From an uncultured Lentisphaerota bacterium (GTDB lineage Bacteria; Verrucomicrobiota; Kiritimatiellia; CAIQIC01), in the NCBI GenBank assembly GCA_903889245.1, contig CAISWQ010000100.1, positions 37,260 to 101,259 on the forward strand: DNA of 64,000 nt, in the 5' to 3' direction. Positions 1 to 64,000 of this stretch are shown piece after piece. The notes below the pieces were generated by a model. That model worked only from the letters and a program-made list of their open reading frames with translations, was not told the origin of the DNA and did no database searches. The translations under genes and the position numbers were made by a program. How positions within the stretch are numbered: the stretch's first letter is position 1; every line of letters begins with the position of its first letter.

Positions 1-184
1 TGAAAGTACTTTCCGTCTGACGTTCCCGAAACAATGAGCCTCAACACATCCATCATCAAAGACGCCGCCTTGGAATGGTTCGGAGAGTTGGGCTATCCGC
101 CTGGATAGGGGCCGCAGGGAGTTCAAGACGGGTGCGCGGTCTGCAGGCCCGTGCCTTCAACCTGATCGTCACCCTGCCCATCGA

Positions 185-1996
185 TTATTTTGTCTCCTTG
201 GCTGGCGCGGGATGGTTCTTGAAGAAGTCCCAGATGAAGTCGGTCGCGTTGAGTTTGTCGGTGCGTTTGCCGACCCAGCTTTCCGGCAGCAGGCTCTGGC
301 CGCCGGCCCAGGTGTGGCCTTGCCCGGCGACGGTGACGAAGACGATCTCCGCGCTTTCGCGGCCGGGCCCGAAGGTCTCGATGCGGACGCCGTTGTGCTC
401 GTTGGTTTGCGCCGCCACCGCCGGACATCCGATGGCCTTGGCCCATTTCAAAATTGAGTCGCGCACCGGTGGTTTGGGCTTGGCGCGGACTTTGTCGCTG
501 CCGCCGAACGCGAGTTTCGGCGCGCCTCCCTCCATGATGTTGAGCGGATCGGCCGTGCCCGTGAGATAGCACAGCGGCAGCGGTCGCTCCACAGTCAGCG
601 GCTCCAGCCAGCACGCGCCTGCGACCGGCGCAAGCGCCGCGAGCCGTTGCGCCGCTGCCGCGCCGAAGCGGAAGGTCATCGAGGCGCCGTTGGAAAAACC
701 GGTGACGTAGATCCGCCGCGCATCCACGGCGAAGTTTTTCCCAAGCTCGTCGAGCAGCGCGTTGAGGAAGGCGACATCGTCGGGCGCCTTCTGGCCGGGA
801 TAGAAGCGGTCGGAGCCGTCGTTCCAGAGCTGCGGGTTGCGGGCGAAGTTGCCGGGCTTTTCAGGATCACGCGCGACGGCGTTGGGGAAGACGGCGAGGA
901 AGTTTTCCTTGTCGGCCTTCGCATCCCAGCCGGTTTCCTCGCTCGCGCCCTTGCTCGTACCGCCGCCGCCGTGGAGCATGATGACCACCGGCAGCGGCTG
1001 CCTGCCATCGTAACCACGCGGCACATGCACGGTATAGTGCCGCGTCCAGTTGCCGACCTTGAGCGTGTAGTCGTGTTTGCCGGGCGCAACAGGTTCCCGT
1101 GCCGGCGCGCCGAGCGCGGAGCGATAGAATTCCCAACCGCTTTCGCCCAGCGCGGCCAGCAGCGCCCTCGGATTGTGCTCCACGCCCGGCAGCGCGGCGA
1201 ACGTATGCGGGATGTTCAGGCGCTTGAGCTGTTCCGAAAGCTGGCGGTTGAGCTCCAGCGTGCTATCGCGCCCGCCGGTGGCCATGCGGATGCGCAGGCG
1301 TCCATCGCGTAGCGCAGGAGCGTTCTGCTCCGCCAGCCGCTGCGGGCTTTGCGCCTGGAAAATTTTCAGGTCGCCGCCGTAGACTGACTGCAAAAGCTGT
1401 TCGCGCTCGGCGGGATTGCCGCGGATACGCGGGCCGCGCAGTTCCTGATCGAACGGCCCGCCTGCGAAGATGGAGATTGCGCCGAACAGCGCGTGGTGTT
1501 TGAAGCCGAGGCGCGCTGCGCCGTACCCGCCCATGCTAAAGCCCTCGAGCAGGCGGCTGGCGCGGTTGGTCAACGTGCGGCAGGTGGCGTCCACGTGCGG
1601 GATCAGTTCGCGGATCACCACGGTTTCCATCGGCACGCGGCCATCGGCCGAGTCGCACCACATGCTGCTTTTCATTCCGTTGGGAAAGACGATGAGCAGC
1701 GGCGGGATTTTGCCGGCGCGGATGGCGGCCTCGAAATGCGCGGCGACCGGCGCGATGCCCGCGCCCCCGCCGCCGCTGCCGTGCAGCCAGTAGAGCACGG
1801 GGAACCGGCGTTCCTTGTCCGCGTCATAAACCTCCGGCGTGTAGAGGTGATAGCTGACGCGCGTGTGGGCCGCCGCGCTCTCAAAGAACCGCTGCTCCAC
1901 GCGCGGCGCCTGCACCGCCGGTGTGACCCACGCCGCGTTGTCCGCCGCCAGCGCCATTACCGGCGCCCCCACTAGCAACCAACCGCCCGTCTTCAT
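185..1996 (-). CDS. Secreted tandem two-domain esterase: N-terminal esterase-D/putative-esterase family domain plus C-terminal PHB-depolymerase-like (LpqC/CE1-like) esterase domain
   Basis: ORF 185..2140(-). Start moved to the internal Met of MKTGGWLLVGAPVMALAADNA (signal peptide) at 1996; the upstream part is only read-through of the palindromic repeats. Two GxSxG-type hydrolase domains are present (WLHGSGGGG...GFSMGGYGA and IMLHGGGG...GFSNGASM). Confidence 0.72.
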   Translation of the reverse strand: MKTGGWLLVGAPVMALAADNAAWVTPAVQAPRVEQRFFESAAAHTRVSYHLYTPEVYDADKERRFPVLYWLHGSGGGGAGIAPVAAHFEAAIRAGKIPPLLIVFPNGMKSSMWCDSADGRVPMETVVIRELIPHVDATCRTLTNRASRLLEGFSMGGYGAARLGFKHHALFGAISIFAGGPFDQELRGPRIRGNPAEREQLLQSVYGGDLKIFQAQSPQRLAEQNAPALRDGRLRIRMATGGRDSTLELNRQLSEQLKRLNIPHTFAALPGVEHNPRALLAALGESGWEFYRSALGAPAREPVAPGKHDYTLKVGNWTRHYTVHVPRGYDGRQPLPVVIMLHGGGGTSKGASEETGWDAKADKENFLAVFPNAVARDPEKPGNFARNPQLWNDGSDRFYPGQKAPDDVAFLNALLDELGKNFAVDARRIYVTGFSNGASMTFRFGAAAAQRLAALAPVAGACWLEPLTVERPLPLCYLTGTADPLNIMEGGAPKLAFGGSDKVRAKPKPPVRDSILKWAKAIGCPAVAAQTNEHNGVRIETFGPGRESAEIVFVTVAGQGHTWAGGQSLLPESWVGKRTDKLNATDFIWDFFKNHPAPAKETK

Positions 1997-2054
1997 GATG
2001 GCTCCCGTCTGGTCTCCAAAAGCATAACGCCGGGAACGGTCGAAAAGTTTCATG

Positions 2055-2104
2055 CTTCCAAGGATTGGAAAAATAAATCCGCTTTTTTCCAAGCCTTGGA
2101 AACC
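2055..2104. repeat. Palindromic repeat cluster 1 (2 copies of TTTTCCAAGSCTTGGAAAA family)
   Basis: cttccaaggattggaaaaa ... ttttttccaagccttggaaacc, read directly from the sequence; coordinates approximate. Confidence 0.8.
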
Positions 2105-2105
2105 A

Positions 2106-3410
2106 TCAGCGGGCGAACTGTTCGGCGACATCCATCGCAATTTTCTCCCACTCCCACAGGCGTTGCGGCTGATAGCGGACGGTGGAGATGTCCTTCATGA
2201 TCAGCTCCACGTGACAGCGGCCGCCGGTCGCCTCCAAGAACTCGACGAGCGCGGCGCGTGCGCGGTCGGGATGCCAGCCATCCTCGGCAAGAATCGCCGG
2301 GTTTGGCTTGCGGCTCATGACCCAATGCGGGCCGAGCAACTCCACCGCGCGTTCGTTCTTGCACCACGGCGTGACGGAGACCTTGCGCAGGTTGGGAATC
2401 TGCTTCAGCAGTCCGGCCTTGCCATCGAGCGGCTCGCAGCAGCCGTAATAATTCAGCCCCCAGCGCCGCAGCCAGCGCAGGTCGTGTTGGATGGCGAAGT
2501 CCCAGTGCATCTCCGGCGAGACCTCGGAAAAAATCTGCGCGTTGGAACAACCCCACATGTTCCGCGGCCGGACGTGCGCGGGCTCGAACGCCGCGCCGGG
2601 CAGCGCGCGCGTGTAGCCGTAGCCGCCGGAGCCGATGCGCGTGTTGTCGCAGTCGAGCGCGAGCAGGTTCAGCGCCTCAAGCTGATCAAGCTCGGTCATC
2701 CAGGCCGCCACCATGCGCTCGACGCCGGCGTGGACGAGGTCGGGCCGCTCGACCATGTCCAGCATCGCCTCCTCGATGCCCCACCAGCGGATCAGATAGT
2801 CCCACGGCGTGAACCAGATGTGCGTCTGTCCGACCTTCCGCACCGGCATGATGCCCGCATAGGTCTCGCACATCGCCTGAAAATGCAATTCCGTCGCCAG
2901 CTCGTTGTGCGTGACGACCGGCATCCTGATCTTCTCCAGGTCGGCAAAGTCGCGGATCTGGATTTTGAAATGGCGCGAGACCACGTCGCTGGTCTCGTCG
3001 GTCTTGACGATGTCCACGTCCTCCATGATCCCGAAGTCGGTGCTATGGAACATCAGCGGGCTGGCGAGGACGTCGCTGATGATCATGTCGCCGGGCAGGT
3101 GCCGCCACTGGTAGAGCGTGCGCCGCAGGTCGCGTTCCTGGTCGCGCGCCCACGGATGCGTACAGCGCAGCGTCAGCTCGTCATCCACGTTCATCTCGTT
3201 CCAGCAGATCTCGTTGATCCAGACCATCGGACGGACCGACTCCAGGTCATTGAGTTGTTGCCACAACCGCGCCTTCTTCTGGTGGACCGGCAGCGCCGCG
3301 ACTGCGGCGAGTTCGCCGGCGAGACGGCGCAGGATCTCGCGGTCGCCCGCGCCGAGCCTGACCTCGACCGCCTGCGGCGGCGGCGTGTGATGGCTGGGAT
3401 CGTGCAGCAT
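2106..3410 (-). CDS. Hypothetical protein, 434 aa; function not assigned (possibly a URO-D-like/TIM-barrel fold, unverified)
   Basis: Long ORF with non-repetitive, protein-like composition (W/H/M/Y content unlike antisense GC-rich frames). Divergent to the B12-radical-SAM gene. No motif I can name with confidence. Confidence 0.5.
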   Translation of the reverse strand: MLHDPSHHTPPPQAVEVRLGAGDREILRRLAGELAAVAALPVHQKKARLWQQLNDLESVRPMVWINEICWNEMNVDDELTLRCTHPWARDQERDLRRTLYQWRHLPGDMIISDVLASPLMFHSTDFGIMEDVDIVKTDETSDVVSRHFKIQIRDFADLEKIRMPVVTHNELATELHFQAMCETYAGIMPVRKVGQTHIWFTPWDYLIRWWGIEEAMLDMVERPDLVHAGVERMVAAWMTELDQLEALNLLALDCDNTRIGSGGYGYTRALPGAAFEPAHVRPRNMWGCSNAQIFSEVSPEMHWDFAIQHDLRWLRRWGLNYYGCCEPLDGKAGLLKQIPNLRKVSVTPWCKNERAVELLGPHWVMSRKPNPAILAEDGWHPDRARAALVEFLEATGGRCHVELIMKDISTVRYQPQRLWEWEKIAMDVAEQFAR

Positions 3411-3718
3411 TTTTCAGCTCCCGGTTTTCCGCGACCGCGCGCAGCCTAGCCAGCGGCCCGCCGCTTGTCCACGCCCGAAACCGGGGCGGCGTTGAACGTT
3501 CGGACCCGGCGGACTGTCTACTCTTCGTGGCAAAGCCCTCTGCCGGTTACGGCGCGGGGCCGCGCCGGAAAGGCTGCCCATGAAAAGCAAACCGCAACGC
3601 CCGTTGACGCGCCCCTTGGCCGGCGCCGCCGTCCCGCAGTTCATCGCCCTGCTCGGCGTGCTGCGCGAGGCCGCCGCCCGCGGCCTGGCCCTGCTACCCG
3701 ACCCGCCCGCGCCGCCGC

Positions 3719-3771
3719 TGTTTCCAAGGCCCGGAAAAACCGGACCCGGCTTTTCCAAGCCCTGGAAAAAC
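3719..3771. repeat. Palindromic repeat cluster 2 (2 copies, one degenerate)
   Basis: tttccaaggcccggaaaaa ... ttttccaagccctggaaaaa, in the divergent promoter region between 2106..3410(-) and the radical-SAM gene. Confidence 0.75.
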
Positions 3772-3794
3772 ACCCGGCTCCACGAGGCCCCGCC

Positions 3795-5246
3795 ATGCAC
3801 CTCCACCTGATCGCGCCGCGCATGTCGCGCCGGCCGATGGACTCGGACTGGAAAACCCGCATGTCGCCGCCGCTCGCGCTGCTGACCGTGGCAGCGCTGA
3901 CGCCGCCGGAACACCGCGTGACGCTCCACGACGAAAACATCGAGCGGCCGCGGCTGGACCTCCGGCCCGACCTTGTCGGCCTCACCGTCAAGGCCGACAC
4001 CTTCGCGCGCGCCTGCGAGCTGGCGGCACATTGGCGGAGGCTTGGCGTCCCGGTGGTCTTCGGTGGCATCCATCCGACGGCGTGTCCTGATGAGTGCGCG
4101 CCGTTCGCCGACGCGCTCGTCATCGGCGAGGCCGAGCCGGTCTGGTCCGCGCTGCTCGCCGATCTGGCCGCGGGCCGGCTGCAGCCGCGTTATCAGGCGG
4201 CTGCGCCCGCCGACCTGGCTGCTGTGCCGCCGCCGCGCTGGGACCTGCTGAACGGCGGAAAATATCTGTTCACCAACACACTGACGATGAGCCGCGGCTG
4301 CCCATGGCAGTGCGATTTCTGTTACAGCAGCTCGCCCAACCTGCCGCGCGGCCATCGCATGAAGCCGGTGGCCCACATTCTCGACGAAATCCGCGCGCTG
4401 GGCACCGACCACGTGATGTTCATAGATGACAACTTCATCGGCTCACCCGGCCGCGCCCGCGAGCTGGTCGCCGCGCTCGCGCCGCTGGGCCTGACGTGGC
4501 ACGCGGCTGTCTCCGCCGACATTGGCGAGCGGCTGGAGCTGCTCGACGCGATGGCTGCGGCGGGCTGCCAGAGCCTGTTCATCGGGTTCGAGACGGTGAA
4601 CCAGGCGAATTTGCGTGGCTGCCGCAAGGCACAGAACCGCGTCGCCGCCTACGACGCGACGCTGCGCGAAATCCACGCGCGCGGTTTAATGGTCAACGCC
4701 AGCCTCGTCTTCGGCTTCGACGAGGACGGCCCGGAGGTTTTCGCCGAAACCGTGGACTGGCTGGAGCGCAACCGCGTGGCGACGATGACCGCGCACATCC
4801 TGACGCCGTATCCCGGCACGCGCCTCCACCAGCGGCTGCTCGCTGCGGGCCGCATCGTCGAGCGCGACCTGCGCCGCTACAACACCGCCTACGCCGTCTT
4901 CCAGCCCGCGCGCATGAGCGCCGCCGAGTTGGAAGCCGGTTACCGCTGGGCCTATCGCCGCTTCTACGCGTGGCGCAGCATCTGGCGACGGCAGCCGCTC
5001 GCGGCCGCGCAACGCGTCGCGTTCTGGGAGTTCAACCTGCTCTACCGCAAATTCGGCAAGCTGACGTGCTGGGCCGGGCGGCTGTTCGGGATGCGCACCC
5101 TTGCGAGGCTCGCGCGCGCCGTGGCCTACCCGCGCGCCTTGGTCGCTGGAACGCGGCCTTCGCGCGCGCCACAAGCGTGCCCGGAGGTCCCGCCCCACCC
5201 CGCCAGTTCCCATCCTTGGAAAGCAACACATGAACCGGCGGTTTGA
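3795..5246 (+). CDS. B12-binding domain-containing radical SAM protein
   Basis: CxxxCxxC motif (CPWQCDFC) with an N-terminal cobalamin-binding Rossmann-like domain (VVFGGIHPT...). Start chosen at MHLHLIAPRM (in frame with track ORF 3465..5246); the sequence upstream of that is repeat read-through. Confidence 0.85.
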   Translation: MHLHLIAPRMSRRPMDSDWKTRMSPPLALLTVAALTPPEHRVTLHDENIERPRLDLRPDLVGLTVKADTFARACELAAHWRRLGVPVVFGGIHPTACPDECAPFADALVIGEAEPVWSALLADLAAGRLQPRYQAAAPADLAAVPPPRWDLLNGGKYLFTNTLTMSRGCPWQCDFCYSSSPNLPRGHRMKPVAHILDEIRALGTDHVMFIDDNFIGSPGRARELVAALAPLGLTWHAAVSADIGERLELLDAMAAAGCQSLFIGFETVNQANLRGCRKAQNRVAAYDATLREIHARGLMVNASLVFGFDEDGPEVFAETVDWLERNRVATMTAHILTPYPGTRLHQRLLAAGRIVERDLRRYNTAYAVFQPARMSAAELEAGYRWAYRRFYAWRSIWRRQPLAAAQRVAFWEFNLLYRKFGKLTCWAGRLFGMRTLARLARAVAYPRALVAGTRPSRAPQACPEVPPHPASSHPWKATHEPAV

Positions 5247-5607
5247 ATTCTCCGGCCGGCTGCGCAGCGTGCGTTGCGCACTGCGCGGACTCGGCGTGAT
5301 GCTCGCCTCGCAGCCCAACGCCTGGCTTCATGCCGTGTGTACCACAGCGGCGCTCGCGACGAGTTGGGCCTGCGAGCTGACCGCGTTGGAGTGGTGCGCG
5401 ATCGTTACCGCCATCGTCGCCGTCTGGGTGGCGGAAGGCTTGAACACCGCGCTGGAATTGCTGGCCGACGCCATCCGGCCGGAGTTTCATCCGCTGATCG
5501 GCCGGGCCAAGGACGTGGCCGCCGGCGCGGTGCTGGTGGCGGCGCTTGGCGCCGTCGTCAGCGGCGCATGGGTGTTGGGGCCGCGCCTGTTGTCAGCCTC
5601 GGACTGA
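5230..5607 (+). CDS. dgkA: Diacylglycerol kinase (DgkA family)
   Basis: Three TM helices plus the E-x-LNTA-lE-x-laD signature (AEGLNTALELLAD). Start at MNRRFEF within track ORF 5101..5607. Overlaps the radical-SAM gene 3' end by ~17 bp. Confidence 0.8.
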   Translation: MNRRFEFSGRLRSVRCALRGLGVMLASQPNAWLHAVCTTAALATSWACELTALEWCAIVTAIVAVWVAEGLNTALELLADAIRPEFHPLIGRAKDVAAGAVLVAALGAVVSGAWVLGPRLLSASD

Positions 5608-5670
5608 TACACCCCTTGCGCTTTTGGGGGGCGTCGGCCATACTCCGCGCCGCGAGAGGGAAAACGGCGT

Positions 5671-6336
5671 ATGCGTATTGTCAAATGCGGCTGGTGGTTG
5701 ATCATCGGTTTGCTGTTGGCGGGCGTGCTGCCCGGCCTGATTTTCCACAAGCTGGAATGGATGCGGGCGGCGTGGACGTGCTACCTCACGGGCGGCGTGC
5801 TGTGCGCGTTCATGCTCTACTTTTTCCGCGACCCGGACCGCACGGCCCACGGCGATGAATCACTGCTGGTCGCGGGCGCCGACGGCCTGATCCGCAACGT
5901 GGAGACGCTGCGGGAGGACAAATACCTGCAGGCCGATGTCGTGCGTGTCAGCATCTTCCTTTCGCCGTTCGATGTGCACGTCAACCGCATCCCGATGGGC
6001 GGGACGGTGACGAAGCTGGGCTACACGGCCGGCGCGCACCTGGGCACCTACCTGAACTCGGCTTCGGAGCATAACGAGCACAGCTCCATCGTGGTCGAGG
6101 GCAGCGGCACGAAGGTCCTGGTCAAGCAGATCGTCGGCCCGATCGTGCGGCGCGTGGTGTACTGGCTGGTGGTGAACCAGAAGCTGGTGCGCGGCGAGCG
6201 GATCGGGATGATGAAATTCGGCTCGCGGCTGGACATGTACTTTGTGAAGGCCGACGTGGATATCCTCGTGAAGAAGGGCGACCGCGTGCGCGCCGGCGAG
6301 ACGGTCGTCGCGCAGCTCCGCAAAGGCAAGGCATGA
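5671..6336 (+). CDS. psd: Phosphatidylserine decarboxylase family proenzyme (Psd, short/PSD-B type)
   Basis: FLSPFDVHVNRIPMGG and KFGSRLD motifs typical of PS decarboxylase. Overlaps pssA by 4 bp. Confidence 0.82.
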   Translation: MRIVKCGWWLIIGLLLAGVLPGLIFHKLEWMRAAWTCYLTGGVLCAFMLYFFRDPDRTAHGDESLLVAGADGLIRNVETLREDKYLQADVVRVSIFLSPFDVHVNRIPMGGTVTKLGYTAGAHLGTYLNSASEHNEHSSIVVEGSGTKVLVKQIVGPIVRRVVYWLVVNQKLVRGERIGMMKFGSRLDMYFVKADVDILVKKGDRVRAGETVVAQLRKGKA

Positions 6337-7103
6337 AAGTCAACACGCGCGCCATCCTGCCTGTGGTGCTGACGCTCGGCGCGATGTGCGCGGGCTTCGC
6401 CAGCATCGTGATGAGCGCACACAGCGAATACGTCTGGGCCGCGCGCCTGATCATTCTTTCCATGATCCTCGACGGGCTCGATGGCGCGCTGGCGCGCCTG
6501 CTCAAGGGCACGAGCAGCTTTGGCGCGGAGCTGGACACATTTGTGGACATGACCAGCTTCGGCATCGCGCCTGCGCTGCTCGCCTATGAAGCGTGCTGGC
6601 ACCATTTTGGCCCGTGGGGCAAGGTGCTGGCGGGTTTCATGGTGCTCTCCGGCGCCAGCCGCCTCTCGCGCTTCCGCATCATTGATCCGCTCCGTGGCCA
6701 GGGCGGTTTTCTGGGTTTGCCCATCACGTGCGCCGGCGGGTTCGTGACGTGCATTGTTTTTGTTGCGTATTCTGGCGCGGTGCAGGAGTGGGGCTGGACC
6801 TGGTTCAACCTGACGCAGGGCCCGCTGGCCTGGACGGTCTGGACCGCCGTGACGTTGATGTTGGTGTTGCAGGTCTCGCACGTCCGCTACACCAAGGCCT
6901 CGAAACACCCGGTGGTCTTCCTCGCCGGCATCGTGCTGGTGGTCGCGCTCTTCCTCAACATCCACCTGCTGGCCTCCGTCGCGGCGCTCGGGGGCTGCGC
7001 GGCCGGTCTGTACTTTGCGTTTTTGAGTCCCTTCATCCATCCGCCCGGCGCCAAGCCGGCGCCGACGCCCCAGCCGGAGGAAAAACCGGCGGCGGCGTCC
7101 TGA
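6333..7103 (+). CDS. pssA: CDP-diacylglycerol--serine O-phosphatidyltransferase (CDP-alcohol phosphatidyltransferase family)
   Basis: DG-x2-AR-x8-G-x3-D-x3-D signature ([26 protein letters not shown]); multi-TM. Confidence 0.85.
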
Positions 7104-7125
7104 ACTCTTCCCACGAGGTGTTGGC

Positions 7126-8802
7126 ATGGCCGGCGAATATGTCTTCCAGCTTGAACGTCTGACCAAACAGTACCACCGCGTCAACGTGCTCAACGAGATC
7201 ACGCTCGCGTTTTTCTACGGCGCGAAGATCGGCGTCATCGGCGGCAACGGCTCCGGTAAATCCACCCTGCTGCGCATCCTGGCCGGAACGGATACGGACT
7301 TCATGGGCACCGCGGCCATCGCGCGCAACGTCCGCATCGGCCACCTGCCGCAGGAGCCGCAGCTCGATCCCGCAAAGACCGTCGCCGGCAACGTCGAGGA
7401 GGGCGTCGCCAGCGCCAGGGCGCTGCTGACGCGCTACGACGAAATCTGCGACCTGCTCGGCACGACGCCCGCGGGCGCGGAGGCCGATAAGCTCAACGCC
7501 GAGCTCGGCCGCATCCAGGACAAGATTGACGCGCAGGATTTGTGGAACCTTGACCACAACGTCGAGATGGCCATGGAAGCGCTGCGCCTGCCGCCGCCCG
7601 AGGCCGACGTCACCAAGCTCTCCGGTGGCGAACGCCGCCGCGTCGCGCTCTGCCGCCTGCTGATTTCCAACCCCGATGTGTTGCTGCTCGACGAGCCCAC
7701 CAACCACCTTGATGCCGAATCGGTGGCGTGGCTGGAAACCTATCTCAAAAAATTCACCGGCACGCTCGTTGTCGTCACGCACGACCGCTACTTCCTCAAC
7801 AACGTCACCGGATGGATCCTTGAGCTCGAGGGTGGCGCGGCGTTTCCCTACCAAGGGAACTACGAAAGCTGGCTCGAGCAGAAGCAGGCGCTCCTCGCCG
7901 CGCAGAGCAAGCAGGCTGCGCAGCGCAATAAACTGCTCAACCAGGAACTGCAGTGGGTCCGCCTCAATCCCTCCGGCCGCCAGGCCAAGAGCAAGGCGCG
8001 CCTCAAACGCTACGAGGAGCTGGCCGCGCAGCAGGTGGATACGCGCGAGGACAACCTCGAAATCCAGATTCCGCCCGGCCCGCGGCTCGGTGACCTCGTC
8101 GTCCGCGCCCAAAACCTGAGCAAGGAATTCGGCGAGCGCGTTCTGTTCGAGAACGTCAACTTTGACCTGCCGCGCGGCGGCATCGTTGGCGTCATCGGCG
8201 GCAACGGCGCGGGCAAAACCACGCTGCTGAAGATGTTCATGGGCCGGGAGACCGCGACCGCCGGTACGCTCTCGGTCGGTCCGACCGTCGCGCTCTCCTA
8301 TGTGGACCAGAGCCGCGACACGCTCAACCCGAACAACTCCGTCTACGAGGAGATCACCGGCGGCCGCGAGAACCTCGACCTCGGCGGCAAGCAGATGAAC
8401 GGCCGCGCCTACTGCGGCCGCTTCAACTTCCGCGGCACCGACCAGCAGAAAAAAGTCGGCCAGCTCTCCGGCGGCGAACGCAACCGCGTCCACCTCGCCA
8501 AGCTCCTGCGCGGCGGCGGTAACCTGCTTCTGCTCGACGAGCCGACCAACGACCTCGACGTGACCACATTGCGCGCGCTGGAGGAAGGCCTGACGAACTT
8601 CGGCGGCTGCGCCGTGGTCGTCAGCCATGATCGCTGGTTCCTCGACCGCGTCGCCACGCACATCCTCGCCTTCGAGGGCGACTCCAAGGTGACCTGGTTC
8701 GAGGGCAACTACGAGGCCTACCACGAACAGCGCCGCCGCCTGCTCGGCGATGCCGCCGACCAGCCGCACCGCGTCAGCTTCCGCCCGATCCACCACAGTT
8801 AA
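7126..8802 (+). CDS. ettA: ABC-F family ATPase EttA (energy-dependent translational throttle)
   Basis: Two ABC ATPase cassettes (GGNGSGKST / [18 protein letters not shown] / LSGGERNRV), ~558 aa, EttA-like N-terminus. Confidence 0.9.
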
Positions 8803-8821
8803 GGTGGTGGGATAGGGGCCG

Positions 8822-8873
8822 GGTTTTCCAACCCTTGGAAAAAAGGAGCGCGGTTTTTCCAAGGCTTGGAAAC
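8822..8873. repeat. Palindromic repeat cluster 3 (2 copies)
   Basis: ggttttccaacccttggaaaaaa ... tttttccaaggcttggaaacgg. Confidence 0.8.
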
Positions 8874-8919
8874 GGCGGAGTGCGGCGTTACCCTGCGGCA
8901 GGTTTTCGCAGGGGTCTGC

Positions 8920-9753
8920 ATGAAGACAAGCACCGGCATGTTTCGCGGCGGCGAGGGGCTGGAACTTTTTCACTGCGGCTGGTCGCCCGACGCAGCGCCG
9001 CGCGCCGTCGTGGCGCTCGTGCACGGCATCGGCGAGCACAGCGGCCGCGGCGAGGGTGCCGCCGCAGCGCTGGTCGCGCAGGGGCTCGCGGTCGCCGCCT
9101 ATGATCAGCGCGGGCACGGCCGCTCGCCCGGCCAGCGCGGGCACATCAACCACTGGTCGGAGTACCGCGAGGACCTGCGCGCGTTCCACGCGCTGCTGCG
9201 CGAAAAGTTCCCGGCGCTCCCGCTGTTCATCTACGGCTTGAGCATGGGCGGCCTCGTGACGCTGGATTATGTGCTGCGTCACCCCGAGGATGTGCGCGGC
9301 ACCATCATCAGCGGCGTGCCGCTGCAACCGACCGGCGTGGCCAAGCCGTGGCTGGTGGCGCTGGTCCGGCTGCTCGCCCGCCCGTGGCCGCAGCTCGCGC
9401 TCAAGCTGCGCCTGGAACACGCGGCGCTGTCGCGCGATACAGCGGTGGTGCGGGCTTACGAGGCCGATCCGCTGGTCCACGGGCTGATCTCGGCGCGCTG
9501 GGGCGCGGAGATTCTTGCCGCCGTCGCGTGGGTCAAGGCGCGCGCCGCCGCGGTGCGCACGCCGCTGCTGATGGTGCATGGCGAGGCCGACCGCATCAAT
9601 GCCGCCGCCGGCGCGCGGCAGTTCTGGGAGGCGGTCCATCTGCACGATAAGGAGCTCTACCTTGATCCCGGCGGCTACCACGAGCCCCACAACGACCTCA
9701 ACCGCGCGGCCGTCCTGCAAAAAATCGCGCACTGGATTCTGCGGCACCTCTGA
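8920..9753 (+). CDS. Alpha/beta hydrolase (lysophospholipase / monoacylglycerol-lipase-like)
   Basis: HGIGEHSGR ... GLSMGG nucleophile elbow ... HGEAD ... HE; start at MKTSTGMFRGG within track ORF 8866..9753. Confidence 0.8.
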   Translation: MKTSTGMFRGGEGLELFHCGWSPDAAPRAVVALVHGIGEHSGRGEGAAAALVAQGLAVAAYDQRGHGRSPGQRGHINHWSEYREDLRAFHALLREKFPALPLFIYGLSMGGLVTLDYVLRHPEDVRGTIISGVPLQPTGVAKPWLVALVRLLARPWPQLALKLRLEHAALSRDTAVVRAYEADPLVHGLISARWGAEILAAVAWVKARAAAVRTPLLMVHGEADRINAAAGARQFWEAVHLHDKELYLDPGGYHEPHNDLNRAAVLQKIAHWILRHL

Positions 9754-9843
9754 CGCTTGACGCGGCGCGGCGACGCGCTCTGCGCGCCGTCATTTTTTGG
9801 GGCGGCCACAGGCCGCCGCGAGGGTCCGCCTTGATCGTCAACG

Positions 9844-11925
9844 TCAGCGGACGAGGGCGGCGATGACCTCCTCGAGCGGGGCGGGCTGCGCCGGACCGAG
9901 CAAGGTGGTGTGGGCGGAGCACAGGTTGAGCAGCGCGGGCAGGTCGCCGTACTTTTCGGCGCCGGGCATAAAGTTCACGTCCCAGACGCTGTCGAGTTTC
10001 GCGAAGCGGAAGCCGGCGTGGTCCACCACCAGTTCCTGCACCGCAGGCCCGGCGAGCGCGGCGGTGGCGGCGGCGAGGGCGCTCGCGCCCTCGACACCGG
10101 CGACCACGATCCGGCTGACCGGCTGTTGAGGATCACGCCGCAGCACCGCGCGCGCGGCGAGCGCATCGCCGACGCGCTCGGCGAACAGCGGCGGGTTGTA
10201 GCCATAGTGATAGCCGCAAAAACCCTCGTAACCCTGCTTGCGGCCGCCATAGACATTCGGATTGCGCGTCGCGCCCGGCAGATAAAGTTCCGGACACACG
10301 ATGGCGTAGCCGGCGTCGAGCAGGCGTCGCGCGACCGCGGTGGGCTCGTGGTTGGTGGTCAGGAGGCTCGCGCCGCCCTTGAGCGAGAGCCAGAGCAACG
10401 TGGCGCGGCCGCCCTGCGCGGGCGAGAGCAGCAGGGTGTCCACCGTGTTGCTGGCGTAGCGGACCGTGCCACGCAGCAGGCGGCAGCCATCGCGTTCCTC
10501 CGCGAAGGTGGTCTTGAACGTGACGGCGTCCGGCGTCGGCAACGCATAACCGATCATCAGGCTCCACGCCGTGCGCGCCACAGAACGCGCCGCCGCCGCG
10601 CGGCCCCCCACGCGGTCCCAACAGGAACGCAGCCAGCCGCGCGCGTCCTGCAAGGGCGCAAGCTGCCGCGCACCCTGCTGCTGGAACCACGCGACGACCG
10701 CGGCCTCGTGCGCCGCGCCGACGCGCTCGCCGGTAGGCGCGGGGTGCGCCGCGTCCCACACGCTCAATTCCTCCTTCGTCGCGAAAACAAAATCGCGCTC
10801 CGCAAGCTGCTCCTCGTTGAGACCGAGCGCGAAGTATTTGTTGAAGAACCGGTACATCTGCCCGCGCGAGACGGCGTTGTAGTTGTGCGGGAACCGGATG
10901 TTGAAGTGCGCCTCGACGCGGTCGGGCACGCCGAGCTGGGTGTAGAGCTGTTTCAATTCGGGAAAGCCCTTCGTCTCCAGCTCCTTCGTCCAGTCGTCGG
11001 CCGCGGTCAGGCCGAGCGGGCGCGGCGCGGTGGCCGCGGCGAGGTCTATGTTGCCCTGCGTAAGGCGCAGGTAGGGTGAGTTCTCGCAGACGCAGCCGCC
11101 CTGCATGGAGCGGCTGACCATGACGCAGGGGAACGCCGCGGTGATGCGGTCATCGAGCGCGCTGATGAGCATCGTCTGCGTACCGCCGCCGCTCGCGCCG
11201 GTGCAGCCGATGCGCTGCCGATCCACGAACGGCAGCGAGAGGAGAAAGTCCAGCGCGCGCACGCTGTTCCAGGTTTGCAGCGGCAGCTCGCCGCAGAGGT
11301 TCAGCTCCGCCGCCAGGCTCAAGAAGCCCTGCGCCTGCGAGCCGTGGCGGTGGCCCACCTTGCCCTTCTCGTCGAGGAACTGGACACTATCGGCGTAGCC
11401 GAGCATGTCGTAGAAGAAGACGGCGCAGCCCATCCGCGCGAGCTGGACGCAACGCGCCTGCAACGGCGAGCGCGCCGCGTTTTCGAGCCGCTCCGCGCCG
11501 CTGGCGATCTGCTTCTTCACCTCGGCCGCGCCGGCGTGCATGAAGCGGCCGTTCGGCCAGTGGCCATGCGGCGAGATGAGGCCGGGAATCTGGCCGGTGA
11601 TCTTTTTCGGCAGGTAGAGGTTGCCTGTGACGAAATTTCCCGGCAGCGACTCGAAGAAAACTTTTTCGATCGTGTAGTCGTCGCGCTCAATACGGCTGTG
11701 GATCACCGCGTTCAGCGGCGTGCGTTCCGGCAGCGGCAGCAGGCCCGCCGCGAGTTGGATGCGGTTGCGGATATCCGCGCGGCGCGCCGGCCACGCCGTC
11801 GCATCCGCCACCGGCGTGAAGGGAAAGTCGCTCTTGTTCAGGTCGCGCAGCGGCCGCGTCGGTTGCGGCTCCTCCGCGCCGGCGACCAGCAGCGTGAGCC
11901 ACAGACCAAGCATGAAAGATTTCAT
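9844..11925 (-). CDS. Secreted two-domain alpha/beta hydrolase, acetyl-xylan-esterase (AXE1)-like; paralog of 20026..22140
   Basis: Signal peptide MKSFMLGLWLTLLVAGA; ERDDYTIEKVFFES...NLYLP and GCTGASGGG serine motif; second hydrolase-like domain in the C-terminal half. Confidence 0.7.
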   Translation of the reverse strand: MKSFMLGLWLTLLVAGAEEPQPTRPLRDLNKSDFPFTPVADATAWPARRADIRNRIQLAAGLLPLPERTPLNAVIHSRIERDDYTIEKVFFESLPGNFVTGNLYLPKKITGQIPGLISPHGHWPNGRFMHAGAAEVKKQIASGAERLENAARSPLQARCVQLARMGCAVFFYDMLGYADSVQFLDEKGKVGHRHGSQAQGFLSLAAELNLCGELPLQTWNSVRALDFLLSLPFVDRQRIGCTGASGGGTQTMLISALDDRITAAFPCVMVSRSMQGGCVCENSPYLRLTQGNIDLAAATAPRPLGLTAADDWTKELETKGFPELKQLYTQLGVPDRVEAHFNIRFPHNYNAVSRGQMYRFFNKYFALGLNEEQLAERDFVFATKEELSVWDAAHPAPTGERVGAAHEAAVVAWFQQQGARQLAPLQDARGWLRSCWDRVGGRAAAARSVARTAWSLMIGYALPTPDAVTFKTTFAEERDGCRLLRGTVRYASNTVDTLLLSPAQGGRATLLWLSLKGGASLLTTNHEPTAVARRLLDAGYAIVCPELYLPGATRNPNVYGGRKQGYEGFCGYHYGYNPPLFAERVGDALAARAVLRRDPQQPVSRIVVAGVEGASALAAATAALAGPAVQELVVDHAGFRFAKLDSVWDVNFMPGAEKYGDLPALLNLCSAHTTLLGPAQPAPLEEVIAALVR

Positions 11926-11946
11926 CAGAGAGTCTCCCGGGCGGCT

Positions 11947-13143
11947 TTAAGGTGGATTGATTTGCGGTTTTGGTTTTGCCGCTGCCGCATCGTCGAAGTC
12001 CTCCTTCGAGAGGAAGCCATCGCGGTTGCGGTCGAGCCGGTCGAACAGCGGCGGCGGGCCGCGGAATTTGTCGCGCGGCACGCGGCCGGCGGCGGCGACG
12101 CCCTCGCGCCGGCTCACTTCCTCCCACGTCAGGCCGGGGCGGCCGGCGGGCGCGGTGGCACCGGCTTTTCCTTTGGGCGCCGGCCCGGCCGACGAGGCTT
12201 CGCTGGCGGAGGTCTGCGCCGCGCCGCGGTTGGCGGGCAGCGGTTTGGCCTTCAACTTTTTCTCGAAGAAGTCGCTGACCATCGGTTCGATCTCCGGCCC
12301 GCCGAAACCCTGCCCGTGGCCCGCGCCCTTGATCGTGTGGAAGTGGACGCTGACGCCCGCCTGTTTCAGCGCCTCGAACAGGAGCTGGCTCTGGTTGATT
12401 GGCACGGTGCCATCCTTGTCACCATGCACGATCAGGAACGGCGGGTCATCGGCGCCGACGTAGGTGATGGGATTGGCGCGCGCGGCCTTGGCCTTGTTCT
12501 CCGCCACCGCGCCGCCGAGCAGCTTGCCTTCCGGCGACTCCGCGCCCGCGTGCCGCTCGTAGCCCGGCGTGGTGACGAACACGGTGAAATCCGTCGGGCC
12601 GTAGTAATCGCAGACCGCCTGCACACGGCTCGAGACGCCGGTGTGCGCGCCCCCCTCGAACTCCTGCACGTCGCCGCTGGTGCCGACCAGCGCGACGAGA
12701 TGGCCGCCCGCCGAGCTGCCCCATACGCCGAAGCGCTGCGGATCGAGGTTGAATTCCTTCGCGTGCGCGCGCAGCCAGCGGATTGCCGCCTGGCAATCCT
12801 CGATCTGCGCCGGGAAAACTGCGTGGCCGCTCAAGCGATAGTTGAGGCTCGCGACCGCGTAACCGCGGGCGGCGTAACCATTGCGCAGCGGCGGGCAGCC
12901 TTCCTTGCTGCCGTTTTGCCAGCCGCCGCCGTGAATCCAGATGAGCAGCGGCAGCGGGCCCGCCGCCTGCTCCGGCACGAACAGGTCGAGCTTCTGCCGC
13001 TCGTGTCCGCCCGCGACATAGGCGAGGTCGCGGTGCGCCTTCACACCGTCGGGAACGGCGGCCATGTTGCGGTTCGTCCGCTGTTGTGCGGCGGCCTCGC
13101 AGGCCAGGACCAAGAGCAGTGAGCAGAGTACCAGAGGCTTCAT
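11947..13143 (-). CDS. Secreted esterase/lipase (alpha/beta hydrolase, BD-FAE-like) with C-terminal EF-hand-like Ca-binding loop; paralog of 55775..56821
   Basis: Signal peptide; IWIHGGGWQNGSK; GVWGSSAGGHL nucleophile elbow; C-terminal DRNRDGFLSKEDFDD matches the EF-hand loop pattern D-x-N-x-D-G-x-L-x3-E/D. Confidence 0.8.
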   Translation of the reverse strand: MKPLVLCSLLLVLACEAAAQQRTNRNMAAVPDGVKAHRDLAYVAGGHERQKLDLFVPEQAAGPLPLLIWIHGGGWQNGSKEGCPPLRNGYAARGYAVASLNYRLSGHAVFPAQIEDCQAAIRWLRAHAKEFNLDPQRFGVWGSSAGGHLVALVGTSGDVQEFEGGAHTGVSSRVQAVCDYYGPTDFTVFVTTPGYERHAGAESPEGKLLGGAVAENKAKAARANPITYVGADDPPFLIVHGDKDGTVPINQSQLLFEALKQAGVSVHFHTIKGAGHGQGFGGPEIEPMVSDFFEKKLKAKPLPANRGAAQTSASEASSAGPAPKGKAGATAPAGRPGLTWEEVSRREGVAAAGRVPRDKFRGPPPLFDRLDRNRDGFLSKEDFDDAAAAKPKPQINPP

Positions 13144-13348
13144 GGTCTCTCCCGGGGTGAAACGGACGCTGGATGGGCCGCCATCTCCGCGCTGACAATC
13201 CTCGTCACGGCGCGGAACCTAACACAGCCCGCCCGCCCCATGCAAACCGGCGGCAGCGTTGCGCGCCGCCCGAAGGTTCAGGGAAATTTTCCCGCCACCG
13301 CCGTTTTTCGGGTTGCCCCCGCGCCGCGCCTGCCGCCATCATCCGCCG

Positions 13349-13903
13349 ATGCCGTTGCACGTCCAGCCGCCGGTCAACGACGAGGATTTTGCGTTGATGG
13401 CCCGCCTCCGCGCCGGCGACACCGCCGCCTTCGCCGCGCTCATCCGCCGCCACCAGGTGGCGCTGGTGAACTTTTTCCGGCGTATGGGCGCTAGTAACGA
13501 GGCGGAAGACGTGGCGCAGGAGACGTTCCTGCGCGTGTGGCGCTACCGCCAGCGCTACCGGCCGACGGCGAAGTTCACGACCTTCCTCTTCACGCTGGCG
13601 CGGCACGCGTGGGCCGACCACCTGCGCCGCGCGCACAAGCAGGAACGGGTCGCCGAGCGGGTCGGGGCCGAGGCCGCGCCGCACGACGCGACCGCGCAGG
13701 ATGCGGCGCGGCGGCGGCTCGATGCGCAGGTCGCGCTGGCGGCGCTGCCGGAAAAATTGCGGCTGGTGGTGGTGATGAGCCTCTACCAAGGTCTGAAATA
13801 TGAAGAGATCGCCACAGCGCTGGGCATCCCGGTGGGCACGGTCAAGTCGCGGATGTTCCTGGCGATGGCGCGACTGAAGGAAGTGTTCCAAGCGGCGGAG
13901 TGA
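13349..13903 (+). CDS. ECF (sigma-70 family, group IV) RNA polymerase sigma factor
   Basis: Region 2 (FLRVWRYRQRY) and region 4 (YEEIATALGIPVGTVKSRM); start at MPLHVQ within track ORF 13259..13903. Confidence 0.85.
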   Translation: MPLHVQPPVNDEDFALMARLRAGDTAAFAALIRRHQVALVNFFRRMGASNEAEDVAQETFLRVWRYRQRYRPTAKFTTFLFTLARHAWADHLRRAHKQERVAERVGAEAAPHDATAQDAARRRLDAQVALAALPEKLRLVVVMSLYQGLKYEEIATALGIPVGTVKSRMFLAMARLKEVFQAAE

Positions 13904-13904
13904 T

Positions 13905-14095
13905 ATGAAGCCAAGCGGGAGTGTTGGAGTGAAGAAGAACTGGAATGATGGAGTGGTGGAGTACTGGAGTGATGGAGTGATGGAACGGATGACCCTGTCC
14001 TTGGGCAGGTTGGAATCCACGCATATCATCCGGATAGGTTTCTGGCGCTCTATCGAAAACTCCTGTACTCCATCACTCCCTTCCGTCTTTTCGTC
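13905..14095. repeat. GGAGTG-rich degenerate tandem repeats forming a long imperfect inverted repeat in the sigma/anti-sigma spacer
   Basis: ggagtgttggagtg...ggagtggtggagtactggagtgatggagtgatgg, then ~80 nt later the complement cctgtactccatcactccc; lower GC than surroundings. Confidence 0.6.
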
Positions 14096-14112
14096 TCTTC
14101 CGGGATTGCGTT

Positions 14113-15450
14113 ATGAAAACCGACACTGATGCGTCTGCGGTCTGTGCCTGGTCACAGGAGTTGCCCGCGCTTTTGCTCGGCGAACTCGACGCCGCGCGCG
14201 CGGCCGAGGTCGAGCGGCACAGCGCCGGCTGCGCCCGCTGTACGGCGCAGCGCGAAGACTTGGGCTGTTTGCTGTTCCGCCTGCGCGCGCCGCTGCCCGC
14301 GCAACCGGTCCGCGACCTCGCGCCGGAAATCCTCGCGCGCCTGCCGGATGCGGAAGCAGGCTGGCATCGCCGCACATTCTGGTTCCGCGCCGCTGCGCTG
14401 CTGTTGGCTACGGCCGGCCTCGGCGCCGCGCTGCTGTGGCATCAGCTACGCCAATCCGCCTTTGATCTGGCCGCCACAGTTCCGCCTGCTGTCATCAACC
14501 ATGAACCGTCCACCCTTGCTTCTGTTCCCATGGATCGCACGGCCGCCGTCGCCAACGCGCTCGCGTGGCTGGAGCGGACGCAGGAAGCCGACGGTCACTG
14601 GGACACCGCGCGCTGGGGTGCGCAGCGGATGTATTCGGTCGGCCTGACCTCGCTCGCCCTGCTCGCGCTTTCCGCCGAGGGCCCCGCTGTTTCGCCGCCA
14701 CAACGCTCGGCGATTGCGCGCGGTGTGGACTGGCTCCTTGCGCAGCAGGACGCGCGCGGGCAGCTTGGCCCGGATGGTTCCGCCGCGATGTATAACCACA
14801 GCCTGGCGACGCTCGCGTTGCTCGAAGGCGGCGCGCTGACGACCAGCGCCGCGCACCGCGCCGCCTGCCGGCGCGCCCTCGCGCACATCACCGGCGCGCA
14901 GCGCGCGTCCGGCGGCTGGGGCTATTCGCGCGGTGCGGCCGACAACGTCAACACCTCGATCACCGTCTGGCAGTTGCAGGCGCTGCTGCGCGCCGAGGCG
15001 CTCGGCTTCGCGGAGGTGCGTCCGTACCTCACACGCGGCCTCGCTTGGCTCGGCGACCGCATCGGCGCCGAGGGCCGCGTAGGCTACCGCCGCGCCGATG
15101 ATTTCCCAAACGGCGCCGAGACGCTGACCGCCGCGGGCGCGCTGTGCTTGCTGCGCTCAACGGACGGCGCACATGATCCGCGCGTCGCGCGGATGCTGGC
15201 GTGGGTGCGCGGCACGGCGGAGCAGCCGGCGACGGCGGATTACTATCGCTGCTACTTCGTCAGCGCCGCGCTCGCCTCCGCCGCGGGCGCGGCCGACCCC
15301 GCGCTCGAAAAAATGCGCGGCGCGGTGCTCGCGCGGCAGATGCGCGACGGCGCCGAGGCCGGGAGCTGGACGCCCGGCGACCGCTGGGGCCGCGCCGGCG
15401 GCCGCATCTACGCCACCGCCATGGCCGTCCTCGCCCTTCAGTCCGGCTGA
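14113..15450 (+). CDS. Anti-sigma factor (zinc-finger type) with periplasmic prenyltransferase/squalene-cyclase-like repeat domain
   Basis: N-terminal H-x3-C-x2-C (HSAGCARC), one TM segment, C-terminal Q-x2-DG-W/GGWG repeats (QEADGHW, QRASGGWGY, DGAEAGSW); located immediately after the ECF sigma gene. Confidence 0.75.
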   Translation: MKTDTDASAVCAWSQELPALLLGELDAARAAEVERHSAGCARCTAQREDLGCLLFRLRAPLPAQPVRDLAPEILARLPDAEAGWHRRTFWFRAAALLLATAGLGAALLWHQLRQSAFDLAATVPPAVINHEPSTLASVPMDRTAAVANALAWLERTQEADGHWDTARWGAQRMYSVGLTSLALLALSAEGPAVSPPQRSAIARGVDWLLAQQDARGQLGPDGSAAMYNHSLATLALLEGGALTTSAAHRAACRRALAHITGAQRASGGWGYSRGAADNVNTSITVWQLQALLRAEALGFAEVRPYLTRGLAWLGDRIGAEGRVGYRRADDFPNGAETLTAAGALCLLRSTDGAHDPRVARMLAWVRGTAEQPATADYYRCYFVSAALASAAGAADPALEKMRGAVLARQMRDGAEAGSWTPGDRWGRAGGRIYATAMAVLALQSG

Positions 15451-15674
15451 CGCCGCGTTTTGATGAGCACGCCAAAAGGCGCCTGTCAGTGCTTTCCGTT
15501 CTCACAAACAAATCATGCAGATTCGCAGCAGGCCGGGGACGATGAAGGCCGGCTCCCATGTTTTGCAACCCGTCATGTAGTGACATCCGCCCACACCGCA
15601 GCGCAACGATGCAGCCGCAGGACAACCGGCACCGGTTGGACGAGGCCCAATCCACGTTTTGCTCTACGGCACGC

Positions 15675-15895
15675 CCTCCATGCTCGGCGCAGTATCAAGC
15701 CCCGAAAACCGCCATGATACCTAGAACTACTAGGTATCGTCCTCTTTCTGAAACAGCGAGAAGCTGGTGAGCTTCAATGGTGCGGACCTCCATGCTTGGC
15801 GCAATATCAAGCCCCGAGAACCGCCACGATACCTAGAACTACTAGGTATCATCCTCATTTTTGAGCAGCGAGAGGCTGGTGAGCTTTAACGGTGC
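15675..15895. repeat. Tandem direct repeat (2 x ~112 bp), each unit containing a perfect 9-bp-arm inverted repeat GATACCTAG-aacta-CTAGGTATC and a 14-codon mini-ORF
   Basis: Units starting cctccatgctcggcgcagtatcaagccccgaaaaccgccatgatacctagaactactaggtatc... and cctccatgcttggcgcaatatcaagccccgagaaccgccacgatacctagaactactaggtatc...; lower GC; intergenic between the anti-sigma gene and the membrane-protein gene. Confidence 0.8.
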
Positions 15896-16032
15896 CCACG
15901 GCACGCGATGCGCGCGAAAAGAAGCCGGTCGGCTCCGCAGGCGTGTGTTTTTCCCGGTTGGTTTTCAGTTGTCCGTAAAACCGCGGGGCCAGTGCTCTTG
16001 CGCGCTGGTGGCGCTTCCGTTACCGTCCGCGC

Positions 16033-16662
16033 ATGTCTGTCGTGTCCACCTCTGGTGCGTCGCCCCAGCCGCGGCGCCGGCTGCCCGCGTGGCTGAAATG
16101 GCTGTGTACCCTCTGCGCCATCCTCTGGCTGCCGGTCATGCTGCGGTACTATGGCGCGCAAAATCAGCTCTGGCTCTGCGAGCTGGACAACCTGTTGCTG
16201 GTGGTGGCGCTCTGGCTGGAAAGCCGGCTGCTGTTCTCCGCCCTGCTCGTCGGCTTGCTGTTGGTGGATCTGGGCTGGATGGTGGACCTGCTCGTCGCGC
16301 TGCTGACCGGGCTGCATCCCTTCGCGGCCACCGCCACGATGTTCACGGCCGCGCTGCCCCTGCCGGTGCGGTTGGGCTCGCTGTTTCACCTGACGGTCCC
16401 CGTCATCGTGCTCTACGCCGTCCTCCGTCTGGGCTATGACCGCCGCGGCTTCTGGTGGCAAACCGGCTTCACCGCGCTCGCGCTGCTGGCCGCGTATCTG
16501 CTGACCCCGCCGGCGGCCAACGTGAACTGGGTCTGGGGCCCGGGCGGTTGTGCGCCGCAACCGTGGCTGCCCGCGCCGCTCTATCTGCTTATCTGCGCAG
16601 TAGCCTACCCGCTGCTCCTCTATCTGCCCGTGCATCTCGCCGCCCGCCGCTGGCTGCGATGA
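16033..16662 (+). CDS. Hypothetical integral membrane protein (5-6 TM)
   Basis: Hydrophobic helices throughout, W/L-rich; no recognisable motif. Confidence 0.5.
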   Translation: MSVVSTSGASPQPRRRLPAWLKWLCTLCAILWLPVMLRYYGAQNQLWLCELDNLLLVVALWLESRLLFSALLVGLLLVDLGWMVDLLVALLTGLHPFAATATMFTAALPLPVRLGSLFHLTVPVIVLYAVLRLGYDRRGFWWQTGFTALALLAAYLLTPPAANVNWVWGPGGCAPQPWLPAPLYLLICAVAYPLLLYLPVHLAARRWLR

Positions 16663-16679
16663 GGCCGGCCCCGCCGCGG

Positions 16680-16795
16680 CGTTCCAAGCCTTGGGAAAAT
16701 GCAAGAGGTTTTTTCCGAGCCTTGGAAAAAACGGCGTGATTTTTTCCAAGGCCCGGAAAAACCGCTGGGTCCCTTTTCCAATGTTAGGAAAAGTC
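16680..16795. repeat. Palindromic repeat cluster 4 (4 copies, ~31-bp phasing)
   Basis: gttccaagccttgggaaaa / ttttttccgagccttggaaaaaa / ttttttccaaggcccggaaaaa / ttttccaatgttaggaaaag, between convergent genes. Confidence 0.8.
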
Positions 16796-17582
16796 AGTCG
16801 GGATTCCACGTGGCGGCGGCGAGCAGGATGCCGCCGATGTAGCGGCCGTGGTTGCGGCCGGTGGCGTCAGCGGCGACGCTGCCGCTGGTCTCGTCGAGCT
16901 TCCAATAACCGACGAGGTCGGGCTCGGCGAGAATCAGCGCGTCGTAGGCGGTGCTGCCGCGCGCCTGATAGTGGTCGCGGATGGCGTTGGCGGAGAGCGC
17001 CGCGCCGTAGATGGCGACGCGGCTGATCGCGCCGTTGAAGAAACTTTGCAGGTCGCGCGTGGCGAGGCGCACCGGCGCGCTGCCGTGCTGTGGCACGATG
17101 CCGTAGCCGGAGAGCGGGTCGCTGTCGCGCTGGTCGCCGTCACGGAAGATCGAGGTGCTGATGGCATCAATACGCCCGACGACATGGAGCCAGAGGCCCT
17201 CGGCGAGCGGGTCCTGGAAGTAACTGCCTGCGCCCTGGCCGCCGGACGGGTTGAAGGCGTAGAAACTGATGCGGTTGGCGCGGCCCTCGCTGTTGCCCGC
17301 CTGGTACATGCGCGCGACCCACTCGTGCCGCTGCGGCTCGCCCTTGCCGAGCCAGTGGACGTAGCCGCTGCCCTCGACGTTCGGCATCGCGAGCGAGTCG
17401 GGCCGCAGCCACGCCTCGACCGTCAGGCCGCCGTTGGTCGGCTGTGAATAGTCAGGGCTATCGGGGATTTCGACATAGCCGTCGTAGCCATCGAAAACAG
17501 GAGCTGCAAAGTTGGCTGCGGCCACCGGCACGGGATCGTCCGCGGGCGGATCGGAGAACAGGAAGTCCAGGTCAGGATTCAT
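16794..17582 (-). CDS. LamG / concanavalin-A-like lectin-glucanase domain protein
   Basis: Jelly-roll LamG-like sequence (GLTVEAWLRP...FDGAISRVAIYGAALSANAI); start at MNPDLDF within track ORF 16794..17612; no signal peptide seen; directly downstream of the rSAM fusion gene on the same strand. Confidence 0.65.
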   Translation of the reverse strand: MNPDLDFLFSDPPADDPVPVAAANFAAPVFDGYDGYVEIPDSPDYSQPTNGGLTVEAWLRPDSLAMPNVEGSGYVHWLGKGEPQRHEWVARMYQAGNSEGRANRISFYAFNPSGGQGAGSYFQDPLAEGLWLHVVGRIDAISTSIFRDGDQRDSDPLSGYGIVPQHGSAPVRLATRDLQSFFNGAISRVAIYGAALSANAIRDHYQARGSTAYDALILAEPDLVGYWKLDETSGSVAADATGRNHGRYIGGILLAAATWNPD

Positions 17583-17648
17583 GGTGGTTTGATAGCAGAA
17601 ACCCGGAGCCAAGGCAATCGGGCCGAGCCATTGTACGTAGAGACAACA

Positions 17649-19949
17649 TCAGAGAACTTTAATGACAATGTCACTGACAGAAGGGCGAGGAGAGAAATCC
17701 ACATCGCGCTTTATGTACACTTCCAAGGTGAGGCAACGCAACATGGTGTTGATGAAAATGTCTGTGGGTTTTACTGCGGGGGTACTCACGCCAGGACTGG
17801 CGGGACAATTCCAGTGACCGTCGGGGTCTTGTGCTTTGATCAACGCAACATAGACTTGTTGACAAAACGTTTCGTCGGCACGGGACGTGAACATGGCTAA
17901 AACAAGAAGATAAGACTGAAACAGCGCGTCACGCATACATTTCTGACTTAAATCAAGAACCGAGTTGGTGGCGGCTGTCGCGGTGTTCGCTTGGATCAGG
18001 CGATGCGCCATATCTAGTTTATTACCGTCTTGCTTGTCCAGGTAGACCATGCCGAGAATGCCTGCCCCTTGAACCTCTGCGCTAATCTTCTGGGTGTCTC
18101 GCAGAGCTGGTGAGTCACGGAATGCGCCCTCAATGAAAGTCTTTTCCATAAAAGCTTCTGCCTTGATCAGGGCTGCATCTGCATCAGGCGCACCCCACAA
18201 ACTCGTTCTTAGCGCCATGATCTGCCAGACAGAGAAAGTGAGGTTCCAATCCTCGTCCTTGGCATAATTCAAGCCCCATCCGCCGTCCGGTCGCTGTCCC
18301 TGGGCGATGTATTGTGCCGCCTTTTGAGACCGATCCAAAAGTTCAGGGATACGTGTCATGGCATAGGTTTTTGCCAGGGCATAGGTGGCGATGGCGTGAG
18401 TATAAGGATTGGCCGGACGGGGGGAGGTAGATTCAAGCGTTCCGTCACCAAGCTGCTTCCGGGAAAGAAAATAAATGGCCTTCTCAATTGTCGGTCCATA
18501 GGTGGCATCTGACATGGTGGCGGAATTCCCCAGATAACAGAGCAGTGCCAAGCTGGTACAAAGCACCGGGTCATCTTTGGACCACGACCCATCGGCATTT
18601 TGTTGTTCTTTCAACCACTGCAAGCACCGCACAATCGCTTGGTTTGCCTGAGTGAACTGCGGCCTTTCCCGCTTCCCTCCGCTGCCAGCTTTACTTCCAT
18701 ATCCCTTGCTGACGCCTTTGAGGATAAGCGGGGCTCTTATGGAACCTGTTGGGGAAATGATCGAGTCGAGTGGGATAGTTGTCGTTGGCTGGGTTGTAAA
18801 CTCGGTACCCTGTGCGCCAAGAGACCCCACTAAAAAACTGATTCCAGCAGCCTTTTTGAAAACGGGCGGTACACTCCAGACTTGCTTGAAACACTGCGTT
18901 CCCTGTTGGCGATGGAGCCAGCATCCACTACCGCATTCGAGCCACTGCTCACACGCGGCACATTTCGGCATGCGACGGGGGAATCGTTGTCGCTCAAACC
19001 GCGAGTTCCAAATGGTGGCGAACGCTTCCCGCGTCAGATTTCCTTCGCAATGTCTTGGGTCGAGGGTGGAGCACGGCATGACCGAGCCGTCCGGCCAGAC
19101 GGCGCACAGCGTACGGCCAGCGCCACAGAAGAAGACCTCGTCGCGGACCAACGGCTCCCACTGGCCGACGCGGCCCATTTCGTCGCACAAGGACACCGGA
19201 AACTCCGCGCGTTTGAGTGCGACGAACTTCAGCAGCTTGCGCAGTTGGGTGGTGCGGAGAAACAAATCCTTACGTTGGCGGGCACGGCCTTCGGGGATCA
19301 GCAGGTGGATGCCCCAGCGGTGAGCACTGCTCTGGCGGACAAGAGCAAAGGTTTCATCAAGGTACGGATAGTTGACGGTGGAGACCGTCGTGCCCGCGCA
19401 CACTACTGTCGTTGGCAATCCGGCAAAGAAACGCAGGCTGTTCAAGGCGGAATCATAGGCTGCGGGATGACCGCGAAAAGCGTTATGCACTTTGCGGGGG
19501 CCATCCAAGCTGACGGCGACAAATACCGGCGGATAGGCGCGAATGGCAATTTGTTGTGCAGGGGTTGGACAGGCCGCCGTATTTAGAGACCAAGCTAAGC
19601 GATGAGCTTTGAGATGGTCAAGGCATTGGGCGAGTTGCTCGTGTTGCAGTGGTTCCCCACCTGTTAGTAGCATCTCCGGATCACCCAAGGCGGTTGCTTC
19701 GCGGCATAACTTTTCGAACAGTTCCAAAGGCATGTCTTTCCGGTCGCGATTGTCGGCAGGTACTGCCAGACAGTGAGCGCAGGATAAATTACAGCGCAGG
19801 GTGAGATAGCATTGGATGACCGCCGGGGCTTGGGTGTAGCCAAATTTATTGAAGAAGGCATCGCCCCACGACGCTGTGAGTGGGACATGCATTCCGATTT
19901 TAGTATGTGCTCCCATGCCTGAACACCTTTTCCACCAAATTTCCTTCAA
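17649..19949 (-). CDS. Radical SAM / SPASM-domain enzyme fused to a C-terminal prenyltransferase/terpene-cyclase-like (alpha/alpha-toroid) repeat domain
   Basis: N-terminal half: CxxxCxxC (CNLSCAHC) and an auxiliary Cys-rich SPASM-like region (CGAGRTLC...MPCS...CEGN...CAACEQWLECGSGC). C-terminal half: QNADGSW, QRPDGGWG, QDPDGHW repeats. The gene is clearly lower in GC than the flanking DNA. Confidence 0.8.
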   Translation of the reverse strand: MKEIWWKRCSGMGAHTKIGMHVPLTASWGDAFFNKFGYTQAPAVIQCYLTLRCNLSCAHCLAVPADNRDRKDMPLELFEKLCREATALGDPEMLLTGGEPLQHEQLAQCLDHLKAHRLAWSLNTAACPTPAQQIAIRAYPPVFVAVSLDGPRKVHNAFRGHPAAYDSALNSLRFFAGLPTTVVCAGTTVSTVNYPYLDETFALVRQSSAHRWGIHLLIPEGRARQRKDLFLRTTQLRKLLKFVALKRAEFPVSLCDEMGRVGQWEPLVRDEVFFCGAGRTLCAVWPDGSVMPCSTLDPRHCEGNLTREAFATIWNSRFERQRFPRRMPKCAACEQWLECGSGCWLHRQQGTQCFKQVWSVPPVFKKAAGISFLVGSLGAQGTEFTTQPTTTIPLDSIISPTGSIRAPLILKGVSKGYGSKAGSGGKRERPQFTQANQAIVRCLQWLKEQQNADGSWSKDDPVLCTSLALLCYLGNSATMSDATYGPTIEKAIYFLSRKQLGDGTLESTSPRPANPYTHAIATYALAKTYAMTRIPELLDRSQKAAQYIAQGQRPDGGWGLNYAKDEDWNLTFSVWQIMALRTSLWGAPDADAALIKAEAFMEKTFIEGAFRDSPALRDTQKISAEVQGAGILGMVYLDKQDGNKLDMAHRLIQANTATAATNSVLDLSQKCMRDALFQSYLLVLAMFTSRADETFCQQVYVALIKAQDPDGHWNCPASPGVSTPAVKPTDIFINTMLRCLTLEVYIKRDVDFSPRPSVSDIVIKVL

Positions 19950-20025
19950 CCGAGCCGCATCATAAATAGGGGCCGTGGGGTGTCAATGAGGAATTGGTCT
20001 TGTTTTTCTCGGACGGGCGGGAAGA

Positions 20026-22140
20026 ATGCGCACCATGCAAACGCAAAACTCTACGATGGGCGGCTCGCGCCGCACGTGGTTCAAGCAACTGGGGCTGGCG
20101 ACCGCCGGCGCCGCGGTCGGCAGCGCGCTGCCGTCCGCCGCTGCCGTGCCGGACAAGAAGAAGCCCGCCACCGCCGAGCCGCTCGCGTCGCTGAACCGCT
20201 TCCCGCACATGGTGCAGGAATATTTCGTCGCGCGCGTCCGCGAGATCGAGGCGCTCGGCCAACAGCGCCGCGCGGCGTTGCGCAGCAAGCGCGATGCACT
20301 CGCCTACGTCCGCACCGTCCGCGAGAATATCCAGCAATGCTTCGGCCCGTGGCCCCAGAAATCGCCGTTGAACGCGCGCGTCACCGGCCGTGTCGAGCGC
20401 GACGCCTACACCATCGAGAAGGTGATCTTCGAGAGCCGGCCCGGCTTGCCGGTGACGGCGAACCTCTATGTGCCGCGCGGCCGCAAGGGCCGCCTGCCCG
20501 GCGTCGTCGGCACCTGCGGCCACTCGGTGAACGGCAAGGCGGCGGAGCCGTACCAAAGTTTTGCGCAGGGCCTCGCGCGGATGGGCTACGTGACGCTGAT
20601 CTACGATCCGTTCGGGCAGGGCGAGCGTATCCAGTACACCGATGAGAAGCTCAAGCCGCGGCACGGCACCAGCGTGGCGGAGCACCTGCACGCGGGCAAC
20701 CAGCAGTACCTGGTCGGCGAATTCTTCGGCGCGTGGCGCGCGTGGGACGGCATCCGCGCGCTCGACTATCTGCTGACGCGGCCGGAGGTGGACCCCGCGC
20801 TGGTCGGCGTCACCGGCAACTCCGGCGGCGGCACCCTGACCACGTGGCTTGCCGGCGTGGACCAGCGCTGGTGCATGGCCGCGCCCTCGTGCTTCGTCAC
20901 CACGTTCCGCCGCAACCTCGAGAACGAACTGCCCGCCGATACCGAGCAGTGTCCGCCGCGCGCGCTGGCGCTCAGCCTCGATCACGCCGATTTCCTCGCC
21001 GCGCTCGCGCCGAAGCCGGTGATTTTGTTGACGCAGGACAAGGATTACTTTGATCTGCGCGGTGGCCAGGAGGCGTTCGCGCGCCTGCAACGCCTCTACG
21101 AACTGCTCGGCGCGCCCGGCAACGTTGCGCTCTTCACCGGCCCGCGCGAGCACGGCTACTCGCAGGAGAACCGCGAGGCGATGTACCGCTGGTTCAACCG
21201 CGTGACGAAAATTTCTGACGCGCAGACCGAGCCCGCGCTGACGATCGAGAAGGACGAGACGCTCTGGTGCACGCCACACGGCCAGGTCGGCGAATTCCGG
21301 CCGCGCACCATCCACACCTTCACGCAGGAAAAGGCGCAGGCGCTTGCCGCGCAGCGCGGCGAGGTCGGCGGCCGCGCACTGCGGCGCGCCCTTCAGGACG
21401 TGCTCAAAATCCCCGACCGCTCCGGTCCGCCCGACTACCGCATCCTGCGCCCGCTCGCCGGCCGCAAGCATCCCGCCAAGCACACCGCCTGCTACGCGGT
21501 GGAAACCGAACCGGGCATCCTCGCGCTGCTCTACCTGCTCTCCAGCGAGTCGCTTGTTTCGCGCCCGCCGCGCGGCCGGTCGCGCGCGATCCTCTACGTC
21601 GCGCACCAGTCGGCCGACGCCGAGTTGCGCGAGGAGCCGCTGGTCGCCGACTTGCTCAAGGCCGAGCCGCAATCCGCGTTTTATGCCTGCGATGTGCGCG
21701 GCATCGGCGAGTCGCAGCCCGACACCTGCGGACGGAACCAATTCCTGGCGCCTTACGGCAGCGATTTTTTCTACAGCGCGCATGCGATCATGCTCGGCCG
21801 GCCCTACCTCGGCCAGCGCACCTTCGATGTGGTGAGCGTTTGCGAGCTGCTTTTCACCTGTGGCCACACGGAGATCCACCTCGTCGGCCGCGGCTGGGGC
21901 GCGCTGCCGGCGACCTGCGCCGCGCTGCTTTCAGACGCCGTCGCGCAGGTGACGCTGAAGAACGCGCCGACCTCCTACCACGCCATCGCCATGAGCGATG
22001 ACTACAAGTGGCCGCTCGCCGCGCTGCCGCCGGGCGTGCTGGAGAAGTTCGATCTGCCCGACTGCTATCGCGCACTCGCCGCGAAGAAATTGACGCAGCT
22101 CGAACCGTGGGGGCCTTGGGCTGCTCCTATTTCGGCGTGA
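20026..22140 (+). CDS. Tat-exported two-domain alpha/beta hydrolase, acetyl-xylan-esterase (AXE1)-like; paralog of 9844..11925
   Basis: Twin-arginine signal (SRRTWFKQLGLATAGAAVGSALP), ERDAYTIEKVIFES...NLYVP, GVTGNSGGG; same architecture as 9844..11925. Confidence 0.75.
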   Translation: MRTMQTQNSTMGGSRRTWFKQLGLATAGAAVGSALPSAAAVPDKKKPATAEPLASLNRFPHMVQEYFVARVREIEALGQQRRAALRSKRDALAYVRTVRENIQQCFGPWPQKSPLNARVTGRVERDAYTIEKVIFESRPGLPVTANLYVPRGRKGRLPGVVGTCGHSVNGKAAEPYQSFAQGLARMGYVTLIYDPFGQGERIQYTDEKLKPRHGTSVAEHLHAGNQQYLVGEFFGAWRAWDGIRALDYLLTRPEVDPALVGVTGNSGGGTLTTWLAGVDQRWCMAAPSCFVTTFRRNLENELPADTEQCPPRALALSLDHADFLAALAPKPVILLTQDKDYFDLRGGQEAFARLQRLYELLGAPGNVALFTGPREHGYSQENREAMYRWFNRVTKISDAQTEPALTIEKDETLWCTPHGQVGEFRPRTIHTFTQEKAQALAAQRGEVGGRALRRALQDVLKIPDRSGPPDYRILRPLAGRKHPAKHTACYAVETEPGILALLYLLSSESLVSRPPRGRSRAILYVAHQSADAELREEPLVADLLKAEPQSAFYACDVRGIGESQPDTCGRNQFLAPYGSDFFYSAHAIMLGRPYLGQRTFDVVSVCELLFTCGHTEIHLVGRGWGALPATCAALLSDAVAQVTLKNAPTSYHAIAMSDDYKWPLAALPPGVLEKFDLPDCYRALAAKKLTQLEPWGPWAAPISA

Positions 22141-23425
22141 GGACGAGCGCGCCGTGGCCGTAGAAGGTGCCGGCGATGGCGGCGATCATCAGGCAGGCGA
22201 GCGTCGCCGCCAACAGCGCGCGGAAGGCGACCGCCGCGAGGTTCCGCGTCTGGTTCGGCGCGAGCGCCGCGGTGCCGCCGACGAAGATCGCGATGCTCGG
22301 GATGTGCGCGAAGCCGCAGAGCGCATAGCTCGCCAGCACCGCGCTGCGCGGATCGTGCAGCGCGCCGCTGGCCATCAGCCGCGCGAGTTCCTGGTAGGCA
22401 GGAATCTCGGTCAGGACGAAGCGCAGTCCGAGCAGGCGGCCCACCTCCCACGCGTCGGCCGGCGAAACACCGATCAGCAGCGCGAAGGGATAGAAAACGT
22501 AGGCGAGCAGGTTCTCCAGCCGCAGGTTCCAGTGGACGTGGAAGATTTTTTCGATGAGCACGGCGATGCCATCGAGGCCGAGGTTGAGCAGCTCCATCAG
22601 GCCGATGAACGCGAGCAGCAGGACGATGACGCCCATGACGAGCTTGCCGCCGGCGTTCGCGCCGTTGATCGCGGACTCGATCAGGCTCGCGGGTTTTTCG
22701 TAATGCGGCGGCACGATCTGGCCGAGCGTCTCCGGCTGCTCCGTCTCCGGCATCAGCAGCTTCGCCATGACGATGGCCGCGGGCGCGCCGAGCAGCGAGG
22801 CGCTCATCAGGTGGCCCGCGATGGTCGGGAACGACTGGTGCAGAAGCATGACGTAGAGGCCGAGCGTGCTCGAGGCGACCGTCGCGAAGCCGGAGGTCAG
22901 CACGAGCGCCAGCTCCGAGCGCGTCATCGTGGCGAGGTAGGGGCGGACGACGACCGCGGCCTCGATGCCGACGAAGATGTTGCTCGCCGTCGCCAGCGAC
23001 TCCGCGCCGCTGATGCGCAGCAGGCGGGTGAACAGGCGCGTGAAGCCGTTGACGATGTGCTGCATCACCTTGAGGTAATAGAGCACGTCCATCAGCGTCG
23101 CGAAGAAAACGATGGTCGGCAGCGCCTGCAATGCGAGGATGAAACCGGGCGAGCCCGGCTGGCCCGGTCCGGCGGCGAGCGGGCCGAAGCAGAACTTGAT
23201 GCCCGCTTGCGCGGCGTCGAGCACTTTCATCACGGCGTCGTTGAGCCAGAGGAAGAGCGTCGTGCCCGCCGGCACGAAGAAGATGAACGCGCCGAAGACG
23301 AGCTGCAGCGCGAGCCCACCGGCCACCGCGCGCCAGTTGAACACCTTGCGGTTGGCCGAAAGCAGCCAGCCGAGAAAAATCAGCACGAACAGGCCGCCGA
23401 AGCTGATCAGGTTATAGCGATTCAT
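22127..23425 (-). CDS. nupC: NupC/CNT-family concentrative nucleoside transporter
   Basis: CNT-family TM topology and conserved segments (GFILALQALPTIVFF..., GIEAAVVVRPYL, FAHIPSIAIFVGG); start at MNRYNLISFGG within track ORF 22127..23488. Confidence 0.85.
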   Translation of the reverse strand: MNRYNLISFGGLFVLIFLGWLLSANRKVFNWRAVAGGLALQLVFGAFIFFVPAGTTLFLWLNDAVMKVLDAAQAGIKFCFGPLAAGPGQPGSPGFILALQALPTIVFFATLMDVLYYLKVMQHIVNGFTRLFTRLLRISGAESLATASNIFVGIEAAVVVRPYLATMTRSELALVLTSGFATVASSTLGLYVMLLHQSFPTIAGHLMSASLLGAPAAIVMAKLLMPETEQPETLGQIVPPHYEKPASLIESAINGANAGGKLVMGVIVLLLAFIGLMELLNLGLDGIAVLIEKIFHVHWNLRLENLLAYVFYPFALLIGVSPADAWEVGRLLGLRFVLTEIPAYQELARLMASGALHDPRSAVLASYALCGFAHIPSIAIFVGGTAALAPNQTRNLAAVAFRALLAATLACLMIAAIAGTFYGHGALVLTPK

Positions 23426-23526
23426 GGTGTTCTCCCGCGCGCCGGACTCTAGCAAATCCCCGCCGTGGTTCCGCATGAATTTCGCCATCGGCCTGCAACG
23501 AACAAAACCAATCCAAGGGCCGCGGT

Positions 23527-23585
23527 CTGTAGCGGCGGCCTATGGCGGCCGACGGCGACCACAGGTCGCCGCTACAGCGGAACAA
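23527..23585. repeat. 60-bp imperfect-palindrome element, copy 1 (CTGTAGCGGCGGCC...GGTCGCCGCTACAGCGGAACAA)
   Basis: Followed by further GC-rich hairpins (gcggggttttcaaccccgc; gtgggcgggagctacagctcccgcccac) and a C9 homopolymer. Confidence 0.75.
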
Positions 23586-23760
23586 GCTGCTTCCAGCCTG
23601 CCTCCTTGTGGGCGGGGTTTTCAACCCCGCGTTCTCCAACCTAAACCACTAAACCCTTTTGGCTCCTCTTCCTGTGGGCGGGAGCTACAGCTCCCGCCCA
23701 CCAGAACTGGCAGAGGAATACCCCCCCCCGGCCTGTCATGCACCGCAGAGGAGGCACCGC

Positions 23761-23793
23761 TTGACGGAAAGGCGGAATGTCAGATATTCTGAC
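23761..23793 (+). promoter_or_regulatory. Putative vapBC promoter (TTGACG...TATTCT) with overlapping perfect 15-bp palindrome GTCAGATATTCTGAC (candidate VapB operator)
   Basis: Read directly ~25-55 bp upstream of the vapB ATG; AbrB/MazE-type antitoxins typically autoregulate through palindromic operators. Confidence 0.5.
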
Positions 23794-23814
23794 TAGCAAC
23801 GAAAGGACCTAGCC

Positions 23815-24120
23815 ATGATTGCGGAAGTCAGTCGCGTGGGGAAACGGGGTACGGTGGTGCTGCCGGCCAGCCTGCGGCGGCGGTTCGGCATGGAGGAAGG
23901 CGCCCTGCTGATGGCCGAGAGCCATGAGGATGGCATCCTGCTGCGGCCCGCGGCCGTGGTGCCGATGGAAACCTACTCGCCCGCCCGCAAGGCGGAATTC
24001 CTGCTGAACAATGCTGTCACCCCGGCGGACTATCAGCAGGCCGTGCAGGATGTTCGGGCGCTGGGCCTCGATCCGGCGCAGATCAAACATCGCAAACCCA
24101 AGGGCGCGGCGCGCGCATGA
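23815..24120 (+). CDS. vapB: AbrB/MazE/SpoVT-family antitoxin (VapB-like)
   Basis: N-terminal swapped-hairpin beta-barrel signature (VGKRGTVVLPASLRRRFGMEEGALL); 4-bp overlap with the downstream PIN gene. Confidence 0.8.
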   Translation: MIAEVSRVGKRGTVVLPASLRRRFGMEEGALLMAESHEDGILLRPAAVVPMETYSPARKAEFLLNNAVTPADYQQAVQDVRALGLDPAQIKHRKPKGAARA

Positions 24121-24512
24121 AGCGTGTCTTTCTGGATGCCAATGTCCTGTTCTCCGCCGCGTGGCGCGAGGAAAACGGCCTGCTGAAACTCTGGCGACTG
24201 GCGGGCGTGGCCTTGGTGACCTCCGCCTATGCTGCCCGCGAAGCCGAAATCAATCTGCCGGACGACGCCCAGCGCCAACGCCTGCGTCATCTTCTCCAAC
24301 GTGTTGACGTTCTGCCACCCGCCACAGCCCTGCCTCCCCTGCCGTCCGGCGTGCACTTGCCGGCCAAGGACGCACCGATCTTGCAGGCGGCCATCGCCGC
24401 CGATGCCACTGTGCTGCTGACCGGCGATGTGACACACTTCGGTCCCTATTTTGGCAAGCGACTTGGCGGGGTGCAGGTGCTGCCGCCCGCCGCGTTCCTA
24501 GCCGCCGGTTGA
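24117..24512 (+). CDS. vapC: PIN-domain ribonuclease toxin (VapC-like)
   Basis: VFLDANVL... start with conserved acidic residues (D6, E, D near the C-terminus LLTGDV); ATGA overlap with vapB. Confidence 0.8.
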   Translation: MKRVFLDANVLFSAAWREENGLLKLWRLAGVALVTSAYAAREAEINLPDDAQRQRLRHLLQRVDVLPPATALPPLPSGVHLPAKDAPILQAAIAADATVLLTGDVTHFGPYFGKRLGGVQVLPPAAFLAAG

Positions 24513-24540
24513 ATTGGAAGTCCTGTTGGTGATGATGCAG

Positions 24541-24603
24541 CCCTGTAGCGGCGGCCTGTGGCCGCCGACGGCGACCGCAGGTCGCCGCTACAGCGGAACA
24601 AAC
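24541..24603. repeat. 60-bp imperfect-palindrome element, copy 2
   Basis: cctgtagcggcggcctgtggccgccgacggcgaccgcaggtcgccgctacagcggaacaa, followed by the tgtgggcggggtttccaaccccgc ... gcggggttgcaaaccccgcccaca long hairpin (24626-24700). Confidence 0.8.
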
Positions 24604-24838
24604 TACATACAACCTGACTGCTTTGTGGGCGGGGTTTCCAACCCCGCGAACCCCAACCAACGCCAGCCAGCGCGGGGTTGCAAACCCCGCCCACAAAACA
24701 CCTGCGGACCAAACGCGCCGCCTTGACACCCGCCCCCCACTTCCTACACTTTCGCGGCCTTGGCCGCTGGCGAGCGTGATGCCAAAAATATGCTACTCCG
24801 CAGCAGGGTATGATGGATACCGTGTCACGGAAAAGTGA

Positions 24839-25246
24839 ATGGCGGGCATTAATGACATGACAAACGACACAGTCATTATTCACGGAAGTCCGTGGAAGGC
24901 GATTGATATACAAGATGCTATTGCCGTTTGTCGTGGTCGCACTTGGACATTTCACAAGTGGGAAGCATCACCAGCACTGATTCAGAAGTCCGGCACGACT
25001 TCCAAATTCATAGGCCAGAAATACGATCCGACGAAATACAGACTCGATCCTAAAGGTTGGACGCACGATCATTGTCAAATTTGCTGGTGGACGATAAGTG
25101 ACGCACGAGACGAGGAAAGCAATTCTGGATTTACAGATGGCCGCGATTGGATTTGTACCGAATGTTTCAATAAATTCATGATGGAGAAAAGGGGAGCCCA
25201 ACCACCCGCCGGAGATTATTCGCTCGAAGACGTGCGAGAACCTTAA
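24839..25246 (+). CDS. Hypothetical zinc-ribbon protein (two CxxC pairs), low-GC ORF
   Basis: HDHCQICWW...WICTEC; markedly AT-richer than neighbours; flanked by copies 2 and 3 of the 60-bp element. Confidence 0.5.
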   Translation: MAGINDMTNDTVIIHGSPWKAIDIQDAIAVCRGRTWTFHKWEASPALIQKSGTTSKFIGQKYDPTKYRLDPKGWTHDHCQICWWTISDARDEESNSGFTDGRDWICTECFNKFMMEKRGAQPPAGDYSLEDVREP

Positions 25247-25300
25247 CCGTACGTTCGTTTGAATAGGAGTTTTTCTCAGGCTTGGAAAACGTGACACAGT

Positions 25301-25357
25301 TCCTGTAGCGGCGGCCTGTGGCCGCCGATGGCGACCGCAGGTCGCCGCTGCAACAAA
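25301..25357. repeat. 60-bp imperfect-palindrome element, copy 3 (3' end degenerate)
   Basis: cctgtagcggcggcctgtggccgccgatggcgaccgcaggtcgccgctgcaac; a single degenerate TTCCAAG-type palindrome lies just upstream (25271-25291). Confidence 0.75.
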
Positions 25358-25367
25358 AGGAAACAGC

Positions 25368-26432
25368 ATGAAGAAGATGATTCTGGCGGCGATGTTGGGC
25401 GGTGCGTTGGCGGCGGGTGCGGCGGAGCTGGATTTGCATGCGCTGCTACAGCCGGTGCCGGCGAGTGCTGCGTTCCGCGATCCGCAGTTCAACATCTGGT
25501 GCGGCTCCATGGTCAAGGGCGACGACGGCAAGTATCACCTCTTCTACTCGCGCTGGCCGCGCAAGCTCGGCCACGTGGCGTGGGTCACGCACTCGGAGGT
25601 CGCGCACGCCGTGGCGGAGAGCCCGTTCGGTCCCTATAAGCACGCCGACGTGACGCTGCCACCGCGCGGCAAGGAATTCTGGGACGGGCTCTGTACGCAC
25701 AACCCGACGGTGATCCGCGCGAACGGCAAGTACCTTCTCTATTACATGGGCAACACCGGCGATGGCGTCGTGCAGAAGCCGCTGAACTGGACGCACCGCA
25801 ACCACCAGCGCATCGGCGTCGCCATCGCGGACAAACCCGAAGGGCCGTGGCAGCGCTTCGACAAACCCGTCCTCGATGTCAGCAGCGACACGAACGCGCC
25901 TGACGCACTGGTGGTCACGAATCCTTCGATCTGCCAGCGGCCCGATGGCGGCTTCCTGATGGTTTATAAAGGCGTGGCGAAGAAGGCGAAGCTGCCGTTT
26001 GGCGGACCGGTGGTGCATCTGGTGGCAACGGCCGACGCCGCGACCGGGCCGTTCGTGAAAAAGCTCGATCCGATCTTCACCAAACCCGGCGAGCACTTTG
26101 CCGCCGAGGATCCCTTCATCTGGCGCGATGCCGACCGCTACCGCGCCGTGGTCAAGGACAACCACGGCATTTTCACGGGCAAGGGTTACTCGCTCGCGTT
26201 GTTCGAGTCGCGCGATGGCTTCGATTGGAAACCCTCCGAGCACGTCTTCGTGACCACACCGCAGCTCACGTGGGCCGATGGCCGTACGCAGAAGATGGAT
26301 GCGCTGGAGCGGCCGCAGCTCTATTTGGAAAACGGCGTGCCCGTCGCCTTGTTCTGCGCCGCCGCCGAGGCCAAGGGCCGCGACGGCTCGTTCAATGTCC
26401 AGATTCCACTGAAGAAAATGACCAAGCCGTAA
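25368..26432 (+). CDS. Secreted glycoside-hydrolase family 43-like (five-bladed beta-propeller) protein
   Basis: Signal peptide MKKMILAAMLGGALAAGAA; GH43/GH117-like segments (FYSRW...HSEVAHAVA, DPFIWRDADRYRAV). Family call is tentative. Confidence 0.6.
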   Translation: MKKMILAAMLGGALAAGAAELDLHALLQPVPASAAFRDPQFNIWCGSMVKGDDGKYHLFYSRWPRKLGHVAWVTHSEVAHAVAESPFGPYKHADVTLPPRGKEFWDGLCTHNPTVIRANGKYLLYYMGNTGDGVVQKPLNWTHRNHQRIGVAIADKPEGPWQRFDKPVLDVSSDTNAPDALVVTNPSICQRPDGGFLMVYKGVAKKAKLPFGGPVVHLVATADAATGPFVKKLDPIFTKPGEHFAAEDPFIWRDADRYRAVVKDNHGIFTGKGYSLALFESRDGFDWKPSEHVFVTTPQLTWADGRTQKMDALERPQLYLENGVPVALFCAAAEAKGRDGSFNVQIPLKKMTKP

Positions 26433-26447
26433 GCGTGGCGCTGCCTG

Positions 26448-27014
26448 TCAGCGCATGAGCAAGCGGAGAATCGTTTCAAGACTGCTTTCGGTGAGCCAGT
26501 CATCGCGGTCGTTCGAAAATGCTTCTTCGATCGGACCCGGCATGTTGGGGAGCTTGGCCACGTCATGTTCAAATGCTGCCTTGCGTTTGGTGTCGGACTC
26601 CAATTCAGCCATGCGTTGCTTCAGGTCCTGTGTATCACGGTAGGCGGGAGTGGTCCGATAATCGAGTTGGAGCAGCGCCAGTTCGCCGCCATCGAGCCAG
26701 ATCAGCGCGCAAGCCTTGCACAGGTCCAGGTGCAGGGTGAGGCCGGGCAGCCGGATGGGCCGCTTCTCCATCGTCAGGTGACACTTGGGACACCTGATCT
26801 GCGCCAGCGGTTCGGTGCGATATTCCTCGCTGGCCTCGGCCTTCAAGTCGGTCGGCGGTTTGCGGGCGGAGCGCTTGATGGTTTCGAGGCGGGTGATATC
26901 CACCAAGTGGCCCTTGCAGTCGCCGCAGTACAGAACCTTGAAGCCGGAGTAGTCCACCTCCGTCAGCGGCACGTTGCAATGCGGACACATTCTCATGGCG
27001 ATCCCGGGCGCCAC
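26448..27014 (-). CDS. Hypothetical protein with two zinc-ribbon motifs
   Basis: CPHCN...CGDCKG and CPKCH...CKAC; no further assignment. Confidence 0.5.
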   Translation of the reverse strand: MAPGIAMRMCPHCNVPLTEVDYSGFKVLYCGDCKGHLVDITRLETIKRSARKPPTDLKAEASEEYRTEPLAQIRCPKCHLTMEKRPIRLPGLTLHLDLCKACALIWLDGGELALLQLDYRTTPAYRDTQDLKQRMAELESDTKRKAAFEHDVAKLPNMPGPIEEAFSNDRDDWLTESSLETILRLLMR

Positions 27015-27027
27015 GCGCGGCGCGGCG

Positions 27028-27435
27028 TCAGGCCGGTTTGTTCTTCAGGAACCTGCCGAAGGCGAGGTCCTGTTCGCGGATGTGCGTGAGCAGCCAGTTG
27101 CCGAGGTAGTTGTTGACCGTCTCGGCGAGCTTCTGGGTGGCGCCCTCTTCCGAAAAGTCGCGCAGGATTTCCTTCAGCGTCCCGGTCAGCTCCTGGTGCT
27201 GGGCGAGTTGGGTCTTGAGGCCGGGATACTGCGCGGCGGCCATCAGCTTTTCCTCGGTGGCGAAATGGGTCTGCGTGTAGTCCGCCAGAAACTCCAGCGT
27301 CTGGCCGAGCTTGGCCGGGCCGACGTGCGCGGCGAGGGCGGCGGCGACGTCGTTGAGCCGCTTGATCCACTGTTGGTGCTGCTCATCAATTTCCGCGACG
27401 CCGACGGCCAGCTCTTTGCTCCAAGCAATCTTCAT
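27028..27435 (-). CDS. Hemerythrin (bacteriohemerythrin, HHE cation-binding domain)
   Basis: MKIAWSKELAVGVAEIDEQHQQWIKRLN... with H/E iron ligands; start re-chosen inside track ORF 27028..27786. Confidence 0.85.
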   Translation of the reverse strand: MKIAWSKELAVGVAEIDEQHQQWIKRLNDVAAALAAHVGPAKLGQTLEFLADYTQTHFATEEKLMAAAQYPGLKTQLAQHQELTGTLKEILRDFSEEGATQKLAETVNNYLGNWLLTHIREQDLAFGRFLKNKPA

Positions 27436-27497
27436 GATGTATTCTCCGTGGCGCGGAAGATAACAGATGCCGTCGCCGCGGCCAATCCCCGACCCGT

Positions 27498-27887
27498 TTA
27501 TTCGGTAGGCAGACCCAAGGACAGCCGGGCGGCAGAGCGGAAAGCGCGGCACAGCTTGCGGGCCTGCATCGCCGTCTCGCGAGTGGCGGTTTCGCCGGGA
27601 TAACGGAATTCGACGGCGGCATCGGTAAGGTGGGCAAGGTCGGAGCGGAAAGTCTCCCAGAGCGGCTCCAAAGGCAGATTGATATCCAACAGCCTGACAA
27701 GGTCGTGAATTTTCTGAATGGGCAAACCGGCGGCACACAGGCGCGCTTTCAGATATTTCTCGGCACACTGCTGGGCGTGGAAACAAATGCCGTCATAGTT
27801 GGGATTCTTCCGGGCGCGCGCCTCACGCTCCAAGGTGCTGAAATCGGCCTCGGCCTTGGCGATCCATTCAGCGACCAGCGGCTTCAT
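27498..27887 (-). CDS. HEPN-domain toxin (HepT-like)
   Basis: HEPN fold with an R-x4-6-H-like motif region (FRYPGETATRE); gene overlaps the upstream MNT gene. Confidence 0.7.
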   Translation of the reverse strand: MKPLVAEWIAKAEADFSTLEREARARKNPNYDGICFHAQQCAEKYLKARLCAAGLPIQKIHDLVRLLDINLPLEPLWETFRSDLAHLTDAAVEFRYPGETATRETAMQARKLCRAFRSAARLSLGLPTE

Positions 27888-28188
27888 ACAACACTTTGCC
27901 TTTTTCTATGATGTCGCGCATGAATTGATCGCCCAGCGCAAGCCGCCGCCTGATCTTGGCCGGTGACCTCACCAGCAGGTCCAGCGGAAACTGCGGGCGC
28001 AATTTCAGGCGCATGGCCACGGACTGTTGGATGGGCGGCTGACGCTTGCGCGAGACTACCAGCAGATCCACATCCGAGTCGGCGTGTGGTTTGCCATGGG
28101 CATAGGAGCCAAACAACACAATCCGCTCCGGACGGAATTCATCCGCCAGTCTCCGGCTGAAAGCCCTGATTTGCCTGGTCGTTACCAT
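27868..28188 (-). CDS. Minimal nucleotidyltransferase (MNT) antitoxin (MntA-like)
   Basis: GS-x9-13-D-x-D motif (LFGSYAHGKPHADSDVDLLV); start at MVTTRQIRAF within track ORF 27868..28350. Confidence 0.75.
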   Translation of the reverse strand: MVTTRQIRAFSRRLADEFRPERIVLFGSYAHGKPHADSDVDLLVVSRKRQPPIQQSVAMRLKLRPQFPLDLLVRSPAKIRRRLALGDQFMRDIIEKGKVLYEAAGR

Positions 28189-28228
28189 GACGTCATCCGT
28201 GTCGAAGCTAAGCCAAGCCCGCTGCCTC

Positions 28229-28296
28229 GGCAAGATTTCATTTCGCCGCAACCAGCAGCAGCGGGCGCGGGCAGTCGCGGATGATTTTGGCGGCGA
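28229..28296. repeat. ~68-bp direct repeat, left copy (duplicate of the uspA 3' end)
   Basis: ggcaagatttcatttcgccgcaaccagcagcagcgggcgcgggcagtcgcggatgattttggcggcga; identical except 1 nt to 31862..31929. Confidence 0.8.
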
Positions 28297-28364
28297 GCCA
28301 GCTTTCGGTTTATTGTTCCTGATGGAGTAAGGCGACAAAGGACAGTTCATAGTCGCAGCTTGAT

Positions 28365-29669
28365 CTAAGACAGTTTGAGTTCTTCTTCTGGCTTCCGTAA
28401 GGCGAAGTTCTTGGCCTTCCGAGTGGTCTGCTCTTCGACAACTCCATCCTTCACCATATGTTTCAACCAGTCTTGTAGTTGCGCTTTTCGGACCTTCAGA
28501 ATTATCACTAGTTCATCGACTTTTCGTGGCTTGTCCAAGGCGTTCACAATGAGGGGCTTTACCGTGTCATATACAGAGGCCAATAACGAGGCGGGTGTCT
28601 CACGCACAACCATTCTTTCTTCGCTTGAGGTTGTTGAGGGCTCCATGTATGTCGGCGGCGGAATCTCGTTCTTGGACTGGGCCTGCTCGACTGATTCTGA
28701 CATTACGGGTGCAGTCTCGGCCGGCGCACTCGCGGATTGGAGTGCTTTATTAAGGTTGGCGGACATCGCCTCTGCCGGGAGAGGGATACCTCCTATTCGT
28801 AATAATTCGGTGTTTCCTTTCGGCACATTGGGCCCAGTTCTGATGAAAACAGGCCGGCCGCTCTTGCGCCGCAATTCCTCATCGGCACCCGCCCAGGTGC
28901 CACCCTCCTGATAGTCTGAACTGACTACAACCGCGAAGTCGGCCAGCGCGTAGATATACTTGTTCCGGCCCATCGCGTTGCCAACGTTGAACCCCGCTTC
29001 CGGGTTGTACGTGGAGATCAACACCAGTTGGCCGCTACGAATACCCTCGCGGTACTTCCCCGAAACCGCCGCTCGCAAGAGGCTATCGGCCATGACCCCG
29101 ATGACAGTCCCGCCCTCCTCAAACGCGCCGTGCATGGCGGTTTCGTCAACCCCGCGCGCCGCGCCGGAAATCAACTGCATGCCGGACTGAGCCGCGCTAC
29201 GTCCCACGGCGCGCGCGAACGCCTCCGCTTCCGCGTCGATGTGCCTGGATCCTACGACAGCCAATCCGCCTTTGGACAGCAAGGACCGGTCTCCCGCGCC
29301 ATATAGGATTGGCGGTGCGCAGCGCTTGAGGTGTTGCTTGAGCTTATGTGGATAGGCTTCGTCACTACGGCAGAGGACCCAAAGACCCTTGTTCACCCAT
29401 TTTTCAATGGCAATCGCCATGCTCGCCCCGCGTGCCAGCAGGGCCTTCATCCGTGCCGGTCCCACGGGCGCAAAGGCGTCACTCAAAGCCCCTTGGTGCT
29501 CTTCGTTCAGAAGATCCGCAGGCCACCATTTCTTACTGACCAACCACGCCGCAACTTCATCGTATTCCTTGATGTTCAGCGGTTGCGCGCCGATGTCATC
29601 GCCTGCGCCAAACCGCCCGCACAGAAGGAGAATGGCCTTCGCATTCTCCGTGATTTGCTCAGTCGTCAT
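28365..29669 (-). CDS. DprA/Smf-like (SLOG Rossmann) protein with C-terminal winged-helix-like domain; candidate antitoxin partner (PsyrA/ShosA-like)
   Basis: LAVVGSRH..., ISGAARGVDETAMHGAFEEGGTVIGVMADSL..., NRNKYIYALADFAVVV: DprA Rossmann signature. Confidence 0.8.
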   Translation of the reverse strand: MTTEQITENAKAILLLCGRFGAGDDIGAQPLNIKEYDEVAAWLVSKKWWPADLLNEEHQGALSDAFAPVGPARMKALLARGASMAIAIEKWVNKGLWVLCRSDEAYPHKLKQHLKRCAPPILYGAGDRSLLSKGGLAVVGSRHIDAEAEAFARAVGRSAAQSGMQLISGAARGVDETAMHGAFEEGGTVIGVMADSLLRAAVSGKYREGIRSGQLVLISTYNPEAGFNVGNAMGRNKYIYALADFAVVVSSDYQEGGTWAGADEELRRKSGRPVFIRTGPNVPKGNTELLRIGGIPLPAEAMSANLNKALQSASAPAETAPVMSESVEQAQSKNEIPPPTYMEPSTTSSEERMVVRETPASLLASVYDTVKPLIVNALDKPRKVDELVIILKVRKAQLQDWLKHMVKDGVVEEQTTRKAKNFALRKPEEELKLS

Positions 29670-29681
29670 GTCTCACACTCC

Positions 29682-31799
29682 TCAATCCGTTCGCGGCGAG
29701 TTCAGCGCCAAGGCCAGGGGCAACACAGCAGGACAACCCGCCTGCCGTAGAAGCGCCGCCGCCACGGTGAACGTCCAGCGAGAATCTACCATGTCATCCA
29801 CGAGCAGGACTGGCCCGCTGGGCATACCCGTCTGATCCACCTCAAACACCCCGTCCAGATTCTTCGCCTGCTGAAAACTGTTCTGCATGTGTTTCTGTTG
29901 TTCGTTCTGTCGAATCTTCTTCAGACACGGCACAAACGGAATTCCGATTCGCGCCGCCAAACGACGGGCAAAGTCTGGTACGAGGTCGGGGTGTGTCAGC
30001 GATGGTATGCAGGTCAGCCATGCCGGTGGCGGTTGCGGCTTCCACTCCTCAAGCATTTGCAGGCAACCGTCCGCCAGTTCGTCCCGGAACTTACCGATCT
30101 TGTACTTGTCCTCTCGGACCATGTGCCCCCAGCCAGCATCTCCCCACAGCGACAGCGCCCGCCCCTGTTCGGCCATGATGTCCATACCGATGGCGGCTCC
30201 CTTCAACGGGTAGTGCGCGAAGATGTCCTTGGCGGGCCACTTCTTGCGTGGCTCGACCGACTGGTAACTTCGCTTTAGGAAGATGGCCGCGCGATTGGCG
30301 AGGTCAATGTTGACCGTCGTCGGAATCAGGTCGCGCCGGAGGCAATTCGCACACTTGCCACAAGCTTGCACCGTCTTGTCATCAAGCGCCCGCCCGAGAT
30401 AGACCATGAGACATTCCTTCGTCTGCATGTAGTCAATCATCTGCGCCTGCTCCGCTTGGCGGAGTTCACAAAGCCGGCTAATCTTCTCATGGTTCATCTG
30501 GTAGTTGACGGGTGTAGCGTGCCAGGCACTCTTGATCTTCGCCACCGGCGACGGCGTCTCAACAGCCAGCAGTTTCAGGCACTTCTGGATGTCGCTATAG
30601 GACAGGTTCAACTGCTTCTGCATCATCGGGACCGACAGACCGCCGTCGGCAATATTCAACGCGCCAAGAATTTTGTCCACATGTGCCTGGGGCGGGAATG
30701 CGCTTCGAATGAAGAAATCCGTAATCTCCTTGTCTTCTTCCCCGCCCATCAAGATCCCGTAGGCATAATCCACGGCCCTGCCGGCGCGGCCGACTTGCTG
30801 GTAGTAATGCACCACAGAACCAGGTCGCTGGAAGTGGACTACAAAACCAAGGTCCGGCTTGTCGAATCCCATGCCAAGGGCGACCGTGGCAACCAGTGCC
30901 TTCACCTCGTTATTCAACAGGCGGTGCTCCAACTGCTCGCGGCGTTGCTTTTCGCTCTCGGCCCCCTGTTCCTCCGCCTCAGAATCAACCTTTGAGTGGT
31001 AGGCTTCCACGTTGTACTCGTTGGCCTTCAGCCATTCCGTGACGCGCTCGGAATCCCGGACGGTCAGAGTGTAGATGATTCCGCTTCCTGGCAGGTACTT
31101 TAGATGTTCCGCGAGCCAAGCCATGCGGGCAGGCGGATTCGGAAGCCAGATGTTCTGGAGGGCCAGTGTCTCGCGGATCAGTGGGCCGCGTATCACATTC
31201 AAGGCCCCGAGTTGGTGCGCCACGTCCTTGACAACGCGGTCATTCGCCGTGGCTGTTGTCGCCAGGATGGGTATGTTCTTCGGGAGCGCTTGGAGAACTC
31301 GCACGATACGCCGGTAGTCAGGCCGGAAATCGTGGCCCCAGTCAGAGATACAATGCGCCTCGTCCACCACAAAAAGACCGACCCGGTTCGCCACCTGTTG
31401 GAGCACCCGTTCCCGGAAATCGTCGTTCGCCAGTCGTTCCGGAGAAATCAGAAGGATATCAACCTTATTCGCCAGCAACCGGGCTTCGATCGCCCGCCAA
31501 TCATCCGTGTTACTGGAATTGATTGTCTCGGCCAGAATCCCGATCCGATTCGCCGCCATGATCTGATTGCGCATCAGGGACAACAGTGGCGACACCAGTA
31601 ACGTCAAGCCCTTGCCATGGTCCCGCAGAAGCCGCGTGCCCAGGAAATAGACCATGCTTTTTCCCCAACCGGTCTTCTGGACGACCAACTGACCCTGACT
31701 CTTCAGAATCCCTTCGATACACTCCCATTGGCCGGCACGAAAATCCGCCGCCGGATGAGCGAGAGCTGTACGAAGTAACTTCAACCCGATATCCTTCAT
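29682..31799 (-). CDS. RecQ-family DNA helicase fused to a C-terminal phosphoribosyltransferase (PRTase)-like domain (PsyrT-like)
   Basis: Walker A (KTGWGKS), DEAH box (VVDEAHCISDWGHDFRPDY), helicase-C motifs, RecQ zinc-binding cysteines (CGKCANC); C-terminal GPVLLVDDMVDSRWT resembles the PRTase PRPP-binding loop. Confidence 0.82.
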   Translation of the reverse strand: MKDIGLKLLRTALAHPAADFRAGQWECIEGILKSQGQLVVQKTGWGKSMVYFLGTRLLRDHGKGLTLLVSPLLSLMRNQIMAANRIGILAETINSSNTDDWRAIEARLLANKVDILLISPERLANDDFRERVLQQVANRVGLFVVDEAHCISDWGHDFRPDYRRIVRVLQALPKNIPILATTATANDRVVKDVAHQLGALNVIRGPLIRETLALQNIWLPNPPARMAWLAEHLKYLPGSGIIYTLTVRDSERVTEWLKANEYNVEAYHSKVDSEAEEQGAESEKQRREQLEHRLLNNEVKALVATVALGMGFDKPDLGFVVHFQRPGSVVHYYQQVGRAGRAVDYAYGILMGGEEDKEITDFFIRSAFPPQAHVDKILGALNIADGGLSVPMMQKQLNLSYSDIQKCLKLLAVETPSPVAKIKSAWHATPVNYQMNHEKISRLCELRQAEQAQMIDYMQTKECLMVYLGRALDDKTVQACGKCANCLRRDLIPTTVNIDLANRAAIFLKRSYQSVEPRKKWPAKDIFAHYPLKGAAIGMDIMAEQGRALSLWGDAGWGHMVREDKYKIGKFRDELADGCLQMLEEWKPQPPPAWLTCIPSLTHPDLVPDFARRLAARIGIPFVPCLKKIRQNEQQKHMQNSFQQAKNLDGVFEVDQTGMPSGPVLLVDDMVDSRWTFTVAAALLRQAGCPAVLPLALALNSPRTD

Positions 31800-31861
31800 T
31801 AATCACTTAGCTTTTTATTGCGATGGTCTCCACCGCGAGGCTATGGCAAGCAAACCACTGC

Positions 31862-31929
31862 GGCAAGATTTCATTTCGCCGCAACCAGCAGCAGCGGGCG
31901 GGGGCAGTCGCGGATGATTTTGGCGGCGA
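31862..31929. repeat. ~68-bp direct repeat, right copy (native 3' end of uspA)
   Basis: Encodes ...AAKIIRDCPRPLLLVAAK* on the minus strand. Confidence 0.8.
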
Positions 31930-32779
31930 CGCTGCCGCTCCAGAAGGCGCTGGAACCCGCTTTGCCGTGGGTCGCCAGCACGACAAGGTCGGCGGCGAGC
32001 CGCTCTGCGGCGGCACAAACTTCGCGCGCGGGCTCGCCGCGTAAAACATGCGCCGCCGCCTGCAACGCGGGGCTGGAAGTCCCGCCCACAAGGGCGGAAA
32101 CATGCTGCTGCAGGTGCTCGCGCGCGCCACGCTCGGCGAGGTCGAGCATGATGCGCGTCGCGCTGGGCAGGAGTTGCTTGGTCAGGGCATCGGTGCCGCC
32201 CAAGGTCGCCGCGGTCGGGACGACGAACAGCAGTTCCAACTTCGCGCCGGTCGCGCGCGCGAGGCCGGTGGCGACCTGCAAACCGATCTCATGTTCCGGC
32301 TGGCCATCCTCCGGCACCAGGATCGTCCGGCACTCGAACGGCGCCGCGCCGGTGGCCGGCGGGCGGATCAGCAGCACCGGCACGCTGCCGAGACCGACCA
32401 CCTGCTGCGCGATGCGTCCAAAAATCTTCTCGTGAAACCCGCGCCGGCCGTGGGCGCACATCACGATCAGGTCGGGTGCAAGCTCGCCCTCGTGCTCGAC
32501 GATGCCGCGCGCGACATCCGCAGCGGCGGCCTCGTGGACATGACAGGCCACCTTGGTATCCGCCGGGAAAGAGCGGCGGTGGATTTCGTCGAGATAGGCA
32601 GTGGCCTCGCCCTGCTCGCGCAGGTGGCGCGCGCCGTGGATGGTGGCGGGCGCGTCGCGCTCGATGATGTGCAGGAGCGTAACGCGCGCGCCGCAGCGCG
32701 CCGCAAGCAGCGCGGCGGCCGGCAGCGCGGCCTCGGCGGGTGCGCTGCCATCGAGCGGGACAAGGATGTGCTTAACCAT
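31871..32779 (-). CDS. uspA: Tandem universal stress protein (two UspA domains)
   Basis: ILVPLDGS..., two ATP-binding G-x2-G-x9-G(S/T) regions (CAHGRRG, THGKAGS); start at MVKHILVPLDGS within track ORF 31871..32911. Confidence 0.8.
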   Translation of the reverse strand: MVKHILVPLDGSAPAEAALPAAALLAARCGARVTLLHIIERDAPATIHGARHLREQGEATAYLDEIHRRSFPADTKVACHVHEAAAADVARGIVEHEGELAPDLIVMCAHGRRGFHEKIFGRIAQQVVGLGSVPVLLIRPPATGAAPFECRTILVPEDGQPEHEIGLQVATGLARATGAKLELLFVVPTAATLGGTDALTKQLLPSATRIMLDLAERGAREHLQQHVSALVGGTSSPALQAAAHVLRGEPAREVCAAAERLAADLVVLATHGKAGSSAFWSGSVAAKIIRDCPRPLLLVAAK

Positions 32780-32805
32780 GGCTGGAGCCTCCGCGGAACA
32801 TCGAA

Positions 32806-32836
32806 CATCGAACACCGAACATCGAAGGCTTGAAGA
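32806..32836. repeat. Heptamer microsatellite (GAACATC)x~4.4
   Basis: gaacatcgaacatcgaacaccgaacatcgaa in the uspA/mntH spacer. Confidence 0.7.
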
Positions 32837-32903
32837 GCGGCGCAGCAACGCTGCGCCCGCCAAGCTGGAGGGCGGCGTGTCACGCCGCCGTGTGATGACG
32901 CGC

Positions 32904-34214
32904 TTAACCATGGCCGGTACTCCCGAAGAAGAATTGCGCCACGAGATAGAGGTTCAACGCCACGATCAGGGCGGCGATGATGACCGCGACGAGGGTGGTC
33001 AGCGGCCGGTTGACCAGCACGCCCATCACCTCACGCCGGCGGGTGAACCACACCAGCGGGATGACGGCGAAGGGCAGGCCGAAGCTCAACACGACCTGGC
33101 TGATCACCAGCGTCCGCGTCGGGTCGAGGCCGAGCCAGATGACCACGAGCGAGGGCAGGATCGTCACCAGCCGGCGCACCCACACCGGGATATGCCGCCG
33201 CAGGAAGCCCTGCATGATCACCTGCCCGGCGAGCGTGCCGACCGACGATGACGAGAGGCCGGAGGCGAGCAGCGAGACGGCGAAGATGACGCCCGCCGCC
33301 TTGCCGAGCAGCGGCTCCAGCGTTTTGTAGGCCGACTCCAGCGAGCCCACGTCCGTCAGCCCCGCCTTGTGGAACGTGGCGGCGGCCATCATCAGCATCG
33401 CCATGTTGATCAAACCGGCGAGGCCCATCGCGAGGGTGACATCGGCGATCTGGTAGCGGAAGAGGCGCTTGAGCAGCGATGGCTCGCGAACGACGATGCG
33501 GTTCTGCGTCAGCGAGGAATGCAGGAAGATGACGTGCGGCATGACCGTGGCGCCGAGGATGCCGGTGGCGAGCAGGATACTTTCTGTGCCACGGAATTGC
33601 GGCACGACCGCGCCGAGGGCCGCGGCCTTCCAGTCGGGATGGCCGAGCAGGGTCTCGATGAGGTAGCAGACGGCGATGACGCCGACGAACGCGGTGATCG
33701 CCGCCTCCAGCGGGCGGAAGCCGCGCCGTTCGAGGCCGAGCAGCAGGAACGTGAACGCCGCGGTCAGCAGGCCGGAGAGCCACAGCGGAATCCCAAACAA
33801 CAGGTAGAAGCCGACCGCCGCGCCGAGGAACTCCGCGAGGTCGGTCGCCATCGCGACGATTTCCATCACGACCCACATCAGCCACGTCAGCGGGCGCGGG
33901 AAATGTTCGCGGCACAGTTCGGCGAGGTTGCGGCCGGAGGCGATGCCGAGCTTGGCGGAGAGCGTCTGGATCAGCATCGCCATCAGGTTGCTGGCAAGCA
34001 CGACCCACAGCAGCGTGTAGCCAAACTGCGCGCCGCCGGAGATGTTCGTGGCGAAGTTGCCGGGGTCCATGTAGGCGATGCTGGCGATGAACGCCGGGCC
34101 GAGGAACGGCAGCAGCCGGCGCGGCCCGCGGCGTTCGCCGCCGCCGCTCAACACCTGCTCGGCCGTTGCCTGCGTCGCGGCGTCGGCAGCGGTTCTGACG
34201 TTCTCATCACTCAT
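32904..34214 (-). CDS. mntH: NRAMP-family divalent metal (Mn2+/Fe2+) transporter
   Basis: DPGN motif (YMDPGNFATNI), MPH motif (ATVMPHVIFLHS), 11 TM; start at MSDENV within track ORF 32904..34715 (upstream is repeat read-through). Confidence 0.85.
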   Translation of the reverse strand: MSDENVRTAADAATQATAEQVLSGGGERRGPRRLLPFLGPAFIASIAYMDPGNFATNISGGAQFGYTLLWVVLASNLMAMLIQTLSAKLGIASGRNLAELCREHFPRPLTWLMWVVMEIVAMATDLAEFLGAAVGFYLLFGIPLWLSGLLTAAFTFLLLGLERRGFRPLEAAITAFVGVIAVCYLIETLLGHPDWKAAALGAVVPQFRGTESILLATGILGATVMPHVIFLHSSLTQNRIVVREPSLLKRLFRYQIADVTLAMGLAGLINMAMLMMAAATFHKAGLTDVGSLESAYKTLEPLLGKAAGVIFAVSLLASGLSSSSVGTLAGQVIMQGFLRRHIPVWVRRLVTILPSLVVIWLGLDPTRTLVISQVVLSFGLPFAVIPLVWFTRRREVMGVLVNRPLTTLVAVIIAALIVALNLYLVAQFFFGSTGHG

Positions 34215-34362
34215 GGTTTTCCAGACCTTGGAAACGCGCGGGGCCGGTTTTTCCAGGGCTTGGAAAAAGTCACGCCCGTTTTTTCCAAGCCTTGGAAAAC
34301 AGCGCTGAATTTTTTCCAGGCCTTGGAAAAAACAGCGCGAACTTTTCCAAGGCTCGGATACC
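34215..34362. repeat. Palindromic repeat cluster 6 (5 copies, 31-32-bp phasing) in the mntH 5' region
   Basis: ttttccagaccttggaaacg / ttttccagggcttggaaaaa / ttttttccaagccttggaaaac / tttttccaggccttggaaaaaa / ttttccaaggctcggata. Confidence 0.85.
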
Positions 34363-34599
34363 AGCACCGCGCGGCAGGCATAATGTGCCCCGTTCCGTCG
34401 GATTAGCAAGGCGGGAGGCACCGGCGGGCGGGCGAGGCTGGAACGACTGGCGTCCGATACATGTTCGTAACATGTATCCAACTTGTCGGCGCGTGGGGCG
34501 CTGGGGCGGCGGTGGTGGCTTCTGCGCGGGCCGGTGTTTTGTTTTGACCGTGCGCGGGTGGGGGCGGCATGATGCGCGCGGCTATTACGAAGGAAAATC

Positions 34600-36138
34600 A
34601 TGAAGACAAGCAACTGGCTGGCGGGATGGGCGGTGCTGGCGATGAGCGCGATGGCGGATGACCTGGCGGCGGAGAAAATCCTGACGCCGCCACCACCGGC
34701 GACGCCGCGCATCAACGGACCGGGCGTCTTCGGCGTGCGGCCGGGCGCGCCGTTCCTCTACACGATCCCGGCGACGGGCGAGCGGCCGATGAAATTCGCG
34801 GCGGACGCGCTGCCGGTCGGGCTGAAACTGGACGAGAACACGGGCTGCATCACGGGGAAGGTGAGCGATAAGTCACATAGGACCTATGCCGTGCTCCTGA
34901 AGGCGGAAAACACGAAGGGTCGGGCGGAGAAGAAATTCCGCATCGTGGTGGGCGACAAAATCTGCCTGACGCCGCCACTGGGCTGGAATAGTTGGAATTG
35001 CTGGGCGGAGGCGGTGGACCAGGACAAGGTGCTGCGCTCGGCGCGCGCGCTGGTCCAGAGCGGGCTGATCAACCACGGCTGGACGTTCATCAACATTGAC
35101 GACACGTGGCAGGGCGAGCGCGGCGGCGCGTTCGGCGGCCTTCAGGGCAACGAAAAATTCCCGGACATGAAGAAGCTGACCGACGCCATCCACGCGCTCG
35201 GCCTGAAGGCGGGCATCTACTCGACGCCATGGATCACTTCCTACGCGAAATTCTGCGGCGGCTCCAGCGATGACGCGGCCGGCGCCTGGGCGAAGCAGAT
35301 GGCCGACCAGAAGTTCTGGAAGCACGGCCAGCATTCGTTCGCGGCGGCCGACGCGAAGCAGTGGGCGGCGTGGGGCTTCGACTATCTGAAGTATGACTGG
35401 AACCCGAACGACCTCGAACACGTCCGCGAGATGAGCGAGGCGCTGCGCGCGACGGGACGCGACATCGTCTATAGCCTCTCCAACTCCGCGCCGTTCGAGC
35501 ACGCCAACGACTGGGCGCAATGGGCGAACTGCTGGCGCACGACCGGCGACATCTGGGACTACTGGGAGCACAGCGACCACGACTGGCGCTACAGCGTCTC
35601 GGAGATCGGCTTCACGCAGGAGCGCTGGGCGCCGTTCGGCGGGCCGGGCCACTGGAACGACCCGGACATGCTCGTGGTGGGCCACGTGGGGTGGGGGCCC
35701 AAGCTGCACGCGACGCACCTGACGCCGGACGAGCAGTACACGCACATCAGCCTGTGGTGCCTGCTCTCCGCGCCGCTGCTGATCGGGTGCGACATGGAGA
35801 AACTCGACGCCTTCACGCTCGGCCTGCTTTCCAATGACGAGGTGCTCGCGCTCGACCAGGACGCGCTCGGCAAGCCGGCCGTGCGCGTGGCGACGCTCGG
35901 CCCGGTGGACATCTATCTGAAGGAACTCGAGGATGGCGGGCGCGCGCTGGGCTTTTTCAACCGCAGCCAGCAGGAATACACGGGCGAGTTCAACAAACTT
36001 TCCAGGATCGGGCTGGGCGGCAAACAGAAGGTCCGTGACCTCTGGCGGCAGCAGGACCTGCCGGTATGCAACGGCAAGCTCGCGATCAAAGTTCCGGCGC
36101 ACGGAGTGCTGCTGCTAAAGCTGATCGCGACAAAATAG
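34600..36138 (+). CDS. Secreted alpha-galactosidase, glycoside hydrolase family 27, with N-terminal Ig-like domain
   Basis: Signal peptide; LGWNSWNCW and DDTWQ GH27 signatures; catalytic-region motifs DYLKYDW. Confidence 0.8.
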   Translation: MKTSNWLAGWAVLAMSAMADDLAAEKILTPPPPATPRINGPGVFGVRPGAPFLYTIPATGERPMKFAADALPVGLKLDENTGCITGKVSDKSHRTYAVLLKAENTKGRAEKKFRIVVGDKICLTPPLGWNSWNCWAEAVDQDKVLRSARALVQSGLINHGWTFINIDDTWQGERGGAFGGLQGNEKFPDMKKLTDAIHALGLKAGIYSTPWITSYAKFCGGSSDDAAGAWAKQMADQKFWKHGQHSFAAADAKQWAAWGFDYLKYDWNPNDLEHVREMSEALRATGRDIVYSLSNSAPFEHANDWAQWANCWRTTGDIWDYWEHSDHDWRYSVSEIGFTQERWAPFGGPGHWNDPDMLVVGHVGWGPKLHATHLTPDEQYTHISLWCLLSAPLLIGCDMEKLDAFTLGLLSNDEVLALDQDALGKPAVRVATLGPVDIYLKELEDGGRALGFFNRSQQEYTGEFNKLSRIGLGGKQKVRDLWRQQDLPVCNGKLAIKVPAHGVLLLKLIATK

Positions 36139-36205
36139 TGCGGTGGGACGGTTTTTGCTTTGACCGGCGGATGGGGGGTGCGTAACGTCTCACCGCGAGC
36201 TTTAC

Positions 36206-37633
36206 ATGGCGGAAATGTCCATAGGCATGGTTCAGCAACAGCGGCAGCAGATGCTGCTGGCGCCGCAACTCCGGCAATCCTTGGAATTTCTACAGGTGCC
36301 GGTCATGGAGTTGCGCTCCATGGTGCAGCAGGAGCTCGAGCGCAATCCCACCCTCGAAGAAAAGCCCGACGACAATACGCCGCTCGAAGTCGAGTCCGAA
36401 TCCGAGGCCCAGGCCCAGGCTGACGAAGCGGAGTTTCAGGACGAATTCAAGAAACTAGCCGAGTTGGACGATGAATGGCGCGAGTACTTCCGCCAGACAC
36501 AGGCCGCGCGGCCGTACAGCGCCGACGACGCGGCCAAGCGCGAGTTCATGATGAACTCGCTGACCCGGCCGGAGTCGCTGGAGGAGCACCTGCTGTATCA
36601 ACTGCACCTCTCCGGCCTCTCAGAGCATGATCAAAAAGTCGGCGAGTTGATCATCGGCAGCATCAATGATGATGGTTTTTTGACCTCTGCGCTCGAGGAC
36701 ATGGCGTCCGCCAGCGGCTATACGCCGGACGAAATCGCCCATGTGCTGGAGACTATCCGGGAATTTGATCCCGTCGGCGTCGCCGCGCGCGATTTGGTCG
36801 ACTGCCTGCTGTTGCAACTGGCACGGCTGGGCAAGGCGGACGCGCTCGCCGCGCACATCGTGCGGCAACATTTGAACGATCTCGGCGCCAAGCGCTATGA
36901 GACCATCGCCAGGGCCTTGCATGTAACCCTCGCCGCCATCCAGGAGGCCGCGCGGCTGATTGCCACCCTCGAACCCAAACCCGGCCGCCGGTTCAGTTCC
37001 GAGGAACCCGCCTACGTCACACCGGAGGTGCTCGTTCAGAAGGTGCGCGGCGAGTACGTGGTGCTGATGGACCAGGAACAACTGCCGCACCTCTCGATCA
37101 GCAAGCACTATCGCCAGTTGATGGAGGATCCCGGTACCAGCCGCGAGGTCAAAAGCTATATCCGCGAAAAGGTGCGGGCCGGCGCGTTTCTCATCAAGAG
37201 CATCCAGCAGCGGCAGCAGACCATCTCGCGCATCGCCGTCGAAATTCTTAAGGTGCAGCAGGAGTTCTTCGAGCAGGGCGTTTCGGCCCTCAAGCCGCTG
37301 ACCATGGCCTACATCGCCAACATCATCGGTGTCCATGAGACCACCGTCAGCCGTGCCATTGCCAACAAGTACATGCTCACGCCGCGCGGCCTGTTCGAGA
37401 TGAAATATTTCTTCACGCCCGGCTACCAGACCGCCGACGGCCAGACGGTGTCGAACAAGGTGGTCAAGGATGCCCTCGCGCAAATGATCGCCACCGAGGA
37501 CACCGCGCATCCGCTCTCCGACCAAACCATCGTCGCCATGCTCAAGGAAAAGGGCATGACCGTGGCGCGGCGGACCATCGCGAAGTACCGCGACGAACTG
37601 AAAATCCTGCCCTCGCACCTACGCAAGAGTTGA
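36206..37633 (+). CDS. rpoN: RNA polymerase sigma-54 factor
   Basis: N-terminal Gln/Leu-rich activator-interacting region, core-binding region, C-terminal RpoN box (ARRTIAKYRE). Confidence 0.92.
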   Translation: MAEMSIGMVQQQRQQMLLAPQLRQSLEFLQVPVMELRSMVQQELERNPTLEEKPDDNTPLEVESESEAQAQADEAEFQDEFKKLAELDDEWREYFRQTQAARPYSADDAAKREFMMNSLTRPESLEEHLLYQLHLSGLSEHDQKVGELIIGSINDDGFLTSALEDMASASGYTPDEIAHVLETIREFDPVGVAARDLVDCLLLQLARLGKADALAAHIVRQHLNDLGAKRYETIARALHVTLAAIQEAARLIATLEPKPGRRFSSEEPAYVTPEVLVQKVRGEYVVLMDQEQLPHLSISKHYRQLMEDPGTSREVKSYIREKVRAGAFLIKSIQQRQQTISRIAVEILKVQQEFFEQGVSALKPLTMAYIANIIGVHETTVSRAIANKYMLTPRGLFEMKYFFTPGYQTADGQTVSNKVVKDALAQMIATEDTAHPLSDQTIVAMLKEKGMTVARRTIAKYRDELKILPSHLRKS

Positions 37634-37642
37634 GGAAGCATC

Positions 37643-38935
37643 ATGGCCGCGTTCCATCGCCACCTCATCCCCACCCTGCTGGTGGCGCTTGTACTGGTCC
37701 ACGCCGGTTGCCTGACACTGAAAAAATATCCCGACCTGCCGCCGGCCCAACTCGACCCCGCGCCACCACGCCCAATCATGACCGCGTTACCGCCGATGAG
37801 TGAGGGGCGGGGGACGCGAGGCGGAGGACACGCGACACGCGACACGCAACGCGCGACCGTACGGCCGCCACCCGCGTCATCAGGCATGGCCGATCTGATC
37901 ATGGGCCGCGCTCCGCCGTCTCCGCCGCCACCGGTGATGCCACCGACCACCTTTCCAAGCCTTGGAAAAACCAACACCCCGGTGGTCCAACCTCTGGAAA
38001 AACCGGTGCCGGCGGTTGCCAAGCCTTGGAAAGATCCCACCACCCATGCAGTTCTGTCCTCGGCCACCACCCTGCCGCTCTCTTTCCGCCAGATCATCGC
38101 CATGCAGACGCTACTCGACCGCCAGCATGTCTCCTGCAACTGTGCTGATGGCAAGATCGGCTCGCGCACCCAGGCCGCCTTGCGCGCGTTCCAAAAGATG
38201 CGCGGTCTGAAGATCACCGGTGAACCGAATGCCGCGACACTCGCCGCACTCGGCGACCTCGACGCCGCGTTCACCAGTTACACGATCACCGCCGACGATC
38301 ACGCGCAGCTCACCCAAAACCCGACGACCTGGCTCGGCCGCTCGCAGGCGCAGCGCCTTGGTTATCAGACCATCCTCGAGGCGGTCGCCGAGCGCGGCCA
38401 CGCCACGCAGCAGGCGATTCGCGACCTTAACCCGCAGGTCGCCGTCTGGCCTGACCCGCCCGTCGGGACCACGCTGACCCTTCCCGACGCGAGCCCCGCC
38501 GCCGCGCTACCGCACGCCGCGCGTATCCGCATCTCCATTCTGAACAAGCTGGTTCGCGTGTTCGATGGCGCGGGCGGGCAGATCGCGCAGTTCCCGTGCT
38601 CGATCGCGCGCGATCCCGCCAAGCGCGAGCCGTGTGAGATCAGCGTCGCGGTCGTCGCGCCGAATCCCAACTACACCTTCGATCCCGCGCTGTTCAGCGA
38701 GGAGCCGGAGAGCCGGACGATCAAGACCAAGCTCATCATCCCGCCCGGCCCGCGCAATCCGGTCGGCGCCGCGTGGGTCGGCTTGAGCAAGACCGGCTAC
38801 GGCATGCACGGCACGCCCAAGCCGGAGGACATCGGCAAGACCGAAAGCCACGGCTGCTTCCGCCTCGCCAACTGGAACGCGCAAAAGCTCCTCCGCATCG
38901 TGGACGTGGGCACGCCGGTCAGCGTGGAAGAATAG
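37643..38935 (+). CDS. L,D-transpeptidase (YkuD family) with PG_binding_1 domain; N-terminal signal/lipoprotein-like peptide and Pro-rich linker
   Basis: PG-binding domain (SRTQAALRAFQKMRGLKITGEPNAATLAAL); catalytic HG-x-S-HGCFRL motif. The 37950..38035 palindromic repeats are in frame inside the ORF; an alternative start at 38102 (MQTLLDRQ) would lack a signal peptide. Confidence 0.65.
   Translation: MAAFHRHLIPTLLVALVLVHAGCLTLKKYPDLPPAQLDPAPPRPIMTALPPMSEGRGTRGGGHATRDTQRATVRPPPASSGMADLIMGRAPPSPPPPVMPPTTFPSLGKTNTPVVQPLEKPVPAVAKPWKDPTTHAVLSSATTLPLSFRQIIAMQTLLDRQHVSCNCADGKIGSRTQAALRAFQKMRGLKITGEPNAATLAALGDLDAAFTSYTITADDHAQLTQNPTTWLGRSQAQRLGYQTILEAVAERGHATQQAIRDLNPQVAVWPDPPVGTTLTLPDASPAAALPHAARIRISILNKLVRVFDGAGGQIAQFPCSIARDPAKREPCEISVAVVAPNPNYTFDPALFSEEPESRTIKTKLIIPPGPRNPVGAAWVGLSKTGYGMHGTPKPEDIGKTESHGCFRLANWNAQKLLRIVDVGTPVSVEE
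37950..38035. repeat. Palindromic repeat cluster 7 (3 copies), embedded in frame in the L,D-transpeptidase ORF
   Basis: ctttccaagccttggaaaaa / gtccaacctctggaaaaa / ttgccaagccttggaaag. Confidence 0.75.
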
Positions 38936-39049
38936 TCCCCTGTCGTTTTCTTCACAGAAGCGAACGAAGGGAACAAAGTGCGGCCCGGCTCTCTCCGCTT
39001 CGTTGCCTTCGTGATCTTTTGTTCAAATTCTCCGCTGCCGTGTTAAACT

Positions 39050-39556
39050 GTGTTCAGCATGAGCGACGAGCTTCCAGTGTCCATCCGCAACCTGCTGCCG
39101 GGGCCAGGCAACTGGGGCATCTTCCTCGGCGCGGAAGGCGAGGCGAAGGTCATCGCCATCTTCGTGGACCCGGCGATGGCCGCGGCGATGCTGATGGCGC
39201 TGCGCAAGGTCCACGCCCCGCGCCCGCTGACCCACGACCTGATCGCGCGCATCTTCACCGGCCTCGGCATCCGCGCCCTCAAGGTGGTCATCAACGACCT
39301 GCGCGACGGCACCTACTTCGCCCGCCTCTACCTCGAACAGCAGAACGACCTCGGCCGCAACGTCGTCGAGATTGATGCGCGGCCGAGCGACTCGATCGCC
39401 ATCGCCATCCAGCAGCAGTGCCCGCTCTACGTCACCCGCCACGTCTGGGACGAGGCCGATGATATGGGTGACATCCTGCGGCAGGCCGAGCAACGCGCCC
39501 GCGACCAGCAGCAGAAGGATGCGGATGACGACGCCTCGCCGCCCGATACCGCCTGA
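39050..39556 (+). CDS. Bifunctional nuclease (BFN/DUF151) family protein
   Basis: IDARPSDSIAIAIQ motif characteristic of the BFN domain; acidic C-terminal tail. Confidence 0.7.
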   Translation: MFSMSDELPVSIRNLLPGPGNWGIFLGAEGEAKVIAIFVDPAMAAAMLMALRKVHAPRPLTHDLIARIFTGLGIRALKVVINDLRDGTYFARLYLEQQNDLGRNVVEIDARPSDSIAIAIQQQCPLYVTRHVWDEADDMGDILRQAEQRARDQQQKDADDDASPPDTA

Positions 39557-39690
39557 AGCCCGGCCTGCCCCTGCCGCGCCGCAATGCTGGCGGCGAGCTG
39601 GCTTTGATGGAGCCACAAGTGGACAAGCGCCAGCGTCTGGCATCACAATCCTTTTGCAATCGCGGCGCAGGTCTGGAACAGTAACCGCGC

Positions 39691-40911
39691 ATGACCCATC
39701 CAGCCGTCAACACCACACGGGTCCGGCTTCGGCGCGGCCGCGAGAAACCCATTGTGCAAGGCCAACCGTGGCTTTTTTCCGGAGCGATTGAACAATGGGA
39801 GGGCTCACCAACGCTTGGCGCTGTCACCGATGTGTTCGCCGCCAGCGGCGACTGGGTGGCGCGCGGACTGGCGCACCCCACCGCGGCGCTGGCGGTACGG
39901 CTCTATACATGGCAACGCGAGCAACCGCTCGATGCCGGCTTTTTTACCCAAACCGTCGCCCGCGCCGTCGCCGCGCGCCACACGCTGCCTGGCTATGGCG
40001 AAGGTCCGGCGGTGCCCACCAATGCCTGGCGGCTGGTGTTCTCGGAGGCCGACGGGCTCTCCGGCCTGATCGTGGATCGCTATGCTGATACGCTCGTGGT
40101 TCAAATCGGTGCAGCGGCGCTGACGCCATTTGTACCCGCCATCGTCAGCGAACTGCGACGCGTGACGTGCGCCTCGGCGGTACGCGTCACCGTGGCCGAG
40201 GACGAGGCCGTGCGCGAAGGACTCCCGCCGGACACGTTTGCCGCGTTCTCCGAGGCACCCGCGCAACCGGTACGGATTCGCGAGAACGGTCTGCTTTTTG
40301 ATGTGGATCTCGCCGGCGGGCAGAAGACCGGCTATTTCCTCGACCAGCGTGAGAACCGGCGACGGGTGGCCGCGTGGGCGCGTGGGCGGAGGATGTTGAG
40401 TTGCTATTGCTACACCGGGGCCTTCGAGGTCACCGCCGCGGCGGCGGGTGTGACGGAGATTCTCGGCCTTGATCGTTCTGCGGCGGCGCTGGAGCTGGCG
40501 CGGGCGCATCATGCCTTGAACGGACTGACCGTGCCCGCCATGTATGAGCGGGCCGATGTACCTGTGGCGCTACGGCACTTGCGTGACTCCGGCCGGCAGT
40601 TCGATCTGATCGTACTCGACCCGCCGAAGTTCGTGCTAAACCGCGCGCAAAAGGAGAAAGGGTTGCGTGCCTACAAGGACATCAATCTGCTTGCGCTCAA
40701 GCTGCTCGCGCCGGGTGGTGTACTGGCGACCTTTTCCTGTTCGGGCCAGGTAACCCCGGCGGACTTCCGCATGCTGCTCGGCTGGGCTGCCGCCGATGCC
40801 CGGCGCCCGGTGCAGGTAGTGGAAACACTCTCGCAACCGCCAGATCATCCCGTGCTCGCGGTTTTCCCGGATAGCGAATATCTCAAGGGGGCGATTTGCC
40901 GGGTGGCTTGA
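39691..40911 (+). CDS. rlmI: 23S rRNA (cytosine-C5) methyltransferase RlmI-like (PUA + class-I SAM methyltransferase)
   Basis: N-terminal PUA-like region (GQPWLFSGAIEQ), SAM-binding motif (LSCYCYTGAF), DPPKF catalytic motif. Confidence 0.8.
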   Translation: MTHPAVNTTRVRLRRGREKPIVQGQPWLFSGAIEQWEGSPTLGAVTDVFAASGDWVARGLAHPTAALAVRLYTWQREQPLDAGFFTQTVARAVAARHTLPGYGEGPAVPTNAWRLVFSEADGLSGLIVDRYADTLVVQIGAAALTPFVPAIVSELRRVTCASAVRVTVAEDEAVREGLPPDTFAAFSEAPAQPVRIRENGLLFDVDLAGGQKTGYFLDQRENRRRVAAWARGRRMLSCYCYTGAFEVTAAAAGVTEILGLDRSAAALELARAHHALNGLTVPAMYERADVPVALRHLRDSGRQFDLIVLDPPKFVLNRAQKEKGLRAYKDINLLALKLLAPGGVLATFSCSGQVTPADFRMLLGWAAADARRPVQVVETLSQPPDHPVLAVFPDSEYLKGAICRVA

Positions 40912-40913
40912 AC

Positions 40914-41354
40914 TCACAGCGCGTGCTGTTTGAGAACCAGCGTCAACAGAATGACCGCGCCGACGGTAATCAGAACGTAGGACACCCAGAAGGCCGGGCG
41001 GAAATGATGCGGCAATTCACGGGGACGGAAGCCGTGATGATGACGACGCACATAGAGCGGATAGCGCACCACGGCGAGGATGAGGGTTCCCATTACACCA
41101 AAAGCCAGGGCGAGCCATTGCAACACCTTGTCGCCAGCCACCTGTAGATGCGCTTCCGGACGCAACCAATCAGCACGCATGGCCAACGGCAAGGCGACGC
41201 CAAAAAGCAGCGCCCACAGCACCGTATCCACCGGAATACGGCTATGCCGGCGGCGTATATGTTGCCGCTCGGACGGCAGCGCTTCCATCTGGTCAGGCAT
41301 CGGCTCCACACAGACTCCTTCGTGGTGTTGCGGCGCATACTCTAATCGCGCCAC
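40914..41354 (-). CDS. Hypothetical small membrane protein
   Basis: Three predicted TM helices; start uncertain (internal Met candidates). Confidence 0.4.
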   Translation of the reverse strand: MARLEYAPQHHEGVCVEPMPDQMEALPSERQHIRRRHSRIPVDTVLWALLFGVALPLAMRADWLRPEAHLQVAGDKVLQWLALAFGVMGTLILAVVRYPLYVRRHHHGFRPRELPHHFRPAFWVSYVLITVGAVILLTLVLKQHAL

Positions 41355-41399
41355 GCCTGCTTGCCAAGTCTGCCGAATGGACCACGAATGCGGATGGCG

Positions 41400-42671
41400 T
41401 CAACAGGTCCACAACAACGGCAGATGAGCGAGTGTCCAGAGGAGGTAACGCAGGAACGCACTGGTGCGTATGCCACGCGCCAAGGTGGCAAAATAGAGAC
41501 CCTTGACCAGCGTATTGCTCATCAAGGCGACGATGACGGCCTGCCCAGCCAGATGCGCGGCCGCTGACGACCCCTGCGCCAGCGAAAGGATAAAGGGATC
41601 CACATCCACCAACCCTGAAAAGCCAGCGAGCGAGAGGACACCGGCGCTGCCAAAATTAGCCTTGGCATAGTCGGTCAGGATAGTCAGCATGACAAACAAT
41701 GCGGCAAAGACGAGGGCGGGCCGGATTTCGAAAGGGTTTTGTAACATGGCCGGCTGTTCGGCCGGTACGGCAGCACCCCCACCGCCCCGCCGCAGCGCAC
41801 TCAACGCCAGCAGCAAGCCCAGCCCCGCAAGCGCACCCAGTTGCCAGACCAGCGTGCGCGCAAAGGCAGCATTGAAAAACGCCAGCAGTGCCAGCACGCG
41901 CATGTACATGACGCCGCTGGCTAGCAGCGTTGCCTGGAGCGCCTCGGCGCCGCGCTCCGGCTGGCGTTGTGCCAGACGACCCGTGGTGATGCTCACAGCC
42001 GTGCTGCTGACAATGCCGCCCATCAGGCCCGAGAGCCAGAGACCGACGCGGCTGCCAAATTTCTTGATCAGAAAATAGCCGACAAAACCGAGGGCCGAAA
42101 CCAGGACCACCATCCGCCAGATGCGCGCCGGGTTCAGATGAAACTGGGTGAAACTTTCGTCGGGCAACACAGGATAAATGATGAACGTCACCAGCAGGAA
42201 GCGCAGCATGGCGAGAAATTCCGCCTTGTCGAGCCGCTCCACCAGCGCTTCCAGCGCCGCCTTCTCAGAGAGCAGAATGGTGGTGAGCACACCCAAGGTC
42301 ATGGCCAACCGGATATCCGACAGCAGGGTCAGCACACCTGTGATATAGGTCAACAGCACGGCAACCTCACTTGTCGCGCCGAGACGACCCGCACGTAATT
42401 TTCCGGCATAGGCCGCGGCGGCAAGGCCGAACACGACCAGCAAACCGAGACCGGGCAGCCACGTCAGGCCGAGGCGATACAGCCAGGCACAGCCATACCC
42501 TAGCAGGCTGACCAGCGGGAAGGTGCGGACACCGCCAAAGATCAACTGCTTGTGCTCATCGCGGGACCGTTCGCGCTCTAGGCCGATGAGCAGACCCAGC
42601 GCCAGCGCCACGATCAGCCGCAGGCCCAACCCCCAATCAAACTCCAAGGTGAGGTTCACCATGATGGCCAT
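41400..42671 (-). CDS. MgtC/SapB-family N-terminal domain + DUF4010 membrane protein
   Basis: MgtC signature region (LGLLIGLERE) and multi-TM C-terminal DUF4010-like region. Confidence 0.72.
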   Translation of the reverse strand: MAIMVNLTLEFDWGLGLRLIVALALGLLIGLERERSRDEHKQLIFGGVRTFPLVSLLGYGCAWLYRLGLTWLPGLGLLVVFGLAAAAYAGKLRAGRLGATSEVAVLLTYITGVLTLLSDIRLAMTLGVLTTILLSEKAALEALVERLDKAEFLAMLRFLLVTFIIYPVLPDESFTQFHLNPARIWRMVVLVSALGFVGYFLIKKFGSRVGLWLSGLMGGIVSSTAVSITTGRLAQRQPERGAEALQATLLASGVMYMRVLALLAFFNAAFARTLVWQLGALAGLGLLLALSALRRGGGGAAVPAEQPAMLQNPFEIRPALVFAALFVMLTILTDYAKANFGSAGVLSLAGFSGLVDVDPFILSLAQGSSAAAHLAGQAVIVALMSNTLVKGLYFATLARGIRTSAFLRYLLWTLAHLPLLWTC

Positions 42672-42848
42672 CTCCGAGGCGAGTATGCGCCGCTACGACA
42701 GGCATCGGAAGAAAATTTTTCACTACCAGATAATGCGCCGTGCTGTTTTTTCAAAGGCTTGGACGCCGCTTCTTTGCTATTGCACGGCTAGCAGCCAACG
42801 CTATAATCTGGCCCCGTTCGCAAACCTATCAAACCAAAAGGAGTAAGC

Positions 42849-43190
42849 ATGAAGAAGGTATTGTGGATGCTGGTGGCAGTGGCGATGCTCGGCTGCGGCG
42901 CGAGCGTGGTGGCGAAGGAGAAAGCGGCGGGCGGCGATAAGGGTGGTCCGAAACCCACACCGGTGACAATCAGTGGCACGGTCAAGGTGGACGGCGAAGT
43001 CGTCAAAATCGTGACCGAAGACAAGACCGAGTATATCCTCGCCGGGAAGACGGCGGCCGACTACAAGGCCAAAGATGGCGAAAAGGTCACCGATCTCAAG
43101 GGTATGTGCAAGGAAGGCAAAGACGGCAAGAAGATGTTCATGACCGGTGGCGGCAAGGGTAAGAAGAAAGAGGGCGGCGACAAGAAGTAA
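42849..43190 (+). CDS. Small secreted Lys/Gly-rich protein, paralog A
   Basis: Signal peptide MKKVLWMLVAVAMLG identical to paralog B; conserved 5' leader; KGKKKEGGDKK tail. Confidence 0.6.
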   Translation: MKKVLWMLVAVAMLGCGASVVAKEKAAGGDKGGPKPTPVTISGTVKVDGEVVKIVTEDKTEYILAGKTAADYKAKDGEKVTDLKGMCKEGKDGKKMFMTGGGKGKKKEGGDKK

Positions 43191-43210
43191 ACGTCGCATG
43201 GCTGTGATCC

Positions 43211-43248
43211 AAACGGCAGGCCCGCAGGCCTGCCGTTTGCTTTTCTGT
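43211..43248 (+). terminator. Rho-independent terminator after paralog A
   Basis: aaacggcaggcccgcaggcctgccgttt hairpin followed by gcttttctg. Confidence 0.6.
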
Positions 43249-43404
43249 GCGGCTCCAAATCCTGTTCATCCCTCGTGTTTTCGGGCTGTTAAAATTGCGC
43301 ACAATAAACCCTTCCCATAGGCCGTTAAACGGCAGGAAGCGTTGTGCCGGCTTTTCGGTTGCAGGCGCACGTAACAGACAAACAAACCAAGAGGAGCAGA
43401 TAGC

Positions 43405-43758
43405 ATGAAGAAGGTACTGTGGATGCTGGTGGCAGTGGCGATGCTCGGTGTGAGCGCCATCGCGAAGGAACAGGCGGCGGGCGGCGACAAGGCCAAGGGC
43501 GCGCACAAGCCCCCGGTCACGGTCAGCGGCACGGTCAAGGTGGATGGCGACAAGGTCTGCATCAAGACCGATGACGGCGCCACCTACACCATCAAGAGCC
43601 GCGACGAGAAGACCCTGGCCGACCTCAAGGCCAAGGACGGCCAGAAGGCCGAGCTCAAGGGCATGGTCAAGGAAGAGGGCGATGCGAAGACCCTGTATGT
43701 GTTCGGTGGCAAGGGCGGCGGCCACGGGAAGAAAAAAGACAGCGGCGACAAGAAGTAA
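43405..43758 (+). CDS. Small secreted Lys/Gly-rich protein, paralog B
   Basis: Same signal peptide and architecture as paralog A (…VSGTVKVDGDKV…KAKDGQKAELKGM…GGKGGGHGKKKDSGDKK). Confidence 0.6.
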   Translation: MKKVLWMLVAVAMLGVSAIAKEQAAGGDKAKGAHKPPVTVSGTVKVDGDKVCIKTDDGATYTIKSRDEKTLADLKAKDGQKAELKGMVKEEGDAKTLYVFGGKGGGHGKKKDSGDKK

Positions 43759-43775
43759 GCCGTAACTTGGAAACG

Positions 43776-43816
43776 AAAAGAGCGGCGGGGCTACGGCCCT
43801 GCCGCTCTTTTTTTTC
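43776..43816 (+). terminator. Rho-independent terminator after paralog B
   Basis: aaaagagcggcggggctacggccctgccgctc hairpin plus T8 run. Confidence 0.65.
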
Positions 43817-43836
43817 GCCGTTTGACAACCGAGCCG

Positions 43837-44394
43837 TCAGTCTTTTGCTGGCAAGTCCGGTCTTTTACTGGGAAAAATATCATCGTTCGCTGACTTGGCG
43901 GGCGGCTCCGCGGTGCGGTTGAGGTGGCGGTAGCTGGTCTGCTGGATGTTCTCGAACACCGCGGGCCCGAACCGCTGGCGCAACTCGAGCCAGAACTGCA
44001 CCCGGTTGCGCAACAGCACCGACTCGGCGACGATGGCGCGATCCGCCACTTTCTGAATGGCCTCCGCGTCGGGTTTCTCGGCGCTCATCAACTTCTCGAG
44101 TTCATCGCGCGCCTGCTGCGCCACCTCGCGTTCCTTGGGTTGCGCCTCCTGGTATTTAAGCACGAGGGCCGAGAGTTGCCGGAGTTGTTCCGGCGTCAGA
44201 TCGAAATGGCGGTGACTCTTGCCGATGCCCAGAACGATGGCCGGATCAAAGTCGAGGTAGAGGCTGCGGCCGGGCGGCCGCGAGGGCTTGCGCAGTACTT
44301 TGTCGTTGTGCGCCGTGCGTTCGGGTTTGGCCGGCGCCGCCGGTGGCGCCGCCAGCAGGAGCGCGCAGGCCAGCAGCCAAAAATTTTTCGGCAT
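43837..44394 (-). CDS. Periplasmic Spy/CpxP/ZraP-family (LTXXQ-motif) protein
   Basis: Signal peptide; LTPEQLRQL LTXXQ motif; helical, charged; start at MPKNFWLLACALLLAAPPAAPA. Confidence 0.65.
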   Translation of the reverse strand: MPKNFWLLACALLLAAPPAAPAKPERTAHNDKVLRKPSRPPGRSLYLDFDPAIVLGIGKSHRHFDLTPEQLRQLSALVLKYQEAQPKEREVAQQARDELEKLMSAEKPDAEAIQKVADRAIVAESVLLRNRVQFWLELRQRFGPAVFENIQQTSYRHLNRTAEPPAKSANDDIFPSKRPDLPAKD

Positions 44395-44438
44395 AGGGTT
44401 ACCTCGTGGATGAGCCAACAACGCCGGAGCAGGACAAA

Positions 44439-45275
44439 TTATTTTGGCGCGGGGCCGAGCGTCTGCGCCACGAAGGCCCGCAGCGCCTGCTGGTAGTCCG
44501 CCGGCCAGAGGCCGTCGTTATGTCCACCGGCGAGGGGCACAAATTGTTTCGGCGGGGCCGCGCGCTCGTGCAGCCGGCGGCCCATCTCAAAGGGAATCAT
44601 TTCATCGTCGGGACTGTGCGCGATGAGCTTGGGCACGGTGAGGCGGGCGACGCTATCGAGGGTGTCGTAGCGCGCGCTCACCAGGCGATGGAGCGGCAGA
44701 CCGGGATACATCTGGCGCGCCATGTCGGGCACGGAGGTGAAGGCGCTCTCGAGGATCAGGCCGCGGACTTTTTTCTCGAGCGCGAGCCGCGCGGCCACGG
44801 CGCCGCCGAGCGACTGGCCGTGCAACAGAAGCGGTGGTTGCTCGGCATCGTCATACTGGGCGCGGACAAATTCATAGGCGGCGCGCGCATCGCGGGCGAG
44901 GCCCGGCTCGGTGGGCCAGCCCTGGCTTCGGCCGTAGCCGCGGTAGTCGAACAGGAAGACGTTGACGCCGAGCTGGTGCAGGCGTTGCGCGAGTTCGACG
45001 CGGTGGCCGAGGTTGCCCGCGTTGCCATGACAGTGAAGCAGCGTACCGCGCGCCTGCGGATGCGGCAGCCACCAGCCGTTGAGCTTGACGCCATCCTCCG
45101 TGACGAAGGTGATGTCCTCGAATTTCAGGTCGAGCAGCGCGGGCGTGGCCTCGATTTCTGCCCGCGGAAAGTAGAGCATCTTCCACTCGAAGAAGCGCAG
45201 CGCGCCGTAGACGAGCAGCATGACGGCCAAGATTTGCAGGGCGCGCACCGCCAAGGGAGGCAAGGAAAAGGCCAC
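44439..45275 (-). CDS. Alpha/beta hydrolase with N-terminal membrane anchor
   Basis: HCHGNAGN...GQSLGG nucleophile elbow...HSPDD...GGHND. Confidence 0.75.
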   Translation of the reverse strand: MAFSLPPLAVRALQILAVMLLVYGALRFFEWKMLYFPRAEIEATPALLDLKFEDITFVTEDGVKLNGWWLPHPQARGTLLHCHGNAGNLGHRVELAQRLHQLGVNVFLFDYRGYGRSQGWPTEPGLARDARAAYEFVRAQYDDAEQPPLLLHGQSLGGAVAARLALEKKVRGLILESAFTSVPDMARQMYPGLPLHRLVSARYDTLDSVARLTVPKLIAHSPDDEMIPFEMGRRLHERAAPPKQFVPLAGGHNDGLWPADYQQALRAFVAQTLGPAPK

Positions 45276-45289
45276 GGTCAGTCCTCCTC

Positions 45290-45700
45290 TCGGTGCAAAA
45301 GCGAGGTTGTTAATTGGTCCATATCGGCTTTGTTCCCGTGCCCATCCAAGCCGTGAAAAACGGCCATTTTACGCTGTTTTTCGTAATTTATTCCCGCGCC
45401 TGCGCAGGTGCCGGAATGTTTACGCCTCACGTGCTTGGTTCACAAGCAATTAACAGGCATGTCCATATCTTGTGGATTATTTTTCGGTGCACCCCATTCC
45501 TTGTAGCAAAGAAAAAAGTTTGTTTTTTCTCTTGGTTTCCCCTTGTGCGTTCGCGCCGTCACGGCTAATTACGCTGCGCGGTTTGAGCGACAGGACAGTG
45601 CGAGGGTGTTAATAACCTGTCAATAAGCTGAAAATATCGGGTTGGTGGACAGCGATTTTAGGAAGACGCGTGTGCGTGCTTCTATTGATTTTGGGTTGAT
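45290..45700. promoter_or_regulatory. Candidate oriC / dnaA promoter region (AT-rich, DnaA-box-like motifs)
   Basis: Marked GC drop immediately upstream of dnaA; near-consensus boxes e.g. tgtggatta (TTATCCACA with 1 mismatch), catgtccatatc and ttggtccatatc (TTGTCCACA-like). Confidence 0.45.
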
Positions 45701-45702
45701 TT

Positions 45703-47058
<1,356 letters not shown>

Positions 47059-47313
47059 TTTCCTGTGAGCATCCCTGATTACACCGCTCTGGCATCCTGC
47101 GCACAGATGCGCCATAAAAAGTTTTCAACACAAAAAACCCTCTTTCCATCCAATCATCCACAGGTCATACACAGACAGAAAATGCATCCGACAGCCTAGC
47201 CATGGGTCTAATCAAACTTATTGCACCTCTGAACAGCCCATACTATTATTTCTGCGCCAAACGCCCATAAACAAACGACTATAAGAGCCTGTGGAAAAGA
47301 CCCGGAGGCCGAC
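47059..47313. promoter_or_regulatory. AT-rich dnaA-dnaN spacer with DnaA-box-like motifs (alternative/second oriC segment)
   Basis: tcatccaca and ttttccaca (rc of cctgtggaaaa): each 1 mismatch from TTATCCACA. Confidence 0.4.
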
Positions 47314-48408
47314 ATGAAGCTGAAGGTTAGCAAAGAAAAAATCCTCAATAGTCTGCAGAAGGTCCAGTCGGTGGTCTCCAGCCGGACGACCATTCCGATT
47401 CTTTCCAACGTGCTCATCAAGGCCGAAAAAGACCGGATTCATTTCACGGCGACCGATCTGGATGTCAGCGTCATTGCCGGGTGCGAGGCCCAAGTCACCA
47501 AACCGGGCGCCACCACGCTTCCCGCGCGCCGCATTTTCAGTATTTTCAAGGAACTCCCTGGTCCGGATATCGAATTGGAAGTGGACGATAAGAATCAGGC
47601 GTCCATCCGTAGTGGCTCCTCGTTCTTTAAGCTCGTCGGCGCGTCGGAAGATGAGTTTCCCCCGCTGCCGAAGCTCGACGCGGCGAAAACCTACTCCCTC
47701 GATCAGGGCACGTTCCGCGAAATGGTCCGCTGCACCTGCTATGCGGCGTCCCATGACGAGTCGCGGCCGATGCTCAATGGCGTGCTCTTGAGCTTCAAGG
47801 ACGCCAAACTGGCGGTGGTGGCGACTGACGGCCGACGGATGGCACTCTTCGAGCAGGAAGTCGAGTTTCCGAAGGGCTCCGAGGGCGATCTCATCCTACC
47901 TTTCAAGACCGTTGAGGAACTAAATGCCACGCTGCAAAGCGCCGGCCAACTTAAGATTCTGACCACACCCAAGCAGATCGCCTTCGAGTTCGATGACATC
48001 ATCATCATGTCCAAGCTCGTGGAAGGCACCTTCCCGAATTTCCGGCAGGTCATCCCCGCGCAAGCCGAGGAATCCATCGCCTTGGAGCGCGAGACACTCC
48101 TGACTGCGCTGCGTCGCGTCTCGCTCGTCTCCGGCGATAATTCCACCTCCGCCAAGTTGGCCTTCTCCAAAAACAAGCTGGAGATCACGGTCACCGCGCC
48201 GAACGTCGGCGAAGCCTCCGAGACGCTTCCGATCAAGTTCACCGGCCGCGCCATCACGATCGCGTTCAATCCCGATTTTCTGATGGACCCGCTGCGCACG
48301 CTCACCAGCGACGAAATCTCGCTGGAGCTGACCGACGACATGAACCCCGGCGTCGTCAAGTGCAACGTCCCGTTCCTCTACGTCATCATGCCCATGCGGG
48401 TAAGTTGA
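47314..48408 (+). CDS. dnaN: DNA polymerase III beta sliding clamp
   Basis: Three-domain clamp, ~364 aa, immediately after dnaA. Confidence 0.95.
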   Translation: MKLKVSKEKILNSLQKVQSVVSSRTTIPILSNVLIKAEKDRIHFTATDLDVSVIAGCEAQVTKPGATTLPARRIFSIFKELPGPDIELEVDDKNQASIRSGSSFFKLVGASEDEFPPLPKLDAAKTYSLDQGTFREMVRCTCYAASHDESRPMLNGVLLSFKDAKLAVVATDGRRMALFEQEVEFPKGSEGDLILPFKTVEELNATLQSAGQLKILTTPKQIAFEFDDIIIMSKLVEGTFPNFRQVIPAQAEESIALERETLLTALRRVSLVSGDNSTSAKLAFSKNKLEITVTAPNVGEASETLPIKFTGRAITIAFNPDFLMDPLRTLTSDEISLELTDDMNPGVVKCNVPFLYVIMPMRVS

Positions 48409-48522
48409 GGCGCGCCATTTCCAAACCTTGGAAAACCCAACCCGTGGTTTTTCCAAGCCTTGGAAAAGAAAGGCCCGAAATTTTCCAACGCTTGGAAAAA
48501 AGACCTGTGTGGCTTTCCAATC
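48408..48522. repeat. Palindromic repeat cluster 9 (4 copies, 31-33-bp phasing)
   Basis: atttccaaaccttggaaaac / tttttccaagccttggaaaaga / attttccaacgcttggaaaaaa / ctttccaatccttggaaca. Confidence 0.85.
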
Positions 48523-48550
48523 CTTGGAACATCCCGCCGAAAGCGATGCC

Positions 48551-49723
48551 ATGAAAGTCGGCCTCGACCTGCTGAATTTCCAGACCTCGCAATATTTCCT
48601 CCCGCTGGCCACGCTGGCGCGGGAACGCGGCACCGACGCCGAGAAGTATCACACCGGCCTCGGCCAGGAACGTATGGCCGTCCCGCCGCCCGACGAGGAC
48701 GTGGTGACACTCGCCGCCGGCGCCGCCCTGCCGCTGCTCGATAAAACCAATCCCGACGACATCGAACTGCTGTTGTTCGGCACCGAGAGCGGCGTGGACC
48801 AGTCGAAGGCCGCCGCGATGTTCGTCCACGGCCTGCTCGGCCTGAACAAGCGCTGCCGCGCGGTCGAGATCAAGGAAGCCTGCTATGCCGCGACCGCCGG
48901 CCTCCACCTGGCGCTGTCGTGGGTTCAGCAACATCCGACCAAGAAGGCGCTGGTCATCGGCGCCGACATCGCCCGCTATGACCTCGGCAGTCCCGGCGAG
49001 CCCACGCAGGGCTGCGGCGCGGTCGCCATGCTTATCAGCGCCGAACCACGGCTGCTCGCGATTGATCCCGAAACCGGCTTCCACGCCGAGAACGTGATGG
49101 ACTTCTGGCGGCCAAACTACCGCACCGAAGCGCTCGTGGATGGCAAGTACTCCACGCTCGTCTATCTCTCGACGCTGGTGGATTCCTGGCGGCAGTACAA
49201 GGCGTTGAGCGGCCGCCGTCTCGACGATCTCGCGCGCAGTTGCTTCCATCTGCCGTTCACGCGGCTGGCGGAGAAGGCCTTCGTCCGCGTCTGCCGCGAG
49301 GAGAAAATCCCGGAGCCGGCGCCGGACGAAATCCACCGCCGCGTCGGCGCGTCGCTGCTGTATAACCGGCAGACGGGCAACACCTATGCGGCGTCGCTCT
49401 ACGAGGGGTTGGCCGCGCTGCTCGACAACGATCCCGAGGACCTGACCGGCAAGCGCATCAGCCTGTTCAGCTACGGCTCCGGCTGCATGGCGGAGTTTTT
49501 CAGCGGCGTCGTGCAGAGCGGCTACCGCGCGCACCTGTTCACCGGCCGCCACCAGCAGATGCTGGCCAACCGCACCGAGCTGACCTACCGCCAGTACGAG
49601 GACATTTTCCGCTACGCCATCCCCGACGACGGCGGCGACCACGTCCTGGCACCCTACCGCACCGGGCCTTTTAGGTTGCAAGGCGTCCGAAAGCATGTAC
49701 GGTGCTACGCGAAAGCGACATGA
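48551..49723 (+). CDS. mvaS: Hydroxymethylglutaryl-CoA synthase
   Basis: Catalytic Cys context EIKEACYAATAGL, His/Asn segments (NVMDFWRP, GNTYAASLY); 391 aa; start at MKVGLDL within track ORF 48428..49723. Confidence 0.85.
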   Translation: MKVGLDLLNFQTSQYFLPLATLARERGTDAEKYHTGLGQERMAVPPPDEDVVTLAAGAALPLLDKTNPDDIELLLFGTESGVDQSKAAAMFVHGLLGLNKRCRAVEIKEACYAATAGLHLALSWVQQHPTKKALVIGADIARYDLGSPGEPTQGCGAVAMLISAEPRLLAIDPETGFHAENVMDFWRPNYRTEALVDGKYSTLVYLSTLVDSWRQYKALSGRRLDDLARSCFHLPFTRLAEKAFVRVCREEKIPEPAPDEIHRRVGASLLYNRQTGNTYAASLYEGLAALLDNDPEDLTGKRISLFSYGSGCMAEFFSGVVQSGYRAHLFTGRHQQMLANRTELTYRQYEDIFRYAIPDDGGDHVLAPYRTGPFRLQGVRKHVRCYAKAT

Positions 49724-50724
49724 GAGCCATTGCCCCAGGCAAACTGATCTTGAGCGGCGAGCACGCGGTCGTGTATGGCAAGCCCGCGCTCGCGATGGCC
49801 GTCAACCGCCACGCCGAGAGCAGCATCACGCCCGAAGCGCTGGAGGAAATCGGCTTCGAGCTCTCCGACCTGCGCGAGAGCGAGCGGTTCACCATCCGCG
49901 CCCTGCGCGAGATGAAGGCGCGCGTCCACAAGAACTACCAGCTTTTTCTCGAAGGCAGGCTCGGCATCCGCGAAGTCCTGCGCAAGCCCGTCGAGCTGTT
50001 CGAGTTCGCGTTCATCAACCTGCTTGATGGCCTGCACCTGAAGGTCGAGAAGGGCCTGAACATCCGGCTGCACTCCACGATCCCGATCGGCTGCGGTATG
50101 GGCTCCAGCGCGGCGACGCTCTTGAGCGTCCTGCGCGTCATCGGCCACTACTTCCGCGTCGAGTTCCGGCCCGACTGGTACCTGAATTACAGCATCGAGG
50201 CCGAGAAGCTCCAGCACGGCCACTCCAGCGGCGTGGACCCCTACATTTCGCTGCACGGCGGCTGTGCGCGCTTCCAGCAGGGCGCGGCCCGGCCGCTGCC
50301 GCTGCCGCGCGCGCCGATGTACCTCATCCAGACCGGCACGCCGCAGACCACCACTGGCGAGTGCGTCAGCCGCGTCCGCGAACTGCATGCCAACGACCCG
50401 CTCTGGAACGACTTCGAGGCCGTCACCAACGCCATGGAAGCCGCGCTGATCGCCAACGACCGCCGCGACATCCGCGACGCCGTCCGCGAAAACCACAAGC
50501 TGCTGACGAAGATCGGCGTCGTACCGGAGAAAGTGCAGAGCTTCATCCGCGACGTCGAGGTCGCCGGCCATGCCGCGAAAATCTGCGGCGCGGGCGCGGT
50601 CGCCGGCGAGCACGGCGGCATGGTCCTCGTCTTCGCCAGCCAGCAGCCCGACGCGCTCTGCCAGAAATACGGCTACACCCCGCTGACCATCCACGGCGAC
50701 CCGCTCGGCGTACGCTTGGTCTGA
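49720..50724 (+). CDS. mvk: Mevalonate kinase (GHMP kinase family)
   Basis: PGKLILSGEHAVVYG N-terminal motif, GHMP ATP-binding loop PIGCGMGSSAA; ATGA overlap with mvaS. Confidence 0.85.
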   Translation: MRAIAPGKLILSGEHAVVYGKPALAMAVNRHAESSITPEALEEIGFELSDLRESERFTIRALREMKARVHKNYQLFLEGRLGIREVLRKPVELFEFAFINLLDGLHLKVEKGLNIRLHSTIPIGCGMGSSAATLLSVLRVIGHYFRVEFRPDWYLNYSIEAEKLQHGHSSGVDPYISLHGGCARFQQGAARPLPLPRAPMYLIQTGTPQTTTGECVSRVRELHANDPLWNDFEAVTNAMEAALIANDRRDIRDAVRENHKLLTKIGVVPEKVQSFIRDVEVAGHAAKICGAGAVAGEHGGMVLVFASQQPDALCQKYGYTPLTIHGDPLGVRLV

Positions 50725-50803
50725 AAGCTGGATGCCAGCCCCGATTTTACAATCGTAGTGCTCCCTCCCAGAATTGCCAACCCCGGTGCTCTTGTCCGAA
50801 GAA

Positions 50804-51946
50804 TCACCGTACCGTCAGGTGGGCCAGCTTGATATCACGGACGGCGGCAACACGGCGCGCGATGGAGGGATGGCTATGCAACAAGCATTCAATCCACGCG
50901 GCTGGCTCGCGGTCGTCGAGATTTTGTAACGCCAATTTTTCCAAGGCACCAATCAGGGGCGCATTGGAGCCAAGGGTGGCGACGGCATAGGCGTCGGCGG
51001 CGTATTCGCGGCGGCGAGAGTAGGTATTCACCAGTGGCATTGTAACCAGCGAGAACAGGAACAGGCAGAACACCAGTAGCGGGAAGCCGGCGATATCAGC
51101 CGCGCCGGAGAAACCTGCCGCCAAGGTCATTTTTCCCAGTACAAGATGCAGCAGCCCAAAAGCCAGGCCGGCCAAGGCGCTGCCGACCACGAGCAGGCGC
51201 GTCAGGTCGTGATGGCGTTGATGGCCCAGTTCGTGGGCGAGCACGGCGAGAATTTCATCGGTGGTATAGCCCTTGAGCAGTGTATCGCCGAGAATGATAC
51301 GGCGGGTGCGGCCGAGACCTGCCAGCGCGGCGTTGGCGGTCGCTGTTTTCTCGGCAAGGCCCCACCGGAAAACGCCGGTGATCTTGAGGCCGGCACGCTG
51401 GGCGAACCCGGTGACGCGCTGGACGAGTTCGGGGTTATCGAGCGGTTCGAACTTGTGAAAAAGAGGCATGATCAACACCGGCGCAACGGCGCTCAAACCG
51501 ATGCTAAAAATGACGTAGAAGCCCGTTGCGAACAACCACCACGTATCCGGCGCCCAATGGAGCAGCGCATAGAGCACTTCGAAAAAGACCAGCGCCAGCG
51601 CCAACTCCAGCAGCAGCCCCTTGGCGTAGTCCCAGAGCCAGCTCCCGAAGGTCTGCCGGCTCAAGCCATAGCGATGTTCAAGCGCGTGCTCTTCATAAAA
51701 GGACAGCGGGAAAGTGAAGGCGGCGAACCCGAAGACTGCGGTCAGGATATAGAGGCCATGGGTGAGTGGCCACCATCCGCCGCAGTGGGTGCGCAAACCT
51801 GCCGCCAAGTGTACAGAACCACCGGCAAAGTGAAATACCGCCAAGGCGAGCGCCGTCACCAGCAGGCGTATCACAAAAAGGCGGTTATGGAGACTCTCGT
51901 ATTCCCGCGCCTGCCGGGCGCGCTCGGCGGTGTCCGCGGGCGTCAT
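50804..51946 (-). CDS. M48-family zinc metallopeptidase (Ste24/HtpX-like)
   Basis: HELGH zinc-binding motif, multiple TM helices. Confidence 0.8.
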   Translation of the reverse strand: MTPADTAERARQAREYESLHNRLFVIRLLVTALALAVFHFAGGSVHLAAGLRTHCGGWWPLTHGLYILTAVFGFAAFTFPLSFYEEHALEHRYGLSRQTFGSWLWDYAKGLLLELALALVFFEVLYALLHWAPDTWWLFATGFYVIFSIGLSAVAPVLIMPLFHKFEPLDNPELVQRVTGFAQRAGLKITGVFRWGLAEKTATANAALAGLGRTRRIILGDTLLKGYTTDEILAVLAHELGHQRHHDLTRLLVVGSALAGLAFGLLHLVLGKMTLAAGFSGAADIAGFPLLVFCLFLFSLVTMPLVNTYSRRREYAADAYAVATLGSNAPLIGALEKLALQNLDDREPAAWIECLLHSHPSIARRVAAVRDIKLAHLTVR

Positions 51947-51948
51947 GA

Positions 51949-52899
51949 CTACGGACTTTCGGAGAGGCCCAGCATGGTCAGGAGACGGTCCAAGTCGTCG
52001 TTGTCATAGAAGTCCACCTCGAGAGTGCCCTTGACCTTCTTGCCATTGGCTAGGGTGCGGACGGGTGTCAGGCGGACGGCGGTACCAAAATGGCGATGCA
52101 GGCGGTCGGTCAGATCACGCAGATAGTCGGCGGGTAGATCGCTCTTCTCGGCACGCGGCTTGCGCGGAGTTTTCTTGATACGGTTGACGATGCGCTCCAG
52201 CGTGCGTACCGACAGACCTTCTTCCGCTACACGTTCGGCCAGCAGTTCCTGCTCGCGCGCCAGTTCCAGACCGAGCAGCACCTTGGCGTGGCCGGGCGAG
52301 ACGCGGCCTCCGGAAACCATCTGGCGCACCGTCTCGGAGAGATCCAGCATACGCAGTGCATTGGCCACCGAGGCGCGCGCCTTGCCCACACGCTGCGCAA
52401 TCTGTTCCTGCGTCAGGTTGAACGTCTCGGCAAGCTGGCGGTAACCTTCGGCCTCCTCCATGACGTTCAAATCTTCGCGCTGGAGATTTTCGATGAGTGC
52501 CATCTCCAAGGCTTGCTGATCGCTGGCGGCAATGACCCGGACAGGAATTTCCTTGAGGCCGACGACTTGGGCGGCGCGCCAGCGGCGCTCGCCTCCGATC
52601 AACTCGAAAGTATCGCCGGCGCGGCGGACGGTGAGCGGTTGAAGCACACCTTTCTCACGGATGGACTGCGCCAATTCCTCAATCGCTTCCTGTGTAAAAT
52701 GTTTGCGAGGTTGCCAGCGGCTGGGATGAACCGCCTCGGGCGCGACATGCAGAATTTTCTCGCTAGGCGGTTCCGGTTTGGCGGGGCTGGCGGCTCCCGT
52801 CGCTGCCGGGGGTACGGGAGGAGGCGTCACAACTTTTTTGGCCGCGTCCTGAATCAACGCCCCCAGTCCGCGTCCGAGACCGATATGTTTGGCTGCCAT
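51949..52899 (-). CDS. parB: ParB/Spo0J-family partition protein
   Basis: GLGRGLGALI N-terminal motif; ParB box (LIGGERRWRAA); HTH. Confidence 0.85.
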   Translation of the reverse strand: MAAKHIGLGRGLGALIQDAAKKVVTPPPVPPAATGAASPAKPEPPSEKILHVAPEAVHPSRWQPRKHFTQEAIEELAQSIREKGVLQPLTVRRAGDTFELIGGERRWRAAQVVGLKEIPVRVIAASDQQALEMALIENLQREDLNVMEEAEGYRQLAETFNLTQEQIAQRVGKARASVANALRMLDLSETVRQMVSGGRVSPGHAKVLLGLELAREQELLAERVAEEGLSVRTLERIVNRIKKTPRKPRAEKSDLPADYLRDLTDRLHRHFGTAVRLTPVRTLANGKKVKGTLEVDFYDNDDLDRLLTMLGLSESP

Positions 52900-52917
52900 G
52901 GTGATGCTTCCGTTGGC

Positions 52918-53580
52918 TTAAGGTGGTGGCGCGAAGAACGTCCATACGTTGCCGGGATTGCCTGGTGCTTTTGTCACCAGCCCATCGCGCGTGTTATAGG
53001 TTCGTACAGCATAAGAGGCCATCAAATAGTTGCCGGCCATGCCTTTGTTGTGGGTATTAGGGTAACGACCATGCGCAATCAGGGCTGCTGGAGGCACACC
53101 GATACGCGGTTGCTTGAGACGGTCAGCCGAGTTCAGGTCGGCAATCAGGATCAGGTCGCCCATCTGGCTGGTACCCTCGAAATCACGCAGGCGTGCGGGT
53201 TTGTTACCCTCGTTCCGAAAGGGCGTCCGGGCGCGGGCGCCATTGGCGCCATAACTGATGCGGTCGCCGTTGGGCGTCTGGCCGGAATCGGACACACACC
53301 AGAAGAGATTGGTGGTGTAGCCCACATAGCCCAGCAGGGCGACATCCCAAGTGTTGGTGGTGCCCGCCAGCTCCGGCAGCGCATCCTTGTTGTCGGCGGC
53401 ATATTGCGGGATGGCCTTGCCCAGTTGCGATAGGTTGTTGGCGCAGTGTGTGACCTTGCCTTTTTCCAGCGAACTGATTACCGCCGGCAGGAGAATCGCC
53501 ATCATAATGCCGATGACGGCGAGGACCACCAGCAATTCGATCAACGTAAAACCGCGCCGCTCATGGAACAAGGTTTTCAT
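52918..53580 (-). CDS. Prepilin-type N-terminal cleavage/methylation domain protein with DUF1559 (H-X9-DG) domain
   Basis: GFTLIELLVVLAVIGIMMAIL prepilin signature; start at MKTLFHERRGFTLIELL within track ORF 52918..53712. Confidence 0.8.
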   Translation of the reverse strand: MKTLFHERRGFTLIELLVVLAVIGIMMAILLPAVISSLEKGKVTHCANNLSQLGKAIPQYAADNKDALPELAGTTNTWDVALLGYVGYTTNLFWCVSDSGQTPNGDRISYGANGARARTPFRNEGNKPARLRDFEGTSQMGDLILIADLNSADRLKQPRIGVPPAALIAHGRYPNTHNKGMAGNYLMASYAVRTYNTRDGLVTKAPGNPGNVWTFFAPPP

Positions 53581-53724
53581 AATCCGTTTCCCAAGGCCGG
53601 CGGCAGTATATCGGCCGCCCTTCCGCTTGACAACGCCGCGGCGGAAAAAAGCGGTGGCGGCAGAAGAAGCCGGAAACGCCGGCTGACCGCGCCTATGGCT
53701 CTGCTTTATCACAGAAACGTGGAT

Positions 53725-53777
53725 ATTTTCCTACCCTTGGGAAAAAGCCGCTTCCACTTTCCCGTGGTTGGAAATTA
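53725..53777. repeat. Palindromic repeat cluster 10 (2 degenerate copies)
   Basis: ttttcctacccttgggaaaaa / ctttcccgtggttggaaatt. Confidence 0.55.
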
Positions 53778-53784
53778 CTGAAAC

Positions 53785-54300
53785 AGAAAACCATGAAAGC
53801 AGAAAATTTTCTGAATCTGCTGTCTGCTCTCCTAATGCAATCTTCTTCCACGCCGCCAGCGGCCTTGACCCCGCCGTGAAAGTGGCTAGCCAATAGCGAT
53901 ACAGATCGCACAGTTGGTACTCCTGTTTATTGGCGCTGGCGTGAAGTAAAGAGGTATATTTGCAAAGAAAAACGAAGAAGACACCGCCAAGAGCATGGCA
54001 CAGTCCGCTACCTGAATCTCTCGGCAATCTGGTCGAGGAGAAAATATCTAGCGGCAGGCTGTTCAAGGTCGTCATCATCCAAACGCGTGAGGGGCATTTC
54101 ACTATTTATGGATATTGATTCGACGACTCTGACCTGAAGGAAGGACGATCCAATTCGGTGGGTTGGTTTCATGTGTCGGGTTCCTCAATCACAGATTCAT
54201 TGCCACGTGCCAAGGAATTGGCGGATGCTTGCTTGAACGAATGGGCAAAAGAGGAGATGAATTTCGAACTAGGTTCATGAGCATACGGTTGAGGCCGTTG
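53785..54300. other. AT-rich (~45% GC) apparently non-coding island
   Basis: No long, protein-like ORF; composition strongly deviates from the ~67% GC flanks; only short ORFs (e.g. 28-aa MKAENFLNLLSALLMQSSSTPPAALTPP). Confidence 0.5.
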
Positions 54301-54301
54301 C

Positions 54302-55486
54302 TCACCACTTCGTCACCGGATTTTCACGCGTCTGCAGCGGGAAGGTGACGCGCTGGCTGCCGAGGCGGTGGGAGTCGAAGACGGCGCAGATCATTTCGAT
54401 GGTGGTGCGGCCGGCTTGGGCGTCGCAGAGCGGGGCGCGGTGCTCGCGTAGCGCGGCGAGGAGGTCGCGGACGGCGAGTTGGTGGCTGCTGACGAGCCGG
54501 GCGAGGTCGGCGATCGGCTCGGGCCGGCCGGGGCCCGCGGAACTGACCGGCACCCACGCACGCGGCTCCTTGCGAAGCTGCACCGCACCGCCCGGCAGCA
54601 GATGCACGAACGGTTCCTGATCCACGCGGAAATCCAGCGTACCCGCCGTGCCGATCAGTTGCAGGCCGAAGCCCGCCTGCTTATCGCCCGCCTTCTGCAC
54701 CGAATCGAAGAACGCCGGAATGCCGCGCTCGGTCTCGTAGCGCGCGTGAACCTCATTGCCCGCGAGCGGGCCGGTGCCCTCGGCGCCGTCCTTCACATCG
54801 GCGCGCGTCGCGGGGCGACCGTCCTGCAACACTGTCGCAGTACAGGCGGCCGGCGCGCCGCAGAAGAAGTTGATCAGGTTGAACAGGTGCGCGCCGAGCA
54901 CCCAGAGGTCGAGCGCGCCGCCGCGTTCATCCTCCTTGCCGCGCGCGCGGATTTCCAACAGCCGCCCCAGCGCGCCCTCCTTGACCAGCTTCTCCGCGAC
55001 GGGGAGCGCGGGGTGATAGCGGTTGCGGTGTGCCACGGCGAGCTTCGCGCCGCTTTTTCCGCAGGCGGCGAGGATCGCATCGGCCTCGGCAGGCGAGCGG
55101 CAGAATGGTTTCTCGCAGTAGATGCCGCGCGCGCCGGCCGCGAGCGCGGCCAGCGCCATGTCGTGGTGTTCATCTATGAAGCGCGGCGCGATGGCGACGA
55201 TGTCCGGCTTGGCCTCCGCGAGCATCGCGCGGTAATCGGCATAGCCCTTCGCCAGCTTGAGCCGCTGCTGCGCGGCGGCCAGTCCCTTCGCGTCGGCATC
55301 GGCGACGGCGACCAGCTCGACCTCGTCCGGCAGCGTGAGCCAGACCACGTCGAGGCCGTGGCCATAGTTGCCGCGTCCGGTATGGCCGATGACGGCGACG
55401 CGCAGCTTGCGCTCCGCCGCGCTCGCGTGCATCGCGAGCGCAAACCCCGCAGAAAGAGTGGAGCCGATAAACTGTCGCCGGTTCAT
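54302..55486 (-). CDS. Tat-exported Gfo/Idh/MocA-family NAD(P)-dependent oxidoreductase
   Basis: Twin-arginine signal MNRRQFIGSTLSAGFALAMHASAA; Rossmann motif VAVIGHTGRGNYGH; EKP motif (YCEKPF). Confidence 0.8.
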   Translation of the reverse strand: MNRRQFIGSTLSAGFALAMHASAAERKLRVAVIGHTGRGNYGHGLDVVWLTLPDEVELVAVADADAKGLAAAQQRLKLAKGYADYRAMLAEAKPDIVAIAPRFIDEHHDMALAALAAGARGIYCEKPFCRSPAEADAILAACGKSGAKLAVAHRNRYHPALPVAEKLVKEGALGRLLEIRARGKEDERGGALDLWVLGAHLFNLINFFCGAPAACTATVLQDGRPATRADVKDGAEGTGPLAGNEVHARYETERGIPAFFDSVQKAGDKQAGFGLQLIGTAGTLDFRVDQEPFVHLLPGGAVQLRKEPRAWVPVSSAGPGRPEPIADLARLVSSHQLAVRDLLAALREHRAPLCDAQAGRTTIEMICAVFDSHRLGSQRVTFPLQTRENPVTKW

Positions 55487-55604
55487 GATGCCTCCTGGCT
55501 CCCGGCGAGTTCGCCCCGCCGGAGCGGATGTTCCGAGGCTCACGCGCGTCCATCTCCAAGCTTCTTCTTCTATCGGACTTGCCGGCCAGGCTCGGCGTCC
55601 GCCA

Positions 55605-55658
55605 CGTTTTTCCAAGGCTTGGAAAATTCCGGTCACGGTTTTCCCATACTTGGAAAGC
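55605..55658. repeat. Palindromic repeat cluster 11 (2 copies)
   Basis: tttttccaaggcttggaaaatt / ttttcccatacttggaaagc. Confidence 0.8.
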
Positions 55659-55774
55659 TGCACTGTGTCCACTTGATTTGCGCGGGCGCTGGTGCGGCGG
55701 AAATCGGCGTTGACAGGCCGGCTGTGCCTTCTATGCTGCCCGCGCCGATCGCAACCGAACCATCAACCGGAGCC

Positions 55775-56821
55775 ATGAACATGTCGCACAGAAAATTCCC
55801 GTGGATACTCGGACTGTTGCTGGCGGCCGCCCTCGGCTGGCAGGCGTGTGCGGCGGTCGAGCCGGCCGCGCCGAAGAAAGCGCCGGCCGCCAAGAGCGAG
55901 GCGAAGAAAAGTTGGTCGCTGCCGGCGGGTGTGCGCGTCGAGCGCGACATCCTGTATGTGCCCGGCGGTGACGAGGCGCAGAAGCTCGACCTCTATCTGC
56001 CTGAACAACCTGACAACAAACCGCGGCCGCTACTGGTCTGGATTCATGGCGGCGGCTGGCGCGGCGGTAGCAAGGCGGGCGGGCCCTCGGCCGGGATGGT
56101 GGGCAAGGGTTATATCGCGGCGAGCGTGGAATATCGCTTCAGCCAGAAGGCGCTGTTCCCGGCGCAGATTCAGGATTGCCAGGCGGCGCTCCGCTGGCTG
56201 CGCGCCAACAGCAAAAAGTATGGGATTGATCCCGAGCGCGTCGGCGTCTGGGGCGGGTCGGCAGGCGGCCATCTCTCGGCGCTGGTGGGCACAGCCGGTG
56301 GCAAGCAGGCCTTCGCGCCCATCGGCGGCCACGCGGAGCAGTCGGACCGCGTGCAGGCGGTCTGCAACTTCTACGGGCCGGCCAACTTCACCTCGGTCAT
56401 GCAGCAGGCGGCTGACGACCAGAACGTCAAAAACATTTTCAAGTTCAACACGCCCACCGACCCCTATTCCGGCTTGATCGGCGTGGCGCTCGATACGGAC
56501 CGGAAGAAGACCGACGCAGTCAGCCCGGTGCATTACGTCAGCAAGGATTGCCCGCCGATGCTGATCCTGCACGGCATGAAGGACGCGCTGGTGCCGTATG
56601 CGCAGAGCGTGGAGCTGGCCGCGGCGCTGCGCGGCAAGGGCGTCGAGGTGCTGTTCCAGACGCTGCCCGGCGCGGGGCACGGCGGCCCGGTCTTCGGCAA
56701 GCCGGCGGTCAACACCATGATCGAAAAGTTTTTCGACAAGCACCTCAAGGGCGCCGACCTCAAGGTGGACCTGGTGCCCGAAGCCGAGGTGACCGTGCCG
56801 GGTGCGCCCGCGAAAAAGTAA
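55775..56821 (+). CDS. Secreted esterase/lipase (alpha/beta hydrolase, BD-FAE-like); paralog of 11947..13143 without the EF-hand tail
   Basis: Signal peptide; VWIHGGGWRGGSK; GVWGGSAGGHL; HGMKD; GAGHGG: collinear with 11947..13143. Confidence 0.8.
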   Translation: MNMSHRKFPWILGLLLAAALGWQACAAVEPAAPKKAPAAKSEAKKSWSLPAGVRVERDILYVPGGDEAQKLDLYLPEQPDNKPRPLLVWIHGGGWRGGSKAGGPSAGMVGKGYIAASVEYRFSQKALFPAQIQDCQAALRWLRANSKKYGIDPERVGVWGGSAGGHLSALVGTAGGKQAFAPIGGHAEQSDRVQAVCNFYGPANFTSVMQQAADDQNVKNIFKFNTPTDPYSGLIGVALDTDRKKTDAVSPVHYVSKDCPPMLILHGMKDALVPYAQSVELAAALRGKGVEVLFQTLPGAGHGGPVFGKPAVNTMIEKFFDKHLKGADLKVDLVPEAEVTVPGAPAKK

Positions 56822-56944
56822 GTCCGTGATTTCTGGAAGCCGAAGCTTGCTGGCGCAGACACGCCCAATCGTCCCGAGCCGATGTGAGCCGCCCACGCCC
56901 GACCAACAAACCCGGTAGCTCCACTCCACCGGCGGCGTATTTGT

Positions 56945-57035
56945 TCTCTGAATGTTCGGTGGGCGGGAGCTCCAGCTCCCGCGTTCATCAGGGTGCTTGT
57001 TTTTCGCAGGAGCCGGAGCTCCCGCCCACAAGCGG
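56945..57035. repeat. GC-rich long inverted repeat (GTGGGCGGGAGCTCCAGCTCCCGC ... GGAGCTCCCGCCCAC)
   Basis: Same GTGGGCGGGAGCT.CAGCTCCCGCCCAC palindrome family as at 23670..23705. Confidence 0.65.
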
Positions 57036-57046
57036 TCAACGTCCGG

Positions 57047-58360
57047 TCACCGTTTCTCCGGCCACGAGACGAGCCGCAACATCACCGGCTCCGGCAGCGG
57101 GCCGGTACGCGGGCGGTCGCGGTTGGCGGGCAGCGTCTCCCACGTCAGCATGTAGCGTTGGCCGGGCGGCGGCGTGCCGCTGTCGCCGGCGTTCTTTCGC
57201 TGCATCCCCGGAAACGGTGAATCCAGCTTGCCGAGACCACGCGGACCGGAACCATCGCGCGACGGCGGCTTCGCGCCGGGGATGGGCTTGAGCGTCGCCT
57301 CGTCGAGCACCCACACGCCCGCGCCGCGTCCGTAGCGATAGCCCAGCGTCAGCCTGCCCGCGCCCACCGGTTCCACCGCGCCGATGTGGACTTCGCCGAT
57401 GATCGAGCCGCCGCCACTGAAGACCCAGCGATAGCCCGTCCAGTCGCTGACTTGCACGCTTTTCCAGCCGGCCGCCTCGCGCCGCGCGGCGTAGATCTGG
57501 AGATCGCCGTTCTGGTCGTACTTGTGATAGGTGATGACCGGCCGCCCGGCGTTATCGAAACCGAGTTCGCGGTTCACGTTGATCAGTCCGCCTTTTGGCG
57601 GCACGGGGTCCACAATCTCGCCGGTTTGCAGGGTGATGGGCAGTGCGAGCGGTTTGCCGGCGGAGTCGGTCCACGTCACAAGATCATCGCTGCGCGCGTA
57701 GCTCAAATCGTGGTTGCTGGCGCAGTCCGGCGTGTTGCGCCAGACCCAGACCACGTGAAAGCGTCCATCCGGCCCAAGGCGCGGCACACTCGCATAGGCG
57801 TTCATCTTGCCGAGTCCACTCATCAGCGGCGTGGCGAGCAGCCGCGACCACTTGCCTGCTTTCTCGTCATAGACGTTATAGAGATCGTCGCCGCTGCCAC
57901 TGCGGCCGTCGCGGTAGCGGAAGATCAGGCGGCCCGTTTTATCGCGCAGAAAAACCGGATAGGTCACGCGCTGCTCGCGGTCGCCGGTCATCGGCAGCTT
58001 TTGCAGCGACGCCGCGTCGAGCGGCTTCGCGCTGCGGAAATAGACCAGCGGCACGCAGTGCATGTTGCCGGAAAGGTGCAGGTGGCCGGCGCGGTCGAGT
58101 ACCATGGTCACATAGTTGTGCGAATCCCAGCCCAGCGTCGAGGGCAGCTTGGTGATCGTCCAGTTTGTCGAGTTCAACGTGCGCTGCGCCACCGACATCC
58201 GCCGCTGTGCGTCGTAGTAGGCGGCGAACTGGTGCGGCGGGTGCGTCAGCAAGCAGAACCCGACCGGGTGCGCCGACCACACCGGCTCGAGATCCAGTTT
58301 GATGGTGTCCGCCGCTTGCGCCACGCCGAGCAGCACCCAAGCCCACAGAAAATTTTTCAT
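57047..58360 (-). CDS. Secreted BNR/Asp-box-like beta-propeller protein (BNR_4-like), function unknown
   Basis: Signal peptide MKNFLWAWVLLGVAQA; W/G/D-rich repeated blades (SGGGSIIGEVHIG..., DGRFHVVWVWRNT). Family call is tentative. Confidence 0.55.
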   Translation of the reverse strand: MKNFLWAWVLLGVAQAADTIKLDLEPVWSAHPVGFCLLTHPPHQFAAYYDAQRRMSVAQRTLNSTNWTITKLPSTLGWDSHNYVTMVLDRAGHLHLSGNMHCVPLVYFRSAKPLDAASLQKLPMTGDREQRVTYPVFLRDKTGRLIFRYRDGRSGSGDDLYNVYDEKAGKWSRLLATPLMSGLGKMNAYASVPRLGPDGRFHVVWVWRNTPDCASNHDLSYARSDDLVTWTDSAGKPLALPITLQTGEIVDPVPPKGGLINVNRELGFDNAGRPVITYHKYDQNGDLQIYAARREAAGWKSVQVSDWTGYRWVFSGGGSIIGEVHIGAVEPVGAGRLTLGYRYGRGAGVWVLDEATLKPIPGAKPPSRDGSGPRGLGKLDSPFPGMQRKNAGDSGTPPPGQRYMLTWETLPANRDRPRTGPLPEPVMLRLVSWPEKR

Positions 58361-58384
58361 GCGCGCAGTGTAGCGGCCGCGCAG

Positions 58385-58470
58385 CGTTTTCCAAGGATTG
58401 GAAAGCAGGCGGTGTGTTTTTTCCAAGCCTTGGAAAAAAATCAGGACGCTTTTCCAAGGCTTGGAAAGGT
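58385..58470. repeat. Palindromic repeat cluster 12 (3 copies)
   Basis: gttttccaaggattggaaagc / ttttttccaagccttggaaaaaaa / cttttccaaggcttggaaagg. Confidence 0.85.
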
Positions 58471-58490
58471 TCAGCGCGGCGGCCGCGGGG

Positions 58491-59498
58491 TCAGGCGAGC
58501 CACGGCCGCGGGCGGCCGGCCTGCGTGACGGCGGCGAGCGCCTTCGCGGCGATCTCGGTGTTCTCGACGACTTGGAAGTCGAACATGCCGACGCAGAGAA
58601 AATCGGCGCCGTTCTCGAAGCACCACTGGAACGCCTGGCGCGGATGAAGCGCGCCGGCGGCGAGCGTCTTGAACGCGATCCACGGCTTCTTCAGCTTCGC
58701 CATGTAGTCAATCGTCTCCTTGGCGTTCGTGCACCACATGTTGTCGTGATGGAGATTGTGGTCGGCCTTGTTGCCGTCAATCTCGTCGAAGGCGTGGCGG
58801 CCGGTCTCGGGCGTGGCGGACCAGTAGCTGTCCTTGTGCAGGGTCTTGACCCAGAAGTCGGGATCGAAGCCGGCTTCCACGCACTTGCGGACGGTCTCGA
58901 GGCTGTGCGCGCCGAGACCGCACGGCGTACCGAGGTCCTTCATGAAACTCACGATGCCCTCGAGTTCCTTCATCTGGCCGGTCTTGACCATCTTGTCGCA
59001 GATGCCGCCCTGGACATAGACGGCGTCGGCGCCGGTATCCACGGACAGCTTGATCGCGTCCTTGAGGTTGCCCGCGGCGCAGTCGCTGATCCACTGCATC
59101 TTGCCGCCGGCCTTGCGGTAGGCGTTGATGACGCGGTTGGAGACGGGATTGGTCAGCGCGGTGTTGATGCCGCGCTTCTCGGCGAGCAGGAAGGTCTCGA
59201 TGATCTTGTCATCGGTGTGATAGGCCTTGATCAGCGGCGAGACGTAGATCAGGTCACGGCTGTGCGCCCAGCCGCCGATGAGGTTGCCGCCGCAGATGAT
59301 GCGGCTGATTTCGAGGTCCTTGATCTTGCCCTTCGGCAGCGTCAGCGGCGGGATGTTGGCCGCGGGCGGGGCCGGCGGTTTGGCGGCGGCGACTTCCGCG
59401 CCGAGCGCCTGCTCCTCGTGACTGCCCAGCGCCAGCGCCGCGCCGCCGGCGACCAGGGAACGTTTGAGAAACCCGCGCCGACCGATGTTTTCCGTCAT
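58491..59498 (-). CDS. Tat-exported hypothetical protein (possibly a TIM-barrel sugar-phosphate isomerase/epimerase-like enzyme; unverified)
   Basis: Twin-arginine signal (RRGFLKRSLVAGGAALALG); no confident motif. Confidence 0.5.
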   Translation of the reverse strand: MTENIGRRGFLKRSLVAGGAALALGSHEEQALGAEVAAAKPPAPPAANIPPLTLPKGKIKDLEISRIICGGNLIGGWAHSRDLIYVSPLIKAYHTDDKIIETFLLAEKRGINTALTNPVSNRVINAYRKAGGKMQWISDCAAGNLKDAIKLSVDTGADAVYVQGGICDKMVKTGQMKELEGIVSFMKDLGTPCGLGAHSLETVRKCVEAGFDPDFWVKTLHKDSYWSATPETGRHAFDEIDGNKADHNLHHDNMWCTNAKETIDYMAKLKKPWIAFKTLAAGALHPRQAFQWCFENGADFLCVGMFDFQVVENTEIAAKALAAVTQAGRPRPWLA

Positions 59499-59571
59499 GG
59501 CTGTTTCCTTTCAACTCGGGGTGACACACCGCGCGGAAGCGTACTCCTCTTCCCCGGTGAATCAAGCGCGC

Positions 59572-60234
59572 TCACTCGGCGAGGCGGCGCAGGTGCAGCT
59601 TGCGGATTTCGCCGCGCGTCTGGTAGGTGGCCAGCCCCAGCGGCATGCAGTACTCGATCTCGCCGGCGCGCATGCCGAGGTGGTGCTCCTCGATCTCGAA
59701 GTTGACGATGCGGTCCTTGTCTATCCACGCCTCGATCTTCTCCGGCGTCACGCGCAGGCAGATTTGATACCAGCGCTGCTGCTCGAACTTGTAGGAATCG
59801 CTCGTGGAATTCTCGGAGGCGTCCATGTGGTCAATGCTGGAGATGCCGGTCAGGCTGCCGCCCCAGCCGCCGAGGACCAGCGTACAGGAGTTCGTGCCGA
59901 CCGGGAACGTCAGGCCGCAGAAGAAATCCGAGCCGCTGGTGCGCCGCGCCTCGAGCGTGATCTCGTAGTTCTGCGTCACCGTCTTGTTCGTATAGACGAG
60001 GCCGGTCAGGACATCGCCCGCGCCGATCTCCAGCACGCCGCCGGGAAGGATTTTCACCGGCCCCTCGCCGCCGAACGGAATCACCTTCCAGCCCGCGAGC
60101 GTCCGGCCGTCGAACAGTTCCGCGACCACGTTCGTCGAGGCTGGGATGACCTTGGCCTTCGCCGGCGCGTTTGTTTCCGCGCCCGTCGCCGCCACCGCAC
60201 ATAAAAAGGCACCCACCAGCAGCATGTTTTTCAT
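59572..60234 (-). CDS. DUF1080 / 3-keto-disaccharide-hydrolase-like (concanavalin-like jelly-roll) secreted protein
   Basis: Signal peptide MKNMLLVGAFLCAVAATGA; DUF1080-like segments (DGRTLAGWK..., NYEITLEARR, GWGGSLTGISS); start within track ORF 59572..60318. Confidence 0.72.
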   Translation of the reverse strand: MKNMLLVGAFLCAVAATGAETNAPAKAKVIPASTNVVAELFDGRTLAGWKVIPFGGEGPVKILPGGVLEIGAGDVLTGLVYTNKTVTQNYEITLEARRTSGSDFFCGLTFPVGTNSCTLVLGGWGGSLTGISSIDHMDASENSTSDSYKFEQQRWYQICLRVTPEKIEAWIDKDRIVNFEIEEHHLGMRAGEIEYCMPLGLATYQTRGEIRKLHLRRLAE

Positions 60235-60257
60235 AAAAGTTCCTCGCTTCGCGTCAA

Positions 60258-60310
60258 CCTTTCCAAGCTTGGAAAAAACACCGGTTCCGCTTTCCAATCC
60301 TTGGAAAATC
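60258..60310. repeat. Palindromic repeat cluster 13 (2 copies; first lacks the central base)
   Basis: ctttccaagcttggaaaaaa / ctttccaatccttggaaaat. Confidence 0.8.
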
Positions 60311-60314
60311 ACGC

Positions 60315-61154
60315 TCACCGTTCCTCGAGTTTGAAGCGGATGGGCAGCGTCAGATTGAGCGTCGCCTCGGGATTATGCACACCATTCCACGGCGGGAACG
60401 GCGCGGCGCGGCGGACGGCGGCGAGCGCGGCGCCGAGCAGCGCGCTGTCGTCGGCGGGCTCGTGGGCGGCGGAAGCCAGCAGCTTGCCGCGCGCGTCGAG
60501 TGTCAGCCGCAGTACGACGCGGCCCTCGGCGCCACGGCGCAGCGCGAGTTCGGGATAGCGCAGGTGCCGCGCGACGGCGGTGCGGACGGAATGGATGTAG
60601 GCCGGGTCGCTGACCTCCTCCGCGCCGCGACCGGACGCGCTGACCAATGCGGGATTCGTCGCGGCAGGCGGCGTGACGAGCGGCGCGGGCGCTGTTGTGC
60701 CCGCCACCGCGAGGCGCAACGGCGCTTGCACGGCGGAGGCGCTCTGCACAGGTTGCGCAACTGGCGCGGGTTTGGATTGGGCGACGGCTACGACGACGGG
60801 TTCCGGTTTCGGCGGCGGCATTTCTTTTTTCGGCTCTGGCGGCTGGGGCGGCGGTTCGGCCTGCCTGGGCGCGGGCGGTTCCGGCGTCAGGACGAAAACC
60901 GGCCGCTCGGTGACCAAGTCCACCTCATAGGTGCGCGCGACCTCGATCACCTTCGGCGTCCACGCGATGGCGATGCCGATGAGCACCGAGTGCAGCAGTA
61001 GCGAGAAGGCGAAACTTCGCCCGGCGGGGCGGGCGGTCTGGAGGGTGGGGTACACCACGCCGTTGATGGGCCGGGCCCACAGCATCCGCCGCGGTTTGGA
61101 GGGCTGCCGCTTCACACGTCGCGCGCAGGCTACCGTTTTCGTCATCGCAGTCAA
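60315..61154 (-). CDS. tonB: TonB-family energy transducer (TM anchor, Pro-rich spacer, TonB C-terminal domain)
   Basis: PEPP/PKPEP proline-rich linker; C-terminal YPELALRRGAEGRVVLRLTLDARGKL TonB-C signature. Confidence 0.7.
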   Translation of the reverse strand: MTAMTKTVACARRVKRQPSKPRRMLWARPINGVVYPTLQTARPAGRSFAFSLLLHSVLIGIAIAWTPKVIEVARTYEVDLVTERPVFVLTPEPPAPRQAEPPPQPPEPKKEMPPPKPEPVVVAVAQSKPAPVAQPVQSASAVQAPLRLAVAGTTAPAPLVTPPAATNPALVSASGRGAEEVSDPAYIHSVRTAVARHLRYPELALRRGAEGRVVLRLTLDARGKLLASAAHEPADDSALLGAALAAVRRAAPFPPWNGVHNPEATLNLTLPIRFKLEER

Positions 61155-61269
61155 GAGCGCTGACGCCGGGCCGCCGGTTCACCGAAAGAGAGCCCCTTGG
61201 CATCGGTAACCGGGACGGATGTAACCAGCAAGGTGATTCTGGCGTAGTGGTTGGCGAAAGGAACAAGGT

Positions 61270-63018
61270 ATGAGAACACGGTTTTTGGTGGGGGTTGGTC
61301 TGTTGACTTTGATGGGAACAGGTTGGGCGGAGTCGGCGGCGCAGGCGCTGCCGGCGCAGGCGGTCGCCGCGCTGGAAATTTTCCAGCCGCGCGCCGTGCT
61401 CGGCCCGCTGCTCGAACCGGCGACGCGCACGGCGCTCGCCGCCACGCCGGCGCTACAGCGCAGCACGAGCAAGCCGGGCTACCAGCAATTCCTCGGCGTG
61501 GTGCAGGCGCTGGAAACACAACTGGGCGCCGACTGGCCGACGGCACTGCAAAAGCTGACCGGTCGCGGTGTCGCGCTTGGCCTCTATCCGCAGGAGCGCG
61601 CGCTGTTCGTCGCCGACGCCGAGGACGCGCCGCTGCTCGGCAAACTGCATGCGCTGCTGTGGAACATGACGCAGAACCAGGCGGCGCTTTCCGGAAAGCC
61701 AAGCCCGGCCACGTCGCTGCCGCTCGGCGGCGCGATGGCCTACTCGCTCGGCAAGAACGAGGCGCACGTCATTCAGGGCGGCCGCCTGACGTGGGCGAAG
61801 AAGCTGGAGGATCTGGAAGCGGCAGCGCAGGCGCTACGGCAGAACGGCAGCCTTGCGACCGCACCCGCCTACCAGGCGGCGCGCAAGGCGGTCAGCGCCG
61901 ACGCGGCGGGCATGTTGTTCCTCAACATGCAGGCGCTGAAGCTCGCACCCGGTGTCGCCAAGGCGTTCAAGCCGGAGAGCGGCAATCCGCTCGGCGCGCT
62001 GATCTTCGCGGGACTCGGCGAGACCGCGGGCGCGGCCAACTGGATCGCGCTCGGCCTGCACGTGAAGCCGCACGGCCTCGAACTGCGGCTGGTTTCCGAC
62101 GCGCCGGTGCCGGCGGCACAGTCGCCCGCCGCCTTCGCGCTGCCGACCGCGCCGACCGAGGGCGCACTGCCGAACCTGAAGGTGCCGCGCCAGCTCGCCG
62201 CGCTGAGCCTCTACCGCGACCTGCACCGCTTCTACGCGGCGAAGGACCAGCTCTTCCCAGAACGCACGTCGGGCCTGATCTTCTTCGAGAACATGATGGG
62301 CATCTTCTTCAGCGGGCGCGACCTGACCGATGACGTGATGGCACAGGCGCAGCCCAACGTCCGCTTCGTCGCCGCGCAGCAGCAGTTCGATCCCGCGGCC
62401 GGCACGCCGGTTTACCAGCTCCCCGCCTTCGCCATCGTGCTGCAACTGCGGCACCCGGAAAAATTCCGTGAGTACGTCGAGGAGGCGTGGCAGAAGGCAA
62501 TCGGGCTGGCGAGCTTCACGCGCGGCCAGCGCGCGGAGCCGGGCTTCATCCTCGATCGCGCGCTGCACGGCGGCGTGCCGTTCACCTTCGCGCGCTTTTC
62601 CACCGCCTACGCCAAGGACCCCGCCCGACTCGACGTGCGCTACAACTTCCGCCCCGCGCTCGCGATGCCCGGCAACCAGTTGATCTTCGCCTCGACCGAT
62701 GGTGTCGCGCGCGACGTGATGGATGCGCTCGCCCGCGAGGGCCAGCAGCCGCAGGCGCCGCTGGCGCAAATCCACGGCGTGCTGGAGCTCGAGGGCGGCA
62801 AGGTCGCCGCCGCGCTGCGCGCCAACCGCGACTTCATGGTCCGGCAGAACATGCTCAAGGGCGGCGAGGTCAAGAGCAACGAGGAGCAGATTGATGGCCT
62901 GATCGGCCTCGCGGATTTCATCCGCACCGCGCGCCTGACCACCGGCGCACAGGGCGCGAAGCTGGATGTGGATTTCAACTGGCCGCCGCCCGCGGCGAAG
63001 CTCGCCTCAACCCCGTGA
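61270..63018 (+). CDS. Secreted hypothetical protein, 582 aa
   Basis: Signal peptide MRTRFLVGVGLLTLMGTGWA; protein-like composition; no motif assigned. Confidence 0.5.
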   Translation: MRTRFLVGVGLLTLMGTGWAESAAQALPAQAVAALEIFQPRAVLGPLLEPATRTALAATPALQRSTSKPGYQQFLGVVQALETQLGADWPTALQKLTGRGVALGLYPQERALFVADAEDAPLLGKLHALLWNMTQNQAALSGKPSPATSLPLGGAMAYSLGKNEAHVIQGGRLTWAKKLEDLEAAAQALRQNGSLATAPAYQAARKAVSADAAGMLFLNMQALKLAPGVAKAFKPESGNPLGALIFAGLGETAGAANWIALGLHVKPHGLELRLVSDAPVPAAQSPAAFALPTAPTEGALPNLKVPRQLAALSLYRDLHRFYAAKDQLFPERTSGLIFFENMMGIFFSGRDLTDDVMAQAQPNVRFVAAQQQFDPAAGTPVYQLPAFAIVLQLRHPEKFREYVEEAWQKAIGLASFTRGQRAEPGFILDRALHGGVPFTFARFSTAYAKDPARLDVRYNFRPALAMPGNQLIFASTDGVARDVMDALAREGQQPQAPLAQIHGVLELEGGKVAAALRANRDFMVRQNMLKGGEVKSNEEQIDGLIGLADFIRTARLTTGAQGAKLDVDFNWPPPAAKLASTP

Positions 63019-63025
63019 GGTCCCC

Positions 63026-64000
63026 ATGGCCGACGCCGACAAAGCCGCGCTCGATCCCCAATGGGCCTGGGCTCGCTACGCGCCCGACGCGCGCCGCCCG
63101 TGGACGCTCGCGCTCACCGGCCACCTCTTTCGCCGCGCCGCGTTCGGCGCGTCATGGCCACAGCTCCAACGCGCGCTCGCCGAGGGGCCGCAGAAAACGC
63201 TCGACGGCCTGCTGCGTCCCACAGCCGATGTCGCCGCGTTCAACCAGCAGTTCGATCACTACGAGACGCCGCCCGGCGACGACCGCAACGCCGCCGAGCT
63301 GCGCGCGTGGTGGCTCCAGCGGATGCTCCGCACGCCGCACCCGCTCCATGAAAAAATGACGCTGTTCTGGTCCGGCCACTGCGCCGCCAGCAACGCCAGG
63401 GCGGATAGCGCCCCGGCGATGCAGCGCCACCTGCAACTGCTGCGCCGCCACGCGCTCGGCGACTACCGCGCGCTGCTCGCCGGCCTCGTCCGCGACACCG
63501 CGCTGTTCGCCACGCACAACGCCAAGGCCAACCGCAAGGCGCAGCCGAATCCCGGCCTGCCGCGCTGGCTGCTGGAGGCGCACCTCGGCGCCGCCGCCGC
63601 GCCGGACTTGAACGAGGCCGCGCGCGCCTTCACCGGCTGGTTCATCTATAACGACGAGCTGCGCTTCATCGAGCGCGAGCACGATGCCGGCGCCAAGAAA
63701 ATCTTTGGCCGCACAGGCAACTTCGACGGCGACGAGGTCGCGCGCCTCGTGTTGGAACAACCGGCGGCCGCCGCGACGCTCGTCCGCAAGCTCTACCGCT
63801 GGCTGATCTCCGAGACCGCCGCGCCCGCCGAGGAACTGCTTGCGCCGCTGGTGGCCGCCTACGCGCAAAACTACGACACGCTCGCGCTCGTCGAGACGAT
63901 GCTGCGCTCGAACCTGTTTTTCTCGCCCGCAGCCTACCGCCAGCGCGTGAAGAACCCGGTCGAGTACGCGCTCGTCATCATCATGGGTTTGGAAAGCTCC
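63026..64000 (+). CDS. DUF1800-family protein (partial, 3' end beyond window)
   Basis: Translation MADADKAALDPQWAWARYAPDARRPWTLALTGHLFRRAAFGAS...LFWSGHCAASNA matches the DUF1800 pattern; the frame is open to the window end so it is not in the supplied ORF list. Confidence 0.6.
   Translation, partial: MADADKAALDPQWAWARYAPDARRPWTLALTGHLFRRAAFGASWPQLQRALAEGPQKTLDGLLRPTADVAAFNQQFDHYETPPGDDRNAAELRAWWLQRMLRTPHPLHEKMTLFWSGHCAASNARADSAPAMQRHLQLLRRHALGDYRALLAGLVRDTALFATHNAKANRKAQPNPGLPRWLLEAHLGAAAAPDLNEAARAFTGWFIYNDELRFIEREHDAGAKKIFGRTGNFDGDEVARLVLEQPAAAATLVRKLYRWLISETAAPAEELLAPLVAAYAQNYDTLALVETMLRSNLFFSPAAYRQRVKNPVEYALVIIMGLESS

Follow-up and report, generated by a model that had tools for sequence, protein, structure and literature searches.

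The window, the whole 64,000-nucleotide stretch of DNA analysed here, contains 32–33 copies of the palindrome TTTTCCAAG-S-CTTGGAAAA in 13 clusters, where 0 are expected. We give a probability of about one half to the reading that these arrays are sites on duplex DNA recognised by a single putative DNA-binding protein, dyad-symmetric (dimeric) and specific to the lineage. The original prediction had offered operators for a dimeric DNA-binding or nucleoid protein as one explanation, and the dyad symmetry of the motif, its phasing, position-specific conservation, selection on its core and the lack of a hairpin signature all support that proposal.

A phased palindrome recurs in the window

Good copies were extended by 31/32 bp to give a list of 32 copies in 12 clusters, to which a degenerate single copy at 42748 adds a thirty-third copy and a thirteenth cluster. 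The earlier count of ~33 copies in 13 clusters was thus recovered, coordinates included. Dinucleotide-preserving shuffles served as the null for motif counts. The window has 8 occurrences of the exact 15-mer core TTCCAAGSCTTGGAA, and allowing ≤2 or ≤3 mismatches to the 19-mer gives 19 or 28 matches, respectively; each of these counts is 0 in every shuffle, well below the observed frequency. The clusters are as follows.

Cluster 1, 2054..2103: two copies (2054, 2085) in the spacer of two minus-strand genes; the stop of 2106-3410 is 2 nt away.
Cluster 2, 3720..3769: two copies (3720, 3751) in a divergent spacer; the ATG of a B12/radical-SAM gene (3795-5246) is 25 nt downstream.
Cluster 3, 8824..8873: two copies, 21 nt past the stop of an ABC-F ATPase gene (7126-8802), with a hydrolase gene downstream.
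Cluster 4, 16680..16792: four copies (16680, 16711, 16742, 16774) filling a convergent spacer, with stops 17 nt and 1 nt away.
Cluster 5, 25271..25289: one copy; a GH43-like gene (25368-26432) lies 78 nt downstream.
Cluster 6, 34217..34361: five copies (34217, 34249, 34281, 34312, 34343) in the divergent spacer between an Nramp and a melibiase gene, beginning 2 nt upstream of the Nramp start codon (32904-34214, minus strand).
Cluster 7, 37951..38033, plus strand: three copies (37951, a degenerate 37983, 38015), in frame in the L,D-transpeptidase gene 37643-38935.
Cluster 8, 42748..42766: one degenerate copy (4 mismatches) in a divergent spacer adjoining an MgtC-family gene.
Cluster 9, 48417..48531: four copies at the junction of dnaN (stop 48408) and the HMG-CoA synthase gene (HMGS; ATG 48552).
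Cluster 10, 53726..53775: two copies (53726, a degenerate 53757); immediately downstream is the minus-strand gene 52918-53712, which encodes a prepilin-type N-methyl domain.
Cluster 11, 55608..55657: two copies (55608 perfect, 55639 degenerate) in the divergent spacer that separates a minus-strand Gfo/Idh/MocA gene from a plus-strand BD-FAE esterase gene; the cluster is thus intergenic.
Cluster 12, 58387..58468: three copies between minus-strand genes; the stop of 58491-59498 comes 22 nt before the cluster, and a BNR_4 gene lies downstream.
Cluster 13, 60259..60308: two copies (60259, 60290), the former an 18-bp variant without the central base; the cluster follows the minus-strand TonB_C gene 60315-61085, whose stop is 6 nt away.

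The motif had been described as a perfect 19-bp palindrome. Its dyad symmetry stands, but the strongly conserved part is only 8-3-8 (TTTTCCAA-NNN-TTGGAAAA) and the centre is variable, the three bases G-S-C being preferred there. A logo of 230 copies is two-fold symmetric, with zero information at positions ±10 to ±22 and no flanking asymmetry around the palindrome. A profile built from partner copies, which is less ascertainment-biased, gives ≥97% for TTCC/GGAA, 70–89% for the outer T/A positions and S at the centre. The unit lacks both the TA dinucleotide and TGA and so is free of stop codons in all six frames, as originally noted. Window GC content measured 64.0% rather than the 67% first given; the motif is an AT-rich word within a GC-rich genome. 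Copies occur at ~0.5 per kb, or ~1 per 2 kb, and arrays at ~1 per 2–5 kb.

Centre-to-centre spacing within the window is 31 or 32 bp. At least 13 MAG species in a group of uncultured lake Kiritimatiellota carry the exact 19-mer with identical phasing, which upholds the original prediction of spacing at about three helical turns and extends it to related genomes. Across 159 arrays, mostly from these species, spacings in the fetched loci and window combined were 31 bp (n=40), 32 bp (n=98) and 33 bp (n=1), a mean of 31.7 bp or 3.0 helical turns. Arrays have at most five units and 56% are exact pairs. The 12–13-bp spacers between copies are fixed in length and unconserved in sequence. In two-copy arrays the central bases are arranged G,C in 39, C,G in 17 and the same in 28, against 20.8, 20.8 and 42.4 expected (chi-square p = 2e-5), which favours doublets having an overall two-fold dyad of their own.

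Arrays lie mainly between genes

Copies are overwhelmingly intergenic, with some lying in frame within protein linkers. Arrays are present in 21/49 convergent, 19/53 divergent (36%) and 53/291 tandem spacers, in agreement with the earlier statement that clusters lie in promoter-proximal, divergent and convergent regions. A stop codon lies within 0–10 nt in 23 of the 53 tandem cases and for about half of the convergent distances. The original prediction also placed one cluster in frame inside a real gene, and cluster 7 bears this out: the open reading frame begins with a lipoprotein signal (…LVHAGC), is preceded by a GAGGA Shine-Dalgarno sequence and encodes PG_binding_1 and YkuD domains, both downstream of the array. 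Its three copies form the Pro-rich linker residues FPSLGK, VQPLEK and AKPWK, and L,D-transpeptidase orthologues of other species retain in-frame copies.

Cores are conserved and spacers drift

Comparison of orthologous loci separated the behaviour of cores and spacers. At the four-copy dnaN-HMGS array, TTCCAA/TTGGAA cores are identical at 47/48, 48/48 and 47/48 positions in comparisons among three species, and spacers at 24/39, 13/39 and 12/39 (31–62%), much as dnaN 4-fold sites, whose identity is 0.65, 0.57 and 0.49. The junction is 141 bp in 3/3 species, without an indel. Thus, cores are under strong purifying selection and spacers drift neutrally at invariant length. The two cinA copies of L079 match those of L080 at 38/38 positions, including a shared mismatch, with flanks ~18% different. 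One-sided changes per arm position number 99, 51, 12, 17, 6, 7, 22, 32 and 79, a tolerance profile typical of a binding site rather than of uniform decay.

Array presence or absence differs among related species. The cinA pair arose in place through point substitution. It aligns without an indel to the same columns in motif-free orthologues, its spacer ATGGGGCTGCCGG is identical in the motif-free L120, and the half-site TTGGAAAA already exists in L119 as Leu-Glu-Lys codons. Origin in place is not the sole route, since the dnaN array required a gain of ~134 bp of DNA, the junction in motif-free relatives being only ~8 bp. Spacer likeness is slightly above a position-specific null (78 pairs with ≥9 matches versus 44.5 ± 10) and one spacer is identical at two non-orthologous loci, so that some copy-and-paste spread of doublets is possible. 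Two related lineages have decayed remnants only, and constraint appears to have been lost there. L078 has 1 weak match in 21.5 kb, against 12 in the homologous stretch of the window, and retains decayed remnants at orthologous places, and L120 has zero matches in 17 kb; the motif would accordingly depend on a factor that lineages can lose.

A predicted docking site

Because natural selection keeps the palindrome intact, it is most likely a docking site for a protein. Each 19-bp site would offer two TTTTCCAA half-sites, whose invariant TTCC/GGAA cores, 11 bp apart, would fall in consecutive major grooves along the same helical face. With neighbouring sites 31–32 bp (three turns) apart, bound dimers would align on the same face and be able to touch; two such sites would accommodate a dimer of dimers (tetramer), and three to five sites a short filament. 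As arrays occur about once per 2–5 kb wherever tolerated, in any gene orientation, the role is probably genome-wide and structural rather than gene-specific regulation, candidates being the organisation of the nucleoid or of DNA topology and a 'self' DNA word. We infer the protein's existence, its oligomeric state and the effect of binding from sequence. We know of no well-studied precedent among nucleoid proteins for a 2 × 19 bp site at about a thousand or more places per genome.

Other readings of the arrays

A DNA uptake signal, the preferred sequence of an uptake receptor accumulated by molecular drive through transformation as in Pasteurellaceae (USS) and Neisseriaceae (DUS), would also yield a hyper-abundant, lineage-specific word common to at least 13 species and conserved at orthologous sites; we consider it an unlikely explanation. 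In-place origin within coding DNA, where the protein segment is tolerant and poorly conserved, fits, as does decay in some lineages if competence or the receptor were lost. Uptake sequences favour poorly conserved amino acids and genes and are missing from genes without homologues in relatives (PMC2817400); the motif, for its part, is missing from a 4.4-kb insertion (27433-31870) not present in relatives and from low-GC stretches. However, known signals are asymmetric 9–12-mers acting singly, which predict neither an obligate 19-bp dyad nor 31/32-bp phasing, and half-sites of the motif alone are at chance level. Moreover, 34.5–65% of USS/DUS lie within ORFs (PMC2817400), whereas the motif is overwhelmingly intergenic. 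The only DprA-like gene of the window sits inside a probable foreign island.

The arrays could instead be REP-type palindromes, spread by a trans-acting transposase (RAYT-like or other) acting on single-stranded DNA hairpins, with copies at the 3' ends of genes being tolerated, or co-opted, in the form of RNA or single-stranded DNA stem-loops. This we hold to be improbable, although the array distribution closely matches that of published REP families. These form singletons, dimers and clusters; convergent copies lie <20 nt from both ORF ends, those in unidirectional spacers lie near the upstream ORF, and intragenic in-frame dimers or groups encode 20–30 residues (PMC3733652). REPs are abundant in the PVC bacterium Opitutus terrae and are thought to work as RNA or single-stranded DNA, proximity to stop codons being a published hallmark (PMC3733652). 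The clustering of arrays near stop codons shares this hallmark and counts against the binding-site reading. Inverted (G,C) doublets are the commonest, like the HH dimers of REP families, and the interspecies variation, the DNA gained at the dnaN junction and the doublet spacer shared between loci are in keeping with such spread. Against it, GTAG and CGTC tags are at or below background (12/298 and 29/298 copies versus 8 and 45), flanking asymmetry is wholly absent, and spacers are length-fixed but unconserved, unlike those of REPIN/BIME units. Hairpin constraint on RNA or single-stranded DNA was not found: on the sense strand in co-directional contexts G·U and A·C each number 24, and double changes are at the independence expectation, with ~1/3 compensatory. 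REPs are reported chiefly between unidirectional and convergent ORFs, yet arrays are present in over a third of divergent spacers; the cinA pair formed without insertion, and selfish spread alone fails to explain strong position-specific purifying selection. The original suggestion of a REP-like family therefore holds for genomic distribution but not for tag or covariation. Its MITE variant is not supported; target-site duplications around arrays were not found, lone half-sites, possible ends of an IS or larger element, occur only at chance level, and one pair arose without insertion.

More doubtful still is a transcriptional role, as sites for a global regulator or for a protein that blocks RNA polymerase (roadblock terminator or insulator). 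Many convergent spacers are completely filled by arrays and lack other hairpins, terminator-like consensus matches in window positions 1-20000 are at chance (22 versus 17.5 ± 3.9), and some arrays abut start codons, as at Nramp (2 nt). The sister species L081 and L082 have arrays at a junction that in the window is occupied by a canonical bidirectional terminator, which hints at a role at 3' ends. However, the genome does possess canonical terminators, the motif has no -10-like element, and distances to the downstream start codon vary between 0 and >200 nt without favouring any value, those in fetched loci being unreliable because genes were called there by a crude home-made caller. Arrays are also conserved within genes, upstream of the L,D-transpeptidase and CinA catalytic domains, where a roadblock would truncate expression. 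Their density, in every orientation, far exceeds any known regulon.

An intrinsic RNA-hairpin terminator or a CRISPR-like array, to which the T and A runs and the repeat with unique constant-length spacers might point, is effectively refuted: a single unit folds at -5.1 kcal/mol versus -34 kcal/mol for a true terminator elsewhere in the window, in line with the original view of a poor terminator, its U-run 5' and A-run 3' of the stem have the wrong polarity and the sense strand lacks a G·U bias, while 12–13-bp spacers, arrays of ≤5 units and thousands of loci misfit CRISPR, orthologous loci have inherited spacers that drift neutrally, and Rfam gave no match to the motif.

Comparison with known systems

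The binding-site reading has geometric parallels among oligomeric regulators. Tandem NrdR boxes lie 31–32 bp apart, NtrC sites 32 bp and Lrp/AsnC sites ~3 turns, and the Fur and DtxR/IdeR families use 9-1-9 operators, e.g. TTAGGTTAG-S-CTAACCTAA. The motif would share with such operators an odd-centred dyad, half-sites one turn apart and sites three integral turns apart, which would imply cooperative binding on the same face. Cooperative systems, however, have a few to ~100 sites at promoters of a defined regulon, whereas the motif has ~1 site per 2 kb in all kinds of spacer and inside genes. Rickettsia palindromic elements (RPE) are 100–150 bp insertions. Like intragenic REPs and the motif, they lie in frame in functional genes and add or encode short peptides in tolerant regions; unlike RPE insertions, the cinA pair replaced existing codons with length unchanged.

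REP/BIME elements (Di Nocera et al. 2013, PMC3733652) are likewise short palindromes in hundreds to thousands of copies, occurring as singletons, mostly inverted dimers and clusters that hug ORF 3' ends in convergent and unidirectional spacers, with occasional in-frame intragenic copies and lineage-specific content that varies among related species. The motif differs in lacking the GTAG/CGTC tag, asymmetry and hairpin covariation, in rigid 31/32-bp phasing with unconserved spacers, in being equally common in divergent spacers, in having at least one pair made by in-place substitution and in its strong position-specific purifying selection. USS/DUS (Findlay & Redfield 2009, PMC2817400) resemble it as over-represented lineage-specific words recognised as duplex DNA genome-wide, which point mutation creates in place, which recently acquired DNA lacks and which are conserved at orthologous positions, but they are single asymmetric 9–12-mers and the motif is an obligate 19-bp dyad, mostly in phased, intergenic doublets. 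The cyanobacterial HIP1 (GCGATCGC) is, like the motif, a hyper-abundant palindrome that selection maintains inside ORFs as well as between them; evidence of a role as peptide, RNA or gene regulator is lacking, and a role in chromosome or nucleoid structure has been put forward (Xu, Lawrence & Durand 2018, PMC5861425). It is, however, an 8-mer, mostly in genes and not arrayed; the motif is 19 bp long, AT-rich in a GC-rich genome and helically phased.

Structure and abundance of the palindrome

Eight exact occurrences of the 15-mer core, TTCCAAGSCTTGGAA, were found in the window, together with 19 matches to the 19-mer, TTTTCCAAGSCTTGGAAAA, at up to two mismatches and 28 at up to three. Neither sequence was matched in 100 dinucleotide-preserving shuffles of the window, in keeping with the excess over expectation claimed in the original prediction. 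Extension from good copies gave 32 copies in 12 clusters plus a degenerate copy at 42748, which accounts for the 33 copies in 13 clusters first reported; the GC content of 67% quoted there is replaced by a measured 64.0% for the window. Motif density in the window, approximately 0.5 copies per kb, is taken as the unbiased figure. The claimed phasing of clusters also held, with a strict 31/32-bp period within the window, and over all data neighbouring copies were 31 bp (n = 40), 32 bp (n = 98) or 33 bp (n = 1) apart. Two-copy arrays were the commonest form (89 of 159). Clusters were more evenly spaced along the window than under uniform placement (coefficient of variation 0.54, P = 0.014), a result we do not rely on, since regularity of intergenic sites follows from gene structure alone.

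Across 230 distinct copies, the sequence logo was two-fold symmetric, with no information outside positions ±9. For a profile less affected by ascertainment bias, we used copies that merely adjoin a good copy. In this profile TTCC/GGAA reached 97–99%, the adjacent AA/TT 92–97%, the outer T/A 70–89% and the −1/+1 positions 73–84%, and the centre was G or C and almost never A/T. Thus, the functional shape is 8-3-8, with invariant cores 11 bp apart; a CCWWGG sequence is embedded in the palindrome. Outside palindromes, half-sites were no more frequent than expected by chance: the window had 8 loose 7-mers, and 635 kb yielded 9 exact 9-mers. The central bases of two-copy arrays read G,C in 39 cases and C,G in 17 and were identical in 28, versus 20.8, 20.8 and 42.4 expected (p = 2e-5). 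Doublets thus lean towards overall two-fold symmetry, as would fit a dimer of dimers; REP families likewise favour inverted dimers (PMC3733652).

Spacers in the window are GC-rich, 12–13 bp long and mutually unrelated in appearance. Expectation-maximization over orientations, used to search for a hidden oriented spacer motif, recovered weak information only. Spacers showed a modest excess of similar pairs and of CCGG/ACCGG k-mers that could not be separated from a general GC-rich k-mer bias, and those within an array were no more alike than those between arrays.

Several other repeats were noted in the window. A 112-bp unit lies twice in tandem at 15675-15895 (89% identity), each unit with a palindrome GATACCTAGAACTACTAGGTATC, in the 590 bp of non-coding DNA that follow a squalene-cyclase-like gene and with no Rfam match. 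Just after an ECF sigma-factor gene are 8-bp/24-bp tandem repeats of GGAGTGAT (13918-13984) with an inverted partner near 14080-14110; the region 13895-14180, including a complementary ATCACTCC-rich stretch downstream, folds at −111 kcal/mol. A separate 23-bp palindrome, GATACATGTTCGTAACATGTATC, lies at 34456-34478 between the Nramp and melibiase genes, and at the corresponding position the related loci L077 and L078 have another palindrome, GATCGCACAGTTGTACAAcTaTGCGAT. The palindrome resembles an ordinary operator co-varying with its putative regulator; all three loci share a conserved CATAATGTGCC…GGATTAGCAAGG block close by. Rfam families and tRNAs (ARAGORN) were absent from the window.

Occurrence in other species

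When one genome per GTDB species was scanned, the exact 19-mer was found in at least 68 stretches. Of those listed, 67 belong to 13 MAG species (53–68% GC) that bear the label Kiritimatiellota, 'Lentisphaerae' or 'Verrucomicrobia', and a stray singleton in Leisingera was also among the matches listed. Spacing was again 31 or 32 bp in loci from the 13 MAG species. Motif density differs between lineages, with values for the scanned loci inflated because these were chosen for perfect copies. In L112 (Ga0209573_1000073), a distant relative with 52% DnaN identity, a single phased pair, TTTTCCAAGGGTTGGAA…, was present within 13 kb, located at a stop-to-start junction (10186-10236); the motif may be present at low density outside the main clade. 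IMG/VR yielded five singletons, four in contigs of 33–49% GC; these were taken as chance matches. Literature searches found the 15-mer as a literal string in no paper, nothing relevant on palindromes, repeats or intergenic DNA of Kiritimatiellota, and nothing on genome-wide repeats at three helical turns.

Placement relative to genes

The window, from a lake-metagenome MAG (BUCK21), is origin-proximal. Its features used below are as follows.

27433-31870: 4.4-kb insertion of ~58% GC, motif-free and missing from L077 and L078; encodes a HEPN/nucleotidyltransferase pair, a DprA-like protein (DNA_processg_A + LDcluster4) and a DEAD/ResIII helicase; probable defence island
37643-38935: L,D-transpeptidase gene
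43778-43817: bidirectional intrinsic terminator AAAAGAGCGGCGGGGCTACGGCCCTGCCGCTCTTTTTTTT between convergent genes
45712-47058: dnaA, origin-proximal
47314-48408: dnaN, origin-proximal
51949-52899: parB, origin-proximal, without adjacent parA

Genes in the 68 loci and the window were called with a crude codon-bias caller, whose predicted starts are biased by the open frames and the TTG of the motif. By these calls arrays occupied 21 of the 49 convergent spacers, 19 of the 53 divergent and 53 of the 291 tandem ones, supporting the original placement of clusters in both divergent and convergent intergenic regions. Arrays in convergent spacers often fill the whole gap, 0–15 nt from each stop codon. 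Within tandem spacers, 23 of the 53 arrays lay within 10–15 nt of the upstream stop, and distances to the next start were broad. Five window clusters lie in divergent spacers, three of them (Nramp/melibiase, MgtC and Gfo/esterase) backed by Pfam/database gene calls. This REP-like distribution, extragenic, near ORF 3' ends and as singletons, dimers and clusters, is the published pattern of REP families (PMC3733652), except that divergent spacers are not avoided here. Overall, arrays are placed without regard to gene orientation, wherever the DNA is tolerant.

The palindrome is open in all six frames, as first proposed, and contains TTG, so ORF callers run through arrays or start inside them. 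Examples are a 603-aa ORF at 32904-34715 versus the real 436-aa Nramp, and a 780-aa ORF at 54479-56821 versus an esterase starting near 55.9 kb. Spurious ORFs are thereby inflated and predicted starts shifted in these MAGs.

Conservation, origin and loss of arrays

The junction between dnaN and the HMG-CoA synthase gene (dnaN-HMGS) allowed arrays to be compared between species. Motif-free relatives (DnaN ~70% identical) have TGA, ~8 bp and ATG here. In the window and in two sister species (DnaN 96% and 93% identical), the junction is exactly 141 bp long and contains a 4-copy array.

Identity at the dnaN-HMGS array and at dnaN 4-fold sites (window and sister species L081 and L082)
Feature: window vs L081; window vs L082; L081 vs L082
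TTCCAA/TTGGAA cores: 47/48; 48/48; 47/48
Spacers: 24/39; 13/39; 12/39
dnaN 4-fold sites, fraction identical: 0.65; 0.57; 0.49

Compared with 4-fold sites, spacer divergence indicates that spacers evolve neutrally. The three central bases of the sites also vary. Cores and spacer length are under strong constraint at this junction, on evidence from few orthologous arrays.

Sites are conserved within as well as between ORFs. In the lipoprotein L,D-transpeptidase, the cluster at 37951-38033 falls in frame within the Pro-rich linker, the one in-frame location within a real gene named in the original prediction. Orthologues at 60–75% identity have the peptides FPSLGK, FQALEK and KPWK at the same place, and more distant orthologues do not; at the DNA level the palindromes are recognizable in L077, L079 and L080 and decaying in L078. 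A second case is a pair of copies in cinA of L079 and L080, placed between the regions for the MoCF_biosynth and CinA domains; 38 of 38 motif positions are identical in the two species, including a shared A-to-G mismatch, and flanking codons differ at ~18% of positions. In an alignment of 32 CinA orthologues, the pair falls, without any indel, in columns that hold ordinary residues in relatives lacking the motif. The same 13-nt spacer, ATGGGGCTGCCGG, encoding MGLP, is present in motif-free L120, and L119 already has TTGGAAAAA as Leu-Glu-Lys codons. Collectively, the shared columns, the shared spacer and the pre-existing half-site indicate that the pair was written in place by substitutions at 32-bp spacing. 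Transposition cannot produce such a pair in place. The dnaN array required ~134 bp of new DNA; thus, arrays also grow or arrive by insertion or duplication, and one probable recent duplication is visible at 34279-34365. Doublets at L025 1513-1562 and L056 5812-5861 share an identical 12-nt spacer, TTTCGCCGGATT, with no tblastx homology between their flanks, and could be a moved doublet or a chance match. Copy-and-paste of doublets was not adopted on this single case from non-orthologous loci of two MAGs, which is suggestive only.

The motif has also been lost. The close relative L078 (L,D-transpeptidase 67% identical) has one weak match in 21.5 kb versus twelve in the homologous stretch of the window, with decayed remnants beside the Nramp start codon and in the L,D-transpeptidase linker, and L120 has no motif match in 17 kb. 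Near-loss in these lineages implies that constraint depends on something losable, the simplest guess being a putative trans-acting factor. L078 (JGI Ga0395987_000075) and L120 (GROS21 scaffold_1162), both close relatives, represent natural 'knock-out' lineages for finding such a factor, and the existence of motif-rich and motif-lost sister lineages means that phylogenetic profiling could find a putative reader protein. Motif-rich species include those of the MAG with BUCK21 scaffold_316, of SCQF01 and CAIWHP01, and of the L079 MAG. No candidate binder was found in the window, where DNA-binding proteins are ordinary (ParB, an ECF sigma factor, sigma-54 and a zinc-ribbon protein).

Interpretation

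The palindrome shows the dyad-symmetric site and helically phased neighbours that characterize operator arrays, one of the two explanations in the original prediction. Taken together, the sequence data match a symmetric dimer that reads duplex DNA in a sequence-specific manner and makes cooperative contacts with neighbours on the same face, three turns away; neither a hairpin-based nor a transposon-based element accounts for them. We rank first phased binding-site arrays whose role is genome-wide and probably architectural.

Two live alternatives rank second. The first, REP-type spread, would account for the distribution of copies. It would call for a cognate RAYT (Y1/HUH transposase) gene flanked by the repeats; the sequence sampled here amounts to about 0.9 Mb of fragments from many MAGs. 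REP superfamilies are defined by a GTAG or CGTC tag (PMC3733652), and such tags lie at or below background beside the palindrome: GTAG/CTAC adjoins 12 of 298 copies versus 8 of 298 controls and CGTC/GACG 29 of 298 versus 45 of 298, so a tagged REP is not supported. The second, a DNA uptake signal of the USS/DUS type, shares with the palindrome the character of an over-represented word arising by substitution in place, including within ORFs, and would further require that a competence machinery preferentially take up DNA bearing the motif. A role at transcription boundaries ranks behind both. Arrays lie close to many stop codons; good canonical terminators are present in this genome, and in the first 20 kb terminator-like consensus hits are no more frequent than chance predicts. 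In the sister species L081 and L082, the gene end orthologous to 43837-44394 is followed by 3–4 palindrome copies in place of the terminator AAAAGAGCGGCGGGGCTACGGCCCTGCCGCTCTTTTTTTT.

The remaining readings were rejected. Intrinsic terminators consist of a stable GC-rich hairpin followed by a U-tract. A single palindrome folds at −5.1 kcal/mol, versus −34 kcal/mol for the terminator at 43778-43817, and has a T-run upstream and an A-run downstream of the stem, making it the poor terminator originally predicted. Hairpin formation by RNA or single-stranded DNA is contradicted by equal numbers of G·U and A·C mispairs (24 each, with copies oriented by flanking co-directional genes) and by two-sided changes at the independence expectation, about one-third of them compensatory. 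The MITE reading offered in the original prediction fails, as does an IS-end reading: flank identity was random (0.25–0.30) at every boundary and length tried for target-site duplications, and 635 kb contained 9 isolated exact half-sites, none paired, and no longer element bounded by the motif. A promoter reading is contradicted by variable start-codon distance and by promoter-like hits at chance in the window; nor are sites confined to regulon promoters, as they also occupy convergent spacers and coding linkers. CRISPR arrays have repeats of ~23–55 bp and spacers of at least 21 bp from foreign DNA, in one or a few long arrays with cas genes; here, repeats are 19 bp and spacers 12–13 bp, with at most five units at 13 places in 64 kb, and spacers are inherited and drift at orthologous loci. 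The ParB-parS and Noc-NBS systems use a 16-bp palindrome, TGTTNCACGTGAAACA, and a 14-bp palindrome, respectively, from which the motif differs in sequence and half-site spacing; canonical parS was absent from the window (up to three mismatches) and from 956 kb of related loci (up to two), an absence uninformative for the motif.

The binding-site reading can be extended to a more specific proposal, to which we assign a probability of about 0.4. A clade of Kiritimatiellota would possess an undescribed genome-wide 'DNA word' system, in which a 19-bp dyad in three-turn doublets is recognized by a dedicated tetramer-forming reader and created and kept by selection or molecular drive, even by rewriting codons, for chromosome folding or topology or for self-DNA recognition in uptake. 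Approximately 1% of the DNA of these bacteria, uncultured Kiritimatiellota from stratified lakes and sediments, is spent on one phased, selection-protected palindrome, so that a major DNA-protein interaction in the phylum would be undescribed. The motif also separates 'selfish repeat' from 'selected genomic signal': it resembles a REP in distribution and a binding site in evolution, with neutral spacers of fixed length, in-place origin and decay after loss. In its placement without regard to gene orientation, its absence from the insertion at 27433-31870 and its conservation inside and between ORFs, the palindrome parallels both USS/DUS (PMC2817400) and HIP1 (PMC5861425). It differs from both in its obligate dyad symmetry and helical phasing. 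If the proposal is true, the palindrome would join USS/DUS and HIP1 as a third class of hyper-abundant genomic signal, and would be the first in which helical phasing is obligate.

Follow-up and report, generated by a model that had tools for sequence, protein, structure and literature searches.

REPtron or RAYT systems are reportedly found in E. coli, Pseudomonas and Stenotrophomonas (Nunvar 2010; Bertels & Rainey 2011), and minimal mobile elements are said to have been described in Neisseria (Saunders & Snyder 2002; Snyder 2007). The terms REP, BIME and REPtron are defined in PMC8266576, where the mechanism of REP dissemination is treated as still unresolved and an in vitro assay of RAYT cleavage and strand transfer on single-stranded REPs is described. 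GTAG REPs are strongly enriched in Opitutus terrae and include head-head dimers with 1-2 bp spacers (family GTAG-17) and a GTGG-tagged family (GTAG-20); REP clusters reiterated together with flanking DNA are reported in the same study (Di Nocera et al. 2013, PMC3733652). A definition of the Neisseria minimal mobile elements is quoted in PMC3787668.

The window analysed here is a 64-kb stretch of DNA from an uncultured freshwater relative of Opitutus terrae, and it carries three copies of a palindrome in the interval that separates a nucleoside-transporter gene from a GH43-like gene. These palindromes are, with high probability, REP doublets of the GTAG superfamily, arranged in a BIME-like mosaic at a variable locus whose turnover would most likely proceed by homology-driven recombination. 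The likeness to Opitutus terrae extends over the same phylum-level lineage (Verrucomicrobia, Opitutaceae-like), the GTAG tag, the short perfect stems, the close head-head dimers, a coexisting GTGG family and the reiterated clusters. The families are compared by description and not by consensus, and PMC3733652 describes the Opitutus terrae REPs without a link to a variable gene slot.

Anatomy of the palindromic doublets

The palindrome is 51 nt long and occurs three times, always on the + strand, at 23527-23577, 24543-24593 and 25303-25353, with 3, 0 and 3 mismatches, respectively, relative to the second copy as reference. No further copy is present in the 64-kb window, and shuffled sequences are expected to yield 0 matches. 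The initial annotation had described three same-orientation copies of a 60-bp element; the copies and their shared orientation stand, whereas the size has to be revised, the palindromic core being 51 nt. Structurally, each copy is a doublet of two GTAG-tagged REP hairpins placed head-to-head and 1 nt apart, with the tags on the outside: CTGTAG-(8-bp stem, 3-nt loop)-N-(8-bp stem, 3-nt loop)-CTACAG. In each half, CT-GTAG leads into an 8-bp stem that returns after a 3-nt loop, which is the anatomy of the GTAG superfamily.

The three doublets differ in detail. Doublet 1, a head-to-head heterodimer, carries one mismatch in its left stem; doublet 2, the reference copy, lies 30 nt past the vapC stop codon; doublet 3, whose right end has decayed to CTGCAA, is located between the slot ORF described below and the GH43 gene and ends 15 nt ahead of the GH43 start codon. 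The tail CGGAACAA is present 3' of copies 1 and 2 only. These two copies, each together with the next hairpin, form a 102-nt composite direct repeat (23527-23628 and 24543-24644, 82% identical).

The minimum-free-energy fold of the doublet on the + strand is a long hairpin (-27.7 kcal/mol). Covariation among 55 unique doublet copies points to a pair of separate 8-bp hairpins, and not to a single long one, as the structure that evolution preserves in the compact doublet. Within this set, conservation of the GTAG and CTAC columns is 90% or higher. The two-hairpin structure pairs 97.9% of cells; doubly compensated cells number 48, where shuffling gives 8.0 +/- 2.5 and none of 500 shuffles attains the observed value. 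The pairs of the long, REPIN-type hairpin show covariation no better than shuffles. A scan of the repeat region against Rfam, a collection without an attC family, returned sub-threshold miRNA-like hairpin matches only.

Dispersal of the family and linkage to a RAYT gene

All three doublets of the window's 64 kb lie at one locus, and the dispersal figures come from other contigs. The REP half-site was found at no fewer than 113 genome loci and at least 120 metagenome loci; the compact doublet occupies 79 distinct sites among the fetched loci and is present on over 100 lake-metagenome contigs, chiefly in intergenic positions beside housekeeping genes. A crude gene caller places at least 58-66% of the copies between genes, and related MAGs hold several loci each of the REP family. 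Neighbourhood analysis gives the same picture: 150 neighbouring proteins match 151 Pfam families, mostly housekeeping, and among the families listed for 75 small neighbouring ORFs only 2 matches are to TA antitoxins. Across the dispersed doublets, the heterodimer shows no orientation bias relative to neighbouring genes. This census establishes the family as dispersed, and the housekeeping neighbours elsewhere speak against the association with cassettes that had been suggested for it.

The doublet family is linked to a RAYT through a REPtron on L188, a related lake-metagenome contig that is not part of the window's own genome. Against the NCBIfam equivalog model NF047646, ‘REP-associated tyrosine transposase’ (cutoff 80), the L188 ORF at 1132-1611 reaches 84.7 bits, and it is flanked by pairs of both REP types at 1055-1116 and 1625-1686. 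The 32-nt string GACGGCGACCGCAGGTCGCCGCTACAGCGGAA, which occupies 24566-24597 of the window at doublet 2, is identical in both flanks of this gene. The RAYT probes provided leads only, the L188 match then being validated with NCBIfam; Pfam alone does not recognise the ORF. A weak probe match in the window itself, at ~18.3 kb, lies inside a 766-aa radical-SAM/SPASM ORF and was rejected as a RAYT. No Y1, integrase, tyrosine recombinase or transposase domain was found between 3.4 and 47 kb of the window, and no recombinase lies within ~20 kb of the locus, in line with the absence of an integrase noted initially.

The family resembles the REPtron/RAYT systems of E. coli, Pseudomonas and Stenotrophomonas in its GTAG-footed hairpin, its dispersed, mostly intergenic copies and its REPIN/BIME doublets, as well as in the organization of L188, where one RAYT gene with its own REP flanks sits between housekeeping genes. 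The short perfect stems recall the ‘group 3’ REP type. Unlike those systems, the RAYT comes from a related contig, the spacer is 1 nt instead of the usual 20-100 nt, and two hairpins are favoured over the REPIN long hairpin.

A second REP family and a BIME-like mosaic

The additional GC-rich hairpins reported in the initial annotation are real, and they constitute a second, GTGG-tagged REP family (HP2), followed by a promoter-like motif. A single HP2 copy on the + strand (23606-23631), with the GTGG tag followed by a GCGGGGTT/AACCCCGC hairpin, closes the 102-nt composite repeat. The GTGG-headed palindrome CTGTGGGCGGGAGCT/AGCTCCCGCCCACCAG (23669-23706, + strand) is an HP2 variant, with a fold of -17.1 kcal/mol (z = -4.7). 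Further downstream on the same strand, an HP2 doublet (24619-24700) comprises two inverted GTGG-tagged REPs (24619-24648 and 24671-24700) with 30-nt arms 22 nt apart; the arms are 93% complementary, and the fold reaches -32.7 kcal/mol (z = -7.4).

The HP2 doublet is followed by a promoter-plus-leader frame (24716-24822, + strand), in which TTGACA, a 16-nt spacer and TACACT at 24723-24750 (10/12 matches, the best promoter-like motif in the region) precede a leader ending in ATGGATACC. This pattern (CCTTGACACCC...TACACT...ATGGATACC) is kept in L121, L127/L128, L130, L132 and L133, upstream of different ORFs, and the left boundary of an exchangeable slot lies at ~24822. The 3' frame of the slot (ACGTTCGTTTGAATAGG...; 25256-25302, + strand) is likewise conserved and contains a degenerate copy of a third palindrome family (TTTTCTCAGGCTTGGAAAA, 25271-25289).

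At both 23527 and 24543 the elements follow a BIME-type order of GTAG doublet, ~30-nt linker, GTGG-tagged REP (single or doublet) and promoter-bearing linker, and the same order recurs in L130, L132 and L133. Together, the GTAG doublets, the GTGG-tagged REPs and the promoter-bearing linker are a BIME-like mosaic. As in the BIMEs of E. coli, palindromic units and conserved linkers form a tandem, intergenic mosaic at gene ends or between cistrons; unlike in those BIMEs, a promoter-like motif is present in one of the linkers, and the reiterated units are separated by whole genes.

Genes at the locus

The conserved left flank encodes a CNT-family nucleoside transporter (22127-23488, - strand; Pfam Nucleos_tra2_N/Gate/Nucleos_tra2_C). 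Its true start is likely the ATG at 23425, which would give a protein of 432 aa, the length of homologues with 82-93% identity; nucleotide homology with relatives on this side stops at ~23440-23483. The conserved right flank is a GH43-like secreted glycoside hydrolase (25368-26432, + strand; Pfam Glyco_hydro_43), with a full-length, 78% identical orthologue in L123. The two genes are divergently oriented around the intergenic region between them.

The two gene sets initially placed between the palindromes, vapBC and an AT-richer ORF with two CxxC motifs, are both present. Between doublets 1 and 2, a vapB-like antitoxin gene of the AbrB/MazE fold (23815-24120, + strand; PF04014, 30.5 bits, cutoff 24.7) overlaps by 4 nt (24117-24120) with a vapC-like gene for a PIN-domain toxin (24117-24512, + strand; PF13470 PIN_3, 28.4 bits, cutoff 27), the latter having more than 2700 homologues. 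A small antitoxin gene overlapping a PIN-domain toxin gene fits, from its predicted domains, a putative type II toxin-antitoxin pair of the VapBC kind. The pair is preceded by a promoter-like site (23761-23793, + strand; TTGACG, 16-18 nt spacer, GATATT/TATTCT), and the palindrome GTCAGATATTCTGAC that overlaps this site (23779-23793) is likely an operator for autoregulation.

The second ORF, an orphan gene for a zinc-ribbon protein of 135 aa (24839-25246, + strand), occupies the slot between doublets 2 and 3 and has a GC content of 47% versus 64% for the window. It is a real but very rare gene, with four homologues (41-71% identity) among 5.8 billion proteins. The protein has no Pfam match above cutoff; a sequence search of the PDB gave generic zinc-finger noise. 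The AlphaFold model is of moderate quality, with a pLDDT of 61.6, and Foldseek against the PDB found no match at E <= 0.001. The contexts of its homologues on L125 and L126 contain no flanking palindromes.

Gene content and exchange boundaries among relatives

Comparison across relatives reveals that the region is not fully conserved: the transporter-GH43 interval is a variable locus, which may be empty or be filled by vapBC, by a different toxin-antitoxin pair or by unrelated orphan ORFs. In L123/L124 (an 82% relative), the two flanking genes lie 123 bp apart with no repeats between them, and L121 (93%) is without doublet 1, vapBC and doublet 2. L130 has an extra 326-aa ORF and, in the zinc-ribbon slot, an unrelated 138-aa ORF, and L133 contains a DUF433/PIN-like pair in a slot. 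A deletion in L132 fuses a REP half to the last 15 codons of the transporter, and L127 carries vapBC at another locus, between HP2 copies. The identical-strain contigs L114-L116, L255 and L256 show no variation at the locus; the syntenic MAG contig L011 ends exactly at the repeat region and is uninformative for it. The slots hold toxin-antitoxin pairs and orphan ORFs, none of them a recognised defence system, and they do not demonstrate a defence hotspot. The more conservative initial reading, of REP-like elements marking an insertion hotspot, is upheld by the GTAG doublets, the RAYT link and the variable gene content.

The boundaries of these exchanges lie in repeat-built frames. The window/L130 exchange spans only 24823-25255, with the doublet outside. 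The block of vapBC homology covers 23759-24513, and its start falls at 23759-23761 in each of the four relatives compared. In the window, the 102-nt composite repeat flanks vapBC in a homology-insert-homology arrangement; the composite repeats of the window and L130 are 77-80% identical, a value that does not discriminate orthologous from paralogous copies. The ‘empty’ site of L121 retains half an HP2 and no GTAG doublet, so it is not a simple product of recombination between two composite repeats. To the left of the L133 insert lies, in place of hairpins, a decayed second copy of the promoter, leader and signal-peptide codons of GH43. This contig also suggests that the adjacency of vapBC and GH43 may be old, and the differences among relatives may reflect insertion or loss.

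The locus shares with the minimal mobile elements of Neisseria a differing gene content between conserved flanks, here the transporter and the GH43 gene. It differs from them in that exchange does not end only in the flanking genes, its boundaries falling within the interval, in the repeat-built frames.

Probable homology-driven turnover and competing explanations

Homologous recombination is indicated because the inserts are bracketed by duplicated homology and the exchange boundaries fall in repeat-built frames. A single-copy domesticated HUH/Y1 transposase (RAYT, TnpA-REP), thought to spread such REPs in trans, would recognise the folded single-stranded hairpin together with its GTAG foot, a view with which the present data agree. 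The mosaic has been reiterated between the nucleoside-transporter and GH43-like genes. The repeated mosaic units and promoter frames could then act as portable stretches of homology, with inserts ending up between duplicated homology and being lost again through recombination between copies. The homology-insert-homology signatures are an indirect trace that would be consistent with homologous exchange after DNA uptake, and for the slot swap it is the boundaries that point to a recombination mechanism. The hairpins probably also act locally, as structures at transcript ends or as intercistronic stabilisers.

A broader version of this scheme, which we regard as doubtful, would make the repeat-built frame a portable exchange platform. 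Behind its resident promoter, unrelated small ORFs and toxin-antitoxin pairs would be swapped in and out via recombination at dispersed REP mosaics, and this would happen at two or more loci. Such a frame would consist of the GTAG doublet, the GTGG-REP doublet, the promoter and the conserved leader on the left; its right-hand part would be the conserved 47-nt tail with a GTAG doublet. If true, it would amount to integron-like gene capture without an integrase, built from REP/RAYT repeats.

IS200/IS605 transposases move whatever lies between their left and right hairpins. By analogy, REP-bounded segments might be excised and reinserted by a RAYT as single-stranded circles, vapBC and the orphan ORFs being passengers of a REP-bounded transposon. 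RAYTs are related to those transposases (PMC8266576), REP-family hairpins lie on both sides of vapBC at two loci (that of the window, L130 and L132, and that of L127), and the three doublets share one orientation. Such capture is nevertheless improbable: the vapBC block stops short of the hairpins, the flanking repeats differ by locus (HP2 alone in L127, but GTAG doublets in the window), the doublet is not part of the ORF exchange that distinguishes the window from L130, and the L133 insert has duplicated gene sequence in place of hairpins on its left. Moreover, doublet orientation is unbiased across the dispersed copies, and PMC8266576 reports no evidence of tnpA-REP mobility.

The position of doublets directly 3' of vapC and of the zinc-ribbon ORF, their strong folding and the local duplication of the 102-nt unit would also suit local terminators or regulatory hairpins produced when this intergenic region was duplicated in tandem, with neither mobility nor a role in turnover. 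Near-identical copies on more than 100 unrelated contigs, some of them flanking a RAYT gene, make this very unlikely, as do the lack of a T-tract past the stems, a terminator scan that does not pick the doublets up, and the strong covariation across unrelated loci, which marks a family under common constraint.

Toxin-antitoxin cassettes with their own promoter are typical of chromosomal integrons. The locus resembles an integron-like array (CALIN, a cluster of attC sites with the integrase encoded elsewhere) in that small genes, including a toxin-antitoxin pair with its own promoter, alternate with similar palindromes in one orientation and slot contents vary among relatives, but the attC reading put forward initially is hardly credible, since neither strand carries an RYYYAAC (R'') or GTTRRRY (R') core in the 30 nt around any copy, the palindromes have no bulges and their stem differences are compensated inside each half instead of forming extrahelical bases, the boundaries at ~24822 and ~25256 and those of the vapBC block fall outside the palindrome, no integrase was found between 3.4 and 47 kb, and the same element belongs to a RAYT-linked REP family that flanks the L188 gene and otherwise adjoins housekeeping genes. 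Homology-driven recombination within a REP mosaic remains the preferred explanation of the turnover.

Significance

The main value of these results is a corrected classification: an array that resembles integron cassettes is a REP/BIME cluster. Similar finds can be sorted by the tag and hairpin anatomy, covariation, the link to a RAYT, a census of neighbours and the position of exchange boundaries. Should the repeat-built frame prove to be a general exchange platform, the interest would be wider, the present data coming from one locus family. For uncultured freshwater Opitutaceae-like bacteria, the analysis adds a REPtron-linked REP family, and the locus offers a modest example of how dispersed repeats may supply the homology through which toxin-antitoxin and orphan genes are gained, lost and swapped.

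REP doublets and companion repeats

The palindromes of this locus are doublets of GTAG-superfamily REP hairpins, linked to a REP-associated tyrosine transposase (RAYT) and embedded in a BIME-like mosaic with a second, GTGG-tagged family. The 51-nt element occurs exactly three times in the 64-kb window, always on the plus strand: at 23527-23577 (doublet 1), 24543-24593 (doublet 2, the reference copy) and 25303-25353 (doublet 3), which confirms the three same-orientation copies of the initial annotation. Doublets 1 and 3 each carry three mismatches to the middle copy, no fourth copy was found across the window, and shuffled sequence yielded none. The layout is CTGTAG-CGGCGGCC-TGT-GGCCGCCG-A-CGGCGACC-GCA-GGTCGCCG-CTACAG, that is, two inverted units separated by 1 nt, each with a GTAG foot, an 8-bp stem and a 3-nt loop. 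The two stems are unlike each other (GGCC/GGCC versus GACC/GGTC), yet each is self-complementary, and the doublet can fold either as one long hairpin or as a three-way form (a 6-bp base carrying two hairpins), with near-equal energies (-23 to -28 kcal/mol, z about -5). Between convergent genes at 9800-9822 lies a lone hairpin, CGGCGGCC-TGT-GGCCGCC, with the stem and loop of the left REP and CTCG in place of the GTAG foot, possibly a decayed single REP.

The further GC-rich hairpins noted initially beside the palindromes proved to be a second family, HP2, which starts with GTGG and has stems GCGGGGTT/AACCCCGC. Stem-pair search and folding place a single copy at 23606-23631, a variant at 23669-23706 and an inverted doublet at 24619-24700; the family is dispersed, with 84 copies in 49 of 254 fetched loci. 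Doublets 1 and 2 begin a 102-nt composite direct repeat (23527-23628 and 24543-24644, 82% identical) that takes in the adjacent hairpin. For Opitutus terrae, a genome highly enriched in GTAG REPs, Di Nocera et al. 2013 (PMC3733652) described several REP families side by side, including GTAG-17 REPs forming head-head dimers with 1-2 bp between partners, a GTAG-20 family whose tag is mostly mutated to GTGG, and REP clusters reiterated along with flanking DNA. The two repeat types of the window resemble these descriptions and are thus of kinds already known for this lineage.

A third, commoner intergenic family consists of ~33-nt tandem units around the palindrome TTTTCCAAGSCTTGGAAAA, at 2056-2109, 3721-3769, 8823-8874, 16682-16797, 34212-34358, 48418-48537, 58385-58477 and 60249-60314, and also in the comparison contigs L117 and L121. 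A degenerate copy (25271-25289) lies immediately 5' of doublet 3, and similar degenerate copies precede doublets in L130 and L133.

The integron reading, in which the palindromes would be attC-like sites of gene cassettes, is rejected: no copy has an RYYYAAC or GTTRRRY core within 30 nt, whichever strand is read, the palindromes contain no extrahelical bases, the genes called from 3.4 to 47 kb encode no integrase, transposase or other recombinase domain, and an Rfam scan of the region returned only sub-threshold noise.

Genes and placement of the doublets

The gene calls of the initial annotation, a vapBC pair and an AT-richer two-CxxC ORF, were upheld. An AbrB/MazE-type antitoxin (23815-24120) overlaps a PIN_3 toxin (24117-24512), both with Pfam matches above gathering scores, and the zinc-ribbon ORF (24839-25246, 135 aa) has 47% GC versus 64% for the window. 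Pfam matches identify the flanking genes as a minus-strand CNT nucleoside transporter on the left (ending at 23488 or 23425) and a GH43-like gene on the right (25368-26432). Four zinc-ribbon homologues share the invariant GW-HDHC-ICWWT and W-CTECF--F and lie in unrelated contexts, without flanking palindromes. The ORF matched no Pfam family, PDB sequence or known fold, the last with a structure model of moderate quality. It is best regarded as a rare orphan, probably acquired horizontally, with which its low GC content is consistent.

Doublet 1 lies inside the transporter's divergent promoter region, doublet 2 lies 30 nt 3' of vapC, and doublet 3 separates the zinc-ribbon ORF from the GH43 start codon. 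REPs located after genes or between cistrons can stabilise upstream mRNA or attenuate read-through, and by analogy doublets 2 and 3 likely play such a local role. None of the three has a T-tract, and a terminator scan of the region matched none of them.

Transposase link and conserved hairpin

A 2.65-kb lake-metagenome contig (L188) carries, between a phosphodiesterase gene and aroB, a 159-aa ORF (1132-1611) scoring 84.7 bits against NCBIfam NF047646, 'REP-associated tyrosine transposase' (an equivalog model with a cutoff of 80). It contains the HUH (PDHLHLF) and tyrosine-region (WRYVEQNPV) motifs; a Pfam search did not report it. On either flank stands [CGGCGACC-GCA/ATA-GGTCGCCG-CTACAG]-CGGAAGCTTCTT-[CTGTAG-CGGCGGCC-TGT-GGCCGCCG]. 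Its two REP types are those that make up the window element, and a 32-nt string within it agrees at every position with window 24566-24597. A RAYT gene flanked by its own REPs, as here, constitutes a REPtron (PMC8266576). A Terriglobia MAG contig (L073) carries near a REP a frameshifted, truncated HUH/Y1 RAYT-like remnant at 4827-5220 (RRLVLSDRFFFITCRL...LLPDHWHAIL...RQPRFFERV).

Across 55 unique doublets, each with one half ascertained by a pattern fixing most of its stem, the two-hairpin structure has 97.9% of cells paired and 48 doubly compensated cells, against 8.0 ± 2.5 in shuffles (0 of 500 reach 48). The half free of the search pattern shows the same compensated changes, and in slid controls pairing falls to 25-69%. 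For the single long hairpin, pairing in the same doublets (88.9%) is close to that of shuffles (89.0%), and so is the number of doubly compensated cells (13 versus 14.3; 355 of 500 shuffles reach 13). What is conserved is thus the single GTAG-footed hairpin, as would fit a transposase recognising folded single-stranded REPs.

Dispersal of the element

A pattern scan of one-genome-per-species contigs with the half-site GTAGCGGCGRCCNNNGGYCGCCG matched at least 113 stretches. The matches listed include dozens of contigs from a few Terriglobia MAGs, whose doublets have a TCT loop and a 17-nt AT-rich spacer, several loci in a Gemmataceae MAG, and several each in the Opitutaceae-like MAGs Opitutus PR.011, LJ_bin-4696 and Loclat_bin-07389, the latter two labelled Lentisphaerae; the Opitutaceae-like copies have TGT/TGC loops and some form the compact doublet. 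In JGI metagenomes the TGT/TGC/TAT-loop form was matched in at least 120 contigs; those listed come mostly from freshwater lakes (~30 from a single sample), and many show the 24-nt half-to-half offset of the window. The compact doublet occupies at least 79 distinct sites, with at least 55 unique sequences. Several Terriglobia (Acidobacteriota) MAGs among loci L001-L113 carry a near-identical half-site (CGGCGGCC stem, TCT loop) in great abundance, and a Gemmataceae (Planctomycetota) MAG has it too. One REP sequence common to three phyla suggests RAYTs that are related or transferred, a pattern that the search itself favours seeing.

A crude caller based on GC3 places 74 of 128 REP sites between genes and 10 across a gene end; the intergenic share is a lower bound because the caller over-calls ORFs in GC-rich DNA, and by rough estimate 10-12% would be expected at ordinary coding density. 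The 150 nearest neighbour proteins fall into 151 Pfam families, chiefly housekeeping (tRNA synthetases, ribosomal protein L20, PGK, citrate synthase, NADH dehydrogenase, Fpg, guanylate kinase). Among the families listed for the 75 neighbours of at most 165 aa, toxin-antitoxin antitoxins number only two (one Phd/YefM, one VapB). The heterodimer shows no orientation bias relative to neighbouring genes (35 same, 38 opposite). With such neighbours, the element family shows no association with cassettes or toxin-antitoxin genes.

Gene content across relatives

Gene content at the locus differs among relatives. Five contigs (L114-L116, L255, L256) are identical to the window, with the arrangement unchanged. 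L123/L124, collinear over ~14 kb (transporter 82%, GH43 78% identical), have the two genes as divergent neighbours separated by 123 bp of AT-rich spacer without repeats. In L121 (transporter 93% identical) the transporter promoter is followed by 47 nt with half an HP2 and then by the counterpart of window 24716-24770, where the contig ends; doublet 1, vapBC and doublet 2 are thus absent. L130 (VapC 84% identical) reads transporter, REP half with HP2, an extra 326-aa ORF, vapBC, doublet with HP2 doublet and promoter frame, a 138-aa ORF without similarity to the zinc-ribbon ORF, doublet and GH43. L132 has the same VapC protein and lacks the 326-aa ORF; at 74-135 a deletion has spared only the ~15 final codons of its transporter, which run directly into a REP right half across a short CCGGCG microhomology, an example of REP-associated deletion. 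L133/L134 (VapC 75% identical) read vapBC, doublet with HP2, an opposite-strand DUF433/PIN-like pair, doublet with HP2 and promoter frame, and GH43, followed as in the window by hemerythrin, MNT/HEPN and Usp. In L127-L129 (VapC 82% identical), two of whose samples also gave contigs of an 86% relative, vapBC lies elsewhere, after an adenosine deaminase gene, between HP2 copies; GTAG doublets are absent there, and downstream come the same promoter frame and an orphan ORF of 105 aa. The more conservative initial reading, REP-like elements at an insertion hotspot, is supported and made more precise by the GTAG REP doublets, the RAYT link and this variable content.

Other features of the window

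A near-perfect ~70-bp direct repeat (28228-28297 and 31861-31930) duplicates the usp 3' end and brackets a ~3.6-kb block (28.3-31.9 kb) with genes for a DprA/SLOG-like protein (28365-29669) and for a DEAD/RecQ-like helicase (29682-31799). In the collinear L123 the block is missing and the repeat occurs once. The pattern is att-like, as for an integrated element, without an integrase. Next to hemerythrin, HEPN (27498-27887) and a nucleotidyltransferase (MNT, within 27868-28350) form a second toxin-antitoxin-type pair (27498-28350), and a double Zn_ribbon_TFIIB protein (26448-27014) is missing in L123. A 766-aa protein encoded at low GC (about 54-57%; 17649-19949) fuses radical-SAM/SPASM with squalene-hopene-cyclase-like repeats and adjoins a Laminin_G_3 protein; nearby lie an ECF sigma factor (13259-13903) and, at 14113-15450, an anti-sigma-like zf-HC2 protein that has SQHop-cyclase repeats. 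Two small adjacent ORFs at 42849-43190 and 43405-43758, without Pfam match, show similarity to each other's region and to several places in L060, which suggests a small paralogous gene family (42800-43817). The window probably lies close to the replication origin, since dnaA (45703-47058) is ~20 kb from the palindromes.

Exchange within a repeat-built frame

In four of four comparisons the vapBC homology block has the same limits, from 23759-23761, just 5' of the pair's own -35 box, to 24505-24513, ending with the vapC stop codon or slightly before it. Homology between the window and L130 runs from a promoter motif (TTGACA, 16 nt, TACACT; 24723-24750) through a leader ending ATGGATACC to ~24822, is absent over the ORF, and returns at 25256, 10 nt past the stop codon; from there it spans a 47-nt tail and doublet 3 and reaches into GH43. 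These boundaries indicate that the ORF alone was swapped, within a conserved repeat-built frame. The promoter-leader frame stands upstream of three unrelated ORFs at two loci, and directly upstream of GH43 in L133. The leader (window 24780-24822, L130 ~4260-4300, L128 ~950) may be a short upstream ORF or a regulatory leader.

In L133, the stretch 5' of vapBC duplicates, in decayed form, the GH43 promoter, leader and ~33 signal-peptide codons, and changes abruptly into the vapBC promoter; in the window, the 102-nt composite repeat stands on both sides of vapBC. Both have a homology-insert-homology structure. Recombination in shared stretches would be expected to produce them, whether a circle integrates by a single crossover, the exchange is unequal, or a donor bearing the same mosaic recombines by double crossover, and they would be readily lost through recombination between the copies. 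It is improbable that the repeat-built frame is a general platform for gene exchange, a proposal based on a single locus family; the variable locus itself is comparable to a minimal mobile element, as defined in PMC3787668.

Follow-up and report, generated by a model that had tools for sequence, protein, structure and literature searches.

Two minus-strand genes, lying between a stress-protein (USP) gene and a hemerythrin gene, are enclosed by near-identical direct repeats, one of which is the 3′ end of the USP gene itself. What system do these genes encode, and how did it come to lie between two copies of a neighbour's end? We addressed both questions in a 64-kb window, the whole stretch of 64,000 nt analysed here. 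The explanation that we favour, with a probability of roughly 60% for the whole of it, is that the genes are a horizontally acquired PsyrTA (RqlHI) operon whose products would act in the manner of ShosTA and RqlHI, and that the 69-nt repeat is a scar of recombination. In an otherwise ordinary PsyrTA copy there is one unusual feature: the last part of the adjacent stress-protein gene is present a second time, as a duplicate of 69 bases.

The gene pair is an intact PsyrTA operon

The module consists of the following features:

29682..31799, minus strand: psyrT (rqlH-like), 705 aa; RecQ-like SF2 helicase, Zn-binding Cys cluster, and C-terminal PRTase toxin domain
29670..29681, minus strand: psyrT-psyrA intercistronic spacer, 12 nt, containing GGAG, the predicted psyrA ribosome-binding site
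28365..29669, minus strand: psyrA (rqlI-like), 434 aa; DprA-like antitoxin

An earlier reading made from the sequence only had described the first gene as a RecQ helicase (Walker A, DEAH box, Cys cluster) fused to a C-terminal PRTase domain and the second as its DprA-like partner, and all three assignments held. PsyrT matched the PADLOC model PDLC03928 over its full length (E = 6e-286; residues 6–701 against profile positions 9–685 of 689). Both open reading frames and the motifs named earlier were confirmed, and the helicase core matched Pfam DEAD (3.6e-25), Helicase_C (8e-14), and RecQ structure 4q47 (E = 6.7e-48). The TGWGKS motif (K47), the DEAH box (146–149), the cysteines C463, C480, C483, and C486, and the PRPP-loop motif VLLVDDMVDSRWT (D668, D669, D672) were all invariant in an alignment of 27 family sequences. 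In PsyrT itself, the Pfam scores were 21.6 bits for RecQ_Zn_bind (cutoff 25) and 18.1 bits for Pribosyltran (cutoff 26.3); each domain was matched in 21 of the 27 relatives, the latter at best with 2.7e-8. The AlphaFold model of the C-terminal domain (pLDDT 88) has a PRTase fold, and its best Foldseek matches were all PRTases (APRT, PurF, ComF, and ShosT). PsyrT is 52% identical to E. coli PsyrT across 99% of its length; K47, D146, and D672 align with E. coli K49, D148, and the D663-equivalent, and the DMVD stretch (D669–D672) aligns with the E. coli DIVD motif.

PsyrA likewise matched its PADLOC model, PDLC03927, over the full length (E = 1.5e-127; residues 6–417 against 3–391 of 398). The protein scored 1.1e-33 with Pfam DNA_processg_A and matched DprA structures (8e-8), the ShosA structure 9vzo, and the PADLOC ShosA models (4.5e-25). 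The 12-nt spacing between the two genes was also found in relatives. Together, these comparisons identify the pair as an intact PsyrTA (RqlHI) operon, an already-known toxin-antitoxin and anti-phage type. Gene order and two-gene architecture are identical to those of PsyrTA/RqlHI, the partner is DprA-like, and the helicase and PRPP-loop residues that have been mutated experimentally are kept here. The present copy differs in its host, an uncultured PVC-group bacterium, and in its flanking 69-nt direct repeat, which is absent at seven other loci. In the nearest relatives and on the E. coli plasmid, PsyrTA is part of a type I restriction operon; here it stands alone, 3′ of a USP gene. The locus adds a well-supported PsyrTA member from an uncultured PVC-group lineage.

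The module had been proposed to be of PsyrTA or ShosTA type, and only the former identity stands. We rejected ShosTA because the toxin has a complete RecQ-like helicase and because the PsyrA match is about 100 orders of magnitude better than that to ShosA; among the best 25 PADLOC matches there was no ShosT model. The two systems do share a PRTase-domain toxin paired with a DprA-like antitoxin, and the PsyrT C-terminal model aligns to ShosT structures (8zvd, TMq 0.48). However, ShosT is described as combining PRTase with pyrophosphatase activity, and not as having a helicase domain (PMC11961720), whereas PsyrT is a RecQ-like helicase fusion.

Predicted mode of action

The mode of action of the present copy is extrapolated from experimental work on ShosTA and on RqlHI of E. 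coli. In the source paper on PsyrTA/RqlHI, the toxicity of RqlH was assigned to its PRTase domain, and RqlI co-precipitated with RqlH only if that domain was present (Russell & Mulvey 2015; PMC4670107). ShosA is DprA-like and binds ssDNA and RecA, and ShosT requires PRPP binding (PMC11961720; PMC12961424). Protection against phage is conferred by other PsyrTA members (bioRxiv 10.1101/2022.05.11.491447; Millman 2022 preprint). By analogy, the PRTase domain of PsyrT would be genotoxic and would require the PRPP-loop aspartate, with SOS induction and filamentation as the result, and PsyrA would restrain PsyrT by binding the PRTase domain, probably helped by the helicase domain. During phage infection the antitoxin would be lost or drawn away, perhaps by phage ssDNA or by the shut-off of host synthesis, and the freed PsyrT would then arrest the infected cell, amounting to abortive infection. 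A further source on PsyrTA/RqlHI is Sberro 2013. The system is already well described, knowledge of how it works is unchanged by this locus, and the interest of the locus is modest.

Two inserts occupy a small variable spot between core genes

The surroundings of the module contain the following features:

31871..32779, minus strand: tandem USP gene, 302 aa; core gene with duplicated 3′ end; Pfam Usp 4.2e-43, two domains
27868..28188, minus strand: MNT nucleotidyltransferase, 106 aa; member of a HEPN/MNT toxin-antitoxin pair; Pfam NTP_transf_2
27498..27887, minus strand: HEPN protein, 129 aa; partner of MNT; Pfam HEPN 4.4e-21
27434..27490, minus strand: hemerythrin upstream region; conserved, far edge of the inserted block; nhmmer profile from relatives, E = 1.5e-8
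27028..27435, minus strand: hemerythrin gene, 135 aa; ancestral downstream neighbour of USP; Pfam Hemerythrin and synteny

USP orthologues are 77–88% identical and keep the order Nramp-USP-hemerythrin, and in relatives no more than a few bases lie between the USP stop codon and the start of the hemerythrin upstream region. In four related lineages (L008, L010/L020, L015, and L021) the site is empty, with USP followed by hemerythrin after a gap of 55–85 nt; the MNT/HEPN pair is missing from L008, L010, L015, and L021. In a fifth lineage, L006, the USP-hemerythrin position is taken by another HEPN/MNT pair, which is inverted, and this insert has no duplicated USP end. The empty site in four lineages and the different pair in the fifth therefore mark both PsyrTA and MNT/HEPN as inserts in a small variable spot. 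Relatives thus display empty and occupied versions of the USP 3′ end and not one shared ancestral arrangement. The GC content is 0.52–0.60 across the PsyrTA module, compared with 0.65–0.72 in the flanks. The PsyrTA operon was acquired horizontally by this uncultured freshwater PVC-group bacterium, and the HEPN/MNT pair was acquired independently of it, at the same spot.

The insertion had been put at 3.6 kb, a size that fits the repeat-bounded unit (3.63 kb). Measured against related genomes, the inserted block is larger, about 4.4 kb (~27493–31870), and consists of the MNT/HEPN pair plus that unit. The spot illustrates cleanly how, in nature, small operons for toxin-antitoxin pairs and defence come to be stacked in a tiny gap between core genes without a mobility gene.

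The 69-nt direct repeat and its boundaries

The repeat copies and the sequences that adjoin them are as follows:

31861..31929, unstranded: right repeat copy; functional USP 3′ end, made up of the last 59 nt of the gene with its stop codon and the next 10 nt; derived CCC codon
31800..31860, minus strand: psyrT leader, 61 nt from the repeat to the psyrT ATG; unique to this locus, not common to other PsyrTA loci
28297..28364, minus strand: psyrA trailer, 68 nt; its junction with the left repeat copy is sharp and looks illegitimate
28228..28296, unstranded: left repeat copy; displaced, non-functional USP 3′ end; CCG codon as in relatives

Direct repeats of about 68 bp with one mismatch (28229–28296 and 31862–31929) had been noted, with the right copy as the genuine USP 3′ end. 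Both observations are correct, and extension by one base gives 69 nt. The copies are identical at 68 of 69 positions, with two matches in the window against 0 expected (100 shuffles). The mismatch is a synonymous Pro codon: the functional copy has CCC, and both the displaced copy and the relatives have CCG. This single synonymous difference fits a mutation after duplication equally well, which counts against a recombination scar.

The two boundaries of the repeat differ in character. The gene-proximal boundary is sharp (5 of 30 matches), whereas the distal one decays, the first 26–40 nt of the leader being weakly similar to the sequence after the left copy (16/26 and 22/40). This similarity is a modest signal, as the binomial p of ~2e-4 holds for a fixed register only and a shuffle test with free local alignment gave p = 0.05. 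Neither leader nor trailer had an exact match among the metagenome contigs, and only the first ~14 nt of the trailer are common to the nearest relatives. We found no terminal inverted repeats pairing the ends of the insert. The sequence-only reading had seen no integrase or transposase between the repeats, and there is none there or within ~10 kb on either side.

The closest PsyrTA relatives (85–94% at the amino acid level, those at 89–94% including Kiritimatiellia MAGs) lie at other locations, in most cases as the last genes of a type I restriction operon, a recurrent siting that may interest students of co-operating defence systems. DNA homology between the present locus and other PsyrTA loci is limited to the two ORFs, and there are thus no conserved element ends. 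At the seven other PsyrTA loci, no flanking repeat longer than 12 nt was present.

Origin of the repeat

Because one boundary is sharp and the other gradual, we read the repeat as a probable recombination scar, neither a transposase target duplication nor a proven att site. The distal boundary should decay in this way if the leader stems from the donor and is a diverged form of the same stretch downstream of USP. That the functional copy has the derived base and the displaced copy the ancestral one counts for a scar, and the lack of conserved ends, of repeats at the seven other loci, and of a recombinase within ~10 kb favours it over an att site or a target duplication. By the most economical route, DNA from a closely related donor strain carrying USP-PsyrTA would have entered a recipient with USP-MNT/HEPN; one donor end would have been anchored via homology in or near USP, and the other attached by an illegitimate join within the recipient's USP gene, 59 nt ahead of its stop codon. 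An equivalent alternative would be a circle with a USP 3′ end, integrated through a single homologous crossover. Either route would restore an intact USP gene and strand the recipient's old 3′ end beyond psyrA, with no need for an element-encoded recombinase. As a by-product, RecA could loop the module out again via the 69-nt repeats, and the repeat is a concrete substrate for asking whether ordinary homologous recombination gains or loses such modules.

Homology-facilitated illegitimate recombination and Campbell-type single crossovers are known at chromosomal variable spots between core genes. The present locus resembles such cases in having one homologous anchor and one abrupt junction without mobility genes, and in that related genomes have other toxin-antitoxin or defence genes in this gap between core genes; it differs in that the process is inferred, neither a donor nor a pre-insertion allele having been found. 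A highly speculative extension, to which we give very little credence, is that the 69-nt repeat marks a recombinase-free hop-in/hop-out route for defence cassettes, in which a circle with a short core-gene 3′ end integrates and excises through short homology. PsyrTA's RecQ-like helicase and DprA-like RecA loader might assist, in which case PsyrTA would be a mobile module that aids its own movement, with an entry site linked to USP.

A possible but doubtful alternative is that the repeats are attL and attR of a minimal or decayed integrative element (CIME- or e14/phage 21-like), with a recombinase encoded elsewhere or since lost having inserted a circular PsyrTA cassette with a USP 3′ end that it could re-excise. 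Integration at a gene 3′ end with a replacement copy is known for e14/phage 21 in icd and for ICESt3 and integrase-less CIMEs in fda. The locus shares this classic architecture, in which the repeat consists of a conserved gene's 3′ end, the frame is restored intact, a displaced pseudo-3′ end lies at the distal side, and the functional copy holds the derived base. A length of 69 nt falls in the range of known att identity blocks, and the presence of other cargo at this exact position in L006 hints at a favoured site of entry. Unlike those elements, however, the present locus has no integrase within ~10 kb, no related integrative element, and no conserved att core. The recombinase search covered ~10 kb on each side, and an integrase encoded elsewhere in the genome could have acted in trans; but the closest PsyrTA loci share neither conserved ends nor att-like sequence, the seven other loci lack repeats, the L006 insert lacks a duplicated USP end, terminal inverted repeats are missing, and one boundary is gradual rather than sharp.

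Insertion at the USP 3′ end with duplication of the target had been suggested earlier; the four empty-site lineages bear out the insertion, whereas the contrasting boundaries speak against a simple target-site duplication. We consider it unlikely that the repeat is a long duplication of this kind, made in one step and with no USP homology in the donor, when foreign DNA was captured at a widely staggered break or by template switching. Such an event would agree with the 68/69 identity, as for duplicated recipient sequence, and with the abrupt gene-proximal junction, and the cargo's relatives sit in unrelated loci, so an origin at a USP locus is not required. It leaves the one-sided residual similarity beyond the repeat unexplained, though, and neither terminal repeats nor a nearby IS nor any other signature of a specific mechanism is present; moreover, 69 nt far exceeds transposase-type duplications.

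A transposon or insertion sequence was rejected on the length of the repeat (69 nt compared with ~2–15 nt) and the lack of paired inverted repeats and of a transposase within ~10 kb.

Assembly support and strain-level alleles

Although the source is MAGs and unitigs of short k end at the repeat, an assembly artefact, through chimeric joining of two strains or collapse of a repeat, is extremely improbable. The USP-PsyrTA structure recurs across several samples and assemblers, in at least 11 contigs, some of them 40–104 kb long; L003, a second assembly, shows 100% identity over 3.9 kb; and in an independent sample, the ends of three k=31 unitigs fall exactly where a true 40-nt exact repeat predicts. 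The repeat itself accounts for these unitig ends, which have no bearing on an excised circle or an empty site.

Neither the donor allele (USP-PsyrTA-hemerythrin) nor the pre-insertion allele (USP-MNT/HEPN without PsyrTA) was found among the contigs, which counts against a scar; at strain level, no contig had an empty site. Some sister MAGs carry a 657-aa PsyrT allele without the Walker A region, and PsyrT function across the population is therefore uncertain. All contigs with an identical USP or MNT protein have the full structure, and the closest other relative by USP shows 88% identity.

Identification of a PsyrTA module

The window carries, between a gene for a tandem universal stress protein (USP) and a hemerythrin gene, two pairs of genes on the same strand.

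27028..27435, minus strand: hemerythrin gene
27498..27887, minus strand: HEPN gene
27868..28188, minus strand: MNT gene
28365..29669, minus strand: psyrA, encoding a DprA-like protein
29682..31799, minus strand: psyrT, encoding a RecQ-like helicase fused to a PRTase-like domain
31871..32779, minus strand: USP gene

Both psyr reading frames are present where the sequence-only reading had placed them and encode proteins of 705 (PsyrT) and 434 residues (PsyrA). The PADLOC PsyrT profile matched the first over its full length (E = 6e-286, residues 6-701 against profile positions 9-685 of 689), as did the PsyrA profile the second (E = 1.5e-127, residues 6-417 against positions 3-391 of 398). The proposed RecQ-type helicase was recovered in the N-terminal two thirds of PsyrT, which matched Pfam DEAD and Helicase_C as well as RecQ structures (E = 6.7e-48). 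The C-terminal PRTase-like domain was assessed at the level of the family and the fold, because the Pfam PRTase score of the window's protein alone (18.1 bits) lies under the curated threshold of 26.3, and at both levels the assignment held. PF00156 matched 21 of 27 PsyrT family members (best E = 2.7e-8). The AlphaFold model of residues 500-705 was confident (pLDDT 88, pTM 0.87), and the top Foldseek matches of this model to solved structures were all phosphoribosyltransferases, among them APRT, PurF, ComF (TMq 0.55), and ShosT (TMq 0.48).

Residues K47, D146-E147-H149, C463/C480/C483/C486, and D668/D669/D672 are invariant in the alignment of the 27 sequences. The window's PsyrT is 52% identical to an E. 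coli PsyrT over 99% of its length, with K47 aligned to K49, D146 to D148, and DMVD (669-672) to the DIVD motif. Mutation of RqlH at these residues of the helicase and the PRPP loop abolished helicase activity or toxicity (PMC4670107). In at least four other contigs of the same species (sister MAGs ERZ1426665 and ERZ1426837), psyrT is called as a 657-aa protein starting at M49, with gene spacing and the rest of the sequence identical to the window. This call implies a point change within codons 1-48 (31655-31799) that would remove the Walker A lysine, and part of the population may carry a toxin that is disabled or altered.

The DprA-like nature of the partner was confirmed by a Pfam DprA domain above threshold (1.1e-33) and by matches to DprA and ShosA structures. 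A 12-nt spacer containing GGAG separates psyrT from psyrA, and the spacing is equal in relatives. The pair had been described as PsyrTA/ShosTA-type; we assign it specifically to PsyrTA (RqlHI) and reject ShosTA, because the toxin has a helicase domain and PsyrA is a far better match for the partner than ShosA is. At the sequence level, every test of PsyrTA membership came out positive for the window's pair.

Predicted mode of action

E. coli RqlH alone causes SOS induction and filamentation, and its toxicity needs the PRTase domain and the aspartate of its PRPP loop; helicase-dead mutants are harmful too, and RqlI co-precipitates with RqlH only when the PRTase domain is present (PMC4670107). 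PsyrTA protects against phage, and attempts to delete its antitoxin did not succeed (10.1101/2022.05.11.491447). The toxin of the related ShosTA system binds PRPP and disturbs purine metabolism, with DNA damage as the result; the antitoxin, which is DprA-like and probably acts as the sensor, binds both ssDNA and RecA (PMC11961720; PMC12961424). By analogy, we expect the window's pair to function as toxin and antitoxin and to arrest infected cells once PsyrA is diverted or depleted.

A 69-nt direct repeat bounds the module

Sequence comparison bore out the direct repeat reported at 28229-28296 and 31862-31929 with one mismatch, and one further base common to both copies extends it to 69 nt.

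28228-28296: left copy, a displaced USP 3' end beyond psyrA
31861-31929: right copy, the functional USP 3' end

A pattern search found exactly two copies in the window versus none in 100 shuffles. The right copy is the genuine USP 3' end, as had been proposed, and consists of the last 59 nt of the gene including the stop codon plus 10 nt downstream. The mismatch is silent: where the functional copy has the proline codon CCC, the displaced copy and related genomes both have CCG.

An assembly artefact is excluded. An independent assembly (L003) is 100% identical to the window over 3.9 kb, and at least 11 contigs, drawn from several samples, share the gene order. Of three unitigs built at k=31 from a further sample, one stops at 31871, one runs over 31890..28238, and one begins at 28257, precisely the break points expected from a 40-nt exact repeat. 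Short Logan contigs that stop at the USP stop codon were considered as evidence for an empty site; Logan contigs are built at k=31, and since these ends fall at the same break points, they say nothing on excision.

We found no inverted repeats pairing the ends of the insert, no tRNA or known or structured RNA in the window that could be the target, and no significant RNA folding of the repeat region (z about -1.5), and scans for promoters and terminators yielded no more hits than in shuffled sequence. The reported lack of an integrase or transposase between the repeats was confirmed and extends to the genes within about 10 kb.

The USP-hemerythrin gap is a variable spot

The host is an uncultured PVC-group bacterium, and related records bear Lentisphaerae or Verrucomicrobia MAG titles. 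Four distinct lineages (L008/L009, L010=L020, L015, and L021) have USP orthologues of 79-84% identity, all with the order Nramp-USP-hemerythrin and a USP-hemerythrin gap of only 55-85 nt; this empty arrangement upholds the earlier view that the module was inserted. In relatives, the conserved region upstream of hemerythrin begins at most a few bases from the USP stop codon, and in the window it begins directly after the HEPN stop codon. These junction positions indicate that about 4.4 kb (about 27493-31870) was inserted relative to the ancestral state, namely the HEPN/MNT pair and the 3.63-kb repeat-bounded PsyrTA unit. G+C is 0.52-0.60 across the module versus 0.65-0.72 on both sides. In the closest relative (L006/L007, USP 88% identical), this position is taken by another HEPN/MNT pair, on the opposite strand and only 46-57% identical to that of the window. 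Toxin-antitoxin cargo has repeatedly entered the USP-hemerythrin gap, a small and variable site. Exact USP and MNT look-ups for a strain-level empty or pre-insertion site returned only the full structure.

The window's own HEPN/MNT pair (27498-28188) is itself absent from the four related lineages. MAFFT suggested that the USP-hemerythrin intergenic region was triplicated before psyrT, MNT, and hemerythrin, which we rejected as a forced alignment; an nhmmer profile built from relatives only found the true region at 27490-27434 (E = 1.5e-8) and, with the threshold relaxed to E<=100, still matched nothing in front of MNT or psyrT. The motif upstream of hemerythrin (27434-27490; …GGATTGG…GCATCTGCTATGTTCCGCGCC…GGAGAA…ATG) is kept across five lineages, has a weak second match (E = 0.066) at 23422-23462 just upstream of a nucleoside-transporter gene, and could mark a promoter or leader common to the lineage. 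In the 88% relative, a long hairpin with almost perfect pairing, GCGGCTCGGCAAGCCTCGCCCTCC…GGAGGGCGAGGCTTGCCGAGCC, lies just after the USP gene (L006 3920-3975); its 20-nt arm recurs at 5281-5300 after hemerythrin, so that it brackets the HEPN/MNT-hemerythrin block. At the other end of the window's USP gene, a 34-nt imperfect repeat (74%; 32765-32798 and 32897-32930) surrounds two candidate start codons (…CTTAACCATGGC…). Gene callers take the downstream one (302 aa), and translation probably does not take in the 44 additional codons upstream.

Relatives of the module lack the repeat

The PsyrT family is very large, with 8000 of 8000 scored candidates at E<=1e-50, and the 90%-identity cluster holding the window's PsyrT includes Kiritimatiellia MAGs. 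The nearest full-length relatives are 85-94% identical, and none adjoins a USP gene. Several lie within type I restriction-modification operons.

PsyrTA relatives within type I restriction-modification operons
L011 4871-10118: PVC-group metagenome contig, hsdR directly before psyrT
L016 4873-10118: PVC-group metagenome contig, hsdR stop overlapped 4 nt by psyrT (as throughout L016-L019)
L018 562-5807: PVC-group metagenome contig, same 4-nt overlap
L039 1-7097: E. coli IncF plasmid, psyrTA between hsdS and hsdR

This recurrent physical linkage of two defence systems is found in close and distant relatives. Elsewhere, PsyrTA comes after a gene cluster with a reverse transcriptase (P0124) or stands beside glycosyltransferases (L012).

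DNA similarity between the window and other PsyrTA loci runs only from 31756/31778 to 28351/28361 (to 28767 for L012), that is, over the two ORFs plus about 14 nt. The 61-nt leader between the right copy and psyrT and most of the 68-nt trailer between psyrA and the left copy are unique to the window's locus inside the repeat, and exact 24- and 27-nt probes for their origin had no match among metagenome contigs. The module therefore has no conserved element ends. The flanking-repeat test that returned 69 nt at the window's locus (E = 5e-33) gave no direct repeat >12 nt at seven other PsyrTA loci with usable flanks, so flanking repeats are rejected as a general PsyrTA property. A check for carriage by phage gave no match among 50,697 phage genomes, and only 16 plasmid records matched.

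The PsyrTA system is already known, and the window's copy is a new member in a little-studied lineage; the module itself would not surprise a specialist. The repeat-bounded, stand-alone arrangement is unusual but concerns one locus and does not define a new type of element; as natural history, the scar is minor though useful.

Proposed origin of the repeat

The gene-proximal repeat boundary is abrupt, with 5/30 matches beyond it, the chance level. The distal boundary decays: in a fixed register, 16/26 and 22/40 positions still match (binomial p about 2e-4), and 17/26 or more arises at random positions with an empirical probability of 1.3e-4. The signal is modest and reached only p = 0.05 in a free local-alignment shuffle test. 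An abrupt junction, a homology-like boundary, an intact USP gene, and a derived base in the functional copy together fit a single event. The most likely history is one homology-facilitated illegitimate recombination event or circle crossover. Donor DNA from a close relative with USP-PsyrTA would have entered a recipient with USP-MNT/HEPN, one end being anchored by homology in USP and the other joined illegitimately 59 nt upstream of the recipient's USP stop codon; equivalently, a circle carrying the USP 3' end could have entered by one homologous crossover. Neither route requires a dedicated recombinase, in agreement with the absence of any within about 10 kb. Neither the donor nor the pre-insertion allele was found, and the route is accordingly one that we infer.

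The main rival is att-type integration by a recombinase acting in trans, for which integrase-less CIMEs and e14 in icd are precedents; the repeat architecture fits such an origin, but a recombinase within about 10 kb, a shared att core, and a second example are all absent. Thirdly, a staggered break could have produced a long target duplication. It is very improbable that the PsyrTA cassette integrates and excises through short homology, possibly with its own assistance.

REP-like elements in the window

A 45-nt GC-rich palindromic (REP-like) element occurs three times in the window, with 0-3 mismatches between copies and none expected by chance.

23529-23573: REP-like copy
24545-24589: REP-like copy
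25305-25349: REP-like copy

The copies bracket a VapB/VapC-like pair (23815-24512) and an orphan ORF (24839-25246) of low GC (0.49) that has CxxC motifs and no Pfam match. The stretch holding these elements also varies between relatives.
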